From positions 1-54,743 of the IMG/VR virus record IMGVR_UViG_3300022562_001216: a stretch of 54,743 nt of DNA; one strand, given 5' to 3'. This stretch comes from a virus (lineage: Duplodnaviria; Caudoviricetes). The translations under genes were made by a program, and so were the position numbers. This document shows, piece by piece, positions 1 through 54,743 of this stretch (the first letter of the stretch is position 1; each line of letters starts with the position of its first letter). The notes beneath the pieces were generated by a model. The model did not search any database, was not told the origin of the DNA, and saw only the letters and a list, made by a program, of their open reading frames with translations.

Positions 1-144
1 GAGACTGGGGAGGAATCCAGCGAGGCGATCTAACCTACAAGCAGAACACCAAGCTGCGGGATCTGGAAAAACGCCTCGCCGCCCTCGCCCAAGAGCACAG
101 CTACGACAACCGCAACGCCAAAGGCAAAGCCCTGCGCAAGGCCA
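1..144. repeat. Terminal direct repeat, copy 1 (circularisation overlap)
   Basis: 1-144 is identical to 54600-54743 and the reading frame of the giant gene continues across the junction. Confidence 0.95.
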
Positions 145-3100
145 TTGACAAGGCCGATCTACCCCAACCGATCAAAGACGCGCTGTTAGCGGATATGGCA
201 AAGGCCTGGAAACAGGAAGGCGACCTGTTCAATCAGCCCCAATCAGAACCACAGGCTGAAGCACCCAAGCCCAAGCCCACCAAACCCAAGGCGCCAGAGC
301 CACCGACCCCAAGTCCTGCCAGTCCTGCCTTCAACCACTTCCACATCGATAAGCCGGAAGAGTTGGTGGGGGGTGGACAAGTGGCCCGCTTCAATAAAAA
401 CCAAAAGGCCATTGAAACCTATTTGGAGCTGAAAGACGCAGGCCGCCCAGCCACGCCGGAGGAGCAAGCCATTTTGGCCAGCTACACCGGTTGGGGCTCG
501 TTCGGTCAAGAGCTGTTCCAAGGCACCTGGGCCAACCCCAAGCCCAAAGAAAAATGGGAAGCCCGTGATGCCTGGCTGCGCCAACACCTGGGCCAGAGCG
601 AATGGGAAAGTATGCAACGCTCGATCACCAACAGCCATTACACCGATCCACCCACGGTGATGGCCATGTGGGATATGGTCAAGCGCTTGGGCTTCGACGG
701 GGGCCGGGTGCGCGAGCCCTCCATTGGCATTGGTAATTTCTTCGGCCTGATGCCGCGGGAGTTGAAAAACCGCTCGCAACTGGATGGCATTGAGCTTGAC
801 GAGATTACCGGCGGCATGGCGCAGATGATCTACCCGGACGCCAACATCCAAATCAAGGGCTATCAGGACTCCAAAACCCCGGATAACTTCTTTGATTTGA
901 TCATTGGCAACTGGCCGTTTGAAAACACCACCATTGCGGATCGGCGCTACAACAAGCTCAATCCCTTTGTGCATGATTACTTTTTCTTGAAAGCGGTAGA
1001 CCAGACCCGGCCTGGTGGCCTGGTGGTGGGGATCACGTCCAAGGGCAGCATGGACAAGGTGGATTCGACCATCCGCATGGAGTTGGCCAAGAAAGCCAAG
1101 CTGGTGGCGGCGTTTAGGCTGCCCACGGGGGCGTTCCAAGAGTACGCGGGCACCAAGGTCGTCACCGATATCATCATCCTCCAGAAGCGCCCAGAGCCCA
1201 TAGCGGGGGTGGTCGGGGAAGGCTGGGTGTTCACCCAAGAGCAGGCCTTTGGCGACAACAAGCTGAAAATCAACGAATACTTTGTCAACAACCCCGATAA
1301 AGTGCTGGGCAAAATGAGCTATGGCCACGGCACCACCCGCATGGGTGCTGACCTGGTGGTGGAGCGGCCCAAGGATATGAAACAAGCCTTGGCCGATGCG
1401 GTTAATTCCCTGCCCACCAATATCTATACCCGCAGTACGCGACCGCTGGCGGATTCTTACATTGCCAACCACACCGATGACCGTCAAAACGCCCTGGTGG
1501 AAAAAGACGGTGATTTTTATGTGGTGCTGGGCGAGTACATGCAGGAAGCCAATGAAGCCCTCAAATGGCGCATTGACAAGCCGAAAGAAGTGGCCAAGCG
1601 CAAAGACCAGCTCACCCGTCTGATTGCGATGCGTAAGCTTTACGGCAAGCTGATCGATGCGGAATTGAAGGGCACCGTGACCACTGAGCGTGAACAGCTC
1701 AACAAGGCCTACAAAGCGTTTGTGGACAAGTACGGACGCTTGAACGGCAAACCCAACGCCAACGGCAAGGTGGTGCCCTCCTGGGGCTTAAACTACCTGG
1801 CTAAGCTGTCTGAACCGTTTTACCCGGAGTTGGCGGCACTGGAGCGGCCCACTTTCGACAAAAAACGCAACGTCACCGGCTTTGAGCCGGTGGACATTCT
1901 CAGCAAAAGCACCATGCGCCGGGCCATGCGCATCGATGACCCGGACATTGCCGACGCCTATGTGCTGGCGCGCAACAGCAACGTTAACCCCAGTCTGGAA
2001 GAGATTGCCAAGTTAGCCAAGCAGCCCATCGAGGCGGTGCGGGCAGAGCTGGTGGACAAGGGCGCGGTGTTCGAGTTGCCGGGCGGTGATGTGGTGCCGT
2101 CCGATCTGTACCTGGCCGGTAACGTGCGCGAGAAGCTGCGCGATGCCAAGAATGCCGTCAGTGAGGGCATGAGCCAGTTGCAACACAACGTCGATGCCCT
2201 GGAAAAGGTGATCCCGGAGGACGTGCCCTATTACAAGATAGAAGCCAAAATGGGCGCAACCTACGTCACGCCAGAGCAATACACCCAATACATCGGTCAC
2301 ATGCTGGGGCTCAGTCCAGAGGAGGCGCCACGCTACGTCACCACCACCTACCGCCAAGGCCGCTGGAAAGTGGAACTCAACACAGAGGCGGATCGTCGGG
2401 TGGAGGCGCATTCGGGCTTTGGTTTGCCGGATGTGCCGTTTAAGCGCCTGGTCAATGCCGCGATGTCCAATCAGCGCATTACCATTCGCACCAAAGACGA
2501 CAAGGGCAATCTGGTGGTGGATGATCAGCTCACCGCAGAAGCCACCAGCAAGATCGATGAAATGCGCTTTAAGTTCGCCGCCTGGCTGTGGAGTGATCCA
2601 GAACGCCGGGTGCTGGTGGAGCGCGAATACAACGAGGTCATCAACGCTTACGCCGATGCCAGCTATGACGGTAGTTTCATGCGCTTTTCCGGCATGGCCT
2701 TAGCCCTGGGAGAAAGCGAGTTCAACCTGCGCAAACACCAAGCCGATGGCATTTGGCGGGGGGTGGCCACCCGCAAAGGTCTGTATGCCCATGAGGTGGG
2801 CACTGGCAAATCCTTCACCATTGCCGGCATTGCGGTGGAATCGCGCCGCTACGGCCTGGCACGTAAACCCCTGGTACTGGGCCACAACGCCAACGCCGCC
2901 AGCCTGGCGCGGGATATCCAGCAGATGTACCCCGGCGCCAAAGTGCTCTATGTGGACAACCTGGACAAGAAAAGCATTGAGCGCAACATCCGCACCATTG
3001 CCAATGACGACTGGGACGCGGTGGTGATGCCCCATTCCCTGATCGACAAGATCGGGTTCAGAAAAGAAACCCTGCTGGATCTGGCGCGGTTGGACATTGA

Positions 3101-6100
3101 AGCCATCATGGAAGAGTTGGCGGAAATGGATTTTAACCCCGAAGACGCCATGCTGATGAGCACCGAAGGCAGCTTTGAGACGGCTAAAGACGTAGACGCC
3201 GCCATGGAAGAGGCCAACAAAGCCATGAGCGGTAAGCGGGATATCCCCCCCACCGCCAAAGAGCTGGTGAAGCTGCGCAACCGGATCATTGCCAGCGTGT
3301 TTAAAGCCGCCCAGAGAGCCAGTGGTGAGAATGCCATTGCGTTTGAGGAGCTGGGGGTGGATATGGTGTTGGTGGATGAGGCCCATGAGTTCAAAAAGCC
3401 ACCGTTTGCCACCCGGATGCAGATGAAAGGCCTGCAAACTGCCGCCAGTGGCCAGTCAATCTGGCTCAAATTCATCACCGATTACATCCGTTCCACCAAC
3501 AACGGCTTCAATGTCCACTTGTTTACGGGTACACCGATCACCAACACCTTAGTGGAAATCTTCCACATGCAGCGTTACATCATGCAGGAAGAGATGCAAG
3601 CTGCGGGCATTGACCAGTGGGATGGCTGGTTTGGGGCGTTCGCCGCGGAAGTCGCGGATCTGGAGCTGACACCCACGGGTGAGTACGAGTTACAGACCCG
3701 CTTGGCCGCGTTTGTCAATGTGCCGGAGCTGCGGCGCATGATCGGCCAGTACATGGACGTGGTATTTGGCGATGAAATGCCGGAAATGCGGCCACGGCAA
3801 ACCCAAAACGGCAAAACCCTGGAAACCATTGAAACCGAAGCCGAGCGGATGGAATTGCTCAATGGTCGTACCGAAGGGGCCGATGATCGCCCCTACCGCA
3901 AAGTCATCAACGACACCGCGGATCTGACCCCAGAGCAGGAAAAAGCCTTCAAGGTGTTGCAGGACTACGCCCGCGACTGGGCCGAAATGGAAAAGCCGGC
4001 GCGACGGCGAGCCCAATTAGAGGGTGATCCCCGCTCACCCATTGTCACCGAAGGTTTGGCCGCTAAAGCCAGCCTGGACGTGCGTTTGATGTACGACTCC
4101 GACTATGCGGGCATGGAGGGCAAGACGCAGGATCACCCGAACAGCAAAGTGAGCCGGGTGGTGCGCAACGTCAAAGAGATCTATGACAGCCATCCCCTGG
4201 CCAACCAAGTGATTTTTATCGATCAAGGCTATTCGACCTCGACGGAGCGCAAACAAAACACGGATTTGATCATTGACGGCAAGCCGGTTAAAGAATCGGT
4301 TAAGATCCCGGTCTTCTCCACCGTGAAAGATTTGGTACTGCGCCTGCAACAAGCGGGCATTCCTGCCGAGCAGATTGCGGTGGTGGATGCCAGCGTCAAA
4401 CGGGCCGCTCGCAAAGAGGTGGCGGATCGCATGAACCGCGGTGAGCTGCGAGTGGTGATCGGCCAGTCGCAAACCTTGGGGGTGGGGGTGAACATGCAGA
4501 GAAACCTGCGGGCCATGCACCACATGGACGCCCCCTGGATGCCGGGCTTGCTGGAGCAACGCAATGGCCGCGGTTGGCGTCAAGGCAATCAATGGAACAC
4601 CGTGCTGGAGCACCGCTATCTGACGGATCGCATTGACGGTCGTCGCTGGCAAGTGCTGGCCATCAAGCAGCGCTTTATTCAAATGTTCATGCGCTCCAAA
4701 GGCGAGCTGCGGGTGATTGAGGGGGATGCGGCCAGTGATGACCAAGTGGACATCATGCAGACCTTTGCGGAAGCCGCGGGTGATCCCCGCATTCTGCTAC
4801 GGGAGAAAGCCAAGTCCAAGCTGGAAGGCCTGTACCAGAAACAACGCTTTCACAGTCAGGCCATTGCCGATGCTCACAGCAATATCAAAGAGTACCAGAA
4901 CAAGATTGCCGAACGGCAAGCGCAGATCGACGCAGAAAAACGCTCTCAACGCCCGGCCATTCTCAAGGCCTGGGTGGATTCGGTCAGCGGTAAGGCGTTT
5001 TCGTTCAACTACCCGGCTTTGAAGGAACCCATCACCGAGCGTAAGCAAGTCAACGAGTATGCCAAGGCCTTTGCCGAAAAAAACGTGCGGGTGGAAGCAG
5101 CGCCTAAGCTTTTTGGTGAGCTGGGTGGGCAGCAGATTTACATCGAACACCCAAAATATTCCGGTGAACCGCTGTTTACGGTGTCCTTTGAACTGGCCGA
5201 TGGCACTAGGTTAGGCTTTGAAACATTCCTCGACGTGGCCATGTTGGTGGATCGGGTGCGGCGATCCAGTGATTCGGACATTGCCTTTCACAATCACTGG
5301 ATCGAAGAGCACAAAGAATCCATCACCAGCCTGGAAAAAGTCACCAAAGAGCCGTTCCACTTGCAGGATCAGCTTGACGCCAAAGAGCGCGAACTGAAAG
5401 ACCTGGAAGACGACATTGCTCACAACCCGGTGGCGCCGCCTGCCTGGCTGCGATCCGGGGCGCCAGTGGATACGGAAGTGTTTAAGGGCAAACAGCCGTT
5501 TGTGGTCACAGGCCACCGTTGGAACAATGATGGCTGGTTCGTGGTGGCCGCTGATGCCAAGGGTCAAATGGTCATCCCCTACCTGGAAGCCAAGGACGCC
5601 CAAGGGATGCCGCTGTACGAGGAACGGGAGTTTGAACCCCCGGTGCGGGAAAAACCCGACAAGGAGCTTGGCGAGGCTGACAAGGTGCCCGACAAGAAGC
5701 TTGACGAGCCCGACAAGCCGGCTCAAGTCTCGCGCCTGGCCACTGAAACCAACCCCCGCGCTAGGCCGGAACTGATGCCACCAGTAGGCCGATTCAGCAA
5801 AAAACAAGCGACTCAAGCCAAGCCCATGAGCGCCGCAGAGGTGGGGGTGGCACTGGCGCCACGGGTGGCGGAACTGGGCGCCAATGTGCAGGTGAAGGTG
5901 GTGGATTCGGTGAAAAATTTGCCGAAAGCCGCCCTGGATCTGCTCAAATTCCGCGGCGACGTACAAAACCCGCGGGGTTTCTTCGATCCGGTGAGCCAGA
6001 AACTGTACATCGTGGCCGATCAGATTCATTCGCCCCTGGAAGCCCGGCAAGTGTTGGAGCATGAAGCGTTAGGTCACTTGGGGGTGGAAAGCCTGCTAGG

Positions 6101-9100
6101 GGACCAATTCACGCCGTTTGTGCGCGACGTGATGCGGTTGTACCGCTCCGGCAACAAAATTATCAACGAGGCCGCTACATCGATCATCCGGGACTATGGT
6201 GGCGACTGGAAGAATCTCACCAGCGAGGAGAAAGGCGCTGAAATCATCGCCAAGCTGGCCGAACGGCGAGCCAAGGGGGCTTCCTTCACCCGGCGCGTAC
6301 AGCAACTGTGGACCCGCATTGCCATGGCGGCTCGGCAAACCCTGCGCAAACTGGGCTTTGAGATTGGTTTCAGTGAGTATGAGGTCGCCTGGGTGCTGAT
6401 GCGGGCAGAAGATCGCCTCAAACACCGGGAGCCCTTGCCCATCACTGAGGGGGTGGGGCGTTTTGCCGCGGCCTCTAATCTGGACTGGCAGGATCGACAA
6501 AAGCAATTGATCGAAGACGTGAACAAGGGAATGCCTATTGATCGAGCGTTCCGCAAGCTGTTTGACGTGGCCGGCATGGTGGACGAGCACGGTGCCCTGA
6601 AGCGGCCTGACTGGGTGCCCGATGTGGTGGTGACGGCGTTTGAAAACTTCCTCAAATTCCTCAAAGACACCTATGGCCATGCCACCTGGTTGCATCCTGT
6701 GGTGGAAGTGGCCAAACGGGGTTTGATCGACCGCTATGGCCTGGATGAGGCGTATAAGGATCTGGATGCTAAGCGTCAAGCCCTGAAAAACCGCCTGTTG
6801 CGGGAGGGTGAGCGGTTCCTGACCCTGCTCAAAGAACGCCAAACCACCCGTGATGAGGCACAAGTTCTGTACGATATGCTGACGGGTCAGGCCGTGGGGA
6901 CCACCGAGCTGCAGGAATTGGCGGAACCCATCCGTGAGGCGATTCTGTCCATGGGCCGGATGGCGGTGGATCTGGAATTGATCAGTGAAGAGGCGTTCCA
7001 GCGCAATGCTGGCGCCTACCTGCACCGATCCTATGCCCGCTATGAGAAAAACGTCTCCACCTGGGCCACGCTGTGGAAGGCCAAGAACGGCAAAAAGCGG
7101 GTGAAACTGGAGGGCTCCGAACTCAAACACCGGGGTTACGAAATCCGCATCAACAAAGCCAAGGCCGCGGCACTGGGCAATTTGATCAACGGTAAGAGCG
7201 TGCAAGTGTTCCGGGTGCCGGGCAACAAGCACTACAAGTTTGGTCCCGTGGGCGCACCGCCAAAGAATCCAGCCTGGGAAAACAAGGGCGAGTTTGAGAT
7301 TCGGCGCGATAAGAGCGGCAAGCCCATCAGCCTGTGGCGTGACTGGACCAAGGCTGAGCGCGAGTCCATGGGCGAGATTACCGACGCTCGCTACGCGATT
7401 GCCAAAACCTACCAGCTCCTGGCCCATGACCTGGCCACGGGCCAATTCTATGAGGACATTGCGAAAAATCCCGATTGGGCACAGGACGAGGTAGATCCTA
7501 GCCTGGTGGTGAAAAAGACCGGGCGCCTGTCGAGCCTGGTGGATGACGGTGAGTGGGTACTGGTGCCCGATGACAAGATTGCCAAGAGCAATGCCAAGAA
7601 GTGGGGCAAGCTGGCGGGTAAGTACGTGCGGGTGGAAATCTGGCGGGATCTGAATGAAGTGGAAATGATGCAGCACGTCAATTTCTGGCGCCACTTGATG
7701 CGGTTCTGGAAATTGAACAAAACCGCCAGAAACGTGGTGGTCCACCTCAACAACGTCATGAGTAACCTGTTATTCGCGGATATGGCCGATGTGCGCCTGC
7801 GCGATATCAAGCAGGCCTTTATCTCCATGCGCGACAAGGACGAGTTCTATCAGATGGCGGTGGATCATCAGGCCTTTGGCAACGGCTTTGTGGAGAACGA
7901 GCTACGACAGGCCTTGTACGGCGACTTGCTGAAAGAATTGGAGCAGCAGGCCAACAACGACAAGGGCTTTTGGGAGAACGCCATTTTTAAAGCCGCGGGC
8001 AGCAATGAGTTTGTGCAGAAATTTGCGTTAATCGGCACTGCCATGGACAAAGCCTGGCATGGGCACCAATTGAAACAACCGAAAACCGTGCCGTTTACGG
8101 GGGTGCAGATTGAAAAGCTGGGCTTAAAACCCGCGGATCAGGCCATGTTGGACTTGTACCAGTGGGAAGACGAGTTTTTTCGGATGGCCGCCTACATTCG
8201 CCGCATGAGCCTGGGGGATACCCCGCAAGCCGCGGCAAAATACGCACGGGAGCAATTCCTCGATTACGACATTCGAGCCCCAGTGATCAATGTGTTGCGC
8301 AATTCGGTGTTGCCGTTTGTGGCTTACACCTATCGGGCGGTGCCGGTGATTGCCCGCTCGCTGGCGGCTCGCCCCTGGAAGATCCTGAAATACATGGTGG
8401 TGGCGGAGGCCTTGAACAGCCTGGGCTATGCCATGGCGCCGGGGGATGAGGACGAGGAACGCCGCTCGCTACGGGAAGACATTCAGGGTAAAACCTGGCT
8501 GGGGATACCGCGTATGATCCGGATGCCCGTTTTTGATCAGCACGGAGACCCGACCTTCCTGGACGTGCGCCGCTTCATTCCCGCCGGGGATATCTTTGAT
8601 ACCAACATTGGGCACCCGTCCGTGCCGATCCCGGCGCCGCTGCAATTCGGTGGGCCGTTAATGCTGGCCGCAGAGATGTTTTTGAACAAGGTGGGCTTTA
8701 CGGGGGATGAAATCAGCAACGAGCTGACGGACACCACCAGCGAGCGCTGGGCCAAAACCGCAAGCTGGGCGTGGAAAGGCATAATGCCCTCTGCGCCCTG
8801 GATACCAAAATCCTGGTACTGGGAAAAGATCAACACCGCCATCGATGGCGGGGTGGACCCACTGGGCCGAACCTACAGTGTGCCCGCGGCCATTGCCAGC
8901 TCAGTCGGTATCAAGGTCCAAGGTCAGAACGTGCGGCAAGGGTTTTACTACCACGAATTGGCCTTTGATCGCCGCGAGCGACAACTGAAGTCCGAGCAAA
9001 CGCAGACAGAACGTTTGTTCCGGCGTAATATGATTTCGGCAGATGAATTCAAGGAGTCGTCGGATACCCTGCGCCAAAAACTGTTGCAACTGAACAAGGA

Positions 9101-9134
9101 ACGGCGCAAAACCTTCACAGGAGCGGAAGACTAA
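3..9134 (+). CDS. 3' part of giant DarB-like polyvalent virion protein (N6-adenine MTase, SNF2/SF2 helicase, HExxxH metallopeptidase-like, LPD38-like C-terminus)
   Basis: Frame open from base 3 and continuous with the ORF starting at 49874. Motifs: EPSIGIGNF, IIGNWPF (MTase); AHEVGTGKS, VDEAH, TGTPITN, QRNGRGWRQGN (helicase); LEHEALGH (zincin-like). Confidence 0.9.
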   Translation, partial: DWGGIQRGDLTYKQNTKLRDLEKRLAALAQEHSYDNRNAKGKALRKAIDKADLPQPIKDALLADMAKAWKQEGDLFNQPQSEPQAEAPKPKPTKPKAPEPPTPSPASPAFNHFHIDKPEELVGGGQVARFNKNQKAIETYLELKDAGRPATPEEQAILASYTGWGSFGQELFQGTWANPKPKEKWEARDAWLRQHLGQSEWESMQRSITNSHYTDPPTVMAMWDMVKRLGFDGGRVREPSIGIGNFFGLMPRELKNRSQLDGIELDEITGGMAQMIYPDANIQIKGYQDSKTPDNFFDLIIGNWPFENTTIADRRYNKLNPFVHDYFFLKAVDQTRPGGLVVGITSKGSMDKVDSTIRMELAKKAKLVAAFRLPTGAFQEYAGTKVVTDIIILQKRPEPIAGVVGEGWVFTQEQAFGDNKLKINEYFVNNPDKVLGKMSYGHGTTRMGADLVVERPKDMKQALADAVNSLPTNIYTRSTRPLADSYIANHTDDRQNALVEKDGDFYVVLGEYMQEANEALKWRIDKPKEVAKRKDQLTRLIAMRKLYGKLIDAELKGTVTTEREQLNKAYKAFVDKYGRLNGKPNANGKVVPSWGLNYLAKLSEPFYPELAALERPTFDKKRNVTGFEPVDILSKSTMRRAMRIDDPDIADAYVLARNSNVNPSLEEIAKLAKQPIEAVRAELVDKGAVFELPGGDVVPSDLYLAGNVREKLRDAKNAVSEGMSQLQHNVDALEKVIPEDVPYYKIEAKMGATYVTPEQYTQYIGHMLGLSPEEAPRYVTTTYRQGRWKVELNTEADRRVEAHSGFGLPDVPFKRLVNAAMSNQRITIRTKDDKGNLVVDDQLTAEATSKIDEMRFKFAAWLWSDPERRVLVEREYNEVINAYADASYDGSFMRFSGMALALGESEFNLRKHQADGIWRGVATRKGLYAHEVGTGKSFTIAGIAVESRRYGLARKPLVLGHNANAASLARDIQQMYPGAKVLYVDNLDKKSIERNIRTIANDDWDAVVMPHSLIDKIGFRKETLLDLARLDIEAIMEELAEMDFNPEDAMLMSTEGSFETAKDVDAAMEEANKAMSGKRDIPPTAKELVKLRNRIIASVFKAAQRASGENAIAFEELGVDMVLVDEAHEFKKPPFATRMQMKGLQTAASGQSIWLKFITDYIRSTNNGFNVHLFTGTPITNTLVEIFHMQRYIMQEEMQAAGIDQWDGWFGAFAAEVADLELTPTGEYELQTRLAAFVNVPELRRMIGQYMDVVFGDEMPEMRPRQTQNGKTLETIETEAERMELLNGRTEGADDRPYRKVINDTADLTPEQEKAFKVLQDYARDWAEMEKPARRRAQLEGDPRSPIVTEGLAAKASLDVRLMYDSDYAGMEGKTQDHPNSKVSRVVRNVKEIYDSHPLANQVIFIDQGYSTSTERKQNTDLIIDGKPVKESVKIPVFSTVKDLVLRLQQAGIPAEQIAVVDASVKRAARKEVADRMNRGELRVVIGQSQTLGVGVNMQRNLRAMHHMDAPWMPGLLEQRNGRGWRQGNQWNTVLEHRYLTDRIDGRRWQVLAIKQRFIQMFMRSKGELRVIEGDAASDDQVDIMQTFAEAAGDPRILLREKAKSKLEGLYQKQRFHSQAIADAHSNIKEYQNKIAERQAQIDAEKRSQRPAILKAWVDSVSGKAFSFNYPALKEPITERKQVNEYAKAFAEKNVRVEAAPKLFGELGGQQIYIEHPKYSGEPLFTVSFELADGTRLGFETFLDVAMLVDRVRRSSDSDIAFHNHWIEEHKESITSLEKVTKEPFHLQDQLDAKERELKDLEDDIAHNPVAPPAWLRSGAPVDTEVFKGKQPFVVTGHRWNNDGWFVVAADAKGQMVIPYLEAKDAQGMPLYEEREFEPPVREKPDKELGEADKVPDKKLDEPDKPAQVSRLATETNPRARPELMPPVGRFSKKQATQAKPMSAAEVGVALAPRVAELGANVQVKVVDSVKNLPKAALDLLKFRGDVQNPRGFFDPVSQKLYIVADQIHSPLEARQVLEHEALGHLGVESLLGDQFTPFVRDVMRLYRSGNKIINEAATSIIRDYGGDWKNLTSEEKGAEIIAKLAERRAKGASFTRRVQQLWTRIAMAARQTLRKLGFEIGFSEYEVAWVLMRAEDRLKHREPLPITEGVGRFAAASNLDWQDRQKQLIEDVNKGMPIDRAFRKLFDVAGMVDEHGALKRPDWVPDVVVTAFENFLKFLKDTYGHATWLHPVVEVAKRGLIDRYGLDEAYKDLDAKRQALKNRLLREGERFLTLLKERQTTRDEAQVLYDMLTGQAVGTTELQELAEPIREAILSMGRMAVDLELISEEAFQRNAGAYLHRSYARYEKNVSTWATLWKAKNGKKRVKLEGSELKHRGYEIRINKAKAAALGNLINGKSVQVFRVPGNKHYKFGPVGAPPKNPAWENKGEFEIRRDKSGKPISLWRDWTKAERESMGEITDARYAIAKTYQLLAHDLATGQFYEDIAKNPDWAQDEVDPSLVVKKTGRLSSLVDDGEWVLVPDDKIAKSNAKKWGKLAGKYVRVEIWRDLNEVEMMQHVNFWRHLMRFWKLNKTARNVVVHLNNVMSNLLFADMADVRLRDIKQAFISMRDKDEFYQMAVDHQAFGNGFVENELRQALYGDLLKELEQQANNDKGFWENAIFKAAGSNEFVQKFALIGTAMDKAWHGHQLKQPKTVPFTGVQIEKLGLKPADQAMLDLYQWEDEFFRMAAYIRRMSLGDTPQAAAKYAREQFLDYDIRAPVINVLRNSVLPFVAYTYRAVPVIARSLAARPWKILKYMVVAEALNSLGYAMAPGDEDEERRSLREDIQGKTWLGIPRMIRMPVFDQHGDPTFLDVRRFIPAGDIFDTNIGHPSVPIPAPLQFGGPLMLAAEMFLNKVGFTGDEISNELTDTTSERWAKTASWAWKGIMPSAPWIPKSWYWEKINTAIDGGVDPLGRTYSVPAAIASSVGIKVQGQNVRQGFYYHELAFDRRERQLKSEQTQTERLFRRNMISADEFKESSDTLRQKLLQLNKERRKTFTGAED

Positions 9135-9481
9135 TGGAAGAGAAAGCGTTTAAATCAACACGTTTTGATGAAATCAAAGTACAGGTGGATATTCAGCCCC
9201 AGCAATCCTATTTGATGTTGGTGTGGGGTGGCCTCAAAAGCCCGGTGGGTGAGATCAGCACCATGTTCACGTTTAAGAAAGAGGATCATGCTGACCAAGC
9301 CATGCTGTTCTATGAAAAGCTCGATGGTGATGAAGAGGTAGAACGCCTGGTGGATGCGATCATGAAAAAAGTCTCTGATGGTTTGCCCGGCTTGATCGAA
9401 GAGGCCGAAGAGGCCGATACCATGCGCATTATTTCAGAGGACTTGAACCGGGCCATGATCACGGGGGATTCATGGAGGTAG
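9134..9481 (+). CDS. Hypothetical protein
   Basis: TAATG coupling to the giant gene; 115 aa, protein-like composition. Confidence 0.7.
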   Translation: MEEKAFKSTRFDEIKVQVDIQPQQSYLMLVWGGLKSPVGEISTMFTFKKEDHADQAMLFYEKLDGDEEVERLVDAIMKKVSDGLPGLIEEAEEADTMRIISEDLNRAMITGDSWR

Positions 9482-9660
9482 ACGAGAAAAAACCGCGCTT
9501 GTTTTATTATTGCGATGATCTGTCGTGGCTGTTAGCGCCTGACGACATATCGGGGGTGGTGGGTGATTCATCCTGTTGGGAAGAGGGTGAACGGTTTGAT
9601 ATTTCTTTCAAATGGGTGATGATGACGGATGCAGAGGTGGAGGAATTGCCCGATGTCTGA
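9472..9660 (+). CDS. Small acidic hypothetical protein
   Basis: Overlap-coupled ORF within the operon, with a GGGGA SD-like site. Confidence 0.6.
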   Translation: MEVDEKKPRLFYYCDDLSWLLAPDDISGVVGDSSCWEEGERFDISFKWVMMTDAEVEELPDV

Positions 9661-9916
9661 GATTGAAGATCTGGTTGCCAAACTGAGCATAGAGCGTGAT
9701 GAATTGCGGATTAAAAGCATTCATTTAGAAAAAGCATTGCGTACAAAGCCCTGGATCAATACCGAAACGGAAGCCATGATGATCGCCACGGGTCAGCGTC
9801 TGTTGGAGTTGCAAGCGCTGGTCATGTTGTCTTACGAGAACATTTTGGAAATGCGTATTACTGAACTTATGAAAGCGTGGGGAGGAAATCATGCAGATAG
9901 AACTGAAGACGATTGA
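9653..9916 (+). CDS. Hypothetical protein, crAss001_48-like
   Basis: GGAGG SD; pattern ERDELRIKSIHLEKAL...LLELQALVMLSYENILEMRI resembles this small phage family. Confidence 0.55.
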   Translation: MSEIEDLVAKLSIERDELRIKSIHLEKALRTKPWINTETEAMMIATGQRLLELQALVMLSYENILEMRITELMKAWGGNHADRTEDD

Positions 9917-10154
9917 GCAAGAGTGGGAAGGCTTCCGACAAGCCACCATTCCCAACGTCAACGCCGTGCAAGCCAATGAAATGAAAAAGGCTTTTTTTGC
10001 GGGTGCGATGACGATGTTTGGTATGGTGATGCAGTGTGCCGACCTGGGTGAAGACCAGGCCGACGAGCGGTTGAGCGAACTTGATCATGAGATTAAGCAG
10101 TATCTTAAAGTGAATATTTTTTTGGATCATGAGGAATTGGAAGCCTCAAATTGA
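9891..10154 (+). CDS. Hypothetical phage protein
   Basis: GGAGG SD; Q..EMKKAFFAGA motif common in small phage proteins. Confidence 0.65.
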   Translation: MQIELKTIEQEWEGFRQATIPNVNAVQANEMKKAFFAGAMTMFGMVMQCADLGEDQADERLSELDHEIKQYLKVNIFLDHEELEASN

Positions 10155-10384
10155 GAAATTTCAAAATGAATGGTTTCGAGTGTTTCTTGTGAAATGCTCA
10201 TTCCATTCCAATAAGACCCATCTTCCAGTGTGTCTTTTGCGCCGTCTAACGGGCAATTGACACATAGATTTTGCTGTTCTACAGCCTCTGCAAGATCCCC
10301 TATGTCACCACTGTAGCCGGTGTTTCTATACGTTGATATCGTGATTCTGTCGGTATTTGCATCGTAATTGATAAAATAATACAT
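10127..10384 (-). CDS. Hypothetical protein (AT-rich segment)
   Basis: 85-aa ORF directly downstream of the wHTH gene. Confidence 0.5.
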   Translation of the reverse strand: MYYFINYDANTDRITISTYRNTGYSGDIGDLAEAVEQQNLCVNCPLDGAKDTLEDGSYWNGMSISQETLETIHFEISQFEASNSS

Positions 10385-10388
10385 ATCG

Positions 10389-10697
10389 TTACCTGCACGT
10401 TGCGATTAATTTTTTGCCCTGATTCGTGATTTTGTACCAGCGGTGTGAATCGCCGTTTTTGCTTGCTCGATTGGGGTTTTCAATGCATTCGATCAAGCCA
10501 AGATTGAGCAACCGTGTTACCGGGCGATCCAGCGATGATTTACTCGCATCACGTTGGCCGTAGATGATTTCGCATAAATCGCTCTTGCCGCTTTCGGGGT
10601 GGTGGTAGATTTGCAGAAACACAATTAAATCCAGAATGCTGAGCCGTGAACCCGCTTTCATTTCAAAAAATGCCATGGCCAGTTTGAGTGTATTCAT
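10389..10697 (-). CDS. Winged-helix (MarR/PadR-like) DNA-binding protein
   Basis: AGGAGG SD; SKSSLDRPVTRLLNLGLIE...WYKITNQGKKL wHTH pattern. Confidence 0.7.
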   Translation of the reverse strand: MNTLKLAMAFFEMKAGSRLSILDLIVFLQIYHHPESGKSDLCEIIYGQRDASKSSLDRPVTRLLNLGLIECIENPNRASKNGDSHRWYKITNQGKKLIATCR

Positions 10698-10961
10698 GAT
10701 TCCTCCTTTTCTAGGCCGCCTATGCGGCGTAGAAACAGTATGACAAATAAACAATGGGCAAGCAAGGGTCATCCATAACTATACCATCCCCGTAAAGTTA
10801 ATTGACTTCTGCTTAAACAGGTTAATTAAAGGGGAAAAAAATCGGCGCTTGTTATTGAGATCGAATCAGGGGGGTTACAAGCGCCGGAACGAAACACGTC
10901 ATTTCAAGGATTGTTCACGTCGAACGGTTCAAAATGTAGTCCATTTGCTCAAATAATCAAC

Positions 10962-11216
10962 TTAGAACACCTTCACTTTGTCGCTTTTGTAGCGCTTATA
11001 CAAATTCATTTTGTGGCTTATGTCGCGGAACCGGAGCCCGGCACCCGTCTCCACAATGTGCTTGATATCCAACTGCTCATTGGCCGGGGAGATACTTTGC
11101 CCAATGAAGGTTTTCACGCCCTCCTCGTCCTGCACCGTCACTATGCCGATCTGGGGCTGCCCATAGGGGGTGAACCACTCCGCGCTGATGACCTGGTATT
11201 CGCCAATCACGTCCAT
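10962..11216 (-). CDS. Hypothetical phage protein
   Basis: ORF from MDVIGEY; WFTP..IGIVTV..KTFIG..DIKHIVETGA pattern. Confidence 0.55.
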   Translation of the reverse strand: MDVIGEYQVISAEWFTPYGQPQIGIVTVQDEEGVKTFIGQSISPANEQLDIKHIVETGAGLRFRDISHKMNLYKRYKSDKVKVF

Positions 11217-11504
11217 TTTTGTTGTCTCTCGTTCGTCTATGTCGCTGAAAGTGTAGAAATATTTCAAGTGTTTGTGTTGATTACATAGGGTTTTTCTGGA
11301 GGCGTAAAGCAAGCCACCGCCAGGGGATGGTATAAATTATAGGATAGATAATGCTCAAATATATTTTGGTTCCATAGTAAATGTTTATCGAAAACAGGGA
11401 CTTAACTGGGCTTGGGGTGTTTGGATCGCACCCTAAATAAATTGATGGAGGCTTGTGGTTCTGATTAAAGTGTGATGGCACTACAAAACAACAGGAGCAG
11501 AACG

Positions 11505-11738
11505 ATGAAAACAAGCACGCCATGGCAACGATACCTAAAGCCGCTGAAAGATGACCGTTTTTTGCGAATCAGTGATTTGGTGTACAAAGTGGGTAAGTCC
11601 AAGTCACAGATCTTGCGAGACATTCAAGAGGGTGAGTTTCCGTCGCCGATCAAGGTGGGCAAAAAATCCATAGCCTGGCGTCAATCGGTGGTGGAGGCTT
11701 GGATGCGTTACCGGGAAATAGAGGCAGAAAAGGCTTAG
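11505..11738 (+). CDS. AlpA family transcriptional regulator
   Basis: AGGAG SD; FLRISDL..VGKSKSQILRDIQEGEFPSPIKVGKKSIAWRQSVVEAW. Confidence 0.9.
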   Translation: MKTSTPWQRYLKPLKDDRFLRISDLVYKVGKSKSQILRDIQEGEFPSPIKVGKKSIAWRQSVVEAWMRYREIEAEKA

Positions 11739-11791
11739 GCTGGCTGGCTCCTTTCGGTATCCTCTTATGAAGATGCCGAAAGGGGGTTGTT

Positions 11792-12727
11792 ATGAGTGAC
11801 AAATTGTATGGACTGAGACGGTTGCGGGAAGAGTACAACCTGCGGCCTAAGCCCGACGCCAAACCTAAAGATTTTTACAAAGACTGGCCTTTGTATGATC
11901 CGGACGACTGCGAAGAGATACCAGAGGGCGAGCTGGAGGGGGAAGCGTTACACACTAAGGGTGTGCTGAAAGAAATGGGCCTGAGACCTAAGAAGGGGGC
12001 ACCTGTGCAGTTCAATGGCAAGTACAACCTCTACAAAGTGGCTGATTGCGTCAAGATCCAGAAAAAACCGCGCACGCCGGCTCAGGTGCGGGGCAGCACC
12101 ATTGCCGGTCTGAAAGCGCGGTTACGCTCAAAGCATGGTGAAGCCAGTCTGGTGGCTCAGGATGTGCTCAAGTCCTGCGTGATCCTGGATGTTGAGACCA
12201 CTGGATTGAGTCATAGAACCGATCAGATCATTGAGATTGGGATTGTCAACCACCGGGGCGAGGTGCTGATGGATCAGCGGGTGCGGCCTACTGTGGATAT
12301 CAACCCAGAGGCGGAAGAAATACACGGTATCACGATAGCAGACTTAAACGATTGCCCGGCTTGGAATGAAATCGTGCAGCAAGTGATGACGTTGTTGGCC
12401 AGTGAGGCGGTGGTGGTGGCGTTCAATGCGGAGTTTGAGCAAGAAATGTTGTACAGCAGCAGCCGTGCCTATGAAATTGCCATGCCGTGGCGTGATCTGG
12501 GCTGGTGTTGTGCCATGTACATGGCTGTGGAAGCCTTCGGGGCCACCAATCGCTATGGGGGTATATCGTTGTCCAATGCCTGCTATGCGGCGGGGGTGAG
12601 CCGGGAGGGTGCCCATACCGCAGTGGGTGATTGTCTGTCCACTTTGCGAATGATTGAGAGTGTTGCGCAATACAGTGCAAAGTTGCAGGCAGAATTGGAT
12701 GAGTTGATGGAGTGTGTCATTGATTAA
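11792..12727 (+). CDS. DEDDh 3'-5' exonuclease (Pol III epsilon-like) with N-terminal extension
   Basis: ILDVETTGL, IHGIT, AFNAEFE, AHTAVGD. Confidence 0.9.
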   Translation: MSDKLYGLRRLREEYNLRPKPDAKPKDFYKDWPLYDPDDCEEIPEGELEGEALHTKGVLKEMGLRPKKGAPVQFNGKYNLYKVADCVKIQKKPRTPAQVRGSTIAGLKARLRSKHGEASLVAQDVLKSCVILDVETTGLSHRTDQIIEIGIVNHRGEVLMDQRVRPTVDINPEAEEIHGITIADLNDCPAWNEIVQQVMTLLASEAVVVAFNAEFEQEMLYSSSRAYEIAMPWRDLGWCCAMYMAVEAFGATNRYGGISLSNACYAAGVSREGAHTAVGDCLSTLRMIESVAQYSAKLQAELDELMECVID

Positions 12728-12851
12728 AGCCAGTGTTAACCGTTCGTCGGCTGTGATTGTCCGTAGTCGTCCGTAGCAATCCGGTATGTATAAAGCGTTT
12801 GCGTGCCTGGTGAAAAGGTGCTTGGATGATGTTTAAAAAAGGAGGGTTGCT

Positions 12852-13322
12852 ATGGCCTTGACTGCGCGAGAAGTAAATAAAATATGTTTGAGTGGTGTTT
12901 CCATTGAATTGGCTGATCGTTGGCAGGGTGAGTTGGACGTGGATTTTTATGAAGAAGTGCTAAAGATGCCGATGGACTTCAATTATTGCTGGCAAAGCGT
13001 AGGCTCTGACGCCGTGGTGTTGGCAATGATGGCGTATACCCATGGATGCACGGTGGACGATATCATTGGTTCCGTTGATATGCGTGATGAGTATGGCGAT
13101 CCTGTAGCGTGGGCGTTAAGCGAAACGATGCAAATCGGCGTGACGTTAGCGGAGCGAATGATTTACCGGTTTTTAGAGTCTCGCGGTATACCTGTTGAGG
13201 AGTTTTTGAGGTTCAAGTTCCGCTTTTTGGGTTGTGAAACTATGGAATCTGAAGAAATTGAAGAATTTGAACCTAATCAATCAGCTCCACCGTCTGAACC
13301 TCATAGTCTTCAAGCGGGTTAA
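12852..13322 (+). CDS. Hypothetical protein
   Basis: GGAGG SD, 156 aa, acidic. Confidence 0.65.
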   Translation: MALTAREVNKICLSGVSIELADRWQGELDVDFYEEVLKMPMDFNYCWQSVGSDAVVLAMMAYTHGCTVDDIIGSVDMRDEYGDPVAWALSETMQIGVTLAERMIYRFLESRGIPVEEFLRFKFRFLGCETMESEEIEEFEPNQSAPPSEPHSLQAG

Positions 13323-13497
13323 ACCGCATTTGCTTGGCCTTTTCTAAGCAGTCGGGGTTGTCTTTGCAGTAGCGCACATTCTCCTGGAACGTATAGCGCG
13401 GGTCTTTGCTGTTCTGGTAGCGGGTGACGACCACGCCCACATCATTGATGAATCGCAGCTTTTTGCAGACGTGACAGCTAAAAATGGGTCTATCCAT
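13273..13497 (-). CDS. Small Cys-rich (Zn-binding) hypothetical protein
   Basis: CHVC...YCKDNPDC; follows rep on the same strand. Confidence 0.55.
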   Translation of the reverse strand: MDRPIFSCHVCKKLRFINDVGVVVTRYQNSKDPRYTFQENVRYCKDNPDCLEKAKQMRFNPLEDYEVQTVELID

Positions 13498-13498
13498 G

Positions 13499-13609
13499 AG
13501 TCTCACTAGCTGTGATACTGGCAAGTCTCAATTGCTTTCAAAAGCTGAAAGCCTGCGTTCAAAAGCTGAAACAGGTTGAGACTGGGGAGTCTCACCAGTT
13601 GTGAGACTC
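13499..13609. repeat. Symmetric array of AGTCTCA/TGAGACT half-sites with an internal 14-bp direct repeat
   Basis: IR 13499-13519; IR arms 13524-13531 and 13576-13583 enclosing TTCAAAAGCTGAAA twice; IR 13587-13609. Confidence 0.8.
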
Positions 13610-14459
13610 ATTTATTCAGTTTTTCTTTGAGGCGCTTAGAGAGTTGTTCCCAAGATTCGCCGGGTTTGGGATTTTGATTTTTCAGTCGTGCTTTGACTTG
13701 ATCTAGGGATTCTCCGGGTTGAGCGGCGTCTGCAATCATGGCTTTGGTGATGTAGGTGCGCTTTTTCGGGATATCGTCCTTGATCATTATGATTAGGTGG
13801 TAAATGTTATTTTCTTTAACCAAGTCATAGGTAATGCTGAGTTTTGTATTGTTGTCTAGGTCTGCTAGGACAGGGTTGATGACGCATTTTTTGAAATCCG
13901 CATCTCTGGTGTATTTGTTGCCTATGGCCAGTTTTTTGCGCAGCTCCGGATAAGTGAGGCAAAGAATATCTTTTTTCATGTTGCGGCATCGGGCCAGCAT
14001 TTCATAGATCGGTAGGGTGTAGCAGCTACTGAACTGTTTGATCACGCCGATGGAATAAGAGGTGTACTCAATCAGTCCGGTTAGATGTTGGCTGACCGTT
14101 GGGGTAAATTGCAGCTTGATCCTGCGTTTCGGTTTGTCTTTTTCAAGAAAATGCAGCCAGCGGCAACTTTTGCTTATGTCGTTTGCTTCATCGTGGACTT
14201 CAATTGAGCGTTCGTAGAGGCGGTCAGCGGCTCTCATCAGGTCGCTGATTCGGATTTCTTTTTCGTTTAAATCAAAAAACCGCCTAAAGGCGTCCAAATT
14301 TATAATGACTTCCAAGTACTCAGTGGTTGGGTGTTTTGCTGGAATTGTGGCCAGTGCAAAAGCCAGTAGCTGATGTTCGCGTAACGTTAGAAAGTAACAG
14401 GCATGAACCAATTCGTTTGCTTTCATAATTCTGGTCTCGTCATTAACGGGTGTGGTCAT
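13608..14459 (-). CDS. repB: Plasmid replication initiator, Rep_3/RepB family
   Basis: MKANELVHACYFLTLREHQLL, LYERSI, FTPTVSQHLTGL, SSCYTLPIYEML, DFKKCVINP; adjacent iterons. Confidence 0.9.
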   Translation of the reverse strand: MTTPVNDETRIMKANELVHACYFLTLREHQLLAFALATIPAKHPTTEYLEVIINLDAFRRFFDLNEKEIRISDLMRAADRLYERSIEVHDEANDISKSCRWLHFLEKDKPKRRIKLQFTPTVSQHLTGLIEYTSYSIGVIKQFSSCYTLPIYEMLARCRNMKKDILCLTYPELRKKLAIGNKYTRDADFKKCVINPVLADLDNNTKLSITYDLVKENNIYHLIIMIKDDIPKKRTYITKAMIADAAQPGESLDQVKARLKNQNPKPGESWEQLSKRLKEKLNK

Positions 14460-14578
14460 AACGGAGTGCGTCCTTATTCCATTTATTATTGCACAGGAGC
14501 GAGCCTAGTATAAGAAGGGAGAATGTCAAACCTGATTATCGTAAAAAAAACCCATACAGAACAATAACTAATCAAAAA

Positions 14579-14815
14579 CAGCCTGTGGATAACTTGCAGC
14601 CTGTGGATAACTCACCGGGTTTTTTGTCGTAAAACCGGGTTTTTTGTCGTAAGCACCGGGTTTTTTGTCGTAAGCACCGGGTTTTTTGTCGTAAAAACCG
14701 GGTTTTTTGTCGTAAAACTTGGATTTAAAATGTTTAAAATCAATAAGTTACAGCCCTGAAAAGTAAGAAAAGAAAAGAGAAAAGAAAATAGAAATATAAA
14801 TTTTGAAAAATTTCA
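14579..14815. promoter_or_regulatory. Iteron-type replication origin (DnaA boxes, iterons, AT-rich unwinding region)
   Basis: Perfect DnaA boxes TGTGGATAA at 14584 and 14602, five iterons, then an A/T-rich stretch at ~14716-14815, all upstream of rep. Confidence 0.9.
14614..14715. repeat. Five iterons ACCGGGTTTTTTGTCGTAA
   Basis: Copies start at 14614, 14634, 14655, 14676, 14697 (period 20-21 bp). Confidence 0.95.
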
Positions 14816-14896
14816 GCAGCCGGGGGTGATTAGCGTTTGATCAGAACAAAAAAGAAACAATACAAAATTCAATTTTAAATTTTAATCTTTCCTGCT

Positions 14897-15016
14897 TGTG
14901 GACAGCGGGACAGTCGCAAGCGAGCGTGATGGACAGAGCATGGATAACACGTGGACGAAAAAACACTCGCCCACCCGTTACCCACACCCTGACCACACTC
15001 TGCCCCCCTGACCACA
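14897..15016. repeat. Long imperfect inverted repeat containing DnaA-box-like sequences
   Basis: Nested arms TGTGGACAG/CTGACCACA, TGGATAAC/GTTACCCA, GTGGACGA/TCGCCCAC. Confidence 0.6.
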
Positions 15017-15079
15017 GAACTGGCATCTGGGGTGCGTCAGGTTCGCGGTCTCAAGATCCTGGTTACAGGTTTTTTAATT

Positions 15080-15121
15080 TCGGGATAAAAAACCCGGTGA
15101 GTTTTACGATAAAAAACCCGG
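15080..15121 (-). repeat. Two auxiliary iterons in inverted orientation
   Basis: GATAAAAAACCCGG twice at 21-bp spacing; the second is the reverse complement of the iteron with one mismatch. Confidence 0.8.
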
Positions 15122-15196
15122 CCAAGTTGTCATTTTTGCGTCATGAAGCTTTTCGTCTAAAGTTCGGTTAGGAAACACACAACAAAAATGGCCTAA

Positions 15197-15976
15197 ATGA
15201 CTGATTCGGAACGGTTGATTGATAAATCACCACTGTGGTTTATCAATCGCTTTTTTCACGTTGAATTTATGAACCCGCGCATCAAAGTTGTGCAACACAA
15301 CCGTGGGCAGCGGTATATTATGGCCGTAGAACTGGATGAGGAGCTGTACAAGGCGTTTTCGGAGCTGGGGCAAGGGTTGCATGGCATGATCCTCACAGGA
15401 GCCCTTAAAGTCGCTCACAGCCATTCAGCGATTGGGATTTGTAACGACGCTGGCCAGGTCGAAGAGTTATTTGAGCAACCCGCCCCTGAAAAACCCGTCA
15501 CAATGGCTCAAACTTTGTACAAAGAGGGGTATTTTAACAACCCGGAATTGTGGGCCGTGCTTGAGCGCGAGCGAGTCTACACACCTGCCATGCACAGCAA
15601 ACTGATTCATGATCAACCCTGTTTGTGTACCAGTGTTCGCAAGAACGACACGTTTCACATGGCCATACGCTGCCCGGCTAAGGCCTGCGGGGGTGAGGTT
15701 GAATGGCATCATGTGCGCACCTCTGCGACCGCTGGCACGGCCACCAAGCCCCATGATTTTTATACCGTACCCCTGTGTCAGGTTCACCACGAACTCGCCC
15801 ACCAGAAGCAAACCAGAGAGCTGACGGACTACTTGCTCAAGCAGGCGGCCTACTTCCGCTCGATGGGCATTGCGGAAGCCATGAAAAAGGAACTTGCCTT
15901 GACCTCGATGAACGAACTCACTGAAACGTTGCTCAAGCAATGGCATGATTTGATCGGATTTCACCCGCATGAGTAA
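15197..15976 (+). CDS. HNH-like Zn-binding protein (DUF968/HNHc-like)
   Basis: PCLC...CGGEVEWHHVR...KPHDFYTVPLCQVHHELAH. Confidence 0.7.
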   Translation: MTDSERLIDKSPLWFINRFFHVEFMNPRIKVVQHNRGQRYIMAVELDEELYKAFSELGQGLHGMILTGALKVAHSHSAIGICNDAGQVEELFEQPAPEKPVTMAQTLYKEGYFNNPELWAVLERERVYTPAMHSKLIHDQPCLCTSVRKNDTFHMAIRCPAKACGGEVEWHHVRTSATAGTATKPHDFYTVPLCQVHHELAHQKQTRELTDYLLKQAAYFRSMGIAEAMKKELALTSMNELTETLLKQWHDLIGFHPHE

Positions 15977-16226
15977 CCCGAAAAAACACGGCGGTCACGC
16001 CCAGGTGCTGAGTGATGACGATGTGGAGGACATTCGGGAGGAGTGGAGCCGCAAAGCGGAACTCACCAAGTGGGCCAATGCCATGCGCAAAGATGGAATG
16101 GAACTGTTGCAGGAAGCCAATGAATTAATCCGCATGGCGAAAAGCATCACTCAGCCAGAGCTGGCGCGGCGTTACGGGGTGTCCGTGCATACCATAAATG
16201 GGGTGATTAACAACAAGGCAAAGTGA
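15969..16226 (+). CDS. HTH DNA-binding protein
   Basis: LSDDDVEDIR...ITQPELARRYGVSVHTINGVIN. Confidence 0.75.
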   Translation: MSNPKKHGGHAQVLSDDDVEDIREEWSRKAELTKWANAMRKDGMELLQEANELIRMAKSITQPELARRYGVSVHTINGVINNKAK

Positions 16227-16286
16227 TGTAATTGGAATACAAGTAGAATACAATCGTATTCTTTTTGTAGTCGTTTGGAGGTTGCC

Positions 16287-16529
16287 ATGGTGTTAAAACA
16301 GTACCGCCTCAAAGATTTGTTTCAAATGCGTGATAAGCTGGATGCGGCGCAATTGCTGGACGAGCTGGAACGCCGCTTTGACGAGCGGGAGTTGATTCAA
16401 ATTGACGAGCTGACGGGCTTTGATGTGGAATGGTACATCGAAGAAAATGCCAGCTACAACGAACTGCAAAGTATCGCCATGGCGTGCAAGAGGGAGCTTC
16501 TTGATGAAAGCGATTCACCGTCGTTTTAA
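16287..16529 (+). CDS. Hypothetical protein
   Basis: GGAGG SD; acidic, predicted helical. Confidence 0.65.
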   Translation: MVLKQYRLKDLFQMRDKLDAAQLLDELERRFDERELIQIDELTGFDVEWYIEENASYNELQSIAMACKRELLDESDSPSF

Positions 16530-16785
16530 TAGCAATGGGTATGTTGATACTGCTGTTATACTGGAGCAGCGTTGTGTTGTTAAGGTTTGGACTGAGGATA
16601 GTTTGGGTCAAAACAACCCTTTCAAGGTCGGTATTAAACCTCATGGGCCAGTACCTGGTGCTCTGCTCAGTGCTTTCCTTGCTTTGACTGAGGGCGAGTT
16701 GTCTCAGAGCCAGCATCAGGAGCTGCTACGAATCGCAGCAACCGCCTACGAGTCACTTAAAACTTCAGGATTAGCCACCGCATAG
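16504..16785 (+). CDS. Hypothetical protein
   Basis: AGGGAG SD; overlap-coupled to the upstream gene. Confidence 0.55.
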   Translation: MKAIHRRFNSNGYVDTAVILEQRCVVKVWTEDSLGQNNPFKVGIKPHGPVPGALLSAFLALTEGELSQSQHQELLRIAATAYESLKTSGLATA

Positions 16786-17174
16786 TTCAATGCCCTGGTG
16801 ATCGCTTCAGTCAGTGACAGGTTGTTGCGCTGGCTGATGGTCATCCAGCGGGTTTTATCAAACGTCTCACAGCGCATGATCAGCATCGTGCTCTGCGAAT
16901 ATTTACGGGCATTCTGATTGCCGAGCAAGCCGCTTTCGTATTTTGGCGGTCTGCCTTCAAACCCTTCGGTAAACCCTTCCGCAAAATCCTGACCACAGAA
17001 ATCCGGGTCCATCATTTGCTCCAGCTTGTCGGGCAATCGAAAGCTGTGGCCGTGATAAAAGCGCTGCAATCCGTAGCAATAACCTTGCTTGTATTTGAGG
17101 CTGATTTCGTTGTCTTTGGCCAATTGCTCGGCGCAACGTAAAAAAGCGGCAAACTGCGCGTGGTTCAACTCCAT
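16746..17174 (-). CDS. Hypothetical protein with C-terminal RHH-like domain
   Basis: GNQNARK followed by STMLIMRCETFDKTRW...NLSLTEAITRALN; perfect palindrome upstream. Confidence 0.6.
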   Translation of the reverse strand: MELNHAQFAAFLRCAEQLAKDNEISLKYKQGYCYGLQRFYHGHSFRLPDKLEQMMDPDFCGQDFAEGFTEGFEGRPPKYESGLLGNQNARKYSQSTMLIMRCETFDKTRWMTISQRNNLSLTEAITRALNYAVANPEVLSDS

Positions 17175-17211
17175 TGCTAACCCCTTGATTTTATTGGATG
17201 CTAAACGGCTT

Positions 17212-17227
17212 GTTTGTATATACAAAC
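17212..17227. promoter_or_regulatory. Perfect 16-bp palindrome, candidate operator
   Basis: GTTTGTATATACAAAC lies ~40 bp upstream of the RHH-like gene. Confidence 0.5.
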
Positions 17228-17381
17228 GAATCAGACTTAAATATGTGCCAAAAAGCGGGTTTTTTCGCTATTTTTTGTAGTGATCGAGCAAAAAAGTGTG
17301 CAAAACCGTGGCGTTTTCGTGCAAAACACCCCGTTTTTGTAGCACGCACCAAAATAACTATTTTATTTCAAGGGTTTACGC

Positions 17382-17912
17382 ATGGATGGTTTCATTCAAA
17401 AGGCTTTTGAACGGGTTGGTGAACGTTTGACATCATCGCCCTACAAAATTGACGAGTTAGAAATATCGGAAACGCTGCCAGACATTTTTATGGCAACAGT
17501 CTGTTGTCAGGATCGACCGGTGATAGTGTGTGGGCCAGCAGAATTGAAGCAGTGCGGTGATATGGCCGCGGCGCTTGTCTTTGACAGAACCGTGTTGGAA
17601 ATAATGCAAGTGCTTGTGGCTTATGAAAAGCATGGTCAGGCAGCAGGTATACCGCGATCAGAAGAGGATCTTCTGGAGCTGCGAAATAAGTCAGAAATTA
17701 GATTCAACGATTTAAGTTGGCATTGGGCTAAGGCAGATCAGGTGATCACGGACCCTTGTGCATCCGTGTCCGTTGGGCCGTTGCGGGACGATTTAACGAA
17801 TTTGTTGGTGCTGTGTCCCCATGACTTCGGCACGAAAGTGGCGACCGTGTTATGTGTTTCGCCCACGGTGGATAGGATTTTCAGAACGGTCGTAAGAAAT
17901 GGGAGAAACTAA
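17382..17912 (+). CDS. Hypothetical protein
   Basis: 176-aa ORF, TAATG-coupled to the next gene; apparent paralog of 19264-19788. Confidence 0.6.
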   Translation: MDGFIQKAFERVGERLTSSPYKIDELEISETLPDIFMATVCCQDRPVIVCGPAELKQCGDMAAALVFDRTVLEIMQVLVAYEKHGQAAGIPRSEEDLLELRNKSEIRFNDLSWHWAKADQVITDPCASVSVGPLRDDLTNLLVLCPHDFGTKVATVLCVSPTVDRIFRTVVRNGRN

Positions 17913-18172
17913 TGGAAATCGATGATCCCTTTAAAATCTGGACCATTTACCACAACCCATTGGATTTTCCGGGTAAGTACGTGGGGCGCCTGTTCAATGT
18001 GCATAGTCCAGAGACCTTTGGCCCACACAGCATGGTGGTGCCGACTCAGCACCTGTTTGTCAGTGGCCATATTGAGCCGGTGCGGGATTGGATCAAGGGG
18101 CAGGGAGCCACCATCTACATTTGCAAGGATGTTGAGGATGATCCCAATGTCGTGGAGTCTTGGATACGATGA
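17912..18172 (+). CDS. Conserved-type small phage protein
   Basis: WTIYHNPLDFPGKYVGRLF...DDPNVVESWI; GGGAG SD. Confidence 0.7.
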   Translation: MEIDDPFKIWTIYHNPLDFPGKYVGRLFNVHSPETFGPHSMVVPTQHLFVSGHIEPVRDWIKGQGATIYICKDVEDDPNVVESWIR

Positions 18173-19380
18173 GCTACAGTCATTCACCTTCCATTTATTT
18201 AACGCCAAGGCCGCGGTTTGAGCGCCGTCAAGACTCAAAAACGCTCAGTATTACAACGATCAGTCACTGTTTGGATATGGATGCGTTGTTTTACAACGAT
18301 CACCGGCAGGCGTCAGACTGGCTGATCATCCAGGAAGAGGCACAACGGAAGAAGATCAATGAGGCCTGGTCGTTGCGCATTGATCGATGGCGCGGGATAC
18401 ACCAATACAAGCACTGGGCTGGTGGCGCCTCTGCTGAGTTCGTGCAGCGGGAGTTTGCCAAGGTGTTTGCGCGCGTGCCGGATGTGACGCCTGATATGAT
18501 CGAGCTGTTGAAACACGCTGCGCCCTATCTGAAACCATTGGAGCGAGAAAAGCCCAAGCCTCAACCTCAACCTCAACCCAAAGTGAAGCCCAAGCCAAAG
18601 CCCATCGTCGAGGTCCGGGAGCCGGACAACCTTGATCCTGAGACTGGATTGGTGCTGCTCAAAAGTTACCCCAATAAGTACAAAGAAAGTGAGCGACGTA
18701 TGGTGTTGCGAGAGAACTATTGCCATTACTACAACGTGACACCCAACCGACTGCCAGCGCCGCGGGCGGTGTGGAAGCCGCACCCGTCCTGCCTGGTGCA
18801 AGATCGCCGCTACTACTGGCACCTTGATGATGTGCCCATGTACTGGGATGAAGACGGGGAAAGCTACTTCATGAATCGCCCAGCGGAGGTACGGGCTTTG
18901 CTGCGGTTTATCGAGCTGGTGAGGCGGCGTGAGGGTGTGGGTTATAGCCGGGTGAATTCAATCATGGCTAAATTCGGTGATTGCAGCCGTCAAGCTGTAA
19001 ATAATTGGTGCCGTGGTTTGGGTGTGCCTTCCGGAAATTTTCTGTGTGCTATCGCTGATCATTATCGCATTGATTTAAAACGCTACATGCGCAAGCCGGA
19101 TGCAGTCGCGCAGAAAATCAAGTTGGAGCGTGAGCAGGCGCACTACCGGCGCTTACAGATCGAGCCCTTGTGGCGGAAATTGGCGGCGGCGCTGGTGCAG
19201 GCTCCGGTGGAGTGCCGGGTGTTTGACTCCGACGCAGAGCCCATGCTTCGGCTTGCTAATGCGCTAGTTGATGCTGAATTTGTCCGGCAAGTTGCCAGTG
19301 ATCCGCCCCATCAGGAGGGGGCTGTCAATGCCTCGGAAATGCCGAGCCGCGGTGGTGGTGCAGAGGATGATGGACAATAG
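18160..19380 (+). CDS. Protein with Pro/Lys linker and XRE-like HTH (start uncertain)
   Basis: MAKFGDCSRQAVNNWCRGLGVPSGNFLCAIADHY HTH pattern; KPKPQPQPQPKVKPKPKP linker. Confidence 0.65.
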   Translation: MDTMSYSHSPSIYLTPRPRFERRQDSKTLSITTISHCLDMDALFYNDHRQASDWLIIQEEAQRKKINEAWSLRIDRWRGIHQYKHWAGGASAEFVQREFAKVFARVPDVTPDMIELLKHAAPYLKPLEREKPKPQPQPQPKVKPKPKPIVEVREPDNLDPETGLVLLKSYPNKYKESERRMVLRENYCHYYNVTPNRLPAPRAVWKPHPSCLVQDRRYYWHLDDVPMYWDEDGESYFMNRPAEVRALLRFIELVRRREGVGYSRVNSIMAKFGDCSRQAVNNWCRGLGVPSGNFLCAIADHYRIDLKRYMRKPDAVAQKIKLEREQAHYRRLQIEPLWRKLAAALVQAPVECRVFDSDAEPMLRLANALVDAEFVRQVASDPPHQEGAVNASEMPSRGGGAEDDGQ

Positions 19381-19788
19381 GCGGCAAGGCTCCAGCAGTA
19401 TCGCCATCAGGTCGCCGGGTCCGGTGTCCATGAGGTCCGAGCAGCCGGGCTCGCTTTCGGCAATGGCTTCGTGGATGGGTTGCCAGTCAATGTTATCACC
19501 GGACACAGTGGCCACCTGTAAATTCACGGCGTTGATGCCGCAGTCTGCCATCAAAATGTGTTTATCAACCAGACGTTGCAGGTTGTAACGAAACACATCA
19601 TCCCCGGCTAGCCCTTGTGCAAGCCGTAAAGCATCCTCATCACCGGCCCAGCCACAGAGCAGCAGGGGTTTGCCGTTAAGCAGCAGCGCCACATGATCGG
19701 CTTGTTTCATGTTGTCGGTGGGGTCGTACACCGATGGGCAAACGGACGAGGCCACTAAAATCTCCAGCAGTGGGTTACTTGTGTTCAT
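19264..19788 (-). CDS. Hypothetical protein
   Basis: GGAGG SD; coupled to 19785-20009; 3' end overlaps the convergent gene. Confidence 0.6.
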   Translation of the reverse strand: MNTSNPLLEILVASSVCPSVYDPTDNMKQADHVALLLNGKPLLLCGWAGDEDALRLAQGLAGDDVFRYNLQRLVDKHILMADCGINAVNLQVATVSGDNIDWQPIHEAIAESEPGCSDLMDTGPGDLMAILLEPCRLLSIILCTTTAARHFRGIDSPLLMGRITGNLPDKFSIN

Positions 19789-20009
19789 TCTGTACCTCCG
19801 ATATGGGTGTTGCCCAGAAATGCCGTCACGGGGGCGCCTTTCACCTCATACACCTCTTCCCACAATTCAGAAATCTCCTGTAGAGAATCTGTGGTCCAAG
19901 CCTGGCGAGTGCTTAGACTTAGCAGAAGGGTGCCGTCTTGGTCCCGGATGTTGAGGGGTTCGTGGGCGTTGGACGTAAGCAATTCTGGATCATTTAAAAA
20001 TTTAATCAT
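19785..20009 (-). CDS. Hypothetical protein
   Basis: AGGGG SD; divergent from the lysis operon. Confidence 0.6.
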   Translation of the reverse strand: MIKFLNDPELLTSNAHEPLNIRDQDGTLLLSLSTRQAWTTDSLQEISELWEEVYEVKGAPVTAFLGNTHIGGTE

Positions 20010-20081
20010 GTGTTCCCCTGAGTTGTATATCTTATTGTAGTCTGCTTGTATATCAAAAAATGCTCCACAGCCCCCAATTTA

Positions 20082-20140
20082 TAAGGGGGTATGGGGGGGT
20101 ACTGTTTTACATTGGTAAGATTTTTTCGATTAACTACGCT
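20082..20140 (+). promoter_or_regulatory. Candidate late promoter 1
   Basis: Shares a ~45-bp motif with 32107-32151; -10-like TACGCT at 20135. Confidence 0.6.
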
Positions 20141-20148
20141 TGTGTGTC

Positions 20149-20577
20149 ATGGAAGCGAAAAACTTTACCAAGCGTGCGGAAGGCTATCGAGACACTGTGT
20201 ACCAGTGCTCTGCGGGCAAGTTGACCGTGGGCTATGGCCACAACCTCGAAGATCGCCCGTTACCCCAGCACATTATAGAAGCCATTTTCGAGTGGGATTA
20301 CGAGCAAGCCGAAAAAGACGCTCGCCGTTTTTTGGGTCCAGCCTGGCTCACGTTGTCGGACGTGCGCCGCGGGGTGGTCACGGATATGGCCTTCAACATG
20401 GGCCTGACCACGCTTTCTGAGTTTCGCAAAACCCGCAAATACATTGCCGAAGGCCGTTTCAAAGAGGCGGCGGCGGAAATGTTAAACAGCAAATGGGCGC
20501 GGCAAGTGGGTGATCGAGCCCAGCGCCTGGCTCTGGTTATGGAGCATGACGACTGGAGTAAGCAAGTAAGGACGTAA
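20149..20577 (+). CDS. Endolysin, T4-lysozyme-like muramidase
   Basis: EGYRDTVYQCSAGKLTVGYGHNL, DMAFNMG, AAAEMLNSKWARQVGDRAQRL. Confidence 0.92.
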   Translation: MEAKNFTKRAEGYRDTVYQCSAGKLTVGYGHNLEDRPLPQHIIEAIFEWDYEQAEKDARRFLGPAWLTLSDVRRGVVTDMAFNMGLTTLSEFRKTRKYIAEGRFKEAAAEMLNSKWARQVGDRAQRLALVMEHDDWSKQVRT

Positions 20578-20612
20578 ACAACCAAGATGCGACTAGCAGT
20601 GGAGTAAGTGGC

Positions 20613-21041
20613 ATGAATCCTTGGCGAATCATTACAGAATTGTTCGAGCCTGCGGCCAAGCTGATCGATGACGTGCATACCAGCACTGAAGAGAAGCTTG
20701 AGATCAAGGCCAAAATGGCGGATATGCAAAATAAACTGGTGGTCCAGCTTATGGAGTATGAAAGCAAGCTGCAAGCGGCTCAGCGCGACGTGATTGTCGC
20801 AGAGGCGCAAGGTCGGTCCTGGGCACAGCGCAACTGGCGACCCATCACCATGCTGACGTTTTTGGCGTTGGTGTGCCTGGATACCATGGGTTGGACCACG
20901 TTTAGGCTCAGTGAGGAGGCCTGGCGCTTGTTGGAGATCGGTTTAGGCGGCTATGTGGTGGGGCGCAGTGTTGAAAAAGTGGTCCCGCACATTGCCAAAC
21001 GTAAAGAACAGCACCACCACCATAACCAAGGTCAGGGATGA
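20613..21041 (+). CDS. Holin (3TM/GTA-type holin family)
   Basis: IDDVHTSTEEK, AEAQGRSWAQRNWRP, LGGYVVGRSVEK; follows the lysozyme. Confidence 0.85.
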   Translation: MNPWRIITELFEPAAKLIDDVHTSTEEKLEIKAKMADMQNKLVVQLMEYESKLQAAQRDVIVAEAQGRSWAQRNWRPITMLTFLALVCLDTMGWTTFRLSEEAWRLLEIGLGGYVVGRSVEKVVPHIAKRKEQHHHHNQGQG

Positions 21042-21382
21042 CGACAGAAGACCGCAGGAGTTTGTATTCCAACATTGTCACCAACGTACTAACCACGTTG
21101 GTGGTGGGCGTGGTGGCCAGTTTTATGGCCACCCGTATCGCTATTTCTGTGTTGGAAACCAAGTTGGGGTATCTGGAAAACAATGTCAGCTCGTTTGAGC
21201 GGGATATGACGACCATGCGCACGGTGATGGATTCGCTGTTAACCACCAAAGTGGAGCTGCAACAAATGGACAAGCGGATGGAGCGCATTGAAAGCAGTTT
21301 AAGTGCTCGCTTCGAGGCCGAGCGGGATCTGAATGACAAGATCCGGCGCTTGGAAATCGTGGTGAGCAATCGTGGAAGCTGA
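21038..21382 (+). CDS. Membrane protein with coiled coil (lysis region)
   Basis: N-terminal hydrophobic helix followed by heptad pattern. Confidence 0.65.
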   Translation: MTTEDRRSLYSNIVTNVLTTLVVGVVASFMATRIAISVLETKLGYLENNVSSFERDMTTMRTVMDSLLTTKVELQQMDKRMERIESSLSARFEAERDLNDKIRRLEIVVSNRGS

Positions 21383-21740
21383 GCTGGTTGTAAAAACAAA
21401 AGTAACCGCCGTGCTGGCGTTGATGGAGGGGGAAGTCGTGCTGGAATTGCCGATTGAAAACACCACACCCATTTCTGTTTTGCTGACGGATGACGCGGGT
21501 GATCCCATTACCACGGGGACGGTGGATGTGTCGCTGACGGATTTGCGCGATACCGCGGTCACGGGTCAAACCTGGCCCCATACGCTGGTGCATTCGGGCA
21601 GTGGGGAATGGGCCGGAACCTTGTCTAAGGCCTTGAATTTGAAAGATCGGCGCAGTTATCGCCTCAAGTTGCATGTGGTGAGTGGGTCCATCGATGAGAC
21701 CATCACCTACGACGCTCGCGCCAAAATCCGCACCTATTAA
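21372..21740 (+). CDS. Beta-rich (Ig-like) hypothetical protein
   Basis: Coupled within the operon; beta-strand pattern. Confidence 0.6.
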   Translation: MEAELVVKTKVTAVLALMEGEVVLELPIENTTPISVLLTDDAGDPITTGTVDVSLTDLRDTAVTGQTWPHTLVHSGSGEWAGTLSKALNLKDRRSYRLKLHVVSGSIDETITYDARAKIRTY

Positions 21741-21742
21741 GC

Positions 21743-22216
21743 ATGAGTTCGATTAAAGACGAATTTGGTCTCAAGCCCAAGCACCATGCGTTTGTGCTGG
21801 AATACGTGCAGAACGGCTTGGATGAGATGTTGGCCTACAAGAAAGTGTATGGCTGCAATGAGCGCACCGCTCGCAATGGCGGGGCTAGGCTGTTGGCCAG
21901 CCGTGCGGTTAAGCGCTATCTGAAGAAATATTTTGAAGAGCGTGAGGCCGAGTCGGCGGTGACGGTATCCTGGATCGAAGCCAAGCTCAAGGAAATGGTA
22001 GAGCGCTGTATGCAGGCCGAGCCGGTGATGGTGTTCAATCCAGAGACTAAGGAAATGGTCGAGTCTGGTATTTGGCGCTTTGATTCCGGGGGCGCCAACA
22101 AAGCCCTGGAATTGCTCGGCAAATACCACCGCATGTTTGTCGAAAGGCAGCAAGTGCAACACAGCGGGCGGGTCAGTTACACCCAAATATTCGATCATTC
22201 ATCAGAGGCGGATTGA
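21743..22216 (+). CDS. terS: Terminase small subunit
   Basis: LKPKHHAFVLEY, ARNGGARLL, GANKALELLGKYHRMF; directly before terL. Confidence 0.9.
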   Translation: MSSIKDEFGLKPKHHAFVLEYVQNGLDEMLAYKKVYGCNERTARNGGARLLASRAVKRYLKKYFEEREAESAVTVSWIEAKLKEMVERCMQAEPVMVFNPETKEMVESGIWRFDSGGANKALELLGKYHRMFVERQQVQHSGRVSYTQIFDHSSEAD

Positions 22217-22218
22217 TC

Positions 22219-23691
22219 ATGGGGGCGATGATCCAAGAGCCCGAACTGATTGATTACGTCTATCGCGCCACGCCCACGGGCACCCGCTTTCACCTAGACC
22301 TTAGCTTTTTTCGGGGCATCATGGGGCCAATTGGTTCCGGCAAGTCCGTTTGTTGTGTCGAAGAGTTAAAACGCAATGCTTTGTGGGTGCAAAAGCCCGG
22401 TCCCGATGGCGTGCGTCGTACCCGCTGGGCCATTGTGCGCAACACCTACCCGGAACTGAAAGCCACCACCATCAAGACGTTTTTGCAGTGGTGGGATGAT
22501 CAGCACGTCAACATCGTCTATGGGGCGCCTATTACCGCCACGGTCGAGGTGGAGCTGGAGGATGACACCCGCGTCCACGCTGAGTTTTTGTTCCTGGCCC
22601 TGGATAAACCCAAGGACGTTAAAAAGCTTTTGAGTTTGGAGCTAACGGGCATCTGGTTCAATGAAGCCCGCGAGATACCGAAGACGGTGATTGATGCGGG
22701 CATGGGTCGGGTGGGCCGTTACCCCTCGCTCAAAGACGGTGTGGGGCCAACCAGAGCCTTCGGTATCGCAGACACGAACCCACCGGATGACGACCACTGG
22801 TGGTACAAACTGGCGGAAGAGGACACGCCGGACAACTGGGCTTTTTTCCGGCAGCCGGCGGCGCTGCTCAAAGACGACAACGGCGCCTATCACCCAAATC
22901 CGAAAGCGGAAAACATCGTCAACCTGGCCGATGGCTACGATTACTACCTGCGGCAAGTCTCCGGCAAAGATCCGGAGTGGATCAAGGTTTATTTGCTCGG
23001 TGATTACGGCACCGTGCAGGAAGGCAAGCCGGTTTACCCCACCTTTCGCAGTCAAAGCCATGTGGCCAAGCACATTATTCGGCCTGTACCGGGGCTGGGC
23101 TTGTTGCTGGGCTGGGATTTTGGCCTGACACCGGCCTGCATCATCGGCCAGCTCACCAAGCGCGGCCAATTACGCTTATTGGACGAGTTGTTGGGCGAGG
23201 ATATTGGCATCACCCGCTTTGCGCGGGACGTGGTGAAGCCACACCTGGCGAAAGAATACGCCGGTTTTATCGTCACCAGCTCCACCGCTGACCCTGCCGG
23301 GGGTGCCCGTGCGGAGACGGACGAGCAGACCGCCATCGGCATTTTGAACAGCACCAAGGTCAACATGGGGTTTCGTACCCGGCCAGCCAGCACCAACAAC
23401 CCGCTGCGCCGCATTGAGGCGGTGTCGGGTTATCTCAATCTGATGGTGGACGGCGAGCCCGGTTTGCTGGTGTCGCCCAAGTGCCGGTTGTTGATCAAGG
23501 GCTTTAACGGCGGTTACAAGTACGAGCGAGTCCAGGTCACGGGTGATGAGCGCTACCGGGACACGCCCTGCAAAAACAAGTTTTCCCACCCGCACGATGC
23601 GGTGCAGTACCTGACGCTGGGGGCCACCAGTGGCGGCATCGTTACCGATTACCCAAACACTGGCGCGGATCAGCGCCCCTTTTACGGTTAG
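22219..23691 (+). CDS. terL: Terminase large subunit
   Basis: Walker A GPIGSGKS, IWFNEARE, DTNPPDDDHWWY; nuclease motifs GWDFG and HPHDAVQY. Confidence 0.95.
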   Translation: MGAMIQEPELIDYVYRATPTGTRFHLDLSFFRGIMGPIGSGKSVCCVEELKRNALWVQKPGPDGVRRTRWAIVRNTYPELKATTIKTFLQWWDDQHVNIVYGAPITATVEVELEDDTRVHAEFLFLALDKPKDVKKLLSLELTGIWFNEAREIPKTVIDAGMGRVGRYPSLKDGVGPTRAFGIADTNPPDDDHWWYKLAEEDTPDNWAFFRQPAALLKDDNGAYHPNPKAENIVNLADGYDYYLRQVSGKDPEWIKVYLLGDYGTVQEGKPVYPTFRSQSHVAKHIIRPVPGLGLLLGWDFGLTPACIIGQLTKRGQLRLLDELLGEDIGITRFARDVVKPHLAKEYAGFIVTSSTADPAGGARAETDEQTAIGILNSTKVNMGFRTRPASTNNPLRRIEAVSGYLNLMVDGEPGLLVSPKCRLLIKGFNGGYKYERVQVTGDERYRDTPCKNKFSHPHDAVQYLTLGATSGGIVTDYPNTGADQRPFYG

Positions 23692-23700
23692 AGGTTGGCT

Positions 23701-25725
23701 ATGTACCAGATCACCCCGGAGTTCAAGGAAGGCTACGAAAATGAGGAAGGTCAAGGCCGTCAGACTGAAGCCATGCAGCAAGCGTTGTATGTGACGGGTC
23801 AGCGCATCCGGGCCATGTTTGACGATGCCAAGCGCGACCGGCGGGCCACAGAACAGCGGTGGCTGGAGGATCTGCGGCAATTCAAAGGCCTGTATTCGCC
23901 GGAAATGCGCAAGCTGATCCCGAAAAACCGCTCTAAAGCCTTTGTGCGCATCACCCGGCGCAAAGTGAAGATCTTTGATGCGAGGATGAAAGAGCTTTTG
24001 TTCCCCTCCAATGCAGAGCGCAACTGGGACATTGAGCCGACCCCCAAGCAAACCGAACAAATCTTGCAGACGCCGTTGGGGATGGCGCGGATGCAGGCGT
24101 TGCAGGAGCAAACACAGGGGCAGATCACGCCGCAAATGCTGGAAGAGTTGCAGGATGAGGTGGCCAAAGAAGCCTGCGAGGGGATGCGCACAGAGATTGA
24201 TGACCAGCTTTCAGAGGGCAATTACCGGCAAATCTGCTCAACGGTGATTCATTCGGGTAACTTGTTTGGGACCGGGGTGCTCAAATCCCCCATGGTGAAA
24301 AACAAGGTTGAGCGCACCTGGCAACTGGACCCGCAATCGCAACAGTGGCGGTTAGTGCGCACAGAGCGGCGAGTGCCGTTTTTTGAGGCGGTGGAGTTGT
24401 GGTGCTATTTCCCGGATATGCAAGCGGTCAACATTGAAGACTGCCAGTACCATTTTCAATTGCGGGTGTTGAATCCGCAGCAACTCAAAGACTTGGCGCG
24501 GATACCGGGCTTTAACAAGCAGGTGTTGATGGACTATGCGCGGCAAATGCCGGACGGTGACGCGCAACTGATGGAGCACAGAACCGAGCTGGATGCGTTG
24601 AATTCCGATCAGGACACCCGCAGAAAGCAGCCATTGCGCTTGTATGACGTGATTGAAGGCTGGGTGATGATGACGGAAGAGGACTACATCCAGATGGGTT
24701 TTGAGCCCGAAAACGTGCCAGAGGGCGTCACCTGGGCCAATGTGTGGATGCTGGGGCCATACGTGATCAAGGCAGAAGCCGAACCGCTGGAGGGCATCGA
24801 TCACCCGTTTAACCTGTATTACTTCGACAAAGACGAAACCTCCATATTCGGTGAAGGCCTGGCGGCGATCATGCGTGACGAGCAGCGCCAGCTCAACAGT
24901 ATCCGGCGGGCGGCGTTGGACAATGCCGCCAGCTCTGTGGGCAATGTCTACGATGTGAACGTGGATCTGTTGCTGCCGACAGAGAACAGCAAAGACATTT
25001 ATCCGGGTCGGGTGTTCCTGCGCGGGGGCAATGCCCATGATCCTGCCGTGCGCATTGTCAGCACGCCCAACCACGTCAATCAATACCTGGCCTTGGCCAG
25101 CTATGTGGAAGAGGGTATTCACGAAAACACGGTCCCCTCTTACATGCACGGGGGCAGTGACAACGGTTCCGGTTCCACCGCGACGGGCTTGTCCATGCTG
25201 ATGGGTGCGGCCAACCTGGACATCAAGGATCAGGTACGGTTTTTTGATGACGGCATTACCCTGCCCGCACTCAAGGGTATTTATCACTGGAATATGATTT
25301 TTAGCGAAAAAGAGGAAATCAAGGGCGATTACAACGTCAAGCCTCGCGGTTCCTCTTCCCTGGTGGCCAAAGAAATCCGGGTGGCGCAACTGGATCAGGC
25401 CATGGGTATGTTCAGTAATGAGCTGTTTGCGCCGTTTATTGATTACCGAAAACTGGCCGAGCAGGCGTTGATTGCCCGCGATCTGGGCGACACGGGCATT
25501 GTGATGTCGGAGGAAGATTATCAGGCCAACATGGCCGACAAGGCCAAAATACAGGCGCTGGAGCAACAATTGGCGCAAAAGGATGCCATGATGCAGTTGA
25601 TGCGTTCGGTGGATGCCGATGGGTATAAGGCGCTGGAGGTACGATTGAAAGAAATGATCGAAGAAAAGAGCGGGCGCATGGCCAAGCAAGCGGTTGATCA
25701 GGAGGTGGAGAATGGACAGCTCTAA
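23701..25725 (+). CDS. Portal protein (Bcep22-type podovirus)
   Basis: WLEDLRQFKG, RSKAFVRITRRKV, LFGTGVLKSP, STATGLSMLMGAA; follows terL. Confidence 0.9.
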   Translation: MYQITPEFKEGYENEEGQGRQTEAMQQALYVTGQRIRAMFDDAKRDRRATEQRWLEDLRQFKGLYSPEMRKLIPKNRSKAFVRITRRKVKIFDARMKELLFPSNAERNWDIEPTPKQTEQILQTPLGMARMQALQEQTQGQITPQMLEELQDEVAKEACEGMRTEIDDQLSEGNYRQICSTVIHSGNLFGTGVLKSPMVKNKVERTWQLDPQSQQWRLVRTERRVPFFEAVELWCYFPDMQAVNIEDCQYHFQLRVLNPQQLKDLARIPGFNKQVLMDYARQMPDGDAQLMEHRTELDALNSDQDTRRKQPLRLYDVIEGWVMMTEEDYIQMGFEPENVPEGVTWANVWMLGPYVIKAEAEPLEGIDHPFNLYYFDKDETSIFGEGLAAIMRDEQRQLNSIRRAALDNAASSVGNVYDVNVDLLLPTENSKDIYPGRVFLRGGNAHDPAVRIVSTPNHVNQYLALASYVEEGIHENTVPSYMHGGSDNGSGSTATGLSMLMGAANLDIKDQVRFFDDGITLPALKGIYHWNMIFSEKEEIKGDYNVKPRGSSSLVAKEIRVAQLDQAMGMFSNELFAPFIDYRKLAEQALIARDLGDTGIVMSEEDYQANMADKAKIQALEQQLAQKDAMMQLMRSVDADGYKALEVRLKEMIEEKSGRMAKQAVDQEVENGQL

Positions 25726-25978
25726 CCGGGCAATCGATCCTGAGTTGCTGGCGCGGATTGTGGAGCGGGTGGCGGCGCAGGACTACGCCACCATGGATAT
25801 GCTGCGGGCGCTGGAGCAACAGGTGGCGTTTTTGAAAGATATGATGGTCAATCACGATGATGCCGCGGCCTTGCGCTATCGCTCCCAAGCCATCGGCCTG
25901 TTGGAGTTCATTAAAACCGTGCAGGTGGCGCCAGTGCTGGAGGACGATGATCGACTGGTCAATTCCTACCTGGCATAA
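25712..25978 (+). CDS. Small post-portal protein
   Basis: GGAGGTGGAG SD; overlaps the portal stop. Confidence 0.7.
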   Translation: MDSSNRAIDPELLARIVERVAAQDYATMDMLRALEQQVAFLKDMMVNHDDAAALRYRSQAIGLLEFIKTVQVAPVLEDDDRLVNSYLA

Positions 25979-26004
25979 AAAAACCCCGCTTGCGCGGGGC
26001 TTTT
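25977..26004. terminator. Bidirectional intrinsic terminator
   Basis: A7-CCCCGC-TTGC-GCGGGG-CTTTT. Confidence 0.85.
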
Positions 26005-26226
26005 CGTTTACCTAACCCCAGTAACTGGGGAAACCTTAACGATGACCTAATTACTTTCCTAAGCTTTCAGTCATTTTTTGAACCATCCCCAAGAATTGGG
26101 GAACACTTCTGGCCGGAAGTTGCACCGCTCGAACCGCCTAATGGCGGGTAACTCATAACCCCTCATGGGGATTCGTAACTTTGTTTTCTAAGCCGTCTAT
26201 TCGACGGGTAACAGTTGAACGGTGCC
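25977..26226 (-). ncRNA. Candidate structured ncRNA (~250 nt) with repeated NUUAN motifs
   Basis: Sigma70-like TTGACT-17-CATCAT at 26260-26232; at least six hairpins plus a long-range stem; ends in a U7 terminator; no ORF of 60 aa or more. Confidence 0.6.
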
Positions 26227-26266
26227 GGAGTATGATGCAAAAAACCGCATTGTGAGTCAAGCGTGT

Positions 26267-26512
26267 TCATTCCGTCATTTCAAACATGGCTTTGGTCGCT
26301 TTGCGGGTAAATTGTTTGTCTGTGTAGATGATCGAACACATGCCCCGGATCAAGCGCGAGCGGGTAATGCGTTTTTCCGGGTGCTTCTGGCGCAGTTCAT
26401 TGATGACCAAATCCAATTGATCTTCTTGAAAAGTCGTCAGTCGGATGGTGGTGGGATTGACCGTTTCGCTGCGGTTCTCGTTCGACAGTGTAATGGATCT
26501 TGGTTTACGCAT
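26267..26512 (-). CDS. Small RHH-like centromere-binding partner of ParA (type Ib, ParG-like)
   Basis: Overlaps the parA stop; TTIRLT strand, helix, then ITRSRLIRGM helix. Confidence 0.7.
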   Translation of the reverse strand: MRKPRSITLSNENRSETVNPTTIRLTTFQEDQLDLVINELRQKHPEKRITRSRLIRGMCSIIYTDKQFTRKATKAMFEMTE

Positions 26513-27317
26513 GGTTGACTCCCAATAATTCTTGTGTGAGTGCCCAATAATCGGTTTTGGCTTTGCTTTTGGTGTGCCGAATCACCGGGCGGCGTTCTTT
26601 GCTGGCCTTGCGATACAGCTCACTGGTGCGAATTTCGGTACTGGCCACGGGGTAGTCGTAGCTTTTGATGAGGGCGTCAACAGCATGGTACATGGTTTTG
26701 TGAGCACGGTTGACTTTGGTTTTGACCAGCATGAACGGCACCTCTTCGCCGCGCCGCACCTCCCACACCACTTGCAAAAAGTCCTCGATGCCTTTAACGG
26801 CTCGTACGCACATATCAATTGGAATGATCACTTGATCAGCGACGTAGAGCGCGGTTTCTACGGTCAGATCGATGGCTGGGGGCAAGTCGATCAAGATGAA
26901 CTCAAAGCCCGGTTTTAGTCCCTTGAGGGCATCGGCCAGGATTAAATCCCGGTGCCGAAAGCGCATGGCATTGCGGGCCATGGATGACAGCGCCAGATCC
27001 GCGGGCATGATGGACAGGTTCTCAATCGGTTGGTCGCCGTCCAGGGCCGAGTAAATCAGGCTGTTAATGTCGGTTTTGGGATTCTCAAACAGATCCGTTG
27101 TAGTGCGTTCTTGATTGAAATCCTGAATCTCCCCCTGTTCGTTGACGGCCAAGCCACCGCGGCCTAAGTCGTTGGAAAGATTGCATTGGTGGTCAAACTC
27201 AATCATCAAAGTGTTGTGACCCATTTGCGCCAAACAGCAGCCGATGCTCAGGCATGTGGTGGTCTTGCCGACGCCTCCTTTGCAATTTGCGAATACTAAA
27301 GTGTAGGGCTTAGGCAT
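26505..27317 (-). CDS. parA: ParA partition ATPase
   Basis: KGGVGKTT, EFDHQCNL, ILIDLPP; likely start MPKPY, so no N-terminal HTH (type Ib). Confidence 0.93.
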   Translation of the reverse strand: MPKPYTLVFANCKGGVGKTTTCLSIGCCLAQMGHNTLMIEFDHQCNLSNDLGRGGLAVNEQGEIQDFNQERTTTDLFENPKTDINSLIYSALDGDQPIENLSIMPADLALSSMARNAMRFRHRDLILADALKGLKPGFEFILIDLPPAIDLTVETALYVADQVIIPIDMCVRAVKGIEDFLQVVWEVRRGEEVPFMLVKTKVNRAHKTMYHAVDALIKSYDYPVASTEIRTSELYRKASKERRPVIRHTKSKAKTDYWALTQELLGVNHA

Positions 27318-27362
27318 ACAAACGTAGTCCCTATGTATGTGAATGTGACTACAAATGTATAT
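27314..27362. promoter_or_regulatory. Hexamer array over the parA start/promoter (parS/operator candidate)
   Basis: GCATAC 27314, GTAGTC 27324, GTATGT 27335, GACTAC 27347, GTATAT 27357. Confidence 0.6.
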
Positions 27363-27363
27363 C

Positions 27364-27399
27364 AAAAAAAGAAGGGAAGCGAGCCCCATTGCGGGGCTC
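27364..27399 (-). terminator. Hairpin/terminator after mazF
   Basis: GAGCCCC-GCAAT-GGGGCTC followed by a pyrimidine/U tract on the minus strand. Confidence 0.55.
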
Positions 27400-27404
27400 A
27401 CGGT

Positions 27405-27734
27405 TTACAGGCAGAATAGGTCGAGCAGGACACCGCTAATCTGCGGGTGGTGTTTTGCATCTAGCATTCCGAACGGACGGAGCAGTCTGGTTTGGTCGAG
27501 GGTGCGCAGTTGATCAAGGGCCACTTCACCGACTTGGCCTTTGTGATCTACCACCACTCGGCTAGACCAGTTTCGTAGTGTGCGAGTCATCGGGGCAACG
27601 ATAACTGTACGCACGCGGCGGTTGAGCACGTCTGGTGATAGCACTACCACCGGACGCTGCCCGGCCACTTCCGCCCCCTGGGTGGGGCTCAATTGCACCC
27701 ACCACACTGAAAAACGATGTATTACCACGTCCAT
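27405..27734 (-). CDS. mazF: PemK/MazF endoribonuclease toxin
   Basis: VWWVQLSPTQGAEVAGQRPVVVLS, IVAPMT, LDQLRTLDQTRL. Confidence 0.93.
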   Translation of the reverse strand: MDVVIHRFSVWWVQLSPTQGAEVAGQRPVVVLSPDVLNRRVRTVIVAPMTRTLRNWSSRVVVDHKGQVGEVALDQLRTLDQTRLLRPFGMLDAKHHPQISGVLLDLFCL

Positions 27735-27958
27735 TCCTCCTCATCCCACTGAGTGGGTTCGTCGTCTAACAGCATTTCATGGTCATCCAAGCCACCGGCA
27801 AACGCTTCGGGTTTGTCCCAGTCGTGCCGGGGGTGTCTGACCACGCGCTTGATTTCCACTTCAATCTCATCACCGCTGTGGGCGTCAAGTTCGGCCAAGA
27901 TTGCAGCGGGGTAGACATTGCCTACGCTGTTGCCGATTTTGCGCAGTTTTACGATCAT
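27722..27958 (-). CDS. mazE: AbrB/MazE antitoxin
   Basis: KLRKIGNSVG...; acidic C-terminus WDEEEWTW; overlaps the toxin start. Confidence 0.9.
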   Translation of the reverse strand: MIVKLRKIGNSVGNVYPAAILAELDAHSGDEIEVEIKRVVRHPRHDWDKPEAFAGGLDDHEMLLDDEPTQWDEEEWTW

Positions 27959-28088
27959 CGTTGTTCTCCTATCAGGTTTTGAATTAATGGGCTGTTGTCA
28001 GCGGCGATATACACCACGGGCAACATAAAAATAACCAATACAATCCAAAGATATTTAGCCATATTTCCCCTTTTTTGTTGCGTTGAAT

Positions 28089-28107
28089 GTAATAACAATG
28101 TTATTAC
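28089..28107. promoter_or_regulatory. TA operator palindrome
   Basis: GTAATAACA-A-TGTTATTAC perfect IR upstream of mazE. Confidence 0.65.
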
Positions 28108-28211
28108 TTTAATGCTTGTCAGTCAATCGATAGTTTGACATACTGATCGCATACAAACGTATTCTGTTTGTATTCGGAAATGAGTCTATCAGTCAGGTAT
28201 TAGGGGGTTAT

Positions 28212-28475
28212 ATGCAAATCGGTGAAATACACATTCTCACAGTAAAACAGCACTACAAGAACGTGCGCTTTGATGTTGATTTTAAAGCGCGTGAGCATTC
28301 AAACAGCATGACGCTGGAAGATCTGGTGGTTAAGCTGCGAGAGTACGACCGGCAGCGCGAGGCGATCAATGTCTGGTCAGCGGGTGAATTGATCGCGGTG
28401 AAAGCAAGCTGGATAGACAGTGAGGCTGTCAATGTCTGGTCAGAGGGTGAATTGATTGCCACAACGGAGTATTAG
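28212..28475 (+). CDS. Hypothetical protein with internal duplication
   Basis: AGGGGG SD; EA(I/V)NVWS(A/E)GELIA occurs twice. Confidence 0.55.
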   Translation: MQIGEIHILTVKQHYKNVRFDVDFKAREHSNSMTLEDLVVKLREYDRQREAINVWSAGELIAVKASWIDSEAVNVWSEGELIATTEY

Positions 28476-28667
28476 ATGATTGACCAAGACGACAACGTTT
28501 ACGCTTACGATATGACGCTGGAGCAAATCATGGAATGCCTGGACCGGGGTGATCTGGTCAACCTGGCCAACAAGTCGCAGGCGCTGGGCTTGCTCCACTA
28601 CATGCTCGACAACGACATTGACCCGATGGAGTACCGAGAGGAGGGATTGGCCATTTGGAAGGCTTAA
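28476..28667 (+). CDS. Hypothetical protein
   Basis: GGAG SD; abuts the upstream stop. Confidence 0.55.
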   Translation: MIDQDDNVYAYDMTLEQIMECLDRGDLVNLANKSQALGLLHYMLDNDIDPMEYREEGLAIWKA

Positions 28668-28915
28668 ACTACATCGCAGCGGCCAGCCTAGCCTTGAATA
28701 TCGGGCTAGGGCTGGCCTATCACTTCACGGTCAAGCTGTGGCAAATCCGGGCACGGGTCAACGAGGACGCCGCCAACGTGATCATGGCGGCGACTAAAAA
28801 GCACTGCACACCGGAACAGGTGGTGCTGATTCTTCAAGACGCCGGTAATGAGCTGGAAATACTCAAGGCCATCCGGGTGGCCGAATTCGATCATAAAAAA
28901 CGCGCTCAGGAGTAA
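28655..28915 (+). CDS. Hypothetical membrane protein
   Basis: N-terminal hydrophobic helix; TTG start. Confidence 0.5.
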   Translation: MEGLNYIAAASLALNIGLGLAYHFTVKLWQIRARVNEDAANVIMAATKKHCTPEQVVLILQDAGNELEILKAIRVAEFDHKKRAQE

Positions 28916-28951
28916 TCCCCTGGCGCGTTCCTGCCGATCCTGTGCATAGTT

Positions 28952-29110
28952 TTAATTCCTTAGTTGAACGACGTTTGCAGTTTCCTCATTTTGACGTGTT
29001 GAACGACGCTGTTCACGGCTTGCGGTCCAGATTGTGATCTGGAAGATGACAAGATGCAAAACAGTGTGGACACCTGCATACGTCAGAACATAGTCGATGA
29101 TGGAGTACAT
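28952..29110 (-). CDS. Small (52 aa) putative membrane peptide
   Basis: GAGGAGGGG SD; one hydrophobic segment; terminator-like hairpin at 28895-28929. Confidence 0.45.
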   Translation of the reverse strand: MYSIIDYVLTYAGVHTVLHLVIFQITIWTASREQRRSTRQNEETANVVQLRN

Positions 29111-29223
29111 ACTACCCCTCCTCAGTTCTGGGCTGTCAGGTTTGCTTTTTTTTGTGTTAGGGGTTGAGTCCCCTATGTAAAGTAGATCACAAAATAACCA
29201 ATCATGATATGAAAAATTGCCAT

Positions 29224-29400
29224 TATCACATAACTTTACAAATGTATGTGACTTGTTACGCATTCGGCGCAATCTATTGATTTCAAAACTTGCGGCTTAG
29301 CATTTAATTGTACTTTGTTTTTAAAACGGGTTTTGATATCGTTTTCCCTTCACTAACGTCCTTAGTCGCTGCCATTGCAAAAACACCCGTTTTTGAGACA
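29224..29400. promoter_or_regulatory. res-like site (three IR subsites) for the serine resolvase
   Basis: TCACATA..TATGTGA; ATTTCAAAAC..GTTTTGATAT; CAAAAAC-ACCC-GTTTTTG(AGACA), upstream of the resolvase operon. Confidence 0.55.
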
Positions 29401-29443
29401 GATAGATAGCGTGTTTAGTCAGGGGCACAACTAAGGACTGTGT

Positions 29444-29926
29444 ATGGCAATCACGCTTTACAAAGCACGGGGGCGATTCGTTGGCTATCGCGTTGTACGC
29501 AAAGCACACAACAAAATGCACCAGCTCTATTTCACTCTGTCCACCTACGGCACCAAGGCACAGGCACACAAGGCGGCCAAGCAAGCGGATAAGTTGTTGG
29601 CCAAGGCCTACCCGTACAAAAAACTGGTGCGGGACAACGGGCGCTTGTTCGGTTTGAGTCTGTACGAGCGCTGGCACGATGACACCGGCTTTTTAGAGCA
29701 GGGCATGAGATTGACGATCACCCAAGACTACGATCTGAAGTTTAACAAAACGTGGACTTTTGGGGCTCATGACTGGGAAAGCGCCTATGCAGAAGCGGTG
29801 GAGCATATCATGCACTACCGCAAACTGAAGCCCTGCGCCAAATTAACCAAGCTATTTGCAGAGGCTAAGGCCTTTTATAATCCTGGCCGCAAGGCCAATT
29901 TTAGACAGAGACGGAGACGCACATGA
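29444..29926 (+). CDS. Protein with two AP2-like DNA-binding domains
   Basis: GYRVVR..QLYFTLSTYGTKAQAHKAAK and KTWTFGAHDWESAYAEAVE. Confidence 0.6.
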   Translation: MAITLYKARGRFVGYRVVRKAHNKMHQLYFTLSTYGTKAQAHKAAKQADKLLAKAYPYKKLVRDNGRLFGLSLYERWHDDTGFLEQGMRLTITQDYDLKFNKTWTFGAHDWESAYAEAVEHIMHYRKLKPCAKLTKLFAEAKAFYNPGRKANFRQRRRRT

Positions 29927-30531
29927 AGATTGGCTATGCACGGGTATCCACCGCAGATCAGAACCTGGATCTGCAATTGGATGCACTGACGGGCGCGGGG
30001 GTGCCTGCAAATTACATCTACAGCGACCACGCCAGCGGTGCCTCGACGGCAAGGCCGGGGCTGGAGCAGTGTTTGCGGGCTCTGCGCGAAGGCGATTGTT
30101 TGGTGGTGTGGAAGCTGGACCGGCTCGGTCGCAGTTTAAAAGACCTGGTGGGGCTGGTGGAAACCTTGCGCGAGCGGGGGGTGGGCTTTCAAGTGCTGAC
30201 CGGGGCGGGCATGATCGACACCACCACGCCTGCGGGCCGCATGATGTACGGCTTCTTTGCTGTGATGGCCGAGTATGAGCGGGAGCTGATCCGCGAGCGT
30301 ACCCTAGCGGGCCTCAAAGCGGCTCGTGCCCGTGGCAGAAAAGGCGGTAGGCCGAGAGCACTCACTAAGCACCAGGTGTCTTACCTGCGCCATGCCATGG
30401 GTGATCCGGCCACCGATGTGGCCATGCTGCTGAAAGAAATGAATCTGTCGCGGGCCAGCCTGTACCGCTACGTCAGCCCTTCCGGGGAGCTGCGGGAAAT
30501 GGGCAAGCGCGTAATGGGGGTGGACTCATGA
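29923..30531 (+). CDS. Serine recombinase (resolvase/invertase family)
   Basis: IGYARVST, LVVWKLDRLGRS, ERELIRERTLAGL, GRKGGRP, C-terminal HTH. Confidence 0.95.
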   Translation: MKIGYARVSTADQNLDLQLDALTGAGVPANYIYSDHASGASTARPGLEQCLRALREGDCLVVWKLDRLGRSLKDLVGLVETLRERGVGFQVLTGAGMIDTTTPAGRMMYGFFAVMAEYERELIRERTLAGLKAARARGRKGGRPRALTKHQVSYLRHAMGDPATDVAMLLKEMNLSRASLYRYVSPSGELREMGKRVMGVDS

Positions 30532-31088
30532 TCTTGTACAGTGATCCGGTGATCATTCGCGGTGATCGAAGCGCCAACTATCAAGAAAAGTGCGAAGAAA
30601 TCATTGATTTCTATAACATGGCGGGCAATTACCCGGAAGAACTCAACTTACGCAAGCCTGAGAGCACCTGTATTATTGCCGTGCCGGGGGTGCCGGGCGG
30701 GATGCTGTTGGACCATCACAGCCAAGAGGGCTTCTGGCGCATCATGTTTGCGGCGTTCCCCACTGAATATCAGGGTCGCGGGTTGTTGCGGCGTTCGCTG
30801 CAAATGGCGGAAGACAACGGCATTAACATTGCTGTGGTGGAGCGTGCCATGCTGGGCACACGCAACACGGACCCGATCTGGAAGCATTTCGGTTTCGTCC
30901 ATGAAACCATGGTGGGGTTGTGTCCCTGTTTAGCCAAGGATGAGGTCATGCGCTACTCTAAACACACAGAAGGTCTCGATTTAGATTATGTGCTGGAAGC
31001 GCTGCGTGCGGATGGCCGTCATGAGGCTGCGGAGGCATTGGAAGACAATTTTAAAAGGGCCATCGACGATGCAGAGCGAGATCAGTGA
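30528..31088 (+). CDS. GNAT-like acetyltransferase
   Basis: PTEYQGRGLLRRSLQ (motif A), IWKHFGF. Confidence 0.6.
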   Translation: MILYSDPVIIRGDRSANYQEKCEEIIDFYNMAGNYPEELNLRKPESTCIIAVPGVPGGMLLDHHSQEGFWRIMFAAFPTEYQGRGLLRRSLQMAEDNGINIAVVERAMLGTRNTDPIWKHFGFVHETMVGLCPCLAKDEVMRYSKHTEGLDLDYVLEALRADGRHEAAEALEDNFKRAIDDAERDQ

Positions 31089-31380
31089 AGAAATCCCCCA
31101 GGTATTCAGTAGCGTGCATCAGCGGGCGCTGTGTTTCATTGCCGAAGGTGCGGGCAAGATCACCCGCAAACGCTTCATCGACTCAACGTTTGATGAGGTA
31201 CTGCTGGACGATTTGCGGGTAATGGGGTTGATTGTGATGGTGGAGGACAAGCCGCTCATCACTGACGCCGGGCTGGAGTTCAATTTGTCCGACAGCCAAC
31301 GCTCCAAAGCCATTTGGGCCAGAACGAAGGCCATGTTGGCGGAGGCTCGCCACATTCCATTTGTGCCTGACACACATTAG
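31069..31380 (+). CDS. Hypothetical wHTH-like protein
   Basis: LDDLRVMGLI...ITDAGLE. Confidence 0.55.
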   Translation: MQSEISEEIPQVFSSVHQRALCFIAEGAGKITRKRFIDSTFDEVLLDDLRVMGLIVMVEDKPLITDAGLEFNLSDSQRSKAIWARTKAMLAEARHIPFVPDTH

Positions 31381-31436
31381 GCTATAGTTAGCAAGCCATT
31401 TAGAGCCAATCTATGGTGTTTCAGCTAGGTCTCTCT

Positions 31437-31458
31437 AAGCCCCTTCGGGGGCTTTTTT
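31437..31458 (+). terminator. Intrinsic terminator (UUCG loop)
   Basis: AAGCCCC-TTCG-GGGGC-TTTTTT between convergent genes. Confidence 0.85.
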
Positions 31459-32095
31459 AATGCAATGCGTCTTTGTATCCCCTTTTCATCTTGTCGTGAT
31501 CTTTGCTGTACAGCTTTTTAACCCGGCTCAGGTACTGAAAAGCGTCACGGGCATGAAACTTTTGCTTTTCCGTCAGCCGTTCGCCGCACAAAAACCCGGC
31601 CACCGACAGATAAGCGGTGTTTTCCGGCGTGGGGGTGTCGGTCAGCTCCGCCAGTTTGCCCTCGTCGTTGCGGTGCATGGCGGCAGAGAGTACGCGCATC
31701 CCTTTGTTTTTAATCCAGCACAAACACATCAGATGCTCTTGGCGTGCGGGATCTTGCGACGGTATGGGCCGGTTATCCATGATTTCTTTCGCATCCTGCT
31801 CGGTGCGGGCATAGCGGGTGCTCATGAACATTTCACATATGAAATAGACCACATGGGCTTCTTTCATGTACGCAAACTGGCGTACCGCTATCAACGATTT
31901 GAGCTTAGATTCGTCGTCTTCAAAGTCGGCCACAATCACATGATGAGCCGAGCGCGTCACGACAATAAACAGCGGCGAGTGATAGCCGTCTTCCAAGCAG
32001 CGGCCCTTGGCGTAATCGAAAAACAGCCGGTGCTCCTCTTCATAAGGTTGGTAATCGGTGTGGCTCAGGGTCGTGAAATCGTAATCGTCTAACAT
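31457..32095 (-). CDS. Hypothetical protein
   Basis: AAGGA SD; 212 aa; RPIPSQDPARQEHL motif. Confidence 0.7.
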   Translation of the reverse strand: MLDDYDFTTLSHTDYQPYEEEHRLFFDYAKGRCLEDGYHSPLFIVVTRSAHHVIVADFEDDESKLKSLIAVRQFAYMKEAHVVYFICEMFMSTRYARTEQDAKEIMDNRPIPSQDPARQEHLMCLCWIKNKGMRVLSAAMHRNDEGKLAELTDTPTPENTAYLSVAGFLCGERLTEKQKFHARDAFQYLSRVKKLYSKDHDKMKRGYKDALH

Positions 32096-32106
32096 GGTCG
32101 TCCTTT

Positions 32107-32167
32107 TAAGGGGGTGGGGGGGGTGCCGGTTTTACACTTGTAAGATTTTTTAAACTGGTTCTAGGCT
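32107..32167 (+). promoter_or_regulatory. Candidate late promoter 2
   Basis: Second copy of the motif at 20082; -10-like TAGGCT at 32162; precedes scaffold/capsid. Confidence 0.6.
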
Positions 32168-32255
32168 TAGTTCTGCTGATCATACATGGCCCCGCAAGGG
32201 ATACCAAAAAAACACACCGCGGATACCCCGTAAGGCCCGCAAATAAGGTGGACAC

Positions 32256-33197
32256 ATGACAAACAGCACTACAGCGTTAGACGAAGCAGCCGAATTTGAC
32301 GCGGGTTGGGGCGACGGTCCCGACCACGATGATTTGTCTGCGGATGACAACGCGACCCACGCTGACGATGTAGACGAGACTCCAACCCCAGTCGCGAAAC
32401 GGGACGCCGCGCCGCAGCCGGACAGTGGAGCCAACGATAGATCGTTAGAGCAAGCCGATTTACAGCAACAATTGGAACAAGAACGCCAGCGCTACCGATC
32501 CGCTGAGGGTCGCTATGAAAAGTTTACTGACGACATCAACTCGATGCGCGAGACAATTCAGCGACTTGAGCAGCAACTGAGCCAGCCCAAGGATAGCCCG
32601 CCAGACGATGACGCGGCCCCTGGTGATGACGCAGAGGACGGTTCCGCCTACCGCAACCCTCAATTTGCAGAAGAGTTTGATGCTGAACTCGATGCGGAGA
32701 TGGCCCGACGCAGCCAACGTGCCAGGGATGATGCGATCAAACAGACTCAGGAAGCCATGAAACCGTTTCTTGAATCGTTTGAAAAAGCAGAAGCCGACCG
32801 TTTGCAGGCAGAGGAAGAAGCCAGAAAAGAGGCGTTCAAGGCGGAGGTGCGGGCTGAGTTTCCAGAGTTTGATGTATTAATGGCGAACGACAGCGTGGTG
32901 GATGAGCTGAGCACATACATTGACAGCCTGGAAAGCCCAGCGCTGCAACGTGCGTACTCGCTCGCGCTTGACTCAGGCACGCCAAAAGAGATTGCTGAAA
33001 TGCTCAATGCTTTCAAAACCGATACCAATTGGCAGGCACCGCAAGGTGAGTCAAGCGTACCTCGTCAGGAGTCGCGGCAACGCGATGACCGGGCACGTCG
33101 CGCTGCTGCCGCTGCTGCTGTTCCAAGCAGACGTTCTGCTCTACCTTCAGATTCTGCTGATAAAAGCGATTTTGACGCAGGTTGGGATCTCGACTGA
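32256..33197 (+). CDS. Capsid scaffolding protein
   Basis: Acidic coiled coil, (E/D)FDAGW at both ends, RSAEGRY; directly before the major capsid gene. Confidence 0.8.
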   Translation: MTNSTTALDEAAEFDAGWGDGPDHDDLSADDNATHADDVDETPTPVAKRDAAPQPDSGANDRSLEQADLQQQLEQERQRYRSAEGRYEKFTDDINSMRETIQRLEQQLSQPKDSPPDDDAAPGDDAEDGSAYRNPQFAEEFDAELDAEMARRSQRARDDAIKQTQEAMKPFLESFEKAEADRLQAEEEARKEAFKAEVRAEFPEFDVLMANDSVVDELSTYIDSLESPALQRAYSLALDSGTPKEIAEMLNAFKTDTNWQAPQGESSVPRQESRQRDDRARRAAAAAAVPSRRSALPSDSADKSDFDAGWDLD

Positions 33198-33243
33198 CCC
33201 GGTTGTCGTTGTTGCCGCACGTTTAACTAATTAAAGGTGCGAA

Positions 33244-34230
33244 ATGATAACAGCTTATGGAGACATTAGCCCCCGTACTGCGGGATGGGCTGTGAAACAA
33301 TTATTGAAGCGTGGTATGCCGTATTTGGTGCTTGAGAAATTCGGCCAGGCTTACCCATTACCCCAAAACTCGACCAAGCAAGCGATTTTTCGGCGCTATG
33401 AGCGCTTCCCGAAAACCCCTAACCCATTGACTGAAGGCGTAACACCGTCTGCCCGTCAACTGACCACCACCGATTACCCCGTCACACTGGGACAATATGG
33501 GGATCGCGTGCAGATCAGTGATGTGATCATGGACACTCACGAAGATCCGGTGTTATCACAAGCATTGGATGTGTTGGGCGAGCAAGCCGCTCAAATGATC
33601 GAGATGGTGCGGTTTAATGTGTTGAAAGGTGGCACCAACGTCATGTACGCCGGCTCCGTCGCGGGTCGAGCCAATGTGGTCGCCGCGATCACCAAAACTG
33701 AGCTGCGCCGGGCGGTGAAACTGCTCAAGCGCCAAGACACCCGCAAAATCACCCGCATCATACGATCTACAACGGACTACGGCACTGAGCAAGTCAATGC
33801 CGCCTTTGTTGCGCTTTGTCATACCGACTGTGAGCCCATTTTTCGAGAAATGGAAGGCTTCGTGCCGGTGGAAAAGTACGGCCAGATCAGCCCGTTTGAT
33901 GGGGAAATCGGCAAAGTGGAAGAAACCCGCATTGTCACCTCCACCATTTTTGAATCCTGGGCCGATGCCGGGGGTGCGGCGGGTGGCAACTTTGAATCCA
34001 CGGGTGGCACCAGTTGCGACGTATACCCGGTGTTGGTGTTGGGTCAGGACGCTTACGGCATTGTGCCATTAAAAGGCAAAACCTCGATTGTGCCGATGGT
34101 GGTGAACCCCAAGCCGTCAGACAGCGATCCATTGGCCCAACGGGGTCATGCGGGTTGGAAGGCGTACCAAGCGGCTGTGATTCTAAACCATGCTTGGATT
34201 TTGCGAATGGAGACAGCGGCGCCGCTGTAA
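33244..34230 (+). CDS. Major capsid protein, N4-gp56 family
   Basis: YGDISPRTA, FRRY, LTEGVTP, QYGD, GEIGKVE, SDSDPLAQRG..GWK. Confidence 0.93.
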   Translation: MITAYGDISPRTAGWAVKQLLKRGMPYLVLEKFGQAYPLPQNSTKQAIFRRYERFPKTPNPLTEGVTPSARQLTTTDYPVTLGQYGDRVQISDVIMDTHEDPVLSQALDVLGEQAAQMIEMVRFNVLKGGTNVMYAGSVAGRANVVAAITKTELRRAVKLLKRQDTRKITRIIRSTTDYGTEQVNAAFVALCHTDCEPIFREMEGFVPVEKYGQISPFDGEIGKVEETRIVTSTIFESWADAGGAAGGNFESTGGTSCDVYPVLVLGQDAYGIVPLKGKTSIVPMVVNPKPSDSDPLAQRGHAGWKAYQAAVILNHAWILRMETAAPL

Positions 34231-34305
34231 TTAACCGGCTCCCCTCTCTCCACATTGCCTTGCCCTTTTTTGAGGGGGGAGTCCTTTTTATTAAAGGACT
34301 GAACA

Positions 34306-34719
34306 ATGAGCAAACACACAAAAGCATCACTGGGTAAGAAGTCTTTAACCGAGCTGCAGGAGTTGATTCTGGCGTCGGGTACTGCGCCGCAAGATCACTG
34401 GACCAAGGATCAGATGATTGATCTGTTGATGGAGCAGCAAGCCGACGCTGAGCACGTCGCAAAAGGTCAGAAAGAAGAAGAATGCGTGGAAGTGGTTTTC
34501 CCGGCGGCAGAAGGCAAACAGGGCAATGCGCCCATCTTCTTTGCGTGCAACGGTCGCCAGTTTTTAGCCAAGCGCAATATGCCGATCAAGGTGCCCAAAT
34601 CCGTGCTGTCATCGATCACCGATGCGGTGCAAACCGTGTTCGAGCGTGACCCGGAAACCGATGAGCTGGTATCCCGCGACGTGCCCACCTACAACTACAC
34701 CGTGCGGGAACTTAAATGA
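34306..34719 (+). CDS. Virion-associated protein with N-terminal Rho-N/HeH-like helices
   Basis: LTELQEL..TKDQMIDLL; PIFFACNGRQFLAKRNMPIKVP. Confidence 0.65.
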   Translation: MSKHTKASLGKKSLTELQELILASGTAPQDHWTKDQMIDLLMEQQADAEHVAKGQKEEECVEVVFPAAEGKQGNAPIFFACNGRQFLAKRNMPIKVPKSVLSSITDAVQTVFERDPETDELVSRDVPTYNYTVRELK

Positions 34720-35366
34720 TTTGTCAGGAGCTGGCCGACCGGGCCTCAGAGCACTTGGCCGATGTGGAGTGGGTGACGTTTAACGAGGGGCGCTTTATCA
34801 AAGCACTCAACGGCGCCTGCCGGGCCATTGCTACTTTGCGCACGGATGCGTCACAGAAAACAGAAACGGTCTCCCTGACCGGGGGTGTGCGTCACAGCAT
34901 CCCCGCTGGGGGCACGCAGTTTCTGGGGGCCAATCGCAACTTTCAAACCGGGGGAGAATTGCCGGGCCGCACCATTGCGCTGAAGATTGCCGATGATCGG
35001 GCCAAGCTGGACCCGTACTGGCAAACGGAGCCGCAAGAGTCCGAAGTGTTGGAAGTGATGCCGGACAAAACTGATCCGCTGTATTTCTGGACCTACCCAC
35101 CGATCAAGACCGGCACCCTGATTGAAATTGTCTACGCTGTGCTGCCGCAGGAGATTGCAACGCTGGATGACGACCTACCCATCCATGATCGCTTTGCCGA
35201 GCCCGTCTTGCAGTGGGTTTTGTATGAGCTGTACAACACCGATTCCAGCAGTCCACACCATTTTGAGCGGGCAGAAGCGGCGCGAGCCGTGGCCATGCAG
35301 TTGCTGGGTTTGAGCAGTCAACGAGCCGCACGAAGTCGCCCCAAAGTTAAAGAGGGGGAAACATGA
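34716..35366 (+). CDS. Head-tail adaptor (DUF6682-like)
   Basis: RASEHLAD..ALNGACRAIATLR, FWTYPP; position after the capsid. Confidence 0.75.
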   Translation: MICQELADRASEHLADVEWVTFNEGRFIKALNGACRAIATLRTDASQKTETVSLTGGVRHSIPAGGTQFLGANRNFQTGGELPGRTIALKIADDRAKLDPYWQTEPQESEVLEVMPDKTDPLYFWTYPPIKTGTLIEIVYAVLPQEIATLDDDLPIHDRFAEPVLQWVLYELYNTDSSSPHHFERAEAARAVAMQLLGLSSQRAARSRPKVKEGET

Positions 35367-36013
35367 GCACTTATGTGTCAGTTCGGGAGTTTTTGCCGAT
35401 CTTAGAAGCTACGATACCGCAGGCCGACGCCGCCATGCTGCAATTGAGCGTGGTGCTCACGGCCATTGATTTCTGCAAAAAAACCCACTTCCACCAGCAA
35501 AGCTTTCCCATTGATTTGCAAGCGGGGGTGGCCGATTACCGCATCAGCGTGCCGGGGGTGGTGCAACTTGCGGGCATACGCCAGGTGATCGACACATTGA
35601 CGGGTCTGCCGCTGGTCGCGAAAACCCCGGAAACCATGGACGCTGAGCTGCCCGGCTGGCGCAATCATCAAAGCACGGACCCGCTGTACTGGCACCAGAC
35701 GGAGCCTGCGCGGCTGCGGTTGATGCCCACGCCGAGTGAAGATAAGCCCGGCGCGGTGACGGTGCGGGCCGCACTGGCGCCCTCGCCCAAGGCCAAGCAG
35801 ATCTATTCACGCCTCTATGACGATTACTTCAACGAGCTGGTGGCGGGCACCGTATCGCGGTTGTGTTCAATGCCAAAACGGGACTGGTCGGATCGGGTGA
35901 CGGCGGCAGAGCAACAAGTGATTTACGAACGGGGGGTGCGTTACGCGAAAGCCGATGTGATCAAGGGCTTTAGTAACGAATCCCTCTTTGTTCAACCGCA
36001 AACGTTCGGGTGA
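35363..36013 (+). CDS. Adaptor / tail tubular protein A-like
   Basis: AIDFCKKT, LRLMPTP, AGTVSRLCSMPKRDWSD. Confidence 0.7.
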   Translation: MSTYVSVREFLPILEATIPQADAAMLQLSVVLTAIDFCKKTHFHQQSFPIDLQAGVADYRISVPGVVQLAGIRQVIDTLTGLPLVAKTPETMDAELPGWRNHQSTDPLYWHQTEPARLRLMPTPSEDKPGAVTVRAALAPSPKAKQIYSRLYDDYFNELVAGTVSRLCSMPKRDWSDRVTAAEQQVIYERGVRYAKADVIKGFSNESLFVQPQTFG

Positions 36014-36016
36014 CGC

Positions 36017-37090
36017 ATGGATATTTTATGTGGCAACTACGGCGACTACAACGCCAGTTATGTGCAAACGCAATTCGGCAATTCGGCGCAAGTGCGGGAT
36101 ATGTTTGGTCAGGCCACCGGCACCGCCACCCATCTGCGTGTTTACAATCTGGATGCCAACCAAGATGTGTATTTTGGTGTGTGGAATGAAGCCGGGGATA
36201 CCCTGTTGGCCACTGCGGAAGGGGTGGATATGGCGGTGGGTGTGGTGGAGTTGCCGCTATCAGCCAGTGTTGCCATCACGTCCGATACCAAATACCAATT
36301 TAAGTTTCGCGCCAATGGCTATTGGGATGTGGGCCAGATTGCGCCTGATGCCGTCAACCAGAGTTGGAAAGCCCAAGCGCGGGACTATTCAGAGGGTCAG
36401 TGGACCCAAGCGGCGATTGGCTCCACCAGTGGCAGCACCGGGGAAAAGAAAACCGTCATGTGTTTGGTGGGCACGCGCACAGGGCCAACGCTGGCCAACG
36501 TGAGCGTGGACACAGCCACTGAATCCGCTGTCACCGTGACCCTGGACACGGACGATGCCACCGGGGTGATCGATGCCATCATTGATACCACAGACAATTG
36601 CTCTGGTCTGGACGCCTGGAACGTCACGGCGGGGAACAATGTGCTGGGTGCAGCGGCCACCGCGTCTATTTTGGATCAGGCCGTGTCGAGCACGGCCATT
36701 ACTCTGAATTTCAGCGGATTATCACTCACCAACGGCAACACCTACCGACTGCGGTTGGTGCAAACGTCGGCCAGCGCCGGCTATTCCGATATCCCGACAG
36801 TGGATTTTGTGGTGTCCAGTGCGGTTCCGAACCCAATCATTCAAACAGAATTGATCGTGATTGAAGACGGCGAAACACCCATTGCTGATACCACTAGTGC
36901 GGAATACCAGCTCAAAGACACGTTTGATGGCACGGTTCTTATGAGTGGCAGTGACGGGGTAATCAGTGGCGGGGTAATGACCATCGATGATGATCTGGTG
37001 GGCGCCATCGGCCAAGACCGTATTTTGTTTGTACGCACCAATGGTTACTCATTTGTGGCCGAAGTCACCGTCACAGACGGCAACGCATAG
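36017..37090 (+). CDS. Virion surface/fibre protein (DUF4082-like N-terminus)
   Basis: Beta-rich, T/S/G-rich; paralogous to 38429-39166. Confidence 0.65.
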   Translation: MDILCGNYGDYNASYVQTQFGNSAQVRDMFGQATGTATHLRVYNLDANQDVYFGVWNEAGDTLLATAEGVDMAVGVVELPLSASVAITSDTKYQFKFRANGYWDVGQIAPDAVNQSWKAQARDYSEGQWTQAAIGSTSGSTGEKKTVMCLVGTRTGPTLANVSVDTATESAVTVTLDTDDATGVIDAIIDTTDNCSGLDAWNVTAGNNVLGAAATASILDQAVSSTAITLNFSGLSLTNGNTYRLRLVQTSASAGYSDIPTVDFVVSSAVPNPIIQTELIVIEDGETPIADTTSAEYQLKDTFDGTVLMSGSDGVISGGVMTIDDDLVGAIGQDRILFVRTNGYSFVAEVTVTDGNA

Positions 37091-37099
37091 GAGAACAGC

Positions 37100-38425
37100 A
37101 TGGCGGTAAAAACACCGAGCGGATTCAATGCCGCAGGCCGATTCTGGCAGGGTCGGGATGGCTCCGGGCGCCGCATCTTCTGCCCTGGCGCGGTGCCGGA
37201 AGGCGCTGAGCCTGGCGATACCGATGTGGGCACGCCGGGCATTCCCACTGATCCGGGTAATTTCGGCATTCAAAGCGTGCTGTTTCCCGAAGGTTTTGCG
37301 GAAGGCAAGCCGTTTGTGATCACGGGGGACGTGTTTGGGGCCAATGGACCTACTCTAATTGCCGCATTTCAACCCACCGCACCCGCGTTTTCGGTCGGTG
37401 ATGTGCTGAATAACAGCACGGTGATCAATGGCACCCATTGGCGCAACGGCACCACGAAAACATTGGTGGCGGATGTGGCGCCGTTTGATGGACGCCTGGC
37501 GTTTGTGCAATCCGGTGACAATGTGGATTTTTACATGGATGCCGATGACAGTGTGCGGGCGGCGCTGGGCATTGGCAATGATGCCCGTTGGCATGGGGCC
37601 GTGCCGTTCCGGGAATACAAGGTTTTTAATGTGATCCGCGACCCCGATTATTTCCCCAATTACGACTGGAACCAGCTCGTCGTCCCCCAGCCGGGCAGTG
37701 ATGCCAATGGCTACAGCTACAGCCCGTCTTCGACCAAAGACACTTGGTGCATGTACGGCAATCGCGGCGACAATCAGGGCACCGAAGGTGAGGGCCACGA
37801 TATGATTGCCTGTGCCCATTCTGGGGGGCTGGCGTACCGCTTGGGCGGCAACAACAGCCCGTACAACAGTCTGCCGAAGCTCGACGGTAAAGCGTCGTCT
37901 CTGGAATCCCACTGGGGTTTTGCTGAGCACAATCACATTTCGTTTGCCGTGCGTCTGCCCGGTTACGACAGCCTGAATCAATACAACTCGGCGTGTTATG
38001 GGGGTGCCCTGATCGCGGAAGTGGTACACAGCTCCGCGTCTATCGGCACCACCGTAGTCGATTTGGCCGGCAACAGTTTCATGAAAGAAGTGATCCACAC
38101 CGGGGGCACGACCAAAGTGCCGGATTGGTGGGACCGCATGAAATATATGGCCTGGCTACGCAGTGAGCGGGACCGGCGTTACAGCTATCTGTACTGTGCC
38201 GTGGGCCACCCGGTATTGGGCACCAAAGCCATGTGTTCGGTGGAAATCACCAATGGGGCATTTGGCAGTGCAAACAAACGCATGTTGTGTCCGATTACGT
38301 CTTGGAGCAATACCCGCATTGAGGGCATTTTGTGGTTGGGCGGTTTGAAAGAAGGGCAGGAACCGATTTATATGTGCGTGGCCAACGAAAATAACATCCG
38401 TTGCTCCAATTTTCAGGTGAGGTGA
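37100..38425 (+). CDS. Putative tailspike/receptor-binding protein
   Basis: GGAG SD; G/N/W-rich beta protein within the tail cluster. Confidence 0.55.
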   Translation: MAVKTPSGFNAAGRFWQGRDGSGRRIFCPGAVPEGAEPGDTDVGTPGIPTDPGNFGIQSVLFPEGFAEGKPFVITGDVFGANGPTLIAAFQPTAPAFSVGDVLNNSTVINGTHWRNGTTKTLVADVAPFDGRLAFVQSGDNVDFYMDADDSVRAALGIGNDARWHGAVPFREYKVFNVIRDPDYFPNYDWNQLVVPQPGSDANGYSYSPSSTKDTWCMYGNRGDNQGTEGEGHDMIACAHSGGLAYRLGGNNSPYNSLPKLDGKASSLESHWGFAEHNHISFAVRLPGYDSLNQYNSACYGGALIAEVVHSSASIGTTVVDLAGNSFMKEVIHTGGTTKVPDWWDRMKYMAWLRSERDRRYSYLYCAVGHPVLGTKAMCSVEITNGAFGSANKRMLCPITSWSNTRIEGILWLGGLKEGQEPIYMCVANENNIRCSNFQVR

Positions 38426-38428
38426 TCC

Positions 38429-39166
38429 ATGGCGATATTGGCAGGCAACGGTATTTATGACGGTTCCACCATCACTACGTTTAATCCCTCGGTAGCGGCG
38501 GCGCGTAATTTCCCCATTTTGGCGTCGGGCACCATCACCGGTATTACGTTGTACTTTAACAATTCTGCCGGGCGTGATTTACGCATTGGTTTGTACGATC
38601 CCGACACACTGTTAAAACTGGCTGAAGTGTATTTGGGTGATATGGCCACGGGGGAAGTGTCGGGGGTGTTCGATACCTCTGTTCCCGTGACGGTGGGTGA
38701 CAACATTCGTATGGTTATTTCCATGGACGACTATTGGCACAGTGGCTGTAACAGCAATGGCTCGCAAAGCTGGAACAGCTATGTGATCACGTTTTCCGCA
38801 GTCGATGCGCTGCCTGCGGATCTGAACGGCGTCACCACCGGCAGCTCTACGGCGGAGTATGCCTTCGCATTTGACCTCACGGGCTCCACGGGCACGGGTA
38901 CAAATCTGGGCGTGCGCAGCAAACAGATTGTGCAACAAGACGGGGTAAGCCCCATTCCCGACGCCACGGATGCGCAAATCCTGGTACTCGATGGCTTTCC
39001 AAGCGGCAATGTGCTGCTCTCCAGCAATGCGGGGGTGATCAGCAATGGGGTGATTACGGTGGACGATAACGCGGTGGGTGCGCTCTCTGATGCCGTAGAA
39101 CTGGTGTACAAAAGCGGCGATTTCATGGGCATCACTGCCGAAACAGTCATTGACTTGGATGCGTAA
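38429..39166 (+). CDS. Virion surface/fibre protein (DUF4082-like N-terminus)
   Basis: GAGGT SD; shares N- and C-terminal modules with 36017-37090. Confidence 0.65.
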   Translation: MAILAGNGIYDGSTITTFNPSVAAARNFPILASGTITGITLYFNNSAGRDLRIGLYDPDTLLKLAEVYLGDMATGEVSGVFDTSVPVTVGDNIRMVISMDDYWHSGCNSNGSQSWNSYVITFSAVDALPADLNGVTTGSSTAEYAFAFDLTGSTGTGTNLGVRSKQIVQQDGVSPIPDATDAQILVLDGFPSGNVLLSSNAGVISNGVITVDDNAVGALSDAVELVYKSGDFMGITAETVIDLDA

Positions 39167-39168
39167 CT

Positions 39169-41544
39169 ATGACGATTAGAGCAAGCGTGGTATCAGGCAG
39201 TGTCTTAATCAGCGGGCGGGCCAATCTCGCCTCTTTGGGTGTCATATCCGTCAACAACGGCGCACCGCTGGTGGTGGGCGCCACAGCCACCATTGTTTTT
39301 ACCAGCGGCGCGGCCACCGGCACCACGGCCTGTGCGCTTAACGGGGTGGCGCAAACGAATTACACCGTGGTGGATGCAAATACCGCGACGTTTACCGTTG
39401 TTTTTCCGGGCTCTACCAACATCATCATGGGGCAAAATGCTACGTTAACGGTGGACGGCACTTACGCCTTTGTCTGCGGGCCATTGCAGCCCCCCGTGGG
39501 CTGGGCGTACAAAATCGCCAGCGGCTATGACAGTGCCAATGAAGGGGCGTTAATCACCTCAGACAACCCCATTGTCGATGGCGATTGCGCGGTGTATCAA
39601 ACCAGCGACAGCAACGGCAACCCGGTGGTGATGACGGATGCACTGATCCCACTGGTGACGGAGGCCAGCGAAGGCAACCCCATCGGCACCGTTGACGTGT
39701 ACTTGATCGACGCTGCGACCGGGGATGTATCGACCACCGAAAGCGTCAGCCCAGTACAGGCCGACACGGTGGACCCGGACATATCCGGCGGGCCTACGGC
39801 CATTAATATTGCTGAAAACAGCGCAGATATCAGCGTTACGGTGTCTGAAAGCTGCCGGGTGTATTGTTTGGTGTTGCATCCTGCTGCCACCCAGCCGAGC
39901 CAAGCGGCCATGGAGGCCTCGCCGCTCAACATTGCTCTGCAAGAGCTACAGGCGGGCACCCTGGCGGCCACCGGCCTGACGCCCAACACTCAGTACCGGG
40001 CGTGGGTGATGGCCAAAGACTGGGCTGGTAATGTTACCTTTGGGGTGTCCAACACCTTTACCACCGACGCAGGCAACCAAGCGCCCAGTGTTTACGCACC
40101 CGACAACACCACATTAATCTTTGAGTATGAAGCCGCAGGCCTGGCGCATTCAGACACCAATCTGCAAACGTTGCTCGACGGCGCCACCGCCAACGACCCG
40201 GAAGATGGGGTACTGGTGCCGACGCACAACCTGGCCAGCTTCCCCGATCCGTTGACAGAGGGCACTTACACCATTGTCTACACCGTCACCGACAGCGGCG
40301 GGCTCAGCGGGTCAGACAGTTTTGATTTGACGGTCCAGCGAGCCGCACAGGCGGATGTGGTGCCCACCGTGCCACAATTGCCTGCCGATGTGGTGAATGC
40401 CGAACCCAACAGCGTACATACGTTTGAATTTTTGGTGCAGGGGGTGGACCCTGGCTATGACGTGCAATACAGCTCGTCTGGTCGCATAGAACTGTCAAAA
40501 GACGGCGGCATCACTTGGACGACCGCAATCACAACACAACTTTCAAATGTGATTCGGGGCCGCTTGATCGCCTCCAGCTCGTTTAACACCAAATTAACTG
40601 GCACCGTCACCTGCCTGGCGGGCTCCGACAGCTTTGCCGTGACCACGCGGGCACAGGTGGTGCCAACAGTCGTGACGCACCCGCAGTCGGTCACAGTCAA
40701 TGCAGGCAGCGCTGTTGCCCTGGTGGCAGCGTTCACCAATGGCGTGAGCTACCAGTGGTACAAAGACTCTGTGGCCATTGTCGGCGCAACCGGCACGACC
40801 TATTCACCGCAAAGCACACCCAATTCCAGCGGTGACTACTACTGTCGTGCCACCAGCTCTGATGGGGTAGGGGTGAATACCAACGTGGCCACCGTGGTGA
40901 TCAATGCGGTGGCGAGCCCTGACCCGGTGATCATCTTGCAGCCTGAAACCACAACGGTGACGGAGGGTGAGCCTGTTAGCTTTTACGTCGATGCCAATAA
41001 TGCCATTGGCTATCAGTGGTACATGAGCGGGGTGATCCAGCCTGGTGAGACCGCGATGGTGTTTACGATTGACGAAACCACCCTTGATCAGAACTTGAGT
41101 GAGGTTCGCGTGGTGGTGTTTGGTGGCAATGGCACCAACGTCACGTCGTCCCCGGCGTTTCTGCGGGTGGATGAAAAAGACCCGTTTGAACCGCCTGATG
41201 TGATCATTACCCCACGCAATCGCATCGTCACGCTGAAAGCCGACCGCACTGTGCAAAAAGACTCGTTTAGCCAAGACCCTGATGAGCTGATGGATTATTT
41301 AGTGGATATCTCGCATTGGTTGACGGGCAACAGTGACACCATGGTTGAAGCGACTATCAAGCTGCTGACCCCTGGCATTGAGATTGAGTACAGTCGTTTT
41401 GATGCGCCTGCCGGCACCCTGCTGATGTTTTTGTCTGGGGGTGCGGAGGGCCGCACTTATCAATTTGAGTTCGAGGCGGAAACGGCGACAGGCCGCATTG
41501 TGAACGTGCATTTTGAGGTCTCGGTGGCCACCAATGTTTATTAA
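39169..41544 (+). CDS. Multi-Ig/FN3/HYR-domain virion protein with C-terminal fibre-adaptor-like domain
   Basis: TGLTPNTQY (FN3), ANDPEDG (HYR-like), HPQSVTV..YQWYKD..GDYYC (Ig), DPDELMDYLVDISHWL. Confidence 0.75.
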   Translation: MTIRASVVSGSVLISGRANLASLGVISVNNGAPLVVGATATIVFTSGAATGTTACALNGVAQTNYTVVDANTATFTVVFPGSTNIIMGQNATLTVDGTYAFVCGPLQPPVGWAYKIASGYDSANEGALITSDNPIVDGDCAVYQTSDSNGNPVVMTDALIPLVTEASEGNPIGTVDVYLIDAATGDVSTTESVSPVQADTVDPDISGGPTAINIAENSADISVTVSESCRVYCLVLHPAATQPSQAAMEASPLNIALQELQAGTLAATGLTPNTQYRAWVMAKDWAGNVTFGVSNTFTTDAGNQAPSVYAPDNTTLIFEYEAAGLAHSDTNLQTLLDGATANDPEDGVLVPTHNLASFPDPLTEGTYTIVYTVTDSGGLSGSDSFDLTVQRAAQADVVPTVPQLPADVVNAEPNSVHTFEFLVQGVDPGYDVQYSSSGRIELSKDGGITWTTAITTQLSNVIRGRLIASSSFNTKLTGTVTCLAGSDSFAVTTRAQVVPTVVTHPQSVTVNAGSAVALVAAFTNGVSYQWYKDSVAIVGATGTTYSPQSTPNSSGDYYCRATSSDGVGVNTNVATVVINAVASPDPVIILQPETTTVTEGEPVSFYVDANNAIGYQWYMSGVIQPGETAMVFTIDETTLDQNLSEVRVVVFGGNGTNVTSSPAFLRVDEKDPFEPPDVIITPRNRIVTLKADRTVQKDSFSQDPDELMDYLVDISHWLTGNSDTMVEATIKLLTPGIEIEYSRFDAPAGTLLMFLSGGAEGRTYQFEFEAETATGRIVNVHFEVSVATNVY

Positions 41545-41547
41545 TTC

Positions 41548-41580
41548 GCATACAAACCGACTACAAAGGGACTACAAATG
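41548..41580 (+). repeat. 11-bp hexamer array (3 units)
   Basis: GCATACAAACC-GACTACAAAGG-GACTACAAATG. Confidence 0.8.
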
Positions 41581-43221
41581 AAGCGTTTAGGCCAAGCGTT
41601 TACGGGTGAGTTCCCGATTTTAGAAGAGACCACGCTACCAGCAAATGGGGCGAGTGCTGCGATCAATTGCAAATTCTGGTCGGGTGGCATCAAAGCCTAC
41701 AAAGCCCCCGCATTTTACTGGACGCCCACCAAATCCGGCACCATCAAAACCATTTACCGCTATGCCGGCACGGCCAACGATCCCAACAGCGGCTATATTT
41801 TTCATTGGGATGCGGTGGTGGACGTGGTGCCGGGTCCCATCAAACAAGATGTTGATAAGCATATGTATTGGACGGGGGAAGACGCGCCGCGCTACACCTG
41901 GTTGGATATCGCAACCACGGACACCCTTTACCCCAGCAACTCATATTTGGTGGGCATTCCTGCCCCTGCCAGCGCGCCTACGGCCACACCTAACGCCGAT
42001 GGGGGTGTGGATGACACGGTTGATAAGGTCACTAGGGTGTGGGCGGTGACGTTTGTCAGTCCGAAAGGGGAGGAGGGACCACCAATTCTCAGCAATCAGG
42101 TGACTGTATGGCCAGATCAAACCACCACTCTGACGGACCTACCCAATGCTCCTTCCGGCAACTACAACATGGGAGTTGGGGCGTTTATGCGCATCTATCG
42201 CACCGCGACGGGCGAAGACGGGACCGGCTTTTATCTCGAAGGCGACGGCATAGCCATTGGAACGGCCTCATACGTTAGCAGTTTGGCCGATACGGCGCTG
42301 GGCGGCTTCCTCGAAACCTTGAATTGGGATGTACCGCTGACAGATTTGCACAGTCTGACCGCGCTTGCCAACGGCATCATGGCGGGCGCCAGCGCCAACA
42401 CGGTTTATTATTCCGAGCAAAACCTGCCTCATGCCTGGAACCCACTGAATGCAGACACCTTGAACGCGGATGTGGTAGGCATGGGCAGCTTTGACACCAC
42501 GCTGGTGGCCTGCACGGAAAAAAACCCCTACCTGATCACCGGCATTAGCCCGGACGCCATGAGCGCCTATGAATTGCAGGTGAATCAAGGCTGTGTCAGT
42601 AAGCGCAGTGTCGCATCGGGGGTGTATGGGGTGGTCTATGCCAGCCCGGACGGGCTCATTCTGGTGGGTCCAGCGGGGGAATATCGCAACATCACCGAAG
42701 GCTATTTTTCTCAAGACGAATGGCGGGCACTCAATCCATCTTCCATGATGGGGGTCATTCATGATAACGCATATTATTGTTTCTACTCAGCCGTTGACGG
42801 CACTCAAGCCGGCTTCATTCTTGATCCCCGATACACAGATGACGGTATTGTTCGTATCGGTACTTATGCAACAGCGGCCTTCTCCGATGCCCTCTCTGAC
42901 CAGTTGTTGCTGGTGGTCAACAATGAAGTGGTGGTGTTTGATCGCGGGGTCAACGGCTCATACCGCTGGCGCGGTAAACGGTTTGAAGAAGTGGTACCGC
43001 TTACGTTCACTGCCGCGAGGGTTATTGCTCGCTCCTACAACGATCTTACATTCACTCTCTTTTTAAACGGTAAGAAGTTTCACAGTGCGCGGGTGCGCAG
43101 TCGTGAACCGTTCCGCTTGCCGGGTGGGCGGCGGGTTTTCACTTGGCAGGTGGAGTTGTCGGGCACGGACGCCGTAACCAGCTTTGAGTTGGGCGAGAGT
43201 GTGGAGGATCTGATTGCATGA
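41578..43221 (+). CDS. Tail tubular/nozzle (DNA-stabilisation) protein
   Basis: FTGEFP, GEEGPP, RIYRT, SEQNLPHAW, QGCVSKRS, VVYASPDGL. Confidence 0.8.
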   Translation: MKRLGQAFTGEFPILEETTLPANGASAAINCKFWSGGIKAYKAPAFYWTPTKSGTIKTIYRYAGTANDPNSGYIFHWDAVVDVVPGPIKQDVDKHMYWTGEDAPRYTWLDIATTDTLYPSNSYLVGIPAPASAPTATPNADGGVDDTVDKVTRVWAVTFVSPKGEEGPPILSNQVTVWPDQTTTLTDLPNAPSGNYNMGVGAFMRIYRTATGEDGTGFYLEGDGIAIGTASYVSSLADTALGGFLETLNWDVPLTDLHSLTALANGIMAGASANTVYYSEQNLPHAWNPLNADTLNADVVGMGSFDTTLVACTEKNPYLITGISPDAMSAYELQVNQGCVSKRSVASGVYGVVYASPDGLILVGPAGEYRNITEGYFSQDEWRALNPSSMMGVIHDNAYYCFYSAVDGTQAGFILDPRYTDDGIVRIGTYATAAFSDALSDQLLLVVNNEVVVFDRGVNGSYRWRGKRFEEVVPLTFTAARVIARSYNDLTFTLFLNGKKFHSARVRSREPFRLPGGRRVFTWQVELSGTDAVTSFELGESVEDLIA

Positions 43222-45395
43222 CCAAGGTTGCTCTCAGCGCCGCAGGCGTGAAAGATCAGGTAACGCGCAAAGTGCTCACCAACATCATTGAGTTTTTGCA
43301 AGTGGGCGATGGCCAGAGACGCAACACGTCTGAAGTTTGGCTGAAACGAAAAGACTTGGATGCCTTGATTGGCTCCAGCATTCAAACCTTCTGGACCAGC
43401 CAGGGGGGTGCGGTGGGTGGCACGGGTGGCCTGCCTGGGGGTGTGGTGGTGGATGTGACGCCACCGGACGCGCCCACCGGCCTGGACGTGATTGACGGCT
43501 TTGACAGTATTTTCCTGACCTGGGATATTTCCAGTGATCAGCGGGTGGGTCAGGCCGTGATCTACCGCGCCAGTACCGATGATCGCGGAACGGCGGTGGC
43601 GGTGGGCACCACCTACGGCAACATCTACTCGGATGCTGCCAGCATCACCCGTGGTCAAACCTATTACTACTGGATTCGCTACACGAATCGATGGGATAAC
43701 ACCGTTCTGTCGGCCTGGAATGACAGCGCAGGCACGCCTGGTATGATGGTGCTGGACCCGGCGGTGCTGCTTGATGCGCTGTCAGGCGAAATTACCGAAA
43801 GCGAGCTATACCAAAGCCTACTGGACCGGATCAATCTAATTGACGCACCCACCACCGGCCTGGTGGATCAGATCCTGGCCGAAATCCAAGCCCGTACCGC
43901 TGCCGATGATGCTTTGGATACCGATATCACCTCGATCAACGTGACATTGAGCGACGGCACCAGCGGTTTAGTCGCGGCTCACGACAAAATCACTCTGGTC
44001 ACGGGTCGTATCGATTCGGTGGACGGCGCTAATAAAACCATTGAAGCTTTGGCCAGCCAAGTCAATGCTTTGCAAATCCAAGCCGATGCCGGGGACGACG
44101 CCCTAGCCACTGCGGCCTATAACAAGGCCGTGGACGTGGAAACCCGCATTAACAGTGTCGATGGCAACAGCACCACGATTGAGACCATGGCCAGCGATTT
44201 TGAGTCTTTGGTGGCCACGGTGGAGCATCCCACCAGCGGTTTGTCTGCGGTGGCCCAGTCAGTCAGTGATATTGATCTGCAACTGGTCAGCATCGATGGC
44301 AACATCACCGCCAACGCCAACGCGATCAACCAGTTGGGGGTGGAAGTCAACGGCAACAGCGTAGCGATTCAAACCGAATCCACGGCACGGATCACCCAAA
44401 CCGGCGAGCTGTACGGCCAATATACGTTAAAAATCGACGCCAACGGCGCCATTGCCGGCTTTGGCCTGGCCTCCACCGCCAACACGTACAACGACACGGT
44501 ACACACCAGCGCTCATTTCGCCGTGGATCGATTCTCAGTGGGGGCGCCGGGTGCGGAAACCATGAGCTTCGTCATCGATGGCACGAAAGTCGTGATGGAT
44601 GGGGCCTTCATCAAAACCGCCAGTATTAACGATGCGGCCATATCGACACTGGCCGTCACAAAATTGGTGGGCGATACCGCGGCCTTTGTCTCGGCTAACA
44701 TCACCGATGGCTCAATCACGAATGCGAAAATCGGCCAGGAAATCAAAAGCAGCAATTGGGTGGACGGTTCGCAAGGCTGGCGCATCAACAAAGACGGCAA
44801 TGCGGTTTTCCATAATATCTACGCACGGGGCAACATCACCGCCACCAGCCTGGACGTGACCAAAGCCAACATCGTGCATTCGATCCATCTGCGAGCGGAT
44901 ATCGTTGATTCGATCAACATCAAGGGCAACGCCGTTTTCGTGGCCGCAGGTGCTGAATTTACGGTGAATCGTCCGGCGGATGAAACCTGGGTTACGTTGT
45001 TTAATTTGCCCGTTAATACCGATGGTCTGGCGGATGGCCAGCCTTTTATCGTGGATATTCAGGGTGAGTTTAAAATCACCTGGCGCCAAAACACGGAAGC
45101 GGGCTATTACTATACCACGGTGTATTGCGAACTTTTTTGTTCGGGGCGCTTTATCCGTCGTTTTGTTTCCACGCGCCTGACTTCTAGCTATTCAAAGCCT
45201 AACTCCAATGGTACAGCGTTTTACCATGAAGCCATTGTGTCATTAGATCATCGGTTGCTGGATTACCCGGCGGCCAATCAAAACCTATCTTACGATTGTG
45301 TCATTTACGCTCAATACGAGGGGTTTTTGCCTTGGAATACCTTAGGTGGGGCGACGGTGACAGGAACGGCGGTGGCCATGGGGGGTAAGCGATGA
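43218..45395 (+). CDS. Tail tip/central fibre protein (FN3, coiled coil, DUF1983/J-like)
   Basis: YYYWIRY, QYTLKIDANGAIAGFGL, FAVDRFSV, AFIKTASI, ITNAKIG, GWRINKDG. Confidence 0.85.
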   Translation: MTKVALSAAGVKDQVTRKVLTNIIEFLQVGDGQRRNTSEVWLKRKDLDALIGSSIQTFWTSQGGAVGGTGGLPGGVVVDVTPPDAPTGLDVIDGFDSIFLTWDISSDQRVGQAVIYRASTDDRGTAVAVGTTYGNIYSDAASITRGQTYYYWIRYTNRWDNTVLSAWNDSAGTPGMMVLDPAVLLDALSGEITESELYQSLLDRINLIDAPTTGLVDQILAEIQARTAADDALDTDITSINVTLSDGTSGLVAAHDKITLVTGRIDSVDGANKTIEALASQVNALQIQADAGDDALATAAYNKAVDVETRINSVDGNSTTIETMASDFESLVATVEHPTSGLSAVAQSVSDIDLQLVSIDGNITANANAINQLGVEVNGNSVAIQTESTARITQTGELYGQYTLKIDANGAIAGFGLASTANTYNDTVHTSAHFAVDRFSVGAPGAETMSFVIDGTKVVMDGAFIKTASINDAAISTLAVTKLVGDTAAFVSANITDGSITNAKIGQEIKSSNWVDGSQGWRINKDGNAVFHNIYARGNITATSLDVTKANIVHSIHLRADIVDSINIKGNAVFVAAGAEFTVNRPADETWVTLFNLPVNTDGLADGQPFIVDIQGEFKITWRQNTEAGYYYTTVYCELFCSGRFIRRFVSTRLTSSYSKPNSNGTAFYHEAIVSLDHRLLDYPAANQNLSYDCVIYAQYEGFLPWNTLGGATVTGTAVAMGGKR

Positions 45396-46024
45396 AGTGC
45401 TATTTAGTGTACTCCGAAGACGGTCAAGTGGTGCAACGGATCAATGCCCGTGTGGCTCCACTGTTGCGTGATGGTCTGACGGCGCTGGAAGTTGACCCGC
45501 AGGATCGTTTAAGCGCAGGGGCATTAACGGAATTGAGAATCAATCTAGCGGGCGCTGAGCCCGTATTGGAAGCGCAAGAGTTGCCCGCAGAGCCGGAGTA
45601 TCCCCAAGAGGTGATTGCGAATATTAAAGGTTTGCGCGATCAACTGGAGCAGTCACCCATCACACTGACCATTCGTGGGGTTGAGTGCTCATTCGATTAC
45701 GACCGCACAGCCCGCGAGCGGTTGGAAAACGCCGATTCCTATTGGGATCAACTGGTTTACACAAAATCAGCGTATCAGAACGAGGAGCACATCGTATGGG
45801 CACTGAGCGACAACAGCACGGTGATGTTGAGCGAATCCGATTTGACCGCTGTGGTGTTGAATTTGTCAATGGCAGCGGCCATGCGAGCAGATGCACTGCA
45901 CGCCCATGCCCGCGAGCTGATTCAAGACTACGAGGCTGGTAATTTGGATGAGGATTATTTGGACCCGGCGACCTGGCCGGTGGCGGGCACCGTTATTTTG
46001 AGAGGGCGCAATCGTGATCAATGA
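45392..46024 (+). CDS. Tail fibre assembly-like protein (DUF4376-like)
   Basis: IKGLRDQLE, FDYDRTARERL, WALSDNS. Confidence 0.7.
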   Translation: MKCYLVYSEDGQVVQRINARVAPLLRDGLTALEVDPQDRLSAGALTELRINLAGAEPVLEAQELPAEPEYPQEVIANIKGLRDQLEQSPITLTIRGVECSFDYDRTARERLENADSYWDQLVYTKSAYQNEEHIVWALSDNSTVMLSESDLTAVVLNLSMAAAMRADALHAHARELIQDYEAGNLDEDYLDPATWPVAGTVILRGRNRDQ

Positions 46025-46232
46025 GAAAAACGTGGTGTACCTGGTGTACGACCGCAGCACAGGCCGGGTGCTGAGCAAAGTCGAGGGGGTGCTGTATGTG
46101 AACAATTTACAAGATCAAAACCTGGGGGTGCTGGAAGTGCCCGCGGTGGTGGATCTGGATCGACTGAGGGTGGACGCCAGCGATCCGTTGAACCCAAAAA
46201 TCATAGTGTCTGGTGCAAAATTGCGAGGGTGA
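46014..46232 (+). CDS. Small tail-associated protein
   Basis: LVYDRSTGRVL; resembles the N-terminus of 45392. Confidence 0.55.
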   Translation: MINEKNVVYLVYDRSTGRVLSKVEGVLYVNNLQDQNLGVLEVPAVVDLDRLRVDASDPLNPKIIVSGAKLRG

Positions 46233-46236
46233 ATAT

Positions 46237-47016
46237 ATGAAATTCGATAATTTGAAAAAGGACATTAAAAACAGCGGTGTTTTAAGCGAAATCCAAGAGT
46301 ACAACAACTGGAAATCAAACCCCTACGACGCGGAGGGCAACCGCACTCTGCCCCCCTCCATTGCGTTTAGCAAAAAAGTGATGGGCAACAACAAGATTTA
46401 CAACAAGTCTCACGAAATGGCTTACCAAGGCGGCTTGATGGACATTGACCGCTACGAAAGCAAGTTTGAGCCCGTCGCTGATGAGTACAGCCAGCGGGCG
46501 CTTAACTGGGACAGCGATCAGCGGGTGGAAGCCAACCAAGCCCGCAACGTCAACAGTCAACGCATGGGGCTGGCGCAACTGCGCCGCAACGCGGCTCAAG
46601 GGGGCATGAAAGGCATCCTCGATGCGGGCATTGTGGAAGCCAATGTGATGGGCCACGGCATGATGCAAGGCCAGCAGGCCACGGAATGGCAAAAGCTGCA
46701 AAAGCTGGCGACCTCATTGTCTCACGTCAACCGCACCGCCAGTGTGACTAATCAGGCCTCGGCCCAATGGGGTGGCATTCAAACTGCTCTGGCGCAGCAA
46801 AAGCAGGCCATCAGTGATGCGCTGTCAGCCCAACGCTCTGAATTGCTCGGCGAAGTAGCTGGGGGTGCTGCCGGCTACGCCTCCAAGGGCGGTTGGTGGT
46901 CATCCACACCGACCACGCGGGCGACGGGCTCCACCGGCCTAAGCGGTGATAGCTCGCTCTTATCGACGCCCAAGGGCAACACCAACATGCTGTCTTACAA
47001 CAACATGAAATACTAA
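46237..47016 (+). CDS. Putative internal virion/ejection protein
   Basis: GAGGG SD; A/G/Q-rich helical; position before the giant virion protein. Confidence 0.6.
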   Translation: MKFDNLKKDIKNSGVLSEIQEYNNWKSNPYDAEGNRTLPPSIAFSKKVMGNNKIYNKSHEMAYQGGLMDIDRYESKFEPVADEYSQRALNWDSDQRVEANQARNVNSQRMGLAQLRRNAAQGGMKGILDAGIVEANVMGHGMMQGQQATEWQKLQKLATSLSHVNRTASVTNQASAQWGGIQTALAQQKQAISDALSAQRSELLGEVAGGAAGYASKGGWWSSTPTTRATGSTGLSGDSSLLSTPKGNTNMLSYNNMKY

Positions 47017-47062
47017 ACGACTACAAGGCGCATACAAAGCGACTACAAGGCGAATACGGAGA
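47008..47062 (+). repeat. 11-bp hexamer array (4-5 units)
   Basis: GACTACAAGGC-GCATACAAAGC-GACTACAAGGC-GAATACGGAGA. Confidence 0.85.
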
Positions 47063-47067
47063 CGATC

Positions 47068-47883
47068 ATGGCGTACTGGTTTGAAAGGCAACGCATCCAA
47101 GCATACGGCGATCTGTTGCAGCAGGATTACTACGATTACTTAGAAAAAGGCCGACCGCTGGAAGACGCGATCTTGGAAGAGGCCGCAGGCGGCGACAACG
47201 AAGCCAACGTCAACAAGGCCATGCAGGCCTCCGACCAGGCCTACGACAACGCGGCGCTACAGACTAACCAGCAACTGGCCCGCTATGGCATCCGCTTAAA
47301 CGAAAACCAGCGCCAAGCCAAAGCCCGGCAATACGGGGTTAACAAGGTGCTGGCACGGGTCAACTCCGCCAACAACACCCGCTACAGCGAGTCCGAGCGG
47401 CAAGAGCAGGCGCGAGATCTGGCCATGGGTATTGGCTCCGACTTGTACGCCAACGCCCTCAGTAAGCTGGGTTACGCCGCAGAGGGGGCCGGTCAAGAGA
47501 TCCAGTTCCAGGAAGCCCGCAAAGCGGCCAAAAAATCCCGTCGAATGCAGACGGTGGGCACGGCGCTGGGGACCGCTGCCGCGGTGGCCATCTCTGACAA
47601 GAAAAAGAAGCAAAACATCAGCGACAACGACAACCGCATGAGCCTGCGCAAAATCCTGGGCATGAAAACCAAGAATTACGAATACAAGCCGGAAACCGGC
47701 AGAAGCCCCGGTCAGCGCACGGGGGTGATGGAAGATCAGGCACCGGAAGAAATGCGAGCCACCACCGCCACGGGTGAAAAAGGGGTGGATCTGGCGAGCT
47801 GGGTGGGTGAGTTGACCGGCGCCGTGCAGGAGCTGGCACAGCAACAGGATCAGTTACGCATGGGATTGAAGAGGAAAAGCTGA
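47068..47883 (+). CDS. Ejection protein with C-terminal peptidase S74 (autocleaving chaperone) domain
   Basis: GTALGTAAAVAI-SDKKKKQNI, YEYK, GVMEDQAP, LTGAVQEL. Confidence 0.7.
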   Translation: MAYWFERQRIQAYGDLLQQDYYDYLEKGRPLEDAILEEAAGGDNEANVNKAMQASDQAYDNAALQTNQQLARYGIRLNENQRQAKARQYGVNKVLARVNSANNTRYSESERQEQARDLAMGIGSDLYANALSKLGYAAEGAGQEIQFQEARKAAKKSRRMQTVGTALGTAAAVAISDKKKKQNISDNDNRMSLRKILGMKTKNYEYKPETGRSPGQRTGVMEDQAPEEMRATTATGEKGVDLASWVGELTGAVQELAQQQDQLRMGLKRKS

Positions 47884-49793
47884 TGGCATTCGACGCAGGC
47901 AGTGCAGGCACAGGGTTTTTACGGGGTTTTCTGGCCATTCGCGGGCTCATGAATGAAGAGGAGCGAATGAAGCAAAACCAAGAGCGCTGGCAGAAAACCA
48001 TGGACTACCAGCGCAGTCGGGATCAAATGACGGATGCCCGCTGGCAACAGAGTTTTGATCAGACTCAAAGCAACTGGCAGCAAACTTATGATACGACTCA
48101 AAGCAACTGGCAGAAGAACTACGACGCCACCCAAGCCCATCGTGATGCCTTGCTGGGCCTTCAGCGGTCGCAAGAACAACGCAATGTGGAAGCCCACAAA
48201 CAGAACATGGCAGCCGGCAAACTGACGATGGAAGCCAGTCAATTGCAACTGGATGAAACCAAACGCGCCATCGATGCCGACAAGGCGAACAAGTTAACCC
48301 GGTCTGCCATCATGCTGTTGGAGCAGGGTATTGCCACGCCGGATCTGATTGAGTGGATCGATGCTCAGCCCAGCACCCAAGAATGGCTCAAAACCCGCTA
48401 TCGTACGAATGCCAAGATTGTGGATTTGAAGCCCAACACGTTCAAAGGCACACCGGGTTCCTACCACACCATCATCGAGGGGGTGGACCCCAAAACCGGC
48501 AAGCGCGGGCGCGGTGTTGCTACGGCAGAGGACAAGGGCAGCACCAACGGTCAAGCGCCGTTGCTGGAATTTACCCCGGAAGCGGTAACGCAAGTCATGT
48601 ATCAACTGGCTCAGCAATTGGAAGGCGCGAGCCCCGAAGAAGCTGAACGCTTAAAAAAGGCCACCGCGGGCTATCTGCAAGGGTTACAGCGGGTTCATGG
48701 GCCGTTACAGGACAGCTTGGAATACAGCCCGGATGGCCGCACCTGGATCAGAGGCGCCGATGGTTCGTTGAAAGCGGCTAATCGGGGCAAATACGATGCC
48801 CCTGGCGGTTATGGCGGTTCCAGCGGTTATGGCGCCCCTGGCAGCTTGACCGCGAGCCAGCGTGAGACCCACTGGAAAAACACCGCGGCCATGTTCGATG
48901 ATGAGATGGGGGATGACCTGGACCGCGGCATTGATAACTCGATCCAGCGCCGTGCGGCCCTGGCCACCGCGCAAGCCGCCAGCCCGGAATTTGGCCACTT
49001 GCCCCCGGCGGTGCTGTTGCGCTTGGCCAAACAGGCAGAAACCCCGGCGGCGACGACGGATGAAAACGGCAACCCGGTTCCCAGTGCTCCCTACATTTTG
49101 ACCAAAGAAGCTGCCTTGGAGCAGGCCAAAATAGACCTCAACAAGGGGCGCGTGCTGCCGGATGCCATCGGGGGCTATGACATCAATGACGATGAAGTGA
49201 AGACGCGGGCCGCTCAAATTCTCAAAGAGGAAACGAAAGCCTACTCTGAAAACCTCCGTGACGCTTACCAACAAGCGGCTTATCAAATGTACATGCGGCA
49301 GGGGTTGCGTCAATTCGCGCCCCAAGGCCAACCCCAGCCCGGCCAGCCCCAACAACAACAGCCGGGAATGCCGCAACAGCCTGGCCAGCAAGCGCAACCG
49401 GAAACCTTGCAGGTGGAGGACGAAAACGCCCCAAGCCAGCAGGAAGTCATGGACGAGGTGGTCACTAACGGCAAGCACTACAACGACGCTCGTGATCTGA
49501 TTGCGGATATCAAAGAGGAATTGCGGGCCAACGGTGAGTCGGTGCCCTCCGATGAGTTTTTGGTGGATTGGGTCAAGCGGGAGCACCCAGAGCTTGGCTT
49601 TGACCACTGGCGGGAGCAGCGCCGCGGCCTGTTGAATTACTCCAATTCTGGCCCGCGGGTGGACGCTCGCACGGTGTTGCAGAACAAGCGCATGGAAATG
49701 GCGCGTCAGAGCGAACTGGACGAGGCACGGATGCGGTTAGCGGATCTAGCGGCCTTGCGGCGCCAAAAAGCCCAGCAGGAAAAGCAGAGATAG
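47883..49793 (+). CDS. Internal virion/ejection protein
   Basis: GTGFLRGF N-terminus, 11-aa Q/W repeats, Q/P linker. Confidence 0.65.
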   Translation: MAFDAGSAGTGFLRGFLAIRGLMNEEERMKQNQERWQKTMDYQRSRDQMTDARWQQSFDQTQSNWQQTYDTTQSNWQKNYDATQAHRDALLGLQRSQEQRNVEAHKQNMAAGKLTMEASQLQLDETKRAIDADKANKLTRSAIMLLEQGIATPDLIEWIDAQPSTQEWLKTRYRTNAKIVDLKPNTFKGTPGSYHTIIEGVDPKTGKRGRGVATAEDKGSTNGQAPLLEFTPEAVTQVMYQLAQQLEGASPEEAERLKKATAGYLQGLQRVHGPLQDSLEYSPDGRTWIRGADGSLKAANRGKYDAPGGYGGSSGYGAPGSLTASQRETHWKNTAAMFDDEMGDDLDRGIDNSIQRRAALATAQAASPEFGHLPPAVLLRLAKQAETPAATTDENGNPVPSAPYILTKEAALEQAKIDLNKGRVLPDAIGGYDINDDEVKTRAAQILKEETKAYSENLRDAYQQAAYQMYMRQGLRQFAPQGQPQPGQPQQQQPGMPQQPGQQAQPETLQVEDENAPSQQEVMDEVVTNGKHYNDARDLIADIKEELRANGESVPSDEFLVDWVKREHPELGFDHWREQRRGLLNYSNSGPRVDARTVLQNKRMEMARQSELDEARMRLADLAALRRQKAQQEKQR

Positions 49794-49858
49794 ACTACAA
49801 AGCGCATACATAACGCATATATAGCGCATACGAATAGACTACAAATAGACTACAAAGC
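49793..49858 (+). repeat. 11-bp hexamer array (6 units)
   Basis: GACTACAAAGC-GCATACATAAC-GCATATATAGC-GCATACGAATA-GACTACAAATA-GACTACAAAGC. Confidence 0.9.
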
Positions 49859-49873
49859 TCAGGTGGTGGTCCC

Positions 49874-52800
49874 ATGGATTTTGGAAAATACGATCCACTT
49901 TATCGGCAAAAGCACAACATTGCTGATCCAGCCGCGGCGCAGCCGGCGCCGCAGCAGCAACAGCCAGCGCAACCGGCGCCGGGCAGCCTGACCTACGTTG
50001 ACGCCCTCACCGGCACCGCGGAGTTTGCCCCGCGTGGACCACGGCAAGGGATGCCGGATTATTCCCACCTGTCCAGCGGCATGGCCGGTTTGGGTGCGGG
50101 GGTGCAAGACGTAAAATCCCTTTGGGGTGGCTTTATGGCCGCTGCCGGCCAAGCGTCGGGCAGTGAGGAGCTGAAAGCCTACGGCCTGGAAGTGATGAAA
50201 GCCGGGGAAATGGAGGGGGCCAAGTACCGGGAGGGTCGCGCAACCAAGGTCGAGGACATTGATTTTGGCGACAACTTCACCGAGTTTGCGGTGTTTAACC
50301 TGGCCATGCTGGGGCCATTTGCCCTGGAAAGTGCCCTGTCAGCACTGGCGGGTGCGGCCATGGGAACGGGTGTACCTGGGGTTGGTAACGTGGTCGGCGC
50401 TGGGGCTGGGGTGCTGGGCAAAACCGTCCTCAAAAAAGCCCTACGCAACTACGTTAAGGGCGAATTGCAGGACGAGGCTGAGAAAAAAATGGCCCAAAAT
50501 GCCCTGCGTCAAGTAGGGGCGTCCTTTGGTGCAATGACGGTGGGCTATCCGCAGCACGTAGGTGACGCTTACAGCGAAGTGCTGGAATCTGGCCAAGAAA
50601 ATGCGGGACCGGCGTTTGCCGCGGCGGTGCCAATGGCGGCCCTGGATGCCGTATTGCCGGGCTTGGTGGCGGGCAAGCTGTTGAATCCGGGCAAGGGATC
50701 GGCACCGATTCGAGGGCTCAAAGGCCTGTTGCAGGGGTCTGCGGCGGAAGGGCTCACTGAAGCCGGGCAGGAAGAAACCCTGATTCGATTACGGCAAAGC
50801 CTGGACCCTGAATTTGATCCTTACGGCGAAGAAGCCAACAGCCTACGCTTGAACGCCGCGGTCATTGGTGCCTTGGGCGGTGCCGCTGCCGGGGGTGCCG
50901 GTGGTCTGTTATCCCGTCGCTCCGACACGCCACCCCTGCCGGAAGCCGGTGATCTGGGTCTGGACGGCACGCCCACACCAGAGGGGCCACCAGCCGCACC
51001 CACGGAATTGCGGGGGCTCAAGGGGGTGTTGGGTGATCGCTACCGGGAGCCCGGCGTCAGACCGTCTGGGCTCAAGAAGATTATGGCCAACCCGGACAAA
51101 GCGCGAGCCGAAGCCCGCGACCGGGAAACTCAACGCATTGAGGCTTTGCAGCAATTGCAGGCCGAGCGAGAAGCCGCAGAAGGCAAAAACTACCGCAGTT
51201 TGCGTGACATTCTGGGCGAGCGTTACAACGAGCCCGGTCTACGGCAACAACTGACCGGCTTGAATGCGATCATGGCCGATCCAGAAGCCGCACGGGCACG
51301 GGTACGACTGAGCAAAGCCTTGGGTATTGCTGATCAACAATTGGCGATGCTGCAAGCCGAAGCAAAGGCACGCCGCGACTCGCGCCCCTTGAGTGAGATT
51401 CTGGGGGATTTGTACCGCACACCGGGGGTACGCCCACCGCCACCCAAAGGCCTGAAGGCGGTGATGGCACGGCGCGGCCAAATCCAAGCCGATGCCGAAG
51501 AGTTGCGCCTGGCCGAACGGCTGGCTGCTCAGTTGGCCGAGCAAGACGCCCAAGCCGCGGCAGAAGCCGCCCGGCCTAAAGGCCTGAAAGCGGCCTTGGG
51601 GGAACGCTGGAAAGAAACGCCCACCCCTGAGCCTGCCAAACCCCTGACCGGCTTAAACCGCATCCGGCAAGATCAGGAGTACATGCGGTCCATCGCCGAG
51701 CAAGCCCGCGAAGCGGCCAATACAGTGGCCTTGGCCGCAGCGGCCAAAAATGAGCCCCTGCGGGGTTTGAAGGGGGTGCTGGGCAAGCGTTTCAACGAGG
51801 GGCCACCCACCGGGCTCAAACGAGCAGTGACCAATCCAGAGCGGGTACTGGCCAATCTGCGCGCCGCCAAAGCCGCCGAACTTGCCGCAGCAGGCCGCAA
51901 AGCCCGTCGCTCCCGAATGCCGCCTAACCTGGTGGAACCGCGCTTGCTGCGCAATCCGTACCGCAATGAACTGCAAAACATGGCCAATAGCCTGGTCAAA
52001 GGCGGGGATGTCAGCTACATCCGCGACGAGCAAGGCCGCATCACGGGCCGCACGCCCTCGGTCAATCCGAGCTGGTTCCAGCGGCTGTCTGAAGACAAAG
52101 ACTACAAAATGTCCACCGATCAAGCCAAACGAGCCGTGGAACGAGCCCTCAAAGGTGAAAAACTGGGGGCGCGGGAAGCTCGCGTGGTGGTGGCCATGCT
52201 CGATGACATCAACGAGCGGCGGGACCAGCAAGCCCGTGACAACCGCTGGCGCCTGGAATCCCTGCGAGCCCGGCGCAAGTACCTGCGCGAATCCATGGAC
52301 ATTCCCGGCTTTGATGAGGCGGATTTGGACAGCATGGGCCAAGTCTATGATGAGGCCGATTACAACGCCCAGTTGAGTGATGATGAGAGAGTCGTAGCGG
52401 AAATGGCCCAACAGGCCTTAGAATTGGGGGTGAGTCAGGCCGAAGTCAATGCTGCCATCGACAGCACCACCAGCACTGACAGCGCCATGGCGGCGCTGGA
52501 ACTACTGATATGGAGCGAACGCAATGGCCACCGAGCCCAACAAGCCCAAACCGGGGACGTACCGACCCAACAAGGTGAAAGCCCAACTGAAACAGTGGGC
52601 ACAGAAACCACCGAAGAAACGCCAACGTTAGCGGAGAAAGTCGAAGCCGCGGCGGATCAGGCCGCCAATTCCCCCAACAACGACCTGCCCGAATCCACCA
52701 TCCCGCAACAGGAAGCGGATAACTACAAGAAAGGCCATGTGAGGATTGCAGGCCTGTCCCTCTCCATTGAAAACCCGCGGGGCTCCAAGCGCAAAGGGGT

Positions 52801-54743
52801 CAGCCCGGACGGCAAGAAATGGGAAAACACCCTCGCCCATCATTACGGCGACATCAAGGGCACTATTGGCGCCGATGGGGACGCCATCGATGTGTTCATT
52901 GGGGAAAATCCAGAGTCCGACAAAATCTATGTGGTGGATCAGGTCAAGCCGGATGACACCTTTGACGAGCATAAGGTGATGCTGGGCTTTGACAGCCTGG
53001 AAGACGCCAAAGCGGGCTATCTGGCTAACTATGACAAAGACTGGCAAGGCCTGGGCAACATCACCGAAACCACACTAGACCAGTTTAAAGACTGGTTGGA
53101 GCACGGGCGCCACAAAAAGGCCTATGCCACAAAATCCACCTCATCTGAGGGGAAAAAACCGGCAAGCAAGATGGAACAAGCCGCCAGCGCCCTGAATATG
53201 ACGGAGCGCGAGGCGCAGATTCAAATGGCCCTGTTCTATGGCCGGGAGTGGACAGAGCGGGAATACAAGGACGATCCAGAGTTATTAGCCGCGGCACTCA
53301 AGGCCTTTGACGACTTCGAGCAGAAAGAACAGGAAGAAGTCAAGCAGAAAGCCCGCGACGATACAGCCCGCAAAGCTAAGATCGAGCGCAACGAAACCTT
53401 GTTGCAAGCCGCCATTGCTCGCCAGCATGAGGCCATGGAACGTCTGAAATCCAAGGGCATTGCCCACCATGGCGGTAAAGTGGAAGTGGGTGATGAGGGT
53501 TCGGTGAAGGGCATCGATGCCATTAACCAGAAGCGCCGCAACTACGCCATCCGCATGATGCAAGAAGAAATCATCCGAATGCAGAAGTGGTTGGAGCAAG
53601 CCCGCAACGGCGCCTTCGACGTAGACGAGTACCTGGACAAGCTGGGCGGCCTGATCGGTTCGGCCAACAACACCACCGCCATCGGTGATTACCTCTTTTA
53701 CCTGCACAAGTTGCTGAATTATCAGTTCAAGAAAGACGGCACACTGTACGCCAAACGGTCCATGGCGAAAGTGGCCGCTAACAAGCTGGACGGCTTTGAA
53801 CCCAAGCACGTGGAGCTGAAAAACACCCACGGTAACGTGATTCTGGAAGGTTGGGCCGTGGCGCCGCTGGATGCCACTGAAAAAGTCAAAGATCCTCGCG
53901 CCGTGCGCAAGGCCAAACGGGCCAAAAAGCGGGTGGAAATTGACGAGGATATGAAGGAAATCGCCAAGAAACTGGCCGAAGCCCTCAACAAGAAATCCAT
54001 GAATCCCGTGTTTGACCCGGAAATCTACGCCTTAGCGGGGCAACTGGGGGCCAAGCTGGTACAGAAAGGTGCGCTGAAATTCGCGGATTTTGCAGATAAC
54101 TTCCTGGAAATCTTGGGAGCCTATCAAGCCCGTAAGGCCGGGGAGGGCATTGTCAAACAAGTCTACCTGAGTGTGGCGCAGGAACAGGACGACGCCACCT
54201 TTGCGAAAATGGACGATTCCGCCACCGTCAGAGCGTTTGATTTAGCCAGCCTGCAGGCGGATACTACACAAGAGGCGGAGGTAACGGGTAATGAGCGAGC
54301 TGAGTTACAAACCAACGAAGGCGTGGGAGGAGCAAATCAGGGCGGAACATCAAGCGTACCTGGAGGACGACAACGCCCTCCACAACGAGAACCTGCACCA
54401 GGAGATACTGGCGACGTGGCAGGCGCTCAGCCCGCAGATGTGGGCGGATCTGACCGCACGGGACAACTTTCAGGAACCGCTGGCGTACGTGCTCCAACAG
54501 CAGATGTGGGAAATGGAAGCGTCACTGAGACGCGGGGGGATGAGCTACCCGGACAGCCTACACCTGGCACGGGCGGAAACGCTGATGCTGGAACCAGAGG
54601 AGACTGGGGAGGAATCCAGCGAGGCGATCTAACCTACAAGCAGAACACCAAGCTGCGGGATCTGGAAAAACGCCTCGCCGCCCTCGCCCAAGAGCACAGC
54701 TACGACAACCGCAACGCCAAAGGCAAAGCCCTGCGCAAGGCCA
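49874..54743 (+). CDS. 5' part of the giant DarB-like polyvalent protein (includes InPase domain); continues into 1-9134, total ~4,619 aa
   Basis: AGGTGG SD and ATG at 49874; the ORF track shows no stop in this frame up to the window end. InPase motifs NYKKGH, IENPRGSKRKG, HYGDIKGTIGADGDAIDVF, FDEHKVMLGF at ~52700-53100. Confidence 0.88.
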   Translation, partial: MDFGKYDPLYRQKHNIADPAAAQPAPQQQQPAQPAPGSLTYVDALTGTAEFAPRGPRQGMPDYSHLSSGMAGLGAGVQDVKSLWGGFMAAAGQASGSEELKAYGLEVMKAGEMEGAKYREGRATKVEDIDFGDNFTEFAVFNLAMLGPFALESALSALAGAAMGTGVPGVGNVVGAGAGVLGKTVLKKALRNYVKGELQDEAEKKMAQNALRQVGASFGAMTVGYPQHVGDAYSEVLESGQENAGPAFAAAVPMAALDAVLPGLVAGKLLNPGKGSAPIRGLKGLLQGSAAEGLTEAGQEETLIRLRQSLDPEFDPYGEEANSLRLNAAVIGALGGAAAGGAGGLLSRRSDTPPLPEAGDLGLDGTPTPEGPPAAPTELRGLKGVLGDRYREPGVRPSGLKKIMANPDKARAEARDRETQRIEALQQLQAEREAAEGKNYRSLRDILGERYNEPGLRQQLTGLNAIMADPEAARARVRLSKALGIADQQLAMLQAEAKARRDSRPLSEILGDLYRTPGVRPPPPKGLKAVMARRGQIQADAEELRLAERLAAQLAEQDAQAAAEAARPKGLKAALGERWKETPTPEPAKPLTGLNRIRQDQEYMRSIAEQAREAANTVALAAAAKNEPLRGLKGVLGKRFNEGPPTGLKRAVTNPERVLANLRAAKAAELAAAGRKARRSRMPPNLVEPRLLRNPYRNELQNMANSLVKGGDVSYIRDEQGRITGRTPSVNPSWFQRLSEDKDYKMSTDQAKRAVERALKGEKLGAREARVVVAMLDDINERRDQQARDNRWRLESLRARRKYLRESMDIPGFDEADLDSMGQVYDEADYNAQLSDDERVVAEMAQQALELGVSQAEVNAAIDSTTSTDSAMAALELLIWSERNGHRAQQAQTGDVPTQQGESPTETVGTETTEETPTLAEKVEAAADQAANSPNNDLPESTIPQQEADNYKKGHVRIAGLSLSIENPRGSKRKGVSPDGKKWENTLAHHYGDIKGTIGADGDAIDVFIGENPESDKIYVVDQVKPDDTFDEHKVMLGFDSLEDAKAGYLANYDKDWQGLGNITETTLDQFKDWLEHGRHKKAYATKSTSSEGKKPASKMEQAASALNMTEREAQIQMALFYGREWTEREYKDDPELLAAALKAFDDFEQKEQEEVKQKARDDTARKAKIERNETLLQAAIARQHEAMERLKSKGIAHHGGKVEVGDEGSVKGIDAINQKRRNYAIRMMQEEIIRMQKWLEQARNGAFDVDEYLDKLGGLIGSANNTTAIGDYLFYLHKLLNYQFKKDGTLYAKRSMAKVAANKLDGFEPKHVELKNTHGNVILEGWAVAPLDATEKVKDPRAVRKAKRAKKRVEIDEDMKEIAKKLAEALNKKSMNPVFDPEIYALAGQLGAKLVQKGALKFADFADNFLEILGAYQARKAGEGIVKQVYLSVAQEQDDATFAKMDDSATVRAFDLASLQADTTQEAEVTGNERAELQTNEGVGGANQGGTSSVPGGRQRPPQREPAPGDTGDVAGAQPADVGGSDRTGQLSGTAGVRAPTADVGNGSVTETRGDELPGQPTPGTGGNADAGTRGDWGGIQRGDLTYKQNTKLRDLEKRLAALAQEHSYDNRNAKGKALRKA
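52524..52631 (+). CDS. Possible nested 35-aa basic peptide (+1 frame)
   Basis: GGAG 8 nt before the ATG; host frame reads as a low-complexity linker here. Confidence 0.3.
   Translation: MATEPNKPKPGTYRPNKVKAQLKQWAQKPPKKRQR
54291..54632 (+). CDS. Overprinted 113-aa gene nested in the +1 frame of the giant gene
   Basis: GGAGGT SD 8 nt upstream; globular helical sequence while the host frame becomes G/P/T/R low-complexity over the same span. Confidence 0.7.
   Translation: MSELSYKPTKAWEEQIRAEHQAYLEDDNALHNENLHQEILATWQALSPQMWADLTARDNFQEPLAYVLQQQMWEMEASLRRGGMSYPDSLHLARAETLMLEPEETGEESSEAI
54600..54743. repeat. Terminal direct repeat, copy 2
   Basis: Identical to 1-144. Confidence 0.95.

Follow-up and report, generated by a model that had tools for sequence, protein, structure and literature searches.

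The 54,743-nt window analysed here, which is the whole of a marine sediment virus record (IMGVR_UViG_3300022562_001216), is probably the genome of a phage-plasmid: a temperate phage with a short tail that persists as a low-copy circular plasmid in its prophage state. A complete set of podovirus particle genes and a full plasmid maintenance kit are present on one circle (Table 1), a combination which most likely reflects plasmid carriage rather than integration. The first 144 bases of the record are identical to its last 144, leaving a unique circle of 54,599 bp; IMG/VR places the record in its direct-terminal-repeat class, and its completeness by CheckV is 100%. The ORF that begins at 49874 runs on in frame across the ends into 3..9134, giving a giant gene of 4,619 codons. 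The end overlap and the reading frame that crosses it, both read from the sequence, are the grounds on which the circle is taken to be closed.

Table 1. Features of the 54,743-nt window (strand "." where none applies).
Feature	Position	Strand	Basis or remark
Giant protein, C-terminal part	1..9134	+	Methylase/SNF2-helicase core, Helicase_C domain
AlpA/excisionase-type small DNA-binding protein	11472..11738	+	No integrase partner in genome
DEDDh (DnaQ-like) 3'-5' exonuclease	11792..12727	+	Profile matches
Rep_3 replication initiator	13608..14459	-	WH1 and WH2 domains; Rep3_N, Rep3_C
Iteron-like inverted element	14528..14553	.	Between rep and iterons
Two perfect DnaA boxes TTATCCACA	14584-14592, 14602-14610	-	Exact motif search
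Five tandem perfect 21-bp iterons	about 14613..14715	+	Repeat search
A+T-rich stretch	14716..14890	.	Candidate DNA-unwinding element
Two inverted iteron copies	15084..15121	-	Full copy 15104-15121 with 1 mismatch; other partial
HNH/DUF968 protein	15197..15976	+	Profile matches
159-aa protein	16746..17225	-	Weak C-terminal ribbon-helix-helix regulator lead, scores <0.9
406-aa protein	18160..19380	+	Weak Cro/C1-type HTH, ~residues 240-313
48-nt element, copy 1	20079..20126	+	Upstream of lysis/packaging/portal genes
Endolysin (Phage_lysozyme)	20140..20577	+	PF00959, E 1.5e-11
Holin	20613..21041	+	GTA_holin_3TM; phrog_3427
Terminase small subunit (TerS)	21743..22216	+	Pfam/PHROGs profiles
Terminase large subunit (TerL)	22213..23691	+	Pfam/PHROGs profiles
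Portal, SU10 type	23695..25725	+	PF23899 SU10_portal, 57.3 bits (cut-off 30)
GC hairpin and T run, terminator-like	25984..26009	.	Between converging portal and par operons
81-aa ParA partner	26267..26512	-	Homologue of small ORF after ParA, Arsenophonus plasmid pArsBee4
ParA partition ATPase	26505..27317	-	AAA_31, E 9.8e-34; deviant Walker A (KGGVGKT)
23-nt palindrome, three copies	27316..27338, 16248-16270, 28151-28173	.	First abuts parA start
MazF/PemK toxin	27405..27734	-	PemK_toxin, 78.7 bits (threshold 23.1), E 4.8e-22
MazE-like antitoxin, 78 aa	27722..27958	-	Overlaps mazF by 13 nt
Small serine recombinase, 202 aa	29923..30531	+	Resolvase and HTH_7, E 1.1e-46
212-aa protein	31457..32095	-	Opposite strand also open; resembles shadow frame
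48-nt element, copy 2	32104..32151	+	Upstream of scaffold/capsid/tail/giant genes
Scaffold candidate	32256..33197	+	Position; acidic, coil-rich sequence
Major capsid protein, N4-gp56 family	33244..34230	+	TIGR04387, 337.6 bits (cut-off 60), full length
Two SU10-type adaptor paralogues	34716-35366, 35363-36013	+	PF24175 SU10_adaptor
Four tail-region proteins	36017..41544	+	Pfam/PHROGs profiles
Internal virion protein	41578..43221	+	phrog_511, E 1.5e-129
Tail fibre and accessory genes	43218..49793	+	Phage_Tail_Tip, DUF4376, Peptidase_S74 chaperone domain, others
Giant DarB-like/polyvalent virion protein, N-terminal part	49874..54743	+	ORF and profile matches
Terminal repeat	54600-54743	.	Copy of 1-144; inside giant gene

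As judged from its genes alone, the late region is of the podovirus type, and its set is complete: lysozyme, holin, TerS, TerL, portal, adaptors, capsid, fibres and the giant DarB-like protein. The first-pass annotation had already listed a complete podoviral morphogenesis set, with an N4-gp56 capsid, a DUF6682-like adaptor and a giant DarB-like protein, and the profile searches agree. The two adaptor paralogues score 64.9 and 30.6 bits against the PF24175 SU10_adaptor profile (cut-off 27), and their homologue on Endozoicomonas and Massilia plasmids is annotated as DUF6682. In the last of the four tail-region proteins (791 aa), a GP4 gp77 fibre-tail adaptor domain accompanies Ig domains. The Pfam and PHROGs scans of 62–64 ORFs gave no match to any sheath, tube or tape-measure family. 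StenR_269, which is among the nearest cultured phages by capsid protein, is a podovirus by electron microscopy according to the available part of its description (PMC10747016). Against the DarB-like profile phrog_10089 (E = 0), the two halves of the giant protein align collinearly: residues 274–1542 of the N-terminal part align with profile positions 498–1437, and residues 31–1812 of the C-terminal part with positions 1496–3215. An InPase domain is located at residues 945–1076 of the N-terminal part. Assignment to the N4-like phages proper (Schitoviridae) was rejected, as the giant virion RNA polymerase is absent (no match to any RNA polymerase family among the 62–64 ORFs scanned with Pfam and PHROGs) and the giant protein instead matches DarB-like, methylase and helicase families.

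The replication region encodes a Rep_3 initiator with strong matches to both of its domain profiles (Rep3_N, 75.2 bits, threshold 22.4; Rep3_C, 33.3 bits, threshold 21.1) and to the RepE, pi and pPS10 RepA chains. It falls below the equivalog cut-offs of RepM (93.7 vs. 250) and RepE (41.8 vs. 342) and is therefore a divergent member of the Rep_3 family; the closest relative found anywhere is 30% identical. Relatives of this protein are present in 1,141 of 72,556 plasmid records and in 2 of 50,697 phage records. The tandem iterons, DnaA boxes and A+T-rich region adjoin rep in the iteron-origin layout of Rep_3 replicons. Iteron matches in the genome number six (five perfect and one inverted), a count reached in 0 of 100 shuffles, and the only two perfect DnaA boxes in the whole genome are both found beside the iterons; Rep_3, DnaA boxes and iterons had been placed on one circle in the first pass, correctly as it proved. 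Rep would bind the five iterons and, with host DnaA at both boxes, open the A+T-rich stretch to start theta replication. The inverted iterons, together with the iteron-like site in the rep promoter (a candidate operator for Rep autorepression), would restrain copy number and Rep synthesis.

The second block of plasmid genes is a ~6-kb cassette encoding partition, toxin-antitoxin and recombinase functions, located between the portal and capsid genes, which are 7.5 kb apart here versus 1.3–2.6 kb in 15 of 15 relatives (one of these distances having been corrected by hand for circular permutation). Terminator-like hairpins are located at the borders of the cassette units. ParA, a 270-aa protein with a likely ATG start at 27317, has no N-terminal DNA-binding domain and shares 52–53% identity along its whole length with the ParA proteins of Arsenophonus, Pantoea and Erwinia plasmids; in the phage collection, identity reaches at most 30.1% among the matches listed (15 of 127 records). 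Judged by their relatives, Rep and ParA derive from plasmids. A short ParA followed by a small partner gene is the arrangement of type Ib partition. The 81-aa partner resembles its pArsBee4 counterpart with a pairwise E value of 3e-9, and a similar ORF is present on an Erwinia plasmid. It had been described as a ribbon-helix-helix protein next to ParA; ParA is clear from its profile match, and the fold of its partner was not confirmed, the single-sequence model (pLDDT 51.7) being too low for use. The pair would segregate the plasmid copies, and the three 23-nt palindromes are candidates, and only candidates, for centromere repeats.

The MazEF module reported earlier is present as a PemK-fold toxin and a small overlapping upstream ORF, which matches an addiction antidote family weakly (23.9 bits, cut-off 55.9); it would cause death or arrest of cells that lose the element. 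The gene previously labelled a resolvase does encode a small serine recombinase (Resolvase, 159 bits, threshold 23.3; HTH_7, 24.7 bits, threshold 23.8), but by sequence it is not nearest to the resolvases: its closest solved relative is the Gin invertase (E 2.4e-46), with which it aligns end to end including the YARVST motif, while the gamma-delta/Tn3 resolvases follow at E ~1e-31. The enzyme may resolve multimers or invert some segment; a search for a res site or invertible segment near its gene and around the fibre genes yielded no persuasive pair of sites in inverted or direct orientation.

Copies of a 48-nt element, a candidate late promoter, flank the cassette on either side, and the late region is split into two units. 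Following induction, both units would be transcribed with the element ahead of each, the first covering the lysis, terminase and portal genes and the second those for scaffold, capsid, tail and, last, the giant protein. The podovirus particle would also carry the 4,619-aa DarB-like polyvalent protein, which may shield the incoming DNA.

By protein comparison the virion module is not that of Bcep22 but falls in a large clade, uncultured for the most part, that has an N4-gp56 capsid and an SU10-type portal and counts 146 relatives in IMG/VR. Members include IMG/VR contigs, contigs of Bacterioplanoides, Burkholderiales and Endozoicomonas, and phages vB_Pun_Y3, Rollin, DES1 and StenR_269. Their capsid proteins are 38–63% identical to the one encoded here, and portal, terminase and adaptors are held in common and in the same order, but no 6-kb cassette separates the portal and capsid genes in these relatives. 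Among 13 long IMG/VR relatives, Rep_3 and resolvase are found in none, ParA in one and integrase in two. Neither the Rep region nor the cassette is shared by any of 17 compared genomes, so there is no second genome to attest the stability of the combination over time. The 23 ORF rows from 9134 to 20420 all lack a match in the compared genomes, and among the cassette ORFs ParA alone matches, partially, in Massilia. A megablast of positions 9135–32103 returned no match in either collection (72,556 plasmids; 50,697 phages), and capsid protein relatives occur in only five plasmid records (best identity 53.5%), none of them P1-, N15- or SSU5-like. With no close relative found, the element is best read as a new lineage of an already known type, the phage-plasmid. 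This supports the earlier suggestion that the podoviral phage-plasmid lineage seen here is uncommon and may be undescribed; clustering within a described group, named beforehand as counting against that suggestion, was not seen.

The alternative that survives best, although we consider it unlikely, is a virulent or carrier-state podophage with borrowed plasmid genes and no stable plasmid prophage, in which Rep_3 and the iterons would be a plain replication origin and ParA and MazEF would serve genome positioning and phage exclusion. Profile scans of the ORFs recognised no repressor or lysis-lysogeny switch, the leads being weak: the 159-aa protein as a candidate repressor (single-sequence model pLDDT 45.1, too poor for use) and the 406-aa protein. 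The same scans recognised no replication gene besides Rep, which on this account must also serve lytic growth. Among the most complete IMG/VR relatives, integrase is absent in 7 of 7 and ParA in 6 of 7, so the clade may be largely non-temperate. StenR_269, which in the available part of PMC10747016 is described as having no clear integrase and lysing its host poorly, counts on the same side. Against this, the iterons and DnaA boxes, two-gene plasmid-type partition, toxin-antitoxin pair and recombinase together make up the standard low-copy maintenance set. Each of these functions is present singly in lytic phages, and it is the complete set that defines plasmid prophages like P1.

It is quite improbable that the element is instead a plasmid with a domesticated or defective podophage module that yields no infectious particles, perhaps non-inducible or gene-transfer-agent-like. 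Massilia plasmid NZ_CP024609, on which the same kind of virion module is found amid IS elements, RHS genes and two-component systems, indicates that such modules can reside on decaying plasmids. Here, however, all late genes are intact ORFs packed in tight operons, lysis and packaging genes are present, the record is complete by CheckV, and no IS elements or cargo genes were found among the genome's ORFs in Pfam/PHROGs profile scans.

Misassembly of a phage with an unrelated plasmid of the same sample is extremely unlikely. The lower GC content of the Rep region (48.6%; 42.7% in the rep and oriV segment) and the cassette (51.8%) relative to the late genes (55–58%) would fit such an event, as would the fact that no relative possesses both parts. 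However, four false joins would be required, because the plasmid genes occupy two separate blocks, and three of the four are reproduced by a second assembler. Two Logan contigs of run X1 (7,148 bp at depth 13.6 and 39,835 bp at depth 15.5) cover 13001–33000 with zero differences and a sole break within the iteron array, bridging the phage/plasmid junctions at even depth; X1 is the likely source run, perhaps the source sample itself, and this independent assembly is then a second assembler on the same reads and not a second sample. Both types of part also co-occur in runs X2 (mangrove) and X3 (soil) of two other studies, as contigs of 150–340 nt, bridging no junction, that are 95–100% identical to phage parts (lysis, TerS) and plasmid parts (parA/mazF, mazE, recombinase, HNH). 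The 48-nt element is duplicated around the cassette, and GC3 overlaps between plasmid blocks (0.51–0.72) and late genes (0.61–0.73). In the X1 contigs and the X2 and X3 matches, a chimera of phage and plasmid, one of the outcomes set beforehand as speaking against the first-pass reading, was not seen.

An integrating temperate phage using the small serine recombinase as its integrase is hardly credible: an AlpA/Xis-type protein is encoded as well, but the 202-aa enzyme is of the resolvase/invertase size class, aligns over its whole length with Gin and is without the large C-terminal domain of serine integrases, and iterons, par genes and a toxin-antitoxin pair would be needless for an integrating phage. 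No match to tyrosine integrase (PF00589) or protelomerase (PF16684) was found at E <= 1 in a six-frame search of the genome, in keeping with what had been noted from the letters.

It is possible, though not quite probable, that the element represents an undescribed family-level podoviral phage-plasmid lineage in sediment bacteria whose making may be captured here. A phage of the N4-gp56/giant-polyvalent-protein clade would have acquired a plasmid replicon, the 6-kb cassette would have inserted in the middle of the head operon, and duplication of the late promoter would have restored late transcription. Elsewhere in the capsid clade the lysogeny or maintenance modules are different and non-homologous: 2 of 13 IMG/VR relatives have integrases, one 85-kb IMG/VR circle combines ParA with an HTH_36 protein, and the Massilia plasmid has ParA/ParB together with integrases. 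If this is true, the clade would constitute a natural series of repeated switches among integrating, plasmid and non-temperate lifestyles, of which the plasmid lifestyle is rare among short-tailed phages.

The label "Bcep22-like" given in the first pass stands for the 3 of 60 ORF rows that match Bcep22 (giant protein, internal virion protein and one adaptor); 1 of 60 matches USP_18. It falls for capsid, portal and terminase, which have no tblastn match at E <= 1e-5 in Bcep22 or USP_18. In Bcep22-like phages (Bcep22, JC1 and Pseudomonas phage vB_PaeM_USP_18) the late gene order also ends in a giant DarB-like gene of >4,600 codons, preceded as here by a phrog_511 internal virion protein, and the giant protein shares 51.5% identity with its USP_18 counterpart (1,786 residues aligned) and ~30% with the one in Bcep22. 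These phages carry integrases, as noted in the first pass (annotated in Bcep22; JC1 integrates into rimO, according to the available part of its description), whereas no tyrosine integrase was matched in six frames of this genome. Rep_3, par and toxin-antitoxin genes are absent from the annotations of Bcep22-like phages.

Podoviral phage-plasmids are rare, yet precedents exist. IncFIB replicons are iteron replicons. In the available part of Pfeifer et al. (2021), sipho- or myoviruses constitute 95.9% of assignable phage-plasmids, in agreement with the earlier remark that the best-studied ones are of these types, and the few podoviral cases include IncFIB elements from Klebsiella within the F116 community as well as a crAssphage singleton; as described there, they resemble this element in short-tailed virion type and plasmid-type replication. 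Klebsiella accounts for 0 of the 5 plasmid records with a capsid relative. The nearest capsid protein in a replicon of a cultured organism (53.5% identity) is that of NZ_CP024609, an 87-kb plasmid of Massilia violaceinigra B2. This distant relative appears in supplementary file 6 of Pfeifer and Rocha (2024) as an unassigned phage-plasmid ("P-P, Not_assigned"). Circular and extrachromosomal with ParA/ParB, the plasmid also has counterparts of the portal, adaptor and internal virion protein, and its giant protein is 5,555 aa long. It differs in having no Rep_3, with 7 of 60 ORF rows in common and a ParA alike only in the P-loop region (39% over 24% of its length), and it bears two tyrosine integrases, IS elements, RHS genes and signalling genes.

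Phage P1 has a contractile tail and a genome of about 94 kb, whereas the present genome, of about 55 kb, has head and tail genes of podovirus type. Partition involves a short ParA and an 81-aa partner here versus ParA/ParB in P1, the toxin is MazF here versus Doc in P1, the Cre-type tyrosine recombinase is absent here, and no P1 similarity outside the DarB-like core appeared among the matches listed in searches. In P1, iterons control an initiator that is accompanied by DnaA boxes, partition relies on a ParA-based operon, addiction on a toxin-antitoxin pair and multimer resolution on site-specific recombination; a serine recombinase of the Gin/Cin type and DarB, a very large antirestriction protein carried in the virion, complete the list. 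The present genome likewise has this set of functions on one circle.

The late genes of the window share one strand, in an order running from the lysozyme to a giant gene (Pfam, PHROGs and TIGRFAM profile searches). The podoviral morphogenesis set described in the first-pass annotation was matched in full, with an N4-gp56 capsid, adaptors, portal, TerS and TerL, lysis genes and a DarB-like giant gene. Among the 62–64 ORFs scanned, there were no matches to sheath, tail tube or tape-measure families. By capsid protein, the closest cultured phages are Pseudoalteromonas phage vB_Pun_Y3 (42% identity) and Pseudomonas phage Rollin (41%), followed by Xanthomonas phage DES1 (40%) and Stenotrophomonas phage StenR_269 (38%), the last reported as a podovirus in electron microscopy with an N4-gp56-type capsid protein (PMC10747016). 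From gene homology, the virus is predicted to be of podovirus type.

Features of the window, with the candidate regulators listed last
Feature	Position	Strand	Remarks
Rep_3 initiator	13608–14459	minus	both winged-helix domains above Pfam thresholds
Iteron-like inverted element	14528–14553		rep promoter region
Two perfect DnaA boxes	14584–14592, 14602–14610		sole ones in window; 0.24 expected by chance window-wide
Five perfect 21-bp iterons	14613–14715
A+T-rich stretch	from iterons to ~14890
Two inverted iteron copies	15084–15121
23-nt palindrome copy	16248–16270
48-nt element, copy 1	20079–20126		ahead of lysis/packaging/portal genes
Phage lysozyme	20140–20577		PF00959, E 1.5e-11
Holin	after lysozyme		phrog_3427, E 3.6e-41; two small ORFs next
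TerS, then TerL	between holin/small ORFs and portal
SU10-type portal	after TerL		57.3 bits, cut-off 30
23-nt palindrome copy	27316–27338		abuts parA start codon
23-nt palindrome copy	28151–28173		between mazE and divergent plus-strand ORFs
Small serine recombinase (202 aa)		plus	Resolvase (E 1.1e-46) and HTH_7
48-nt element, copy 2	32104–32151		ahead of scaffold/capsid/tail/giant genes
Scaffold candidate	past gap after portal
Major capsid protein, N4-gp56	after scaffold candidate		TIGR04387, 337.6, cut-off 60
Two SU10-type adaptor paralogues	after capsid		64.9 and 30.6, cut-off 27
Tail proteins	after adaptors		one with podophage GP4 gp77 fibre-tail adaptor domain
Internal virion protein	after tail proteins		phrog_511, E 1.5e-129
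Fibre genes	after internal virion protein		Phage_Tail_Tip, DUF4376, S74 chaperone domains
Giant gene	last of late region, after fibre genes
Candidate regulator (159 aa)		minus	possible C-terminal ribbon-helix-helix
Candidate regulator (406 aa)			weak Cro/C1-type HTH
Candidate regulator (127 aa)			weak PadR-like match
Candidate regulator			AlpA-type protein

The virion module had been called Bcep22-like, a description that holds for part of it. As in the window, the late gene order of Bcep22 ends in a DarB-like protein (4,602 aa) located after the phrog_511 internal virion protein. When 60 ORF rows of the window were compared by tblastn with 17 fetched genomes, Bcep22 was matched by only three, namely one adaptor, the internal virion protein and the giant protein, the last at 30% identity across 26% of its length. 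The likeness covers these proteins and the general late order but not the capsid, portal or TerL, none of which matched Bcep22 at E <= 1e-5, and the head genes belong to another, far larger clade. The methylase-helicase core of the giant protein has its best match (51.5% over 1,786 residues) in Pseudomonas phage vB_PaeM_USP_18, a Bcep22-type phage with its own annotated site-specific recombinase. Relatives of the capsid number 146 in IMG/VR (best identity 63%), and species-representative genomes add 10 loci, among them those on a Bacterioplanoides contig (57 kb) and a Burkholderiales contig (43 kb), whose capsids are 61–62% identical to that of the window; two plasmids of cultured bacteria (Massilia, Endozoicomonas) also carry relatives. 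The genome with the most late genes common to the window is the Bacterioplanoides contig (57,427 bp, separate within its MAG), with TerL (56%), portal (42%), capsid (61%), internal virion protein (37%) and fibre and S74 proteins; Rep_3 was found nowhere in that MAG. LPD38 and PLxRFG domains are annotated in the giant proteins of the Massilia and Endozoicomonas plasmids. Together with the matches of the window's giant protein, these labels would be in keeping with the "polyvalent proteins" that Iyer et al. 2017 (PMC5512222) described from phages and conjugative elements.

The record is classed in IMG/VR as having direct terminal repeats, with a CheckV completeness of 100%. Its first 144 bases are identical to its last 144, giving a unique circle of 54,599 bp. 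This overlap falls within a coding region: the ORF beginning at 49874 resumes in frame from base 3 to 9134, so that the giant gene comprises 4,619 codons across the closure. Both halves of its product are collinear with a single DarB-like profile, phrog_10089 (4,647 positions), residues 274–1542 of the first half aligning to profile positions 498–1437 and residues 31–1812 of the second to 1496–3215, which argues that the closure restores a natural gene. An InPase domain (PF18823, E 9.7e-57) occupies residues 945–1076 of the giant protein (window 49874–54743), in the N-terminal third and before the methylase/SNF2-helicase core, and some 2,900 residues of the giant protein lie outside any Pfam match. 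Directly past the end of the late region, a small ORF (9629–9916) resembles the crAss001_48-related family PF21825 (E 2.8e-7). No tRNA genes were found in the window, Rfam gave no matches to it at gathering score, and PADLOC recognised no defence system, returning only a DEDDh exonuclease and one weak match.

Iteron-controlled theta origins have a standard anatomy, as in RepE/oriS, pi/ori-gamma and P1 oriR. The rep region of the window has this layout, with the inverted element, DnaA boxes, iterons, A+T-rich stretch and inverted iteron copies following one another outward, upstream of rep. The Rep_3 initiator, iterons and DnaA boxes reported from the first reading are thus all present, in the form of two Rep domains above threshold, five perfect iterons and two perfect boxes. 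The Rep protein matches solved RepE, pi and pPS10 RepA chains; it is divergent, with its closest relative among 5.8 billion protein clusters being 30% identical, and it scores under the NCBI RepM and RepE equivalog cut-offs. Among 72,556 plasmid records, 1,141 contain relatives of it, versus only 2 of 50,697 phage records, both of the latter 4–5 kb in size, and a search of IMG/VR with this Rep found no relative. Because Rep and a DnaQ-like exonuclease are the only replication genes recognised in the window, Rep/oriV probably also initiates lytic replication.

A second group of plasmid genes forms a cassette of ~6.1 kb (25979–32103) between the portal operon and the scaffold gene. Its minus strand carries mazE and mazF, next a hairpin with a T run, and then parA and a gene for an 81-aa protein. 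The mazE and mazF genes overlap by 13 nt and MazF matches PemK_toxin (E 4.8e-22), in line with the MazEF module noted earlier. ParA, which had also been noted, carries a deviant Walker A motif without an N-terminal DNA-binding domain; its start is most likely the ATG at 27317, giving 270 aa. Its full-length identity to the ParA proteins of Arsenophonus, Pantoea, Erwinia and Rahnella plasmids is 52–53%; in the phage collection, identity is at most 30.1% among the best 15 of 127 matching records. In the Arsenophonus plasmid pArsBee4, the ORF next after that ParA (84 aa) is a homologue of the 81-aa protein (28% over 58 residues, pairwise E 3e-9), and the Erwinia plasmid has a similar, unannotated ORF; parA, of plasmid type, and its small partner gene thus form a conserved two-gene plasmid partition operon. 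The partner is a candidate ribbon-helix-helix protein, and a structure model of it was too poor for a fold search (pLDDT 51.7). Both Rep and ParA of the window are traceable to plasmid stock.

The plus strand of the cassette encodes three small ORFs, a 160-aa ORF, the serine recombinase and two more ORFs; a 212-aa minus-strand ORF ends the cassette. In this last segment (31457–32095), both strands stay open for ~630 nt (212 aa minus, 210 aa plus), with no family match for either product; the minus-strand product looks like a normal protein and the plus-strand one like a shadow frame. The recombinase was initially named a resolvase, which is correct as to its domain, but it is nearer to the Gin invertase of phage Mu, with which it aligns end to end (E 2.4e-46), than to the gamma-delta and Tn3 resolvases (E about 1e-31). 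Nothing convincing was found in the window as a res-like site or an invertible segment. Because the gene sits in the maintenance cassette, we infer that the recombinase resolves multimers; it may instead act as an invertase.

The distance between the portal and capsid genes is 1.3–2.6 kb in 15 of 15 relatives with both genes (hand-corrected to ~1.9 kb in one permuted circle), versus 7.5 kb in the window; on this comparison, the cassette has been inserted within the head operon. A G-rich 48-nt element ending in GTTTTACAYTKGTAAGATTTTTT occurs exactly twice in the window, the copies being 81% identical with a 23-nt core matched by no shuffle. These copies are a candidate late promoter or activator site through which both halves of the split late region would be expressed, and the site would have been duplicated when the cassette split that region. 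A terminator-like hairpin (25984–26009) lies between the converging portal and par units. The 23-nt palindrome ATACAAAC-N7-GTTTGTAT is present in three copies, none being expected by chance, and these may serve as centromere sites or as the operators of one shared regulator. GC contrast between modules was dropped as a sign of recent acquisition, the contrast being modest and the GC3 ranges overlapping, and a sigma-70 promoter scan of 9–21 kb (7 sites versus a shuffle mean of 13.7) was not used.

A chimeric assembly is an improbable origin for the joining of phage and plasmid genes. Since the plasmid genes stand in two blocks with phage genes between them, four false joins would be required for one. 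Window 13001–33000 was compared with contigs from three public runs. In a marine sediment metagenome, possibly the source sample, the Logan assembly, which is independent of that of the record, yields contigs of 7,148 bp (depth 13.6) and 39,835 bp (depth 15.5) that cover this region with 0 differences; no chimera is seen in it, the joins at 20.0, 25.9–26.3 and 32.1 kb being bridged at even depth. The sole break of that assembly within 13001–33000 is at 14664, inside the iteron array; such arrays can fragment short-read assemblies of elements of this kind. Two other studies, of a mangrove and a soil metagenome, contributed 12 short contigs (5 at >=99% identity, 7 at 95–99%) and 15 (3 at >=99%, 10 at 95–99%, 2 at 90–95%), respectively. 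The contigs listed, of 150–340 nt and bridging no join, match lysis genes and TerS on the phage side and parA/mazF, mazE, the recombinase region and the HNH gene on the plasmid side; phage and plasmid sequence recur together in these independent samples. The sequencing runs listed for the window include no RNA run. As in the first-pass annotation, no integrase or protelomerase was found: a six-frame profile search of the whole record gave no match to tyrosine recombinase PF00589 or protelomerase PF16684 at E <= 1, the integrase profile being positive in 14 of 14 control genomes.

Lifestyle genes vary among the relatives. Among 13 long IMG/VR relatives, a tyrosine integrase is encoded by two, including one classed as a provirus, and ParA by one; Rep_3 and resolvase are absent from all 13, and Rep_3 also from four MAGs holding related contigs and from the Massilia plasmid. 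None of the seven relatives at least 90% complete has an integrase. The Massilia plasmid NZ_CP024609, which supplementary file 6 of Pfeifer and Rocha 2024 lists as "P-P, Not_assigned", carries ParA/ParB, two integrases, IS elements and cargo genes. The maintenance modules of relatives are non-homologous to those of the window (tblastn, 17 genomes), and lysogeny or plasmid modules appear to have entered the clade on several independent occasions. The IMG/VR relative with ParA, G002 (a circle of 85,564 bp with terminal repeats), has a capsid 62% identical, a ParA and no integrase, with ParA, a 156-aa ORF without family and an HTH_36 protein in succession at 8796–10547; it is a second candidate phage-plasmid in the capsid clade, with a maintenance module non-homologous to the window's. 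The circular plasmid NZ_CP103299 (54,159 bp) of Endozoicomonas gorgoniicola, from a pure culture, is an entire phage of the clade (capsid 45%, giant LPD38 protein, RecT/YqaJ genes, antirepressor), and its annotation lists no rep, par or integrase gene. In Acinetobacter baumannii plasmid NZ_CP110465.1 (75,126 bp), one of the five plasmid records with a capsid relative, a gene at 55346–56023 annotated as N4-gp56 family encodes that relative (25.9% over 64% of the query); the plasmid is a possible further short-tailed phage-plasmid, here from a clinical species. ParA family matches in MAGs with related contigs were chromosomal genes elsewhere, uninformative on the phage contigs.

No repressor or lysis-lysogeny switch was identified in the window, the four candidate regulators being weak. 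The 159-aa and 406-aa proteins have ESM Atlas scores of 0.85–0.86 (leads only), and the structure model of the former was too poor for a fold search (pLDDT 45.1). As to the host, the hints are limited to gammaproteobacterial plasmids, which carry relatives of ParA, and to Oceanospirillales and Burkholderiales contigs, which carry relatives of the capsid.

A megablast search with 9135–32103 found nothing in the plasmid (72,556) or phage (50,697) collections, and 5 of 72,556 plasmid records hold any capsid relative; with no near group found, the element is placed by these searches outside all P1-, N15- and SSU5-type groups. According to Pfeifer et al. 2021, sipho- and myoviruses make up 95.9% of the assignable phage-plasmids and podoviruses are few, a scarcity stated there as unexplained; podoviral members of the F116 community and crAssphage are mentioned. 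These figures agree with the earlier remark that the best-studied phage-plasmids are myo- and siphoviruses. Full-text literature searches on phage-plasmids with podovirus-type features brought up no description of a comparable element. The empty megablast, the few capsid relatives and this lack of a like description together argue for a new phage-plasmid lineage, for which the sequence evidence is solid and whose plasmid lifestyle we infer; the uncommon podoviral lineage proposed initially is upheld on those terms.

Phage-plasmids carry genes vertically, as plasmids, and over long distances, as viruses, and this complete, cleanly organised environmental case indicates that the lifestyle is within reach of podovirus virions beyond clinical isolates. 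The cassette inside the head operon and the differing modules in relatives bear on the origin of phage-plasmids by recombination, a theme of Pfeifer and Rocha 2024. The window also offers a small testable system, consisting of a 1.6-kb rep-oriV segment, a two-gene par operon, mazEF and a recombinase. With its presumed plasmid lifestyle, the window element is a functional short-tailed counterpart of phage P1: each combines DnaA boxes and an iteron replicon with a partition operon and an addiction module, and each encodes a recombinase of Gin/Cin type and a giant virion protein of DarB type.

Follow-up and report, generated by a model that had tools for sequence, protein, structure and literature searches.

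A candidate RNA anti-CRISPR composed of type I-F-like and type I-D-like CRISPR repeats in an intergenic region of a phage genome

The stretch of DNA analyzed here (the window, 54,743 nt) corresponds to a complete virus record and carries terminal repeats. The RNA element under study, at 26231..25977 on the minus strand, is intergenic and lies between a small gene, orf81, and the convergent portal-side genes. The genes on the orf81 side are as follows.

27405-27734, minus strand: mazF/pemK toxin gene, with an upstream small partner gene at 27722-27958, minus strand
26505..27401, minus strand: ParA partition ATPase
26267..26512, minus strand: orf81, encoding an orphan protein of 81 aa; overlaps the end of parA and has no family match

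The 81-aa protein is probably a ribbon-helix-helix (RHH)-like partition adaptor, as suggested by its predicted structural neighbours, which are CopG/RHH clusters at TM 0.51–0.57 (a lead only). The phage has a 202-aa resolvase, adjoining its par and toxin-antitoxin genes, as the sole recombinase; a search for a tyrosine integrase found none, and ParA points to extrachromosomal maintenance. With ParA, the resolvase and the toxin-antitoxin pair, the phage looks like a plasmid prophage. A six-frame search of the complete genome for two Cas families, Csy4 (Cas6f) and Cas1, found neither, and the window contains no tRNA or tmRNA genes. Small ORFs near the element matched nothing in Pfam or PHROGs; therefore, no acr or aca gene can be named.

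The element and its promoter-like site consist of the following parts, listed from the 5′ end of the predicted RNA.

26232..26260, minus strand: sigma-70-like promoter TTGACT-17-CATCAT, directly after the orf81 stop codon; 9 of 12 consensus positions matched
26213..26231, minus strand: 5′ leader, containing GCACCGUUC (26225..26217), the 5′ arm of a closing stem
26185..26212, minus strand: unit 1, a 28-nt type I-F-like CRISPR repeat, GTTACCCGTCGAATAGACGGCTTAGAAA (from Rfam, repeat identity and fold)
26153..26184, minus strand: 32-nt "spacer" between units 1 and 3, consisting of ACAAA and the first 27 nt of unit 2 (from the 60-nt register)
26152..26179, minus strand: unit 2, a 28-nt copy of a type I-D-like repeat, GTTACGAATCCCCATGAGGGGTTATGAG (from identity to natural arrays)
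26125..26152, minus strand: unit 3, a degenerate I-F-like repeat, GTTACCCGCCATTAGGCGGTTCGAGCGG, identical to unit 1 at 19 of 28 positions
26105..26120, minus strand: hairpin ACUUC-CGGCCA-GAAGU (minimum-free-energy fold)
26078..26106, minus strand: unit 4, a repeat-like hairpin with I-E-like ends, GTGTTCCCCAATTCTTGGGGATGGTTCAA
26042..26074, minus strand: hairpin AUGAC...GUCAU with a large A/G-rich loop (from the fold)
26007..26035, minus strand: unit 5, a repeat-like hairpin, GGTTTCCCCAGTTACTGGGGTTAGGTAAA (from likeness to unit 4 and I-E-like ends)
25977..26000, minus strand: intrinsic terminator CCCCGC-GCAA-GCGGGG with U7; bidirectional, also ending the portal-side plus-strand genes

The promoter-like site, hairpins, closing stem, and GCAA-loop terminator with U7 had been described in an earlier note made from the sequence alone, and all were found where it had placed them. 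In the minimum-free-energy fold, GCACCGUUC pairs with GAGCGGUGC (26130..26122) to form a closing stem of 9 bp around three hairpins, its 5′ arm being present in both the minimum-free-energy and the centroid structures; four more hairpins and then the terminator follow. The minus strand of 26232..25975 folded at -91 kcal/mol, compared to -72.8 ± 5.0 kcal/mol in 200 shuffles (z = -3.67), none of which equaled it. The value for the plus strand was nearly equal (z = -3.28), and folding cannot choose the strand because the hairpins are symmetric. Only on the minus strand does a promoter-like site precede the element and a terminator follow it. The promoter match is weak evidence by itself, a scan of 25000-28500 having yielded 6 such sites against 3.2 ± 1.6 in shuffles, and a mazEF-parA-orf81 transcript might just as well have the RNA as its 3′-terminal part. 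No RNA run was found to contain the stretch, and the four metagenome runs examined consisted entirely of DNA contigs.

Unit 1 is laid out as 5 nt, a 5-bp stem, a 5-nt loop, and an 8-nt handle, CUUAGAAA. It aligned with the Rfam family CRISPR-DR4 (RF01317) over the full model length (1-28) at 30.6 bits, short of the gathering threshold of 35; the E value was 5.6e-5 when 421 nt were searched and 0.0073 for the entire window. This was the best match among all 4227 Rfam families across the 54.7-kb window. The best natural repeat found, identical at 23 of 28 positions, belongs to a type I-F array in a Selenomonas genome (locus L009), verified as I-F by a Cas2-3 I-F fusion and Csy1 in Pfam; Selenomonas is not a plausible host of the phage. 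The two repeats fold exactly alike, .....(((((.....)))))........, and unit 1 has kept C6 and G20, a pair reported to be essential for Cas6f (PMC10651486). Among 185,579 species genomes, no array with the exact stem of unit 1 was found, the one match being a mini-array, and the core of unit 1 had no match in viral contigs.

Unit 2 is identical at 27 of 28 positions (47–50 bits) to a repeat present in 103 copies on plasmid pTfr153 of Thiothrix fructosivorans, where the array adjoins cas6, csc2, I-D-type cas3′, cas4, cas1, and cas2. In locus L010, from this plasmid, cas6 occupies 2462-3202. The same dot-bracket fold was obtained for unit 2 and the pTfr153 repeat. All 28 positions are identical to a repeat in two vent-type metagenome runs (X2 and X3), the contigs of which join repeat, 33–35 other letters, and repeat. 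With unit 1 near the CRISPR-DR4 threshold and unit 2 identical to a natural CRISPR repeat in the Rfam and database searches, the label of a candidate novel ncRNA, given in the earlier note, needs qualification. Repeat identity alone offers a Thiothrix-like gammaproteobacterium as a lead to the phage host.

The core of unit 2 had no match in viral contigs. About 100 pTfr153 spacers were compared with the window, and the best match, 18/19, is unconvincing for that number of spacers; two spacers from runs X2 and X3 gave chance matches only. The pTfr153 array matched nothing among phages and only itself among plasmids, providing neither a protospacer nor a PAM-based orientation. Which strand of the array is transcribed is suggested only by the order of its genes, by a plus-strand terminator downstream, and by biased base composition at one end of the spacers; with transcription from the other strand, the phage RNA would carry unit 2 in antisense orientation relative to the host repeat.

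The 8-mer GTTACCCG, which occurs three times on the minus strand of the whole window, begins both unit 1 (26212) and unit 3 (26152), exactly 60 nt apart. The offset yields 28+32+28, which is the repeat-spacer-repeat geometry of type I-F, and 60 nt is also the period of the I-F arrays in L009 and G001. Unit 3 keeps the first 8 nt and the stem of unit 1, with a compensatory change (U-A to C-G) and a loop 1 nt shorter; its 3′ handle has diverged and serves as the 3′ arm of the closing stem. A terminal array repeat would be expected to keep its 5′ part and stem and to lose its 3′ handle in this way. No minus-strand CRISPR match to unit 3 was found in Rfam (26118-26160), nor any match in viral contigs. 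Units 1, 2, and 3 abut, with a 5-nt gap followed by a 1-nt overlap; the shared nucleotide is a G that begins unit 3 and at the same time completes unit 2. With up to 3 mismatches allowed, the 32-nt stretch occurs nowhere else in the window, and it had no phage match; in the window, phages, and plasmids, its only match was the CRISPR repeat itself (pTfr153).

Such a geometry could belong to a working guide. Units 1 and 3 would be an I-F mini-array with a 32-nt spacer (ACAAA and 27 nt) acquired from a replicon carrying an I-D-like array; the host I-F complex would bind, cleave, or prime against DNA carrying that other array, curing a plasmid such as pTfr153 or silencing the array at its leader-repeat junction. 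A regulatory (Cracr/crlRNA-like) variant falls under the same heading. In its favor are the exact 28+32+28 arrangement, with the 32-nt spacing of a working guide and the 60-nt I-F period, the intact CUUAGAAA handle on unit 1, the terminal-repeat-like unit 3, the occurrence of the matching natural array on a plasmid, and the resemblance of the phage to a plasmid prophage. Virus-borne mini-arrays have been described as using host Cas proteins against competing elements (PMC11656645), and viral crRNA-like RNAs as redirecting Cas complexes (bioRxiv 10.1101/2024.10.29.618823). However, the PAM-proximal seed ACAAA lies outside the repeat, which leaves one particular repeat junction as the sole full target, and ACAAA precedes none of the 103 pTfr153 repeats; no other target was found in the window, phages, or plasmids. 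If a 32-nt protospacer were acquired at random, we estimate that a whole repeat would fit inside it in only about 6 of 64 registers; unit 2 is nevertheless whole. In addition, units 1 and 3 are identical at only 19 of 28 positions, and the I-F spacers of Cracr arrays are described as shorter than canonical (bioRxiv 10.1101/2024.10.29.618823), whereas the spacer here is of full length. We consider a working guide rather unlikely.

Units 4 and 5 follow units 1–3 within 130 nt. Unit 5 begins 71 nt after unit 4 and is identical to it at 20 of 29 positions, with a compensatory stem change (A-U to G-C). The region containing them (26000-26112) had no minus-strand CRISPR match in Rfam, and neither the IUPAC pattern of units 4 and 5 nor the large-loop hairpin was matched in viral contigs. 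Scanning of metagenomes for both ends of unit 4 gave four loci, none of which matches unit 4 internally. L020 is a real array and L019 a mini-array of two units; L018 and L021 each contain one match, around which no further copy occurs. A plus-strand match to CRISPR-DR52 that arose in the Rfam searches of 26000-26112 and 26118-26160 (12 bits, E = 8.5) was discarded as chance.

The triplet UUA, around which the earlier note was built, was counted again in 26231..25977. There are indeed 11 on the minus strand and 3 on the plus strand, in exactly the pentamers that had been listed. Dinucleotide shuffles contained 5.9 ± 1.6, 11 being reached in 3 of 2000, and the window-wide rate predicts 1.9, indicating that the enrichment is real. 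Six of the 11 are inside units 1–3: each of these units begins with GTTAC, and the other three triplets come from CTTAG in the unit 1 handle, GTTAT in the unit 2 tail, and ATTAG in the unit 3 loop. The enrichment arises from the ends of the repeats (GTTAC..., ...CTTAGAAA, and ...TTATGAG), and the motif is a by-product of CRISPR repeats.

These counts bear on the proposal of a sponge for a UUA-binding protein, or of a decoy or substrate for the neighboring MazF/PemK-type RNase. The broad notion of a structured decoy RNA with repeated protein-binding modules fits the element; a UUA-binding protein is unsupported, the sequence around 6 of the 11 triplets being set by CRISPR-repeat identity. Because the repeated modules are CRISPR repeats, the likely partners would be Cas6-type nucleases and Cascade subunits. 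For MazF, the adjacency of its gene, 1.2 kb upstream of the element, is the sole link. The comparison drawn with CsrB and RsmZ does not hold either: like CsrB, RsmY, and RsmZ, the element is a multi-hairpin RNA presenting many protein-binding modules, but it has one GGA and no GGA loops, its modules are predicted Cas6-type substrates, and its Rfam alignment to RsmY, which runs mostly through the terminator, reached 23 bits, the threshold being 57. Known families of such RNAs do not match the element, and a UUA sponge or MazF decoy appears to us highly improbable.

The GTTAC copies can also be read as DNA sites. If the region is a partition centromere, its hairpins and short motifs, lying downstream of parA-orf81, would be the DNA bound by the 81-aa RHH-like protein. 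The element directly follows the pair formed by parA and the small gene, the CopG/RHH-like structural neighbors of the protein give a lead, and GTTAC and TTAGG occur 4 times each in the element. On the other hand, no regular iterons were found: the GTTAC spacings are 33, 27, and 127 nt, the only longer direct repeat is that of units 4 and 5, and the palindromes differ in sequence among themselves. A centromere would leave unexplained why one unit should equal a CRISPR repeat at 28/28 positions and lie 5 nt from a near-threshold I-F repeat, and we hold it to be very unlikely.

Phage, plasmid, viral-contig, and metagenome searches leave a single known instance of the locus. No blastn match to 25900-26600 was found among phages and plasmids at E 1e-5, and a 34-mer from the 5′ end of the element was absent from the metagenome contigs. 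Back-translated ORF81 and ParA had no relatives among viral contigs, and ORF81 retrieved only itself from 5.8 billion proteins. The seven portal relatives (26–28% identity) are too distant for a comparison of intergenic DNA. When 226 nt of the element was searched against plasmids, 22 records were obtained; only pTfr153 was matched at many places, the others being matched at single places with E values of 0.7–9. One of these, an intergenic site of an IncI2 plasmid, was inspected and dropped. The search against phages gave 15 records, all with E values of 3–9.

A locus known from one instance might be a relic or a recombination site with a functionless RNA, either array debris left by illegitimate recombination or a homology patch into host CRISPR arrays, which the 28/28 identity to a natural repeat would offer. 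The lack of a detectable tyrosine integrase, the resolvase as sole recombinase, and the extrachromosomal maintenance to which ParA points argue against recombination. Furthermore, random debris would hardly place repeats of two systems side by side without spacers, in one orientation, from promoter-like site to terminator and with a closing stem around them, nor keep the stem of unit 3 through a compensatory change. This explanation is, in our judgment, an unlikely one.

Among known systems, the closest is Racr (RacrIF1; Camara-Wilpert et al. 2023, PMC10651486), described as a phage-encoded, intergenic copy of a CRISPR repeat without cas genes, forming the repeat hairpin behind a promoter-like site. 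The element likewise lies between genes of a mobile element lacking detectable Csy4 and Cas1, has natural-repeat hairpins (units 1 and 2), and contains a type I-F unit with the C6-G20 pair; by analogy, Cas6f binding and cutting and competition with crRNA would be expected. The SRUFinder pipeline of that study is reported to require a match of 90% identity or more along 90% or more of the length of a bona fide CRISPR repeat, and to discard candidates with repeat-like neighbors within 100 bp. Unit 2 lies within the identity rule, and unit 1 alone, at 23/28 to the best natural repeat found, falls below it. Unlike RacrIF1 as described, the element is not solitary in this 100-bp sense: units 1–3 abut, and altogether three to five repeat-like units of at least two subtypes (I-F-like and I-D-like) adjoin each other. 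Two of its I-F-like units stand in array register and would give a product with a proper 5′ handle, whereas the inhibitory product of RacrIF1 is described as having none.

The Cracr arrays of phages and plasmids (Liu et al., bioRxiv 10.1101/2024.10.29.618823) are presented as degenerate repeats in the order repeat-like, spacer-like, and repeat-like, with several units per transcript and the last one near a terminator. The element shows this order outside a cas locus (unit 1, 32 nt, and unit 3). By that account, Cracr arrays address one subtype each, have spacers matching cas or creT promoters through at least 9 PAM-proximal pairs, and shorten their I-F spacers, whereas the element mixes I-F-like and I-D-like repeats and has as its "spacer" a full 32 nt that is the repeat of another CRISPR system; it thus departs from Cracr arrays in both the single subtype and the shortened I-F spacer. 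A host CreA/CreR-type mini-array upstream of csy1 in L009 (approximately 6995-7071) is also similar, with a CCGTC-stem repeat carrying the CTTAGAAA handle, a short spacer, and a CCGCC-stem degenerate repeat that doubles as the terminator, the same pair of stem variants as in units 1 and 3. Unlike the element, it is inside the cas locus, its spacer is about 22 nt, and no repeat of a second system lies within. Virus-borne mini-CRISPR arrays (PMC11656645), described as cas-less repeat-spacer-repeat structures that need host Cas proteins, resemble the element in layout, but are said to have repeats identical to those of the host and spacers against related viruses. The I-F-like repeats here are 19/28 alike, the spacer matches a CRISPR repeat, and no protospacer was found in phages or plasmids besides the pTfr153 repeats.

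The explanation that we favor, somewhat above an even chance, is that the element at 26231..25977 is a cas-less phage RNA gene made of repeats from more than one CRISPR-Cas system, most likely an RNA anti-CRISPR. In this capacity it would most likely be a heterotypic, Racr-like decoy tying up host CRISPR proteins. This view draws on the sequence identity that units 1 and 2 share with natural repeats, on the 28+32+28 arrangement, on the transcription signals, and on a phage genome in which neither Cas6f nor Cas1 was detected. Its presumed expression, Cas binding, processing, and inhibition would proceed as follows. Either the weak promoter (26260-26232) would drive transcription or the RNA would form the 3′ part of the par operon message; the terminator at 25977-26000 would end the RNA. 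Type I-F Cas6f of the host would bind it and cut at the 3′ base of the hairpins of units 1 and 3, releasing a crRNA-like molecule of 60 nt that comprises the CUUAGAAA handle, 32 nt, and the hairpin of unit 3. This product would load Cas proteins and guide them to nothing useful, and would therefore compete with real crRNAs. The body of this product, 32 nt long, would itself be an entire repeat hairpin from another, type I-D-like system, so that one transcript would also titrate the Cas6 of that system. Units 4 and 5, like the two remaining hairpins, may imitate repeats of still other systems or serve as scaffold.

Precedents for parts of the decoy exist. For a solitary I-F repeat encoded by a phage, binding and cutting by Cas6f and a block of immunity are reported, as is lowered interference with a non-targeting crRNA (PMC10651486). 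The decoy model assumes that I-F and I-D-like systems reside together in one host cell; marine Thiotrichales are described as able to carry many arrays together with I-F genes (PMC5728499). Unlikely as it is, a nested hijack may also be considered, in which Cas6f would excise a full-format I-F crRNA with the repeat of a co-resident I-D-like system as its guide. The I-F machinery of the host would then bind, cleave, or prime against the replicon or leader-repeat junction that carries the rival array, and the same RNA would titrate the Cas6 of that system; a phage would in this way set one CRISPR system on another.

RNA anti-CRISPRs are known as solitary repeats (PMC10651486). In a limited literature search covering portions of the Racr and Cracr papers, no description of a heterotypic clustered repeat mimic was found. 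Clustered mimics may be systematically missed, since the published pipeline (SRUFinder) is described as dropping repeat-like neighbors by design. Counterparts of unit 2 or of the other units may stand among the 2,103 viral solitary repeat units reported from IMG/VR3 (PMC10651486), in the tables of the Cracr preprint, or among the 18 repeats of PMC5728499. In the element, at least two subtypes would contribute repeats to a single short transcript, and one of these repeats would sit exactly at the spacer place of the mini-array of the other system. If the explanation is true, it would be a compact polyvalent inhibitor for hosts that stack several CRISPR systems, such as the marine sulfur bacteria described in PMC5728499.

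The features described in the earlier note for the candidate RNA (26231..25977, minus strand) were all present in the sequence or its minimum-free-energy fold: a promoter-like site, three hairpins enclosed by a 9-bp closing stem, four more hairpins and a terminator with U7. The fold had a z of -3.67 on the minus strand and was nearly equal on the plus strand (z = -3.28); therefore, the strand could not be chosen by folding alone. TTA occurred 11 times on the minus strand and 3 times on the plus strand, as had been counted, and 11 was reached by 3 of 2000 dinucleotide shuffles. The Rfam search suggested in the note gave no match in the window at gathering thresholds. The note's idea of an RNA titrating a UUA-binding protein or an RNase held partly, in spirit, as a decoy RNA, but partner and motif were wrong, as the first three hairpins resemble CRISPR repeats. 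Three repeat-like units lie in the promoter-proximal part:

26212..26185, minus strand: unit 1, GTTACCCGTCGAATAGACGGCTTAGAAA, full-length match to CRISPR-DR4
26179..26152, minus strand: unit 2, copy of an I-D-like repeat
26152..26125, minus strand: unit 3, GTTACCCGCCATTAGGCGGTTCGAGCGG, degenerate copy of unit 1

A permissive Rfam scan of 25900-26320 matched unit 1 to CRISPR-DR4 with 30.6 bits (threshold, 35; E = 5.6e-5), far ahead of all other matches, and this was the top match of all Rfam families over the whole window (E = 0.0073). Among 185,579 species genomes scanned for its stem and handle, no exact natural model of unit 1 was found, and the pattern occurred at one place, a Selenomonas locus (L009) with a Cas2-3 fusion of I-F type, Csy1, and arrays whose repeat, GTGTTCCGCCGAATAGGCGGCTTAGAAA, recurs every 60 nt. 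Unit 1 and this repeat are identical at 23 of 28 positions and have the same dot-bracket fold. The C6-G20 pair, reported to be essential for Cas6f (PMC10651486), is present in unit 1. The Selenomonas locus (S. ruminantium MAG contig DFHU01000007.1) also carries, at L009:6995-7071, a mini-array approximately 120 nt upstream of csy1 and 1.2 kb after the regular I-F array, with a HipA-like gene between the two. It comprises a CCGTC-stem repeat with a CTTAGAAA handle, approximately 22 nt, a degenerate CCGCC-stem repeat and a T-run, and looks like a host crRNA-like regulator of the CreA/CreR type.

The 32 nt following unit 1 were first taken as a possible spacer; a plasmid search matched array repeats instead. 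At least 40 places on Thiothrix fructosivorans plasmid pTfr153 were identical at 30 of the 32 positions (E = 3e-5), all being repeats of a 6.6-kb array of 103 copies with spacers of 35–37 nt in 99 of 102 intervals. This array directly follows cas6, a 970-aa gene, csc2/cas7d, a 209-aa gene, cas3′ helicase, cas4, cas1, and cas2. Because Csc2 was above its NCBIfam cut-off, with Cas6 and I-D-type Cas3′ just under theirs, the system was called I-D-like. Its repeat, GTTACGAATCCCCATGCGGGGTTATGAG, matches unit 2 at 27 of 28 positions, the difference being one loop base. Spacers are duplicated within the array, as its segments of 2.4 and 4.5 repeat-spacer units (L010:13094-13249 and 17754-18039) are 100% identical to each other.

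Contigs of four public sequencing runs were compared with 24500-28500. Run X2, labelled hydrothermal vent metagenome, had 56 contigs at least 99% alike to this region, and run X3 had 54. Among the pieces listed at unit 2 from these two runs, the span 26150-26182 showed no differences, and some contigs connected unit 2 to another copy across 33 or 35 other letters. These joins indicate an environmental array with a 28/28 identical repeat and the same period of approximately 64. No such pile was found on any other unit in the four runs. The putative link of the phage to Thiothrix comes from one repeat, that of pTfr153 matched by unit 2.

Unit 3 shares its first 8 nt with unit 1 and is identical to it at 19 of 28 positions; the 5-bp stem is kept via a U-A to C-G change, the loop is 1 nt shorter, the 3′ handle has diverged, and Rfam did not recognize the unit. 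Of the 3 copies of GTTACCCG on the minus strand of the whole window, two open units 1 and 3, at a distance of exactly 60 nt. The resulting 28+32+28 layout is the type I-F array period as in the Selenomonas locus. ACAAA and bases 1–27 of unit 2 make up the 32 nt between the units, and base 28 of unit 2 doubles as the opening G of unit 3. A complete repeat of one system thus takes the precise place of a spacer in the mini-array of another, and both facts need a joint explanation. Units 1 and 3 might form a mini-array that captured the unit 2 region as a guide spacer, which we regard as improbable. The exact 32-nt spacing is that of a mini-array, but the completeness of unit 2 favours a plain tandem of mimics; by rough estimate the two roughly cancel, and the guide was therefore kept as a serious rival. 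Against it, the seed ACAAA falls outside the repeat and precedes none of the 103 pTfr153 repeats, and no other target was found in the window, phages, or plasmids.

Units 4 and 5, further along the element, are alike at 20 of 29 positions, start 71 nt apart and show a compensatory A-U to G-C change; neither had Rfam CRISPR support, and no CRISPR system was assigned to them or to the two other hairpins. The ends of unit 4 are those of a real 29-nt-repeat array (L020) and a two-unit mini-array (L019) in metagenomes, an agreement partly by construction, as both loci were retrieved with a pattern from these ends. In L019 (1225-1316; contig Ga0315291_10008839), two intergenic hairpin units, I-E-like and AT-rich in their inner stems, are spaced 32 nt apart, the second sharing its 6-bp stem and 3-nt loop with units 4 and 5; the locus may be a further mini-array carried by a mobile element and lacking cas genes.

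The record is complete (54,743 bp with direct terminal repeats) and has the following features around the element:

22213-23691, plus strand: terminase
23695-25725, plus strand: portal
downstream of portal up to the terminator, plus strand: 94-aa ORF
approximately 25984-25999: bidirectional terminator, reached by plus-strand portal-side genes and minus-strand par/toxin genes
26267-26512, minus strand: 81-aa orphan gene
29923-30531: resolvase (202 aa), beyond the minus-strand par/toxin genes

Toward the terminator, the minus-strand order is mazE-like gene, mazF/pemK, parA, and the 81-aa orphan gene; capsid and adaptor genes start again at approximately 33244. The element lies at one end of an island for plasmid maintenance, itself inserted within the structural module. 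This island (25980-31000), between the portal and capsid/adaptor genes, holds the candidate RNA, the ribbon-helix-helix-like 81-aa gene, parA, mazF, the mazE-like gene, several orphan ORFs, and the resolvase. No tyrosine integrase was found in the phage genome, and this together with the island suggests a phage-plasmid lifestyle, the phage persisting as a plasmid. The closest plasmid homologues of ParA (49–52% identity) are on gammaproteobacterial plasmids. Parts of the island recur, with few differences, in short contigs of other studies: a 270-nt parA piece with 3 differences in X2 and X3 (27168-27437), and, in a run labelled soil metagenome (X4), three pieces with 1–3 differences each that span the mazE-like gene and the region upstream of it (27760-28484). 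The par and toxin-antitoxin module is therefore not confined to this phage. At 28086-28140, upstream of the mazE-like gene, the sequence has two nearly perfect palindromes, AATGTAATAACA/TGTTATTACTTT and TGTCAGTCAATCGAT/ATCGATAGTTTGACA, which overlap promoter-like sites, probably form the operator of this gene's operon and may be the true partition site. A 160-aa ORF just before the resolvase (29444-29926) gave a sub-threshold AP2-domain match (22.6 bits; cut-off, 33.3). As DNA, the element itself could also, though improbably, be a centromere bound by the 81-aa protein, whose ribbon-helix-helix-like appearance is a lead only; such a role leaves the CRISPR identities unexplained, and no regular iterons were found in the element.

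Neither Cas6f nor Cas1 was found in six frames of the phage genome; therefore, any activity must use host proteins. We lean slightly towards the element being a heterotypic RNA anti-CRISPR. Cas6f would cut at units 1 and 3, freeing a 60-nt decoy crRNA, the body of which, unit 2, would titrate Cas6 of an I-D-like system. In earlier work, Cas6f bound and cut a solitary I-F repeat encoded by a prophage; this repeat nucleated an aberrant complex of Cas6f and Cas7f, blocking interference and priming, and non-targeting crRNA also lowered interference (PMC10651486). The strand of the pTfr153 array was assigned only from gene order, a plus-strand terminator 207 nt past the last repeat, and base bias at spacer positions 1–3; were it transcribed from the opposite strand, host repeat RNA and unit 2 would be antisense to each other and the mechanism would need rethinking.

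Searches including phage, plasmid, and viral-contig sequences found no relatives of the locus, and a search for RNA sequencing runs containing this stretch gave none. Unlike the RNA anti-CRISPRs from solitary repeats (Racrs), the element is not solitary, and the Racr finder, as described, drops candidates having repeat-like neighbours within 100 bp (PMC10651486). Viral crRNA-like arrays (Cracrs) are described as repressing cas or toxin promoters, and the RNAs within one array as addressing one subtype (bioRxiv 10.1101/2024.10.29.618823); the element departs from the pattern of one subtype and a promoter-matching short spacer, as far as the available text of that preprint describes it. The element thus differs from Racrs and Cracrs as described in the accessible portions of both sources, the supplementary lists of which may already include unit 2. 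On present sequence comparisons, it would belong with the CRISPR-derived counter-defence RNAs.
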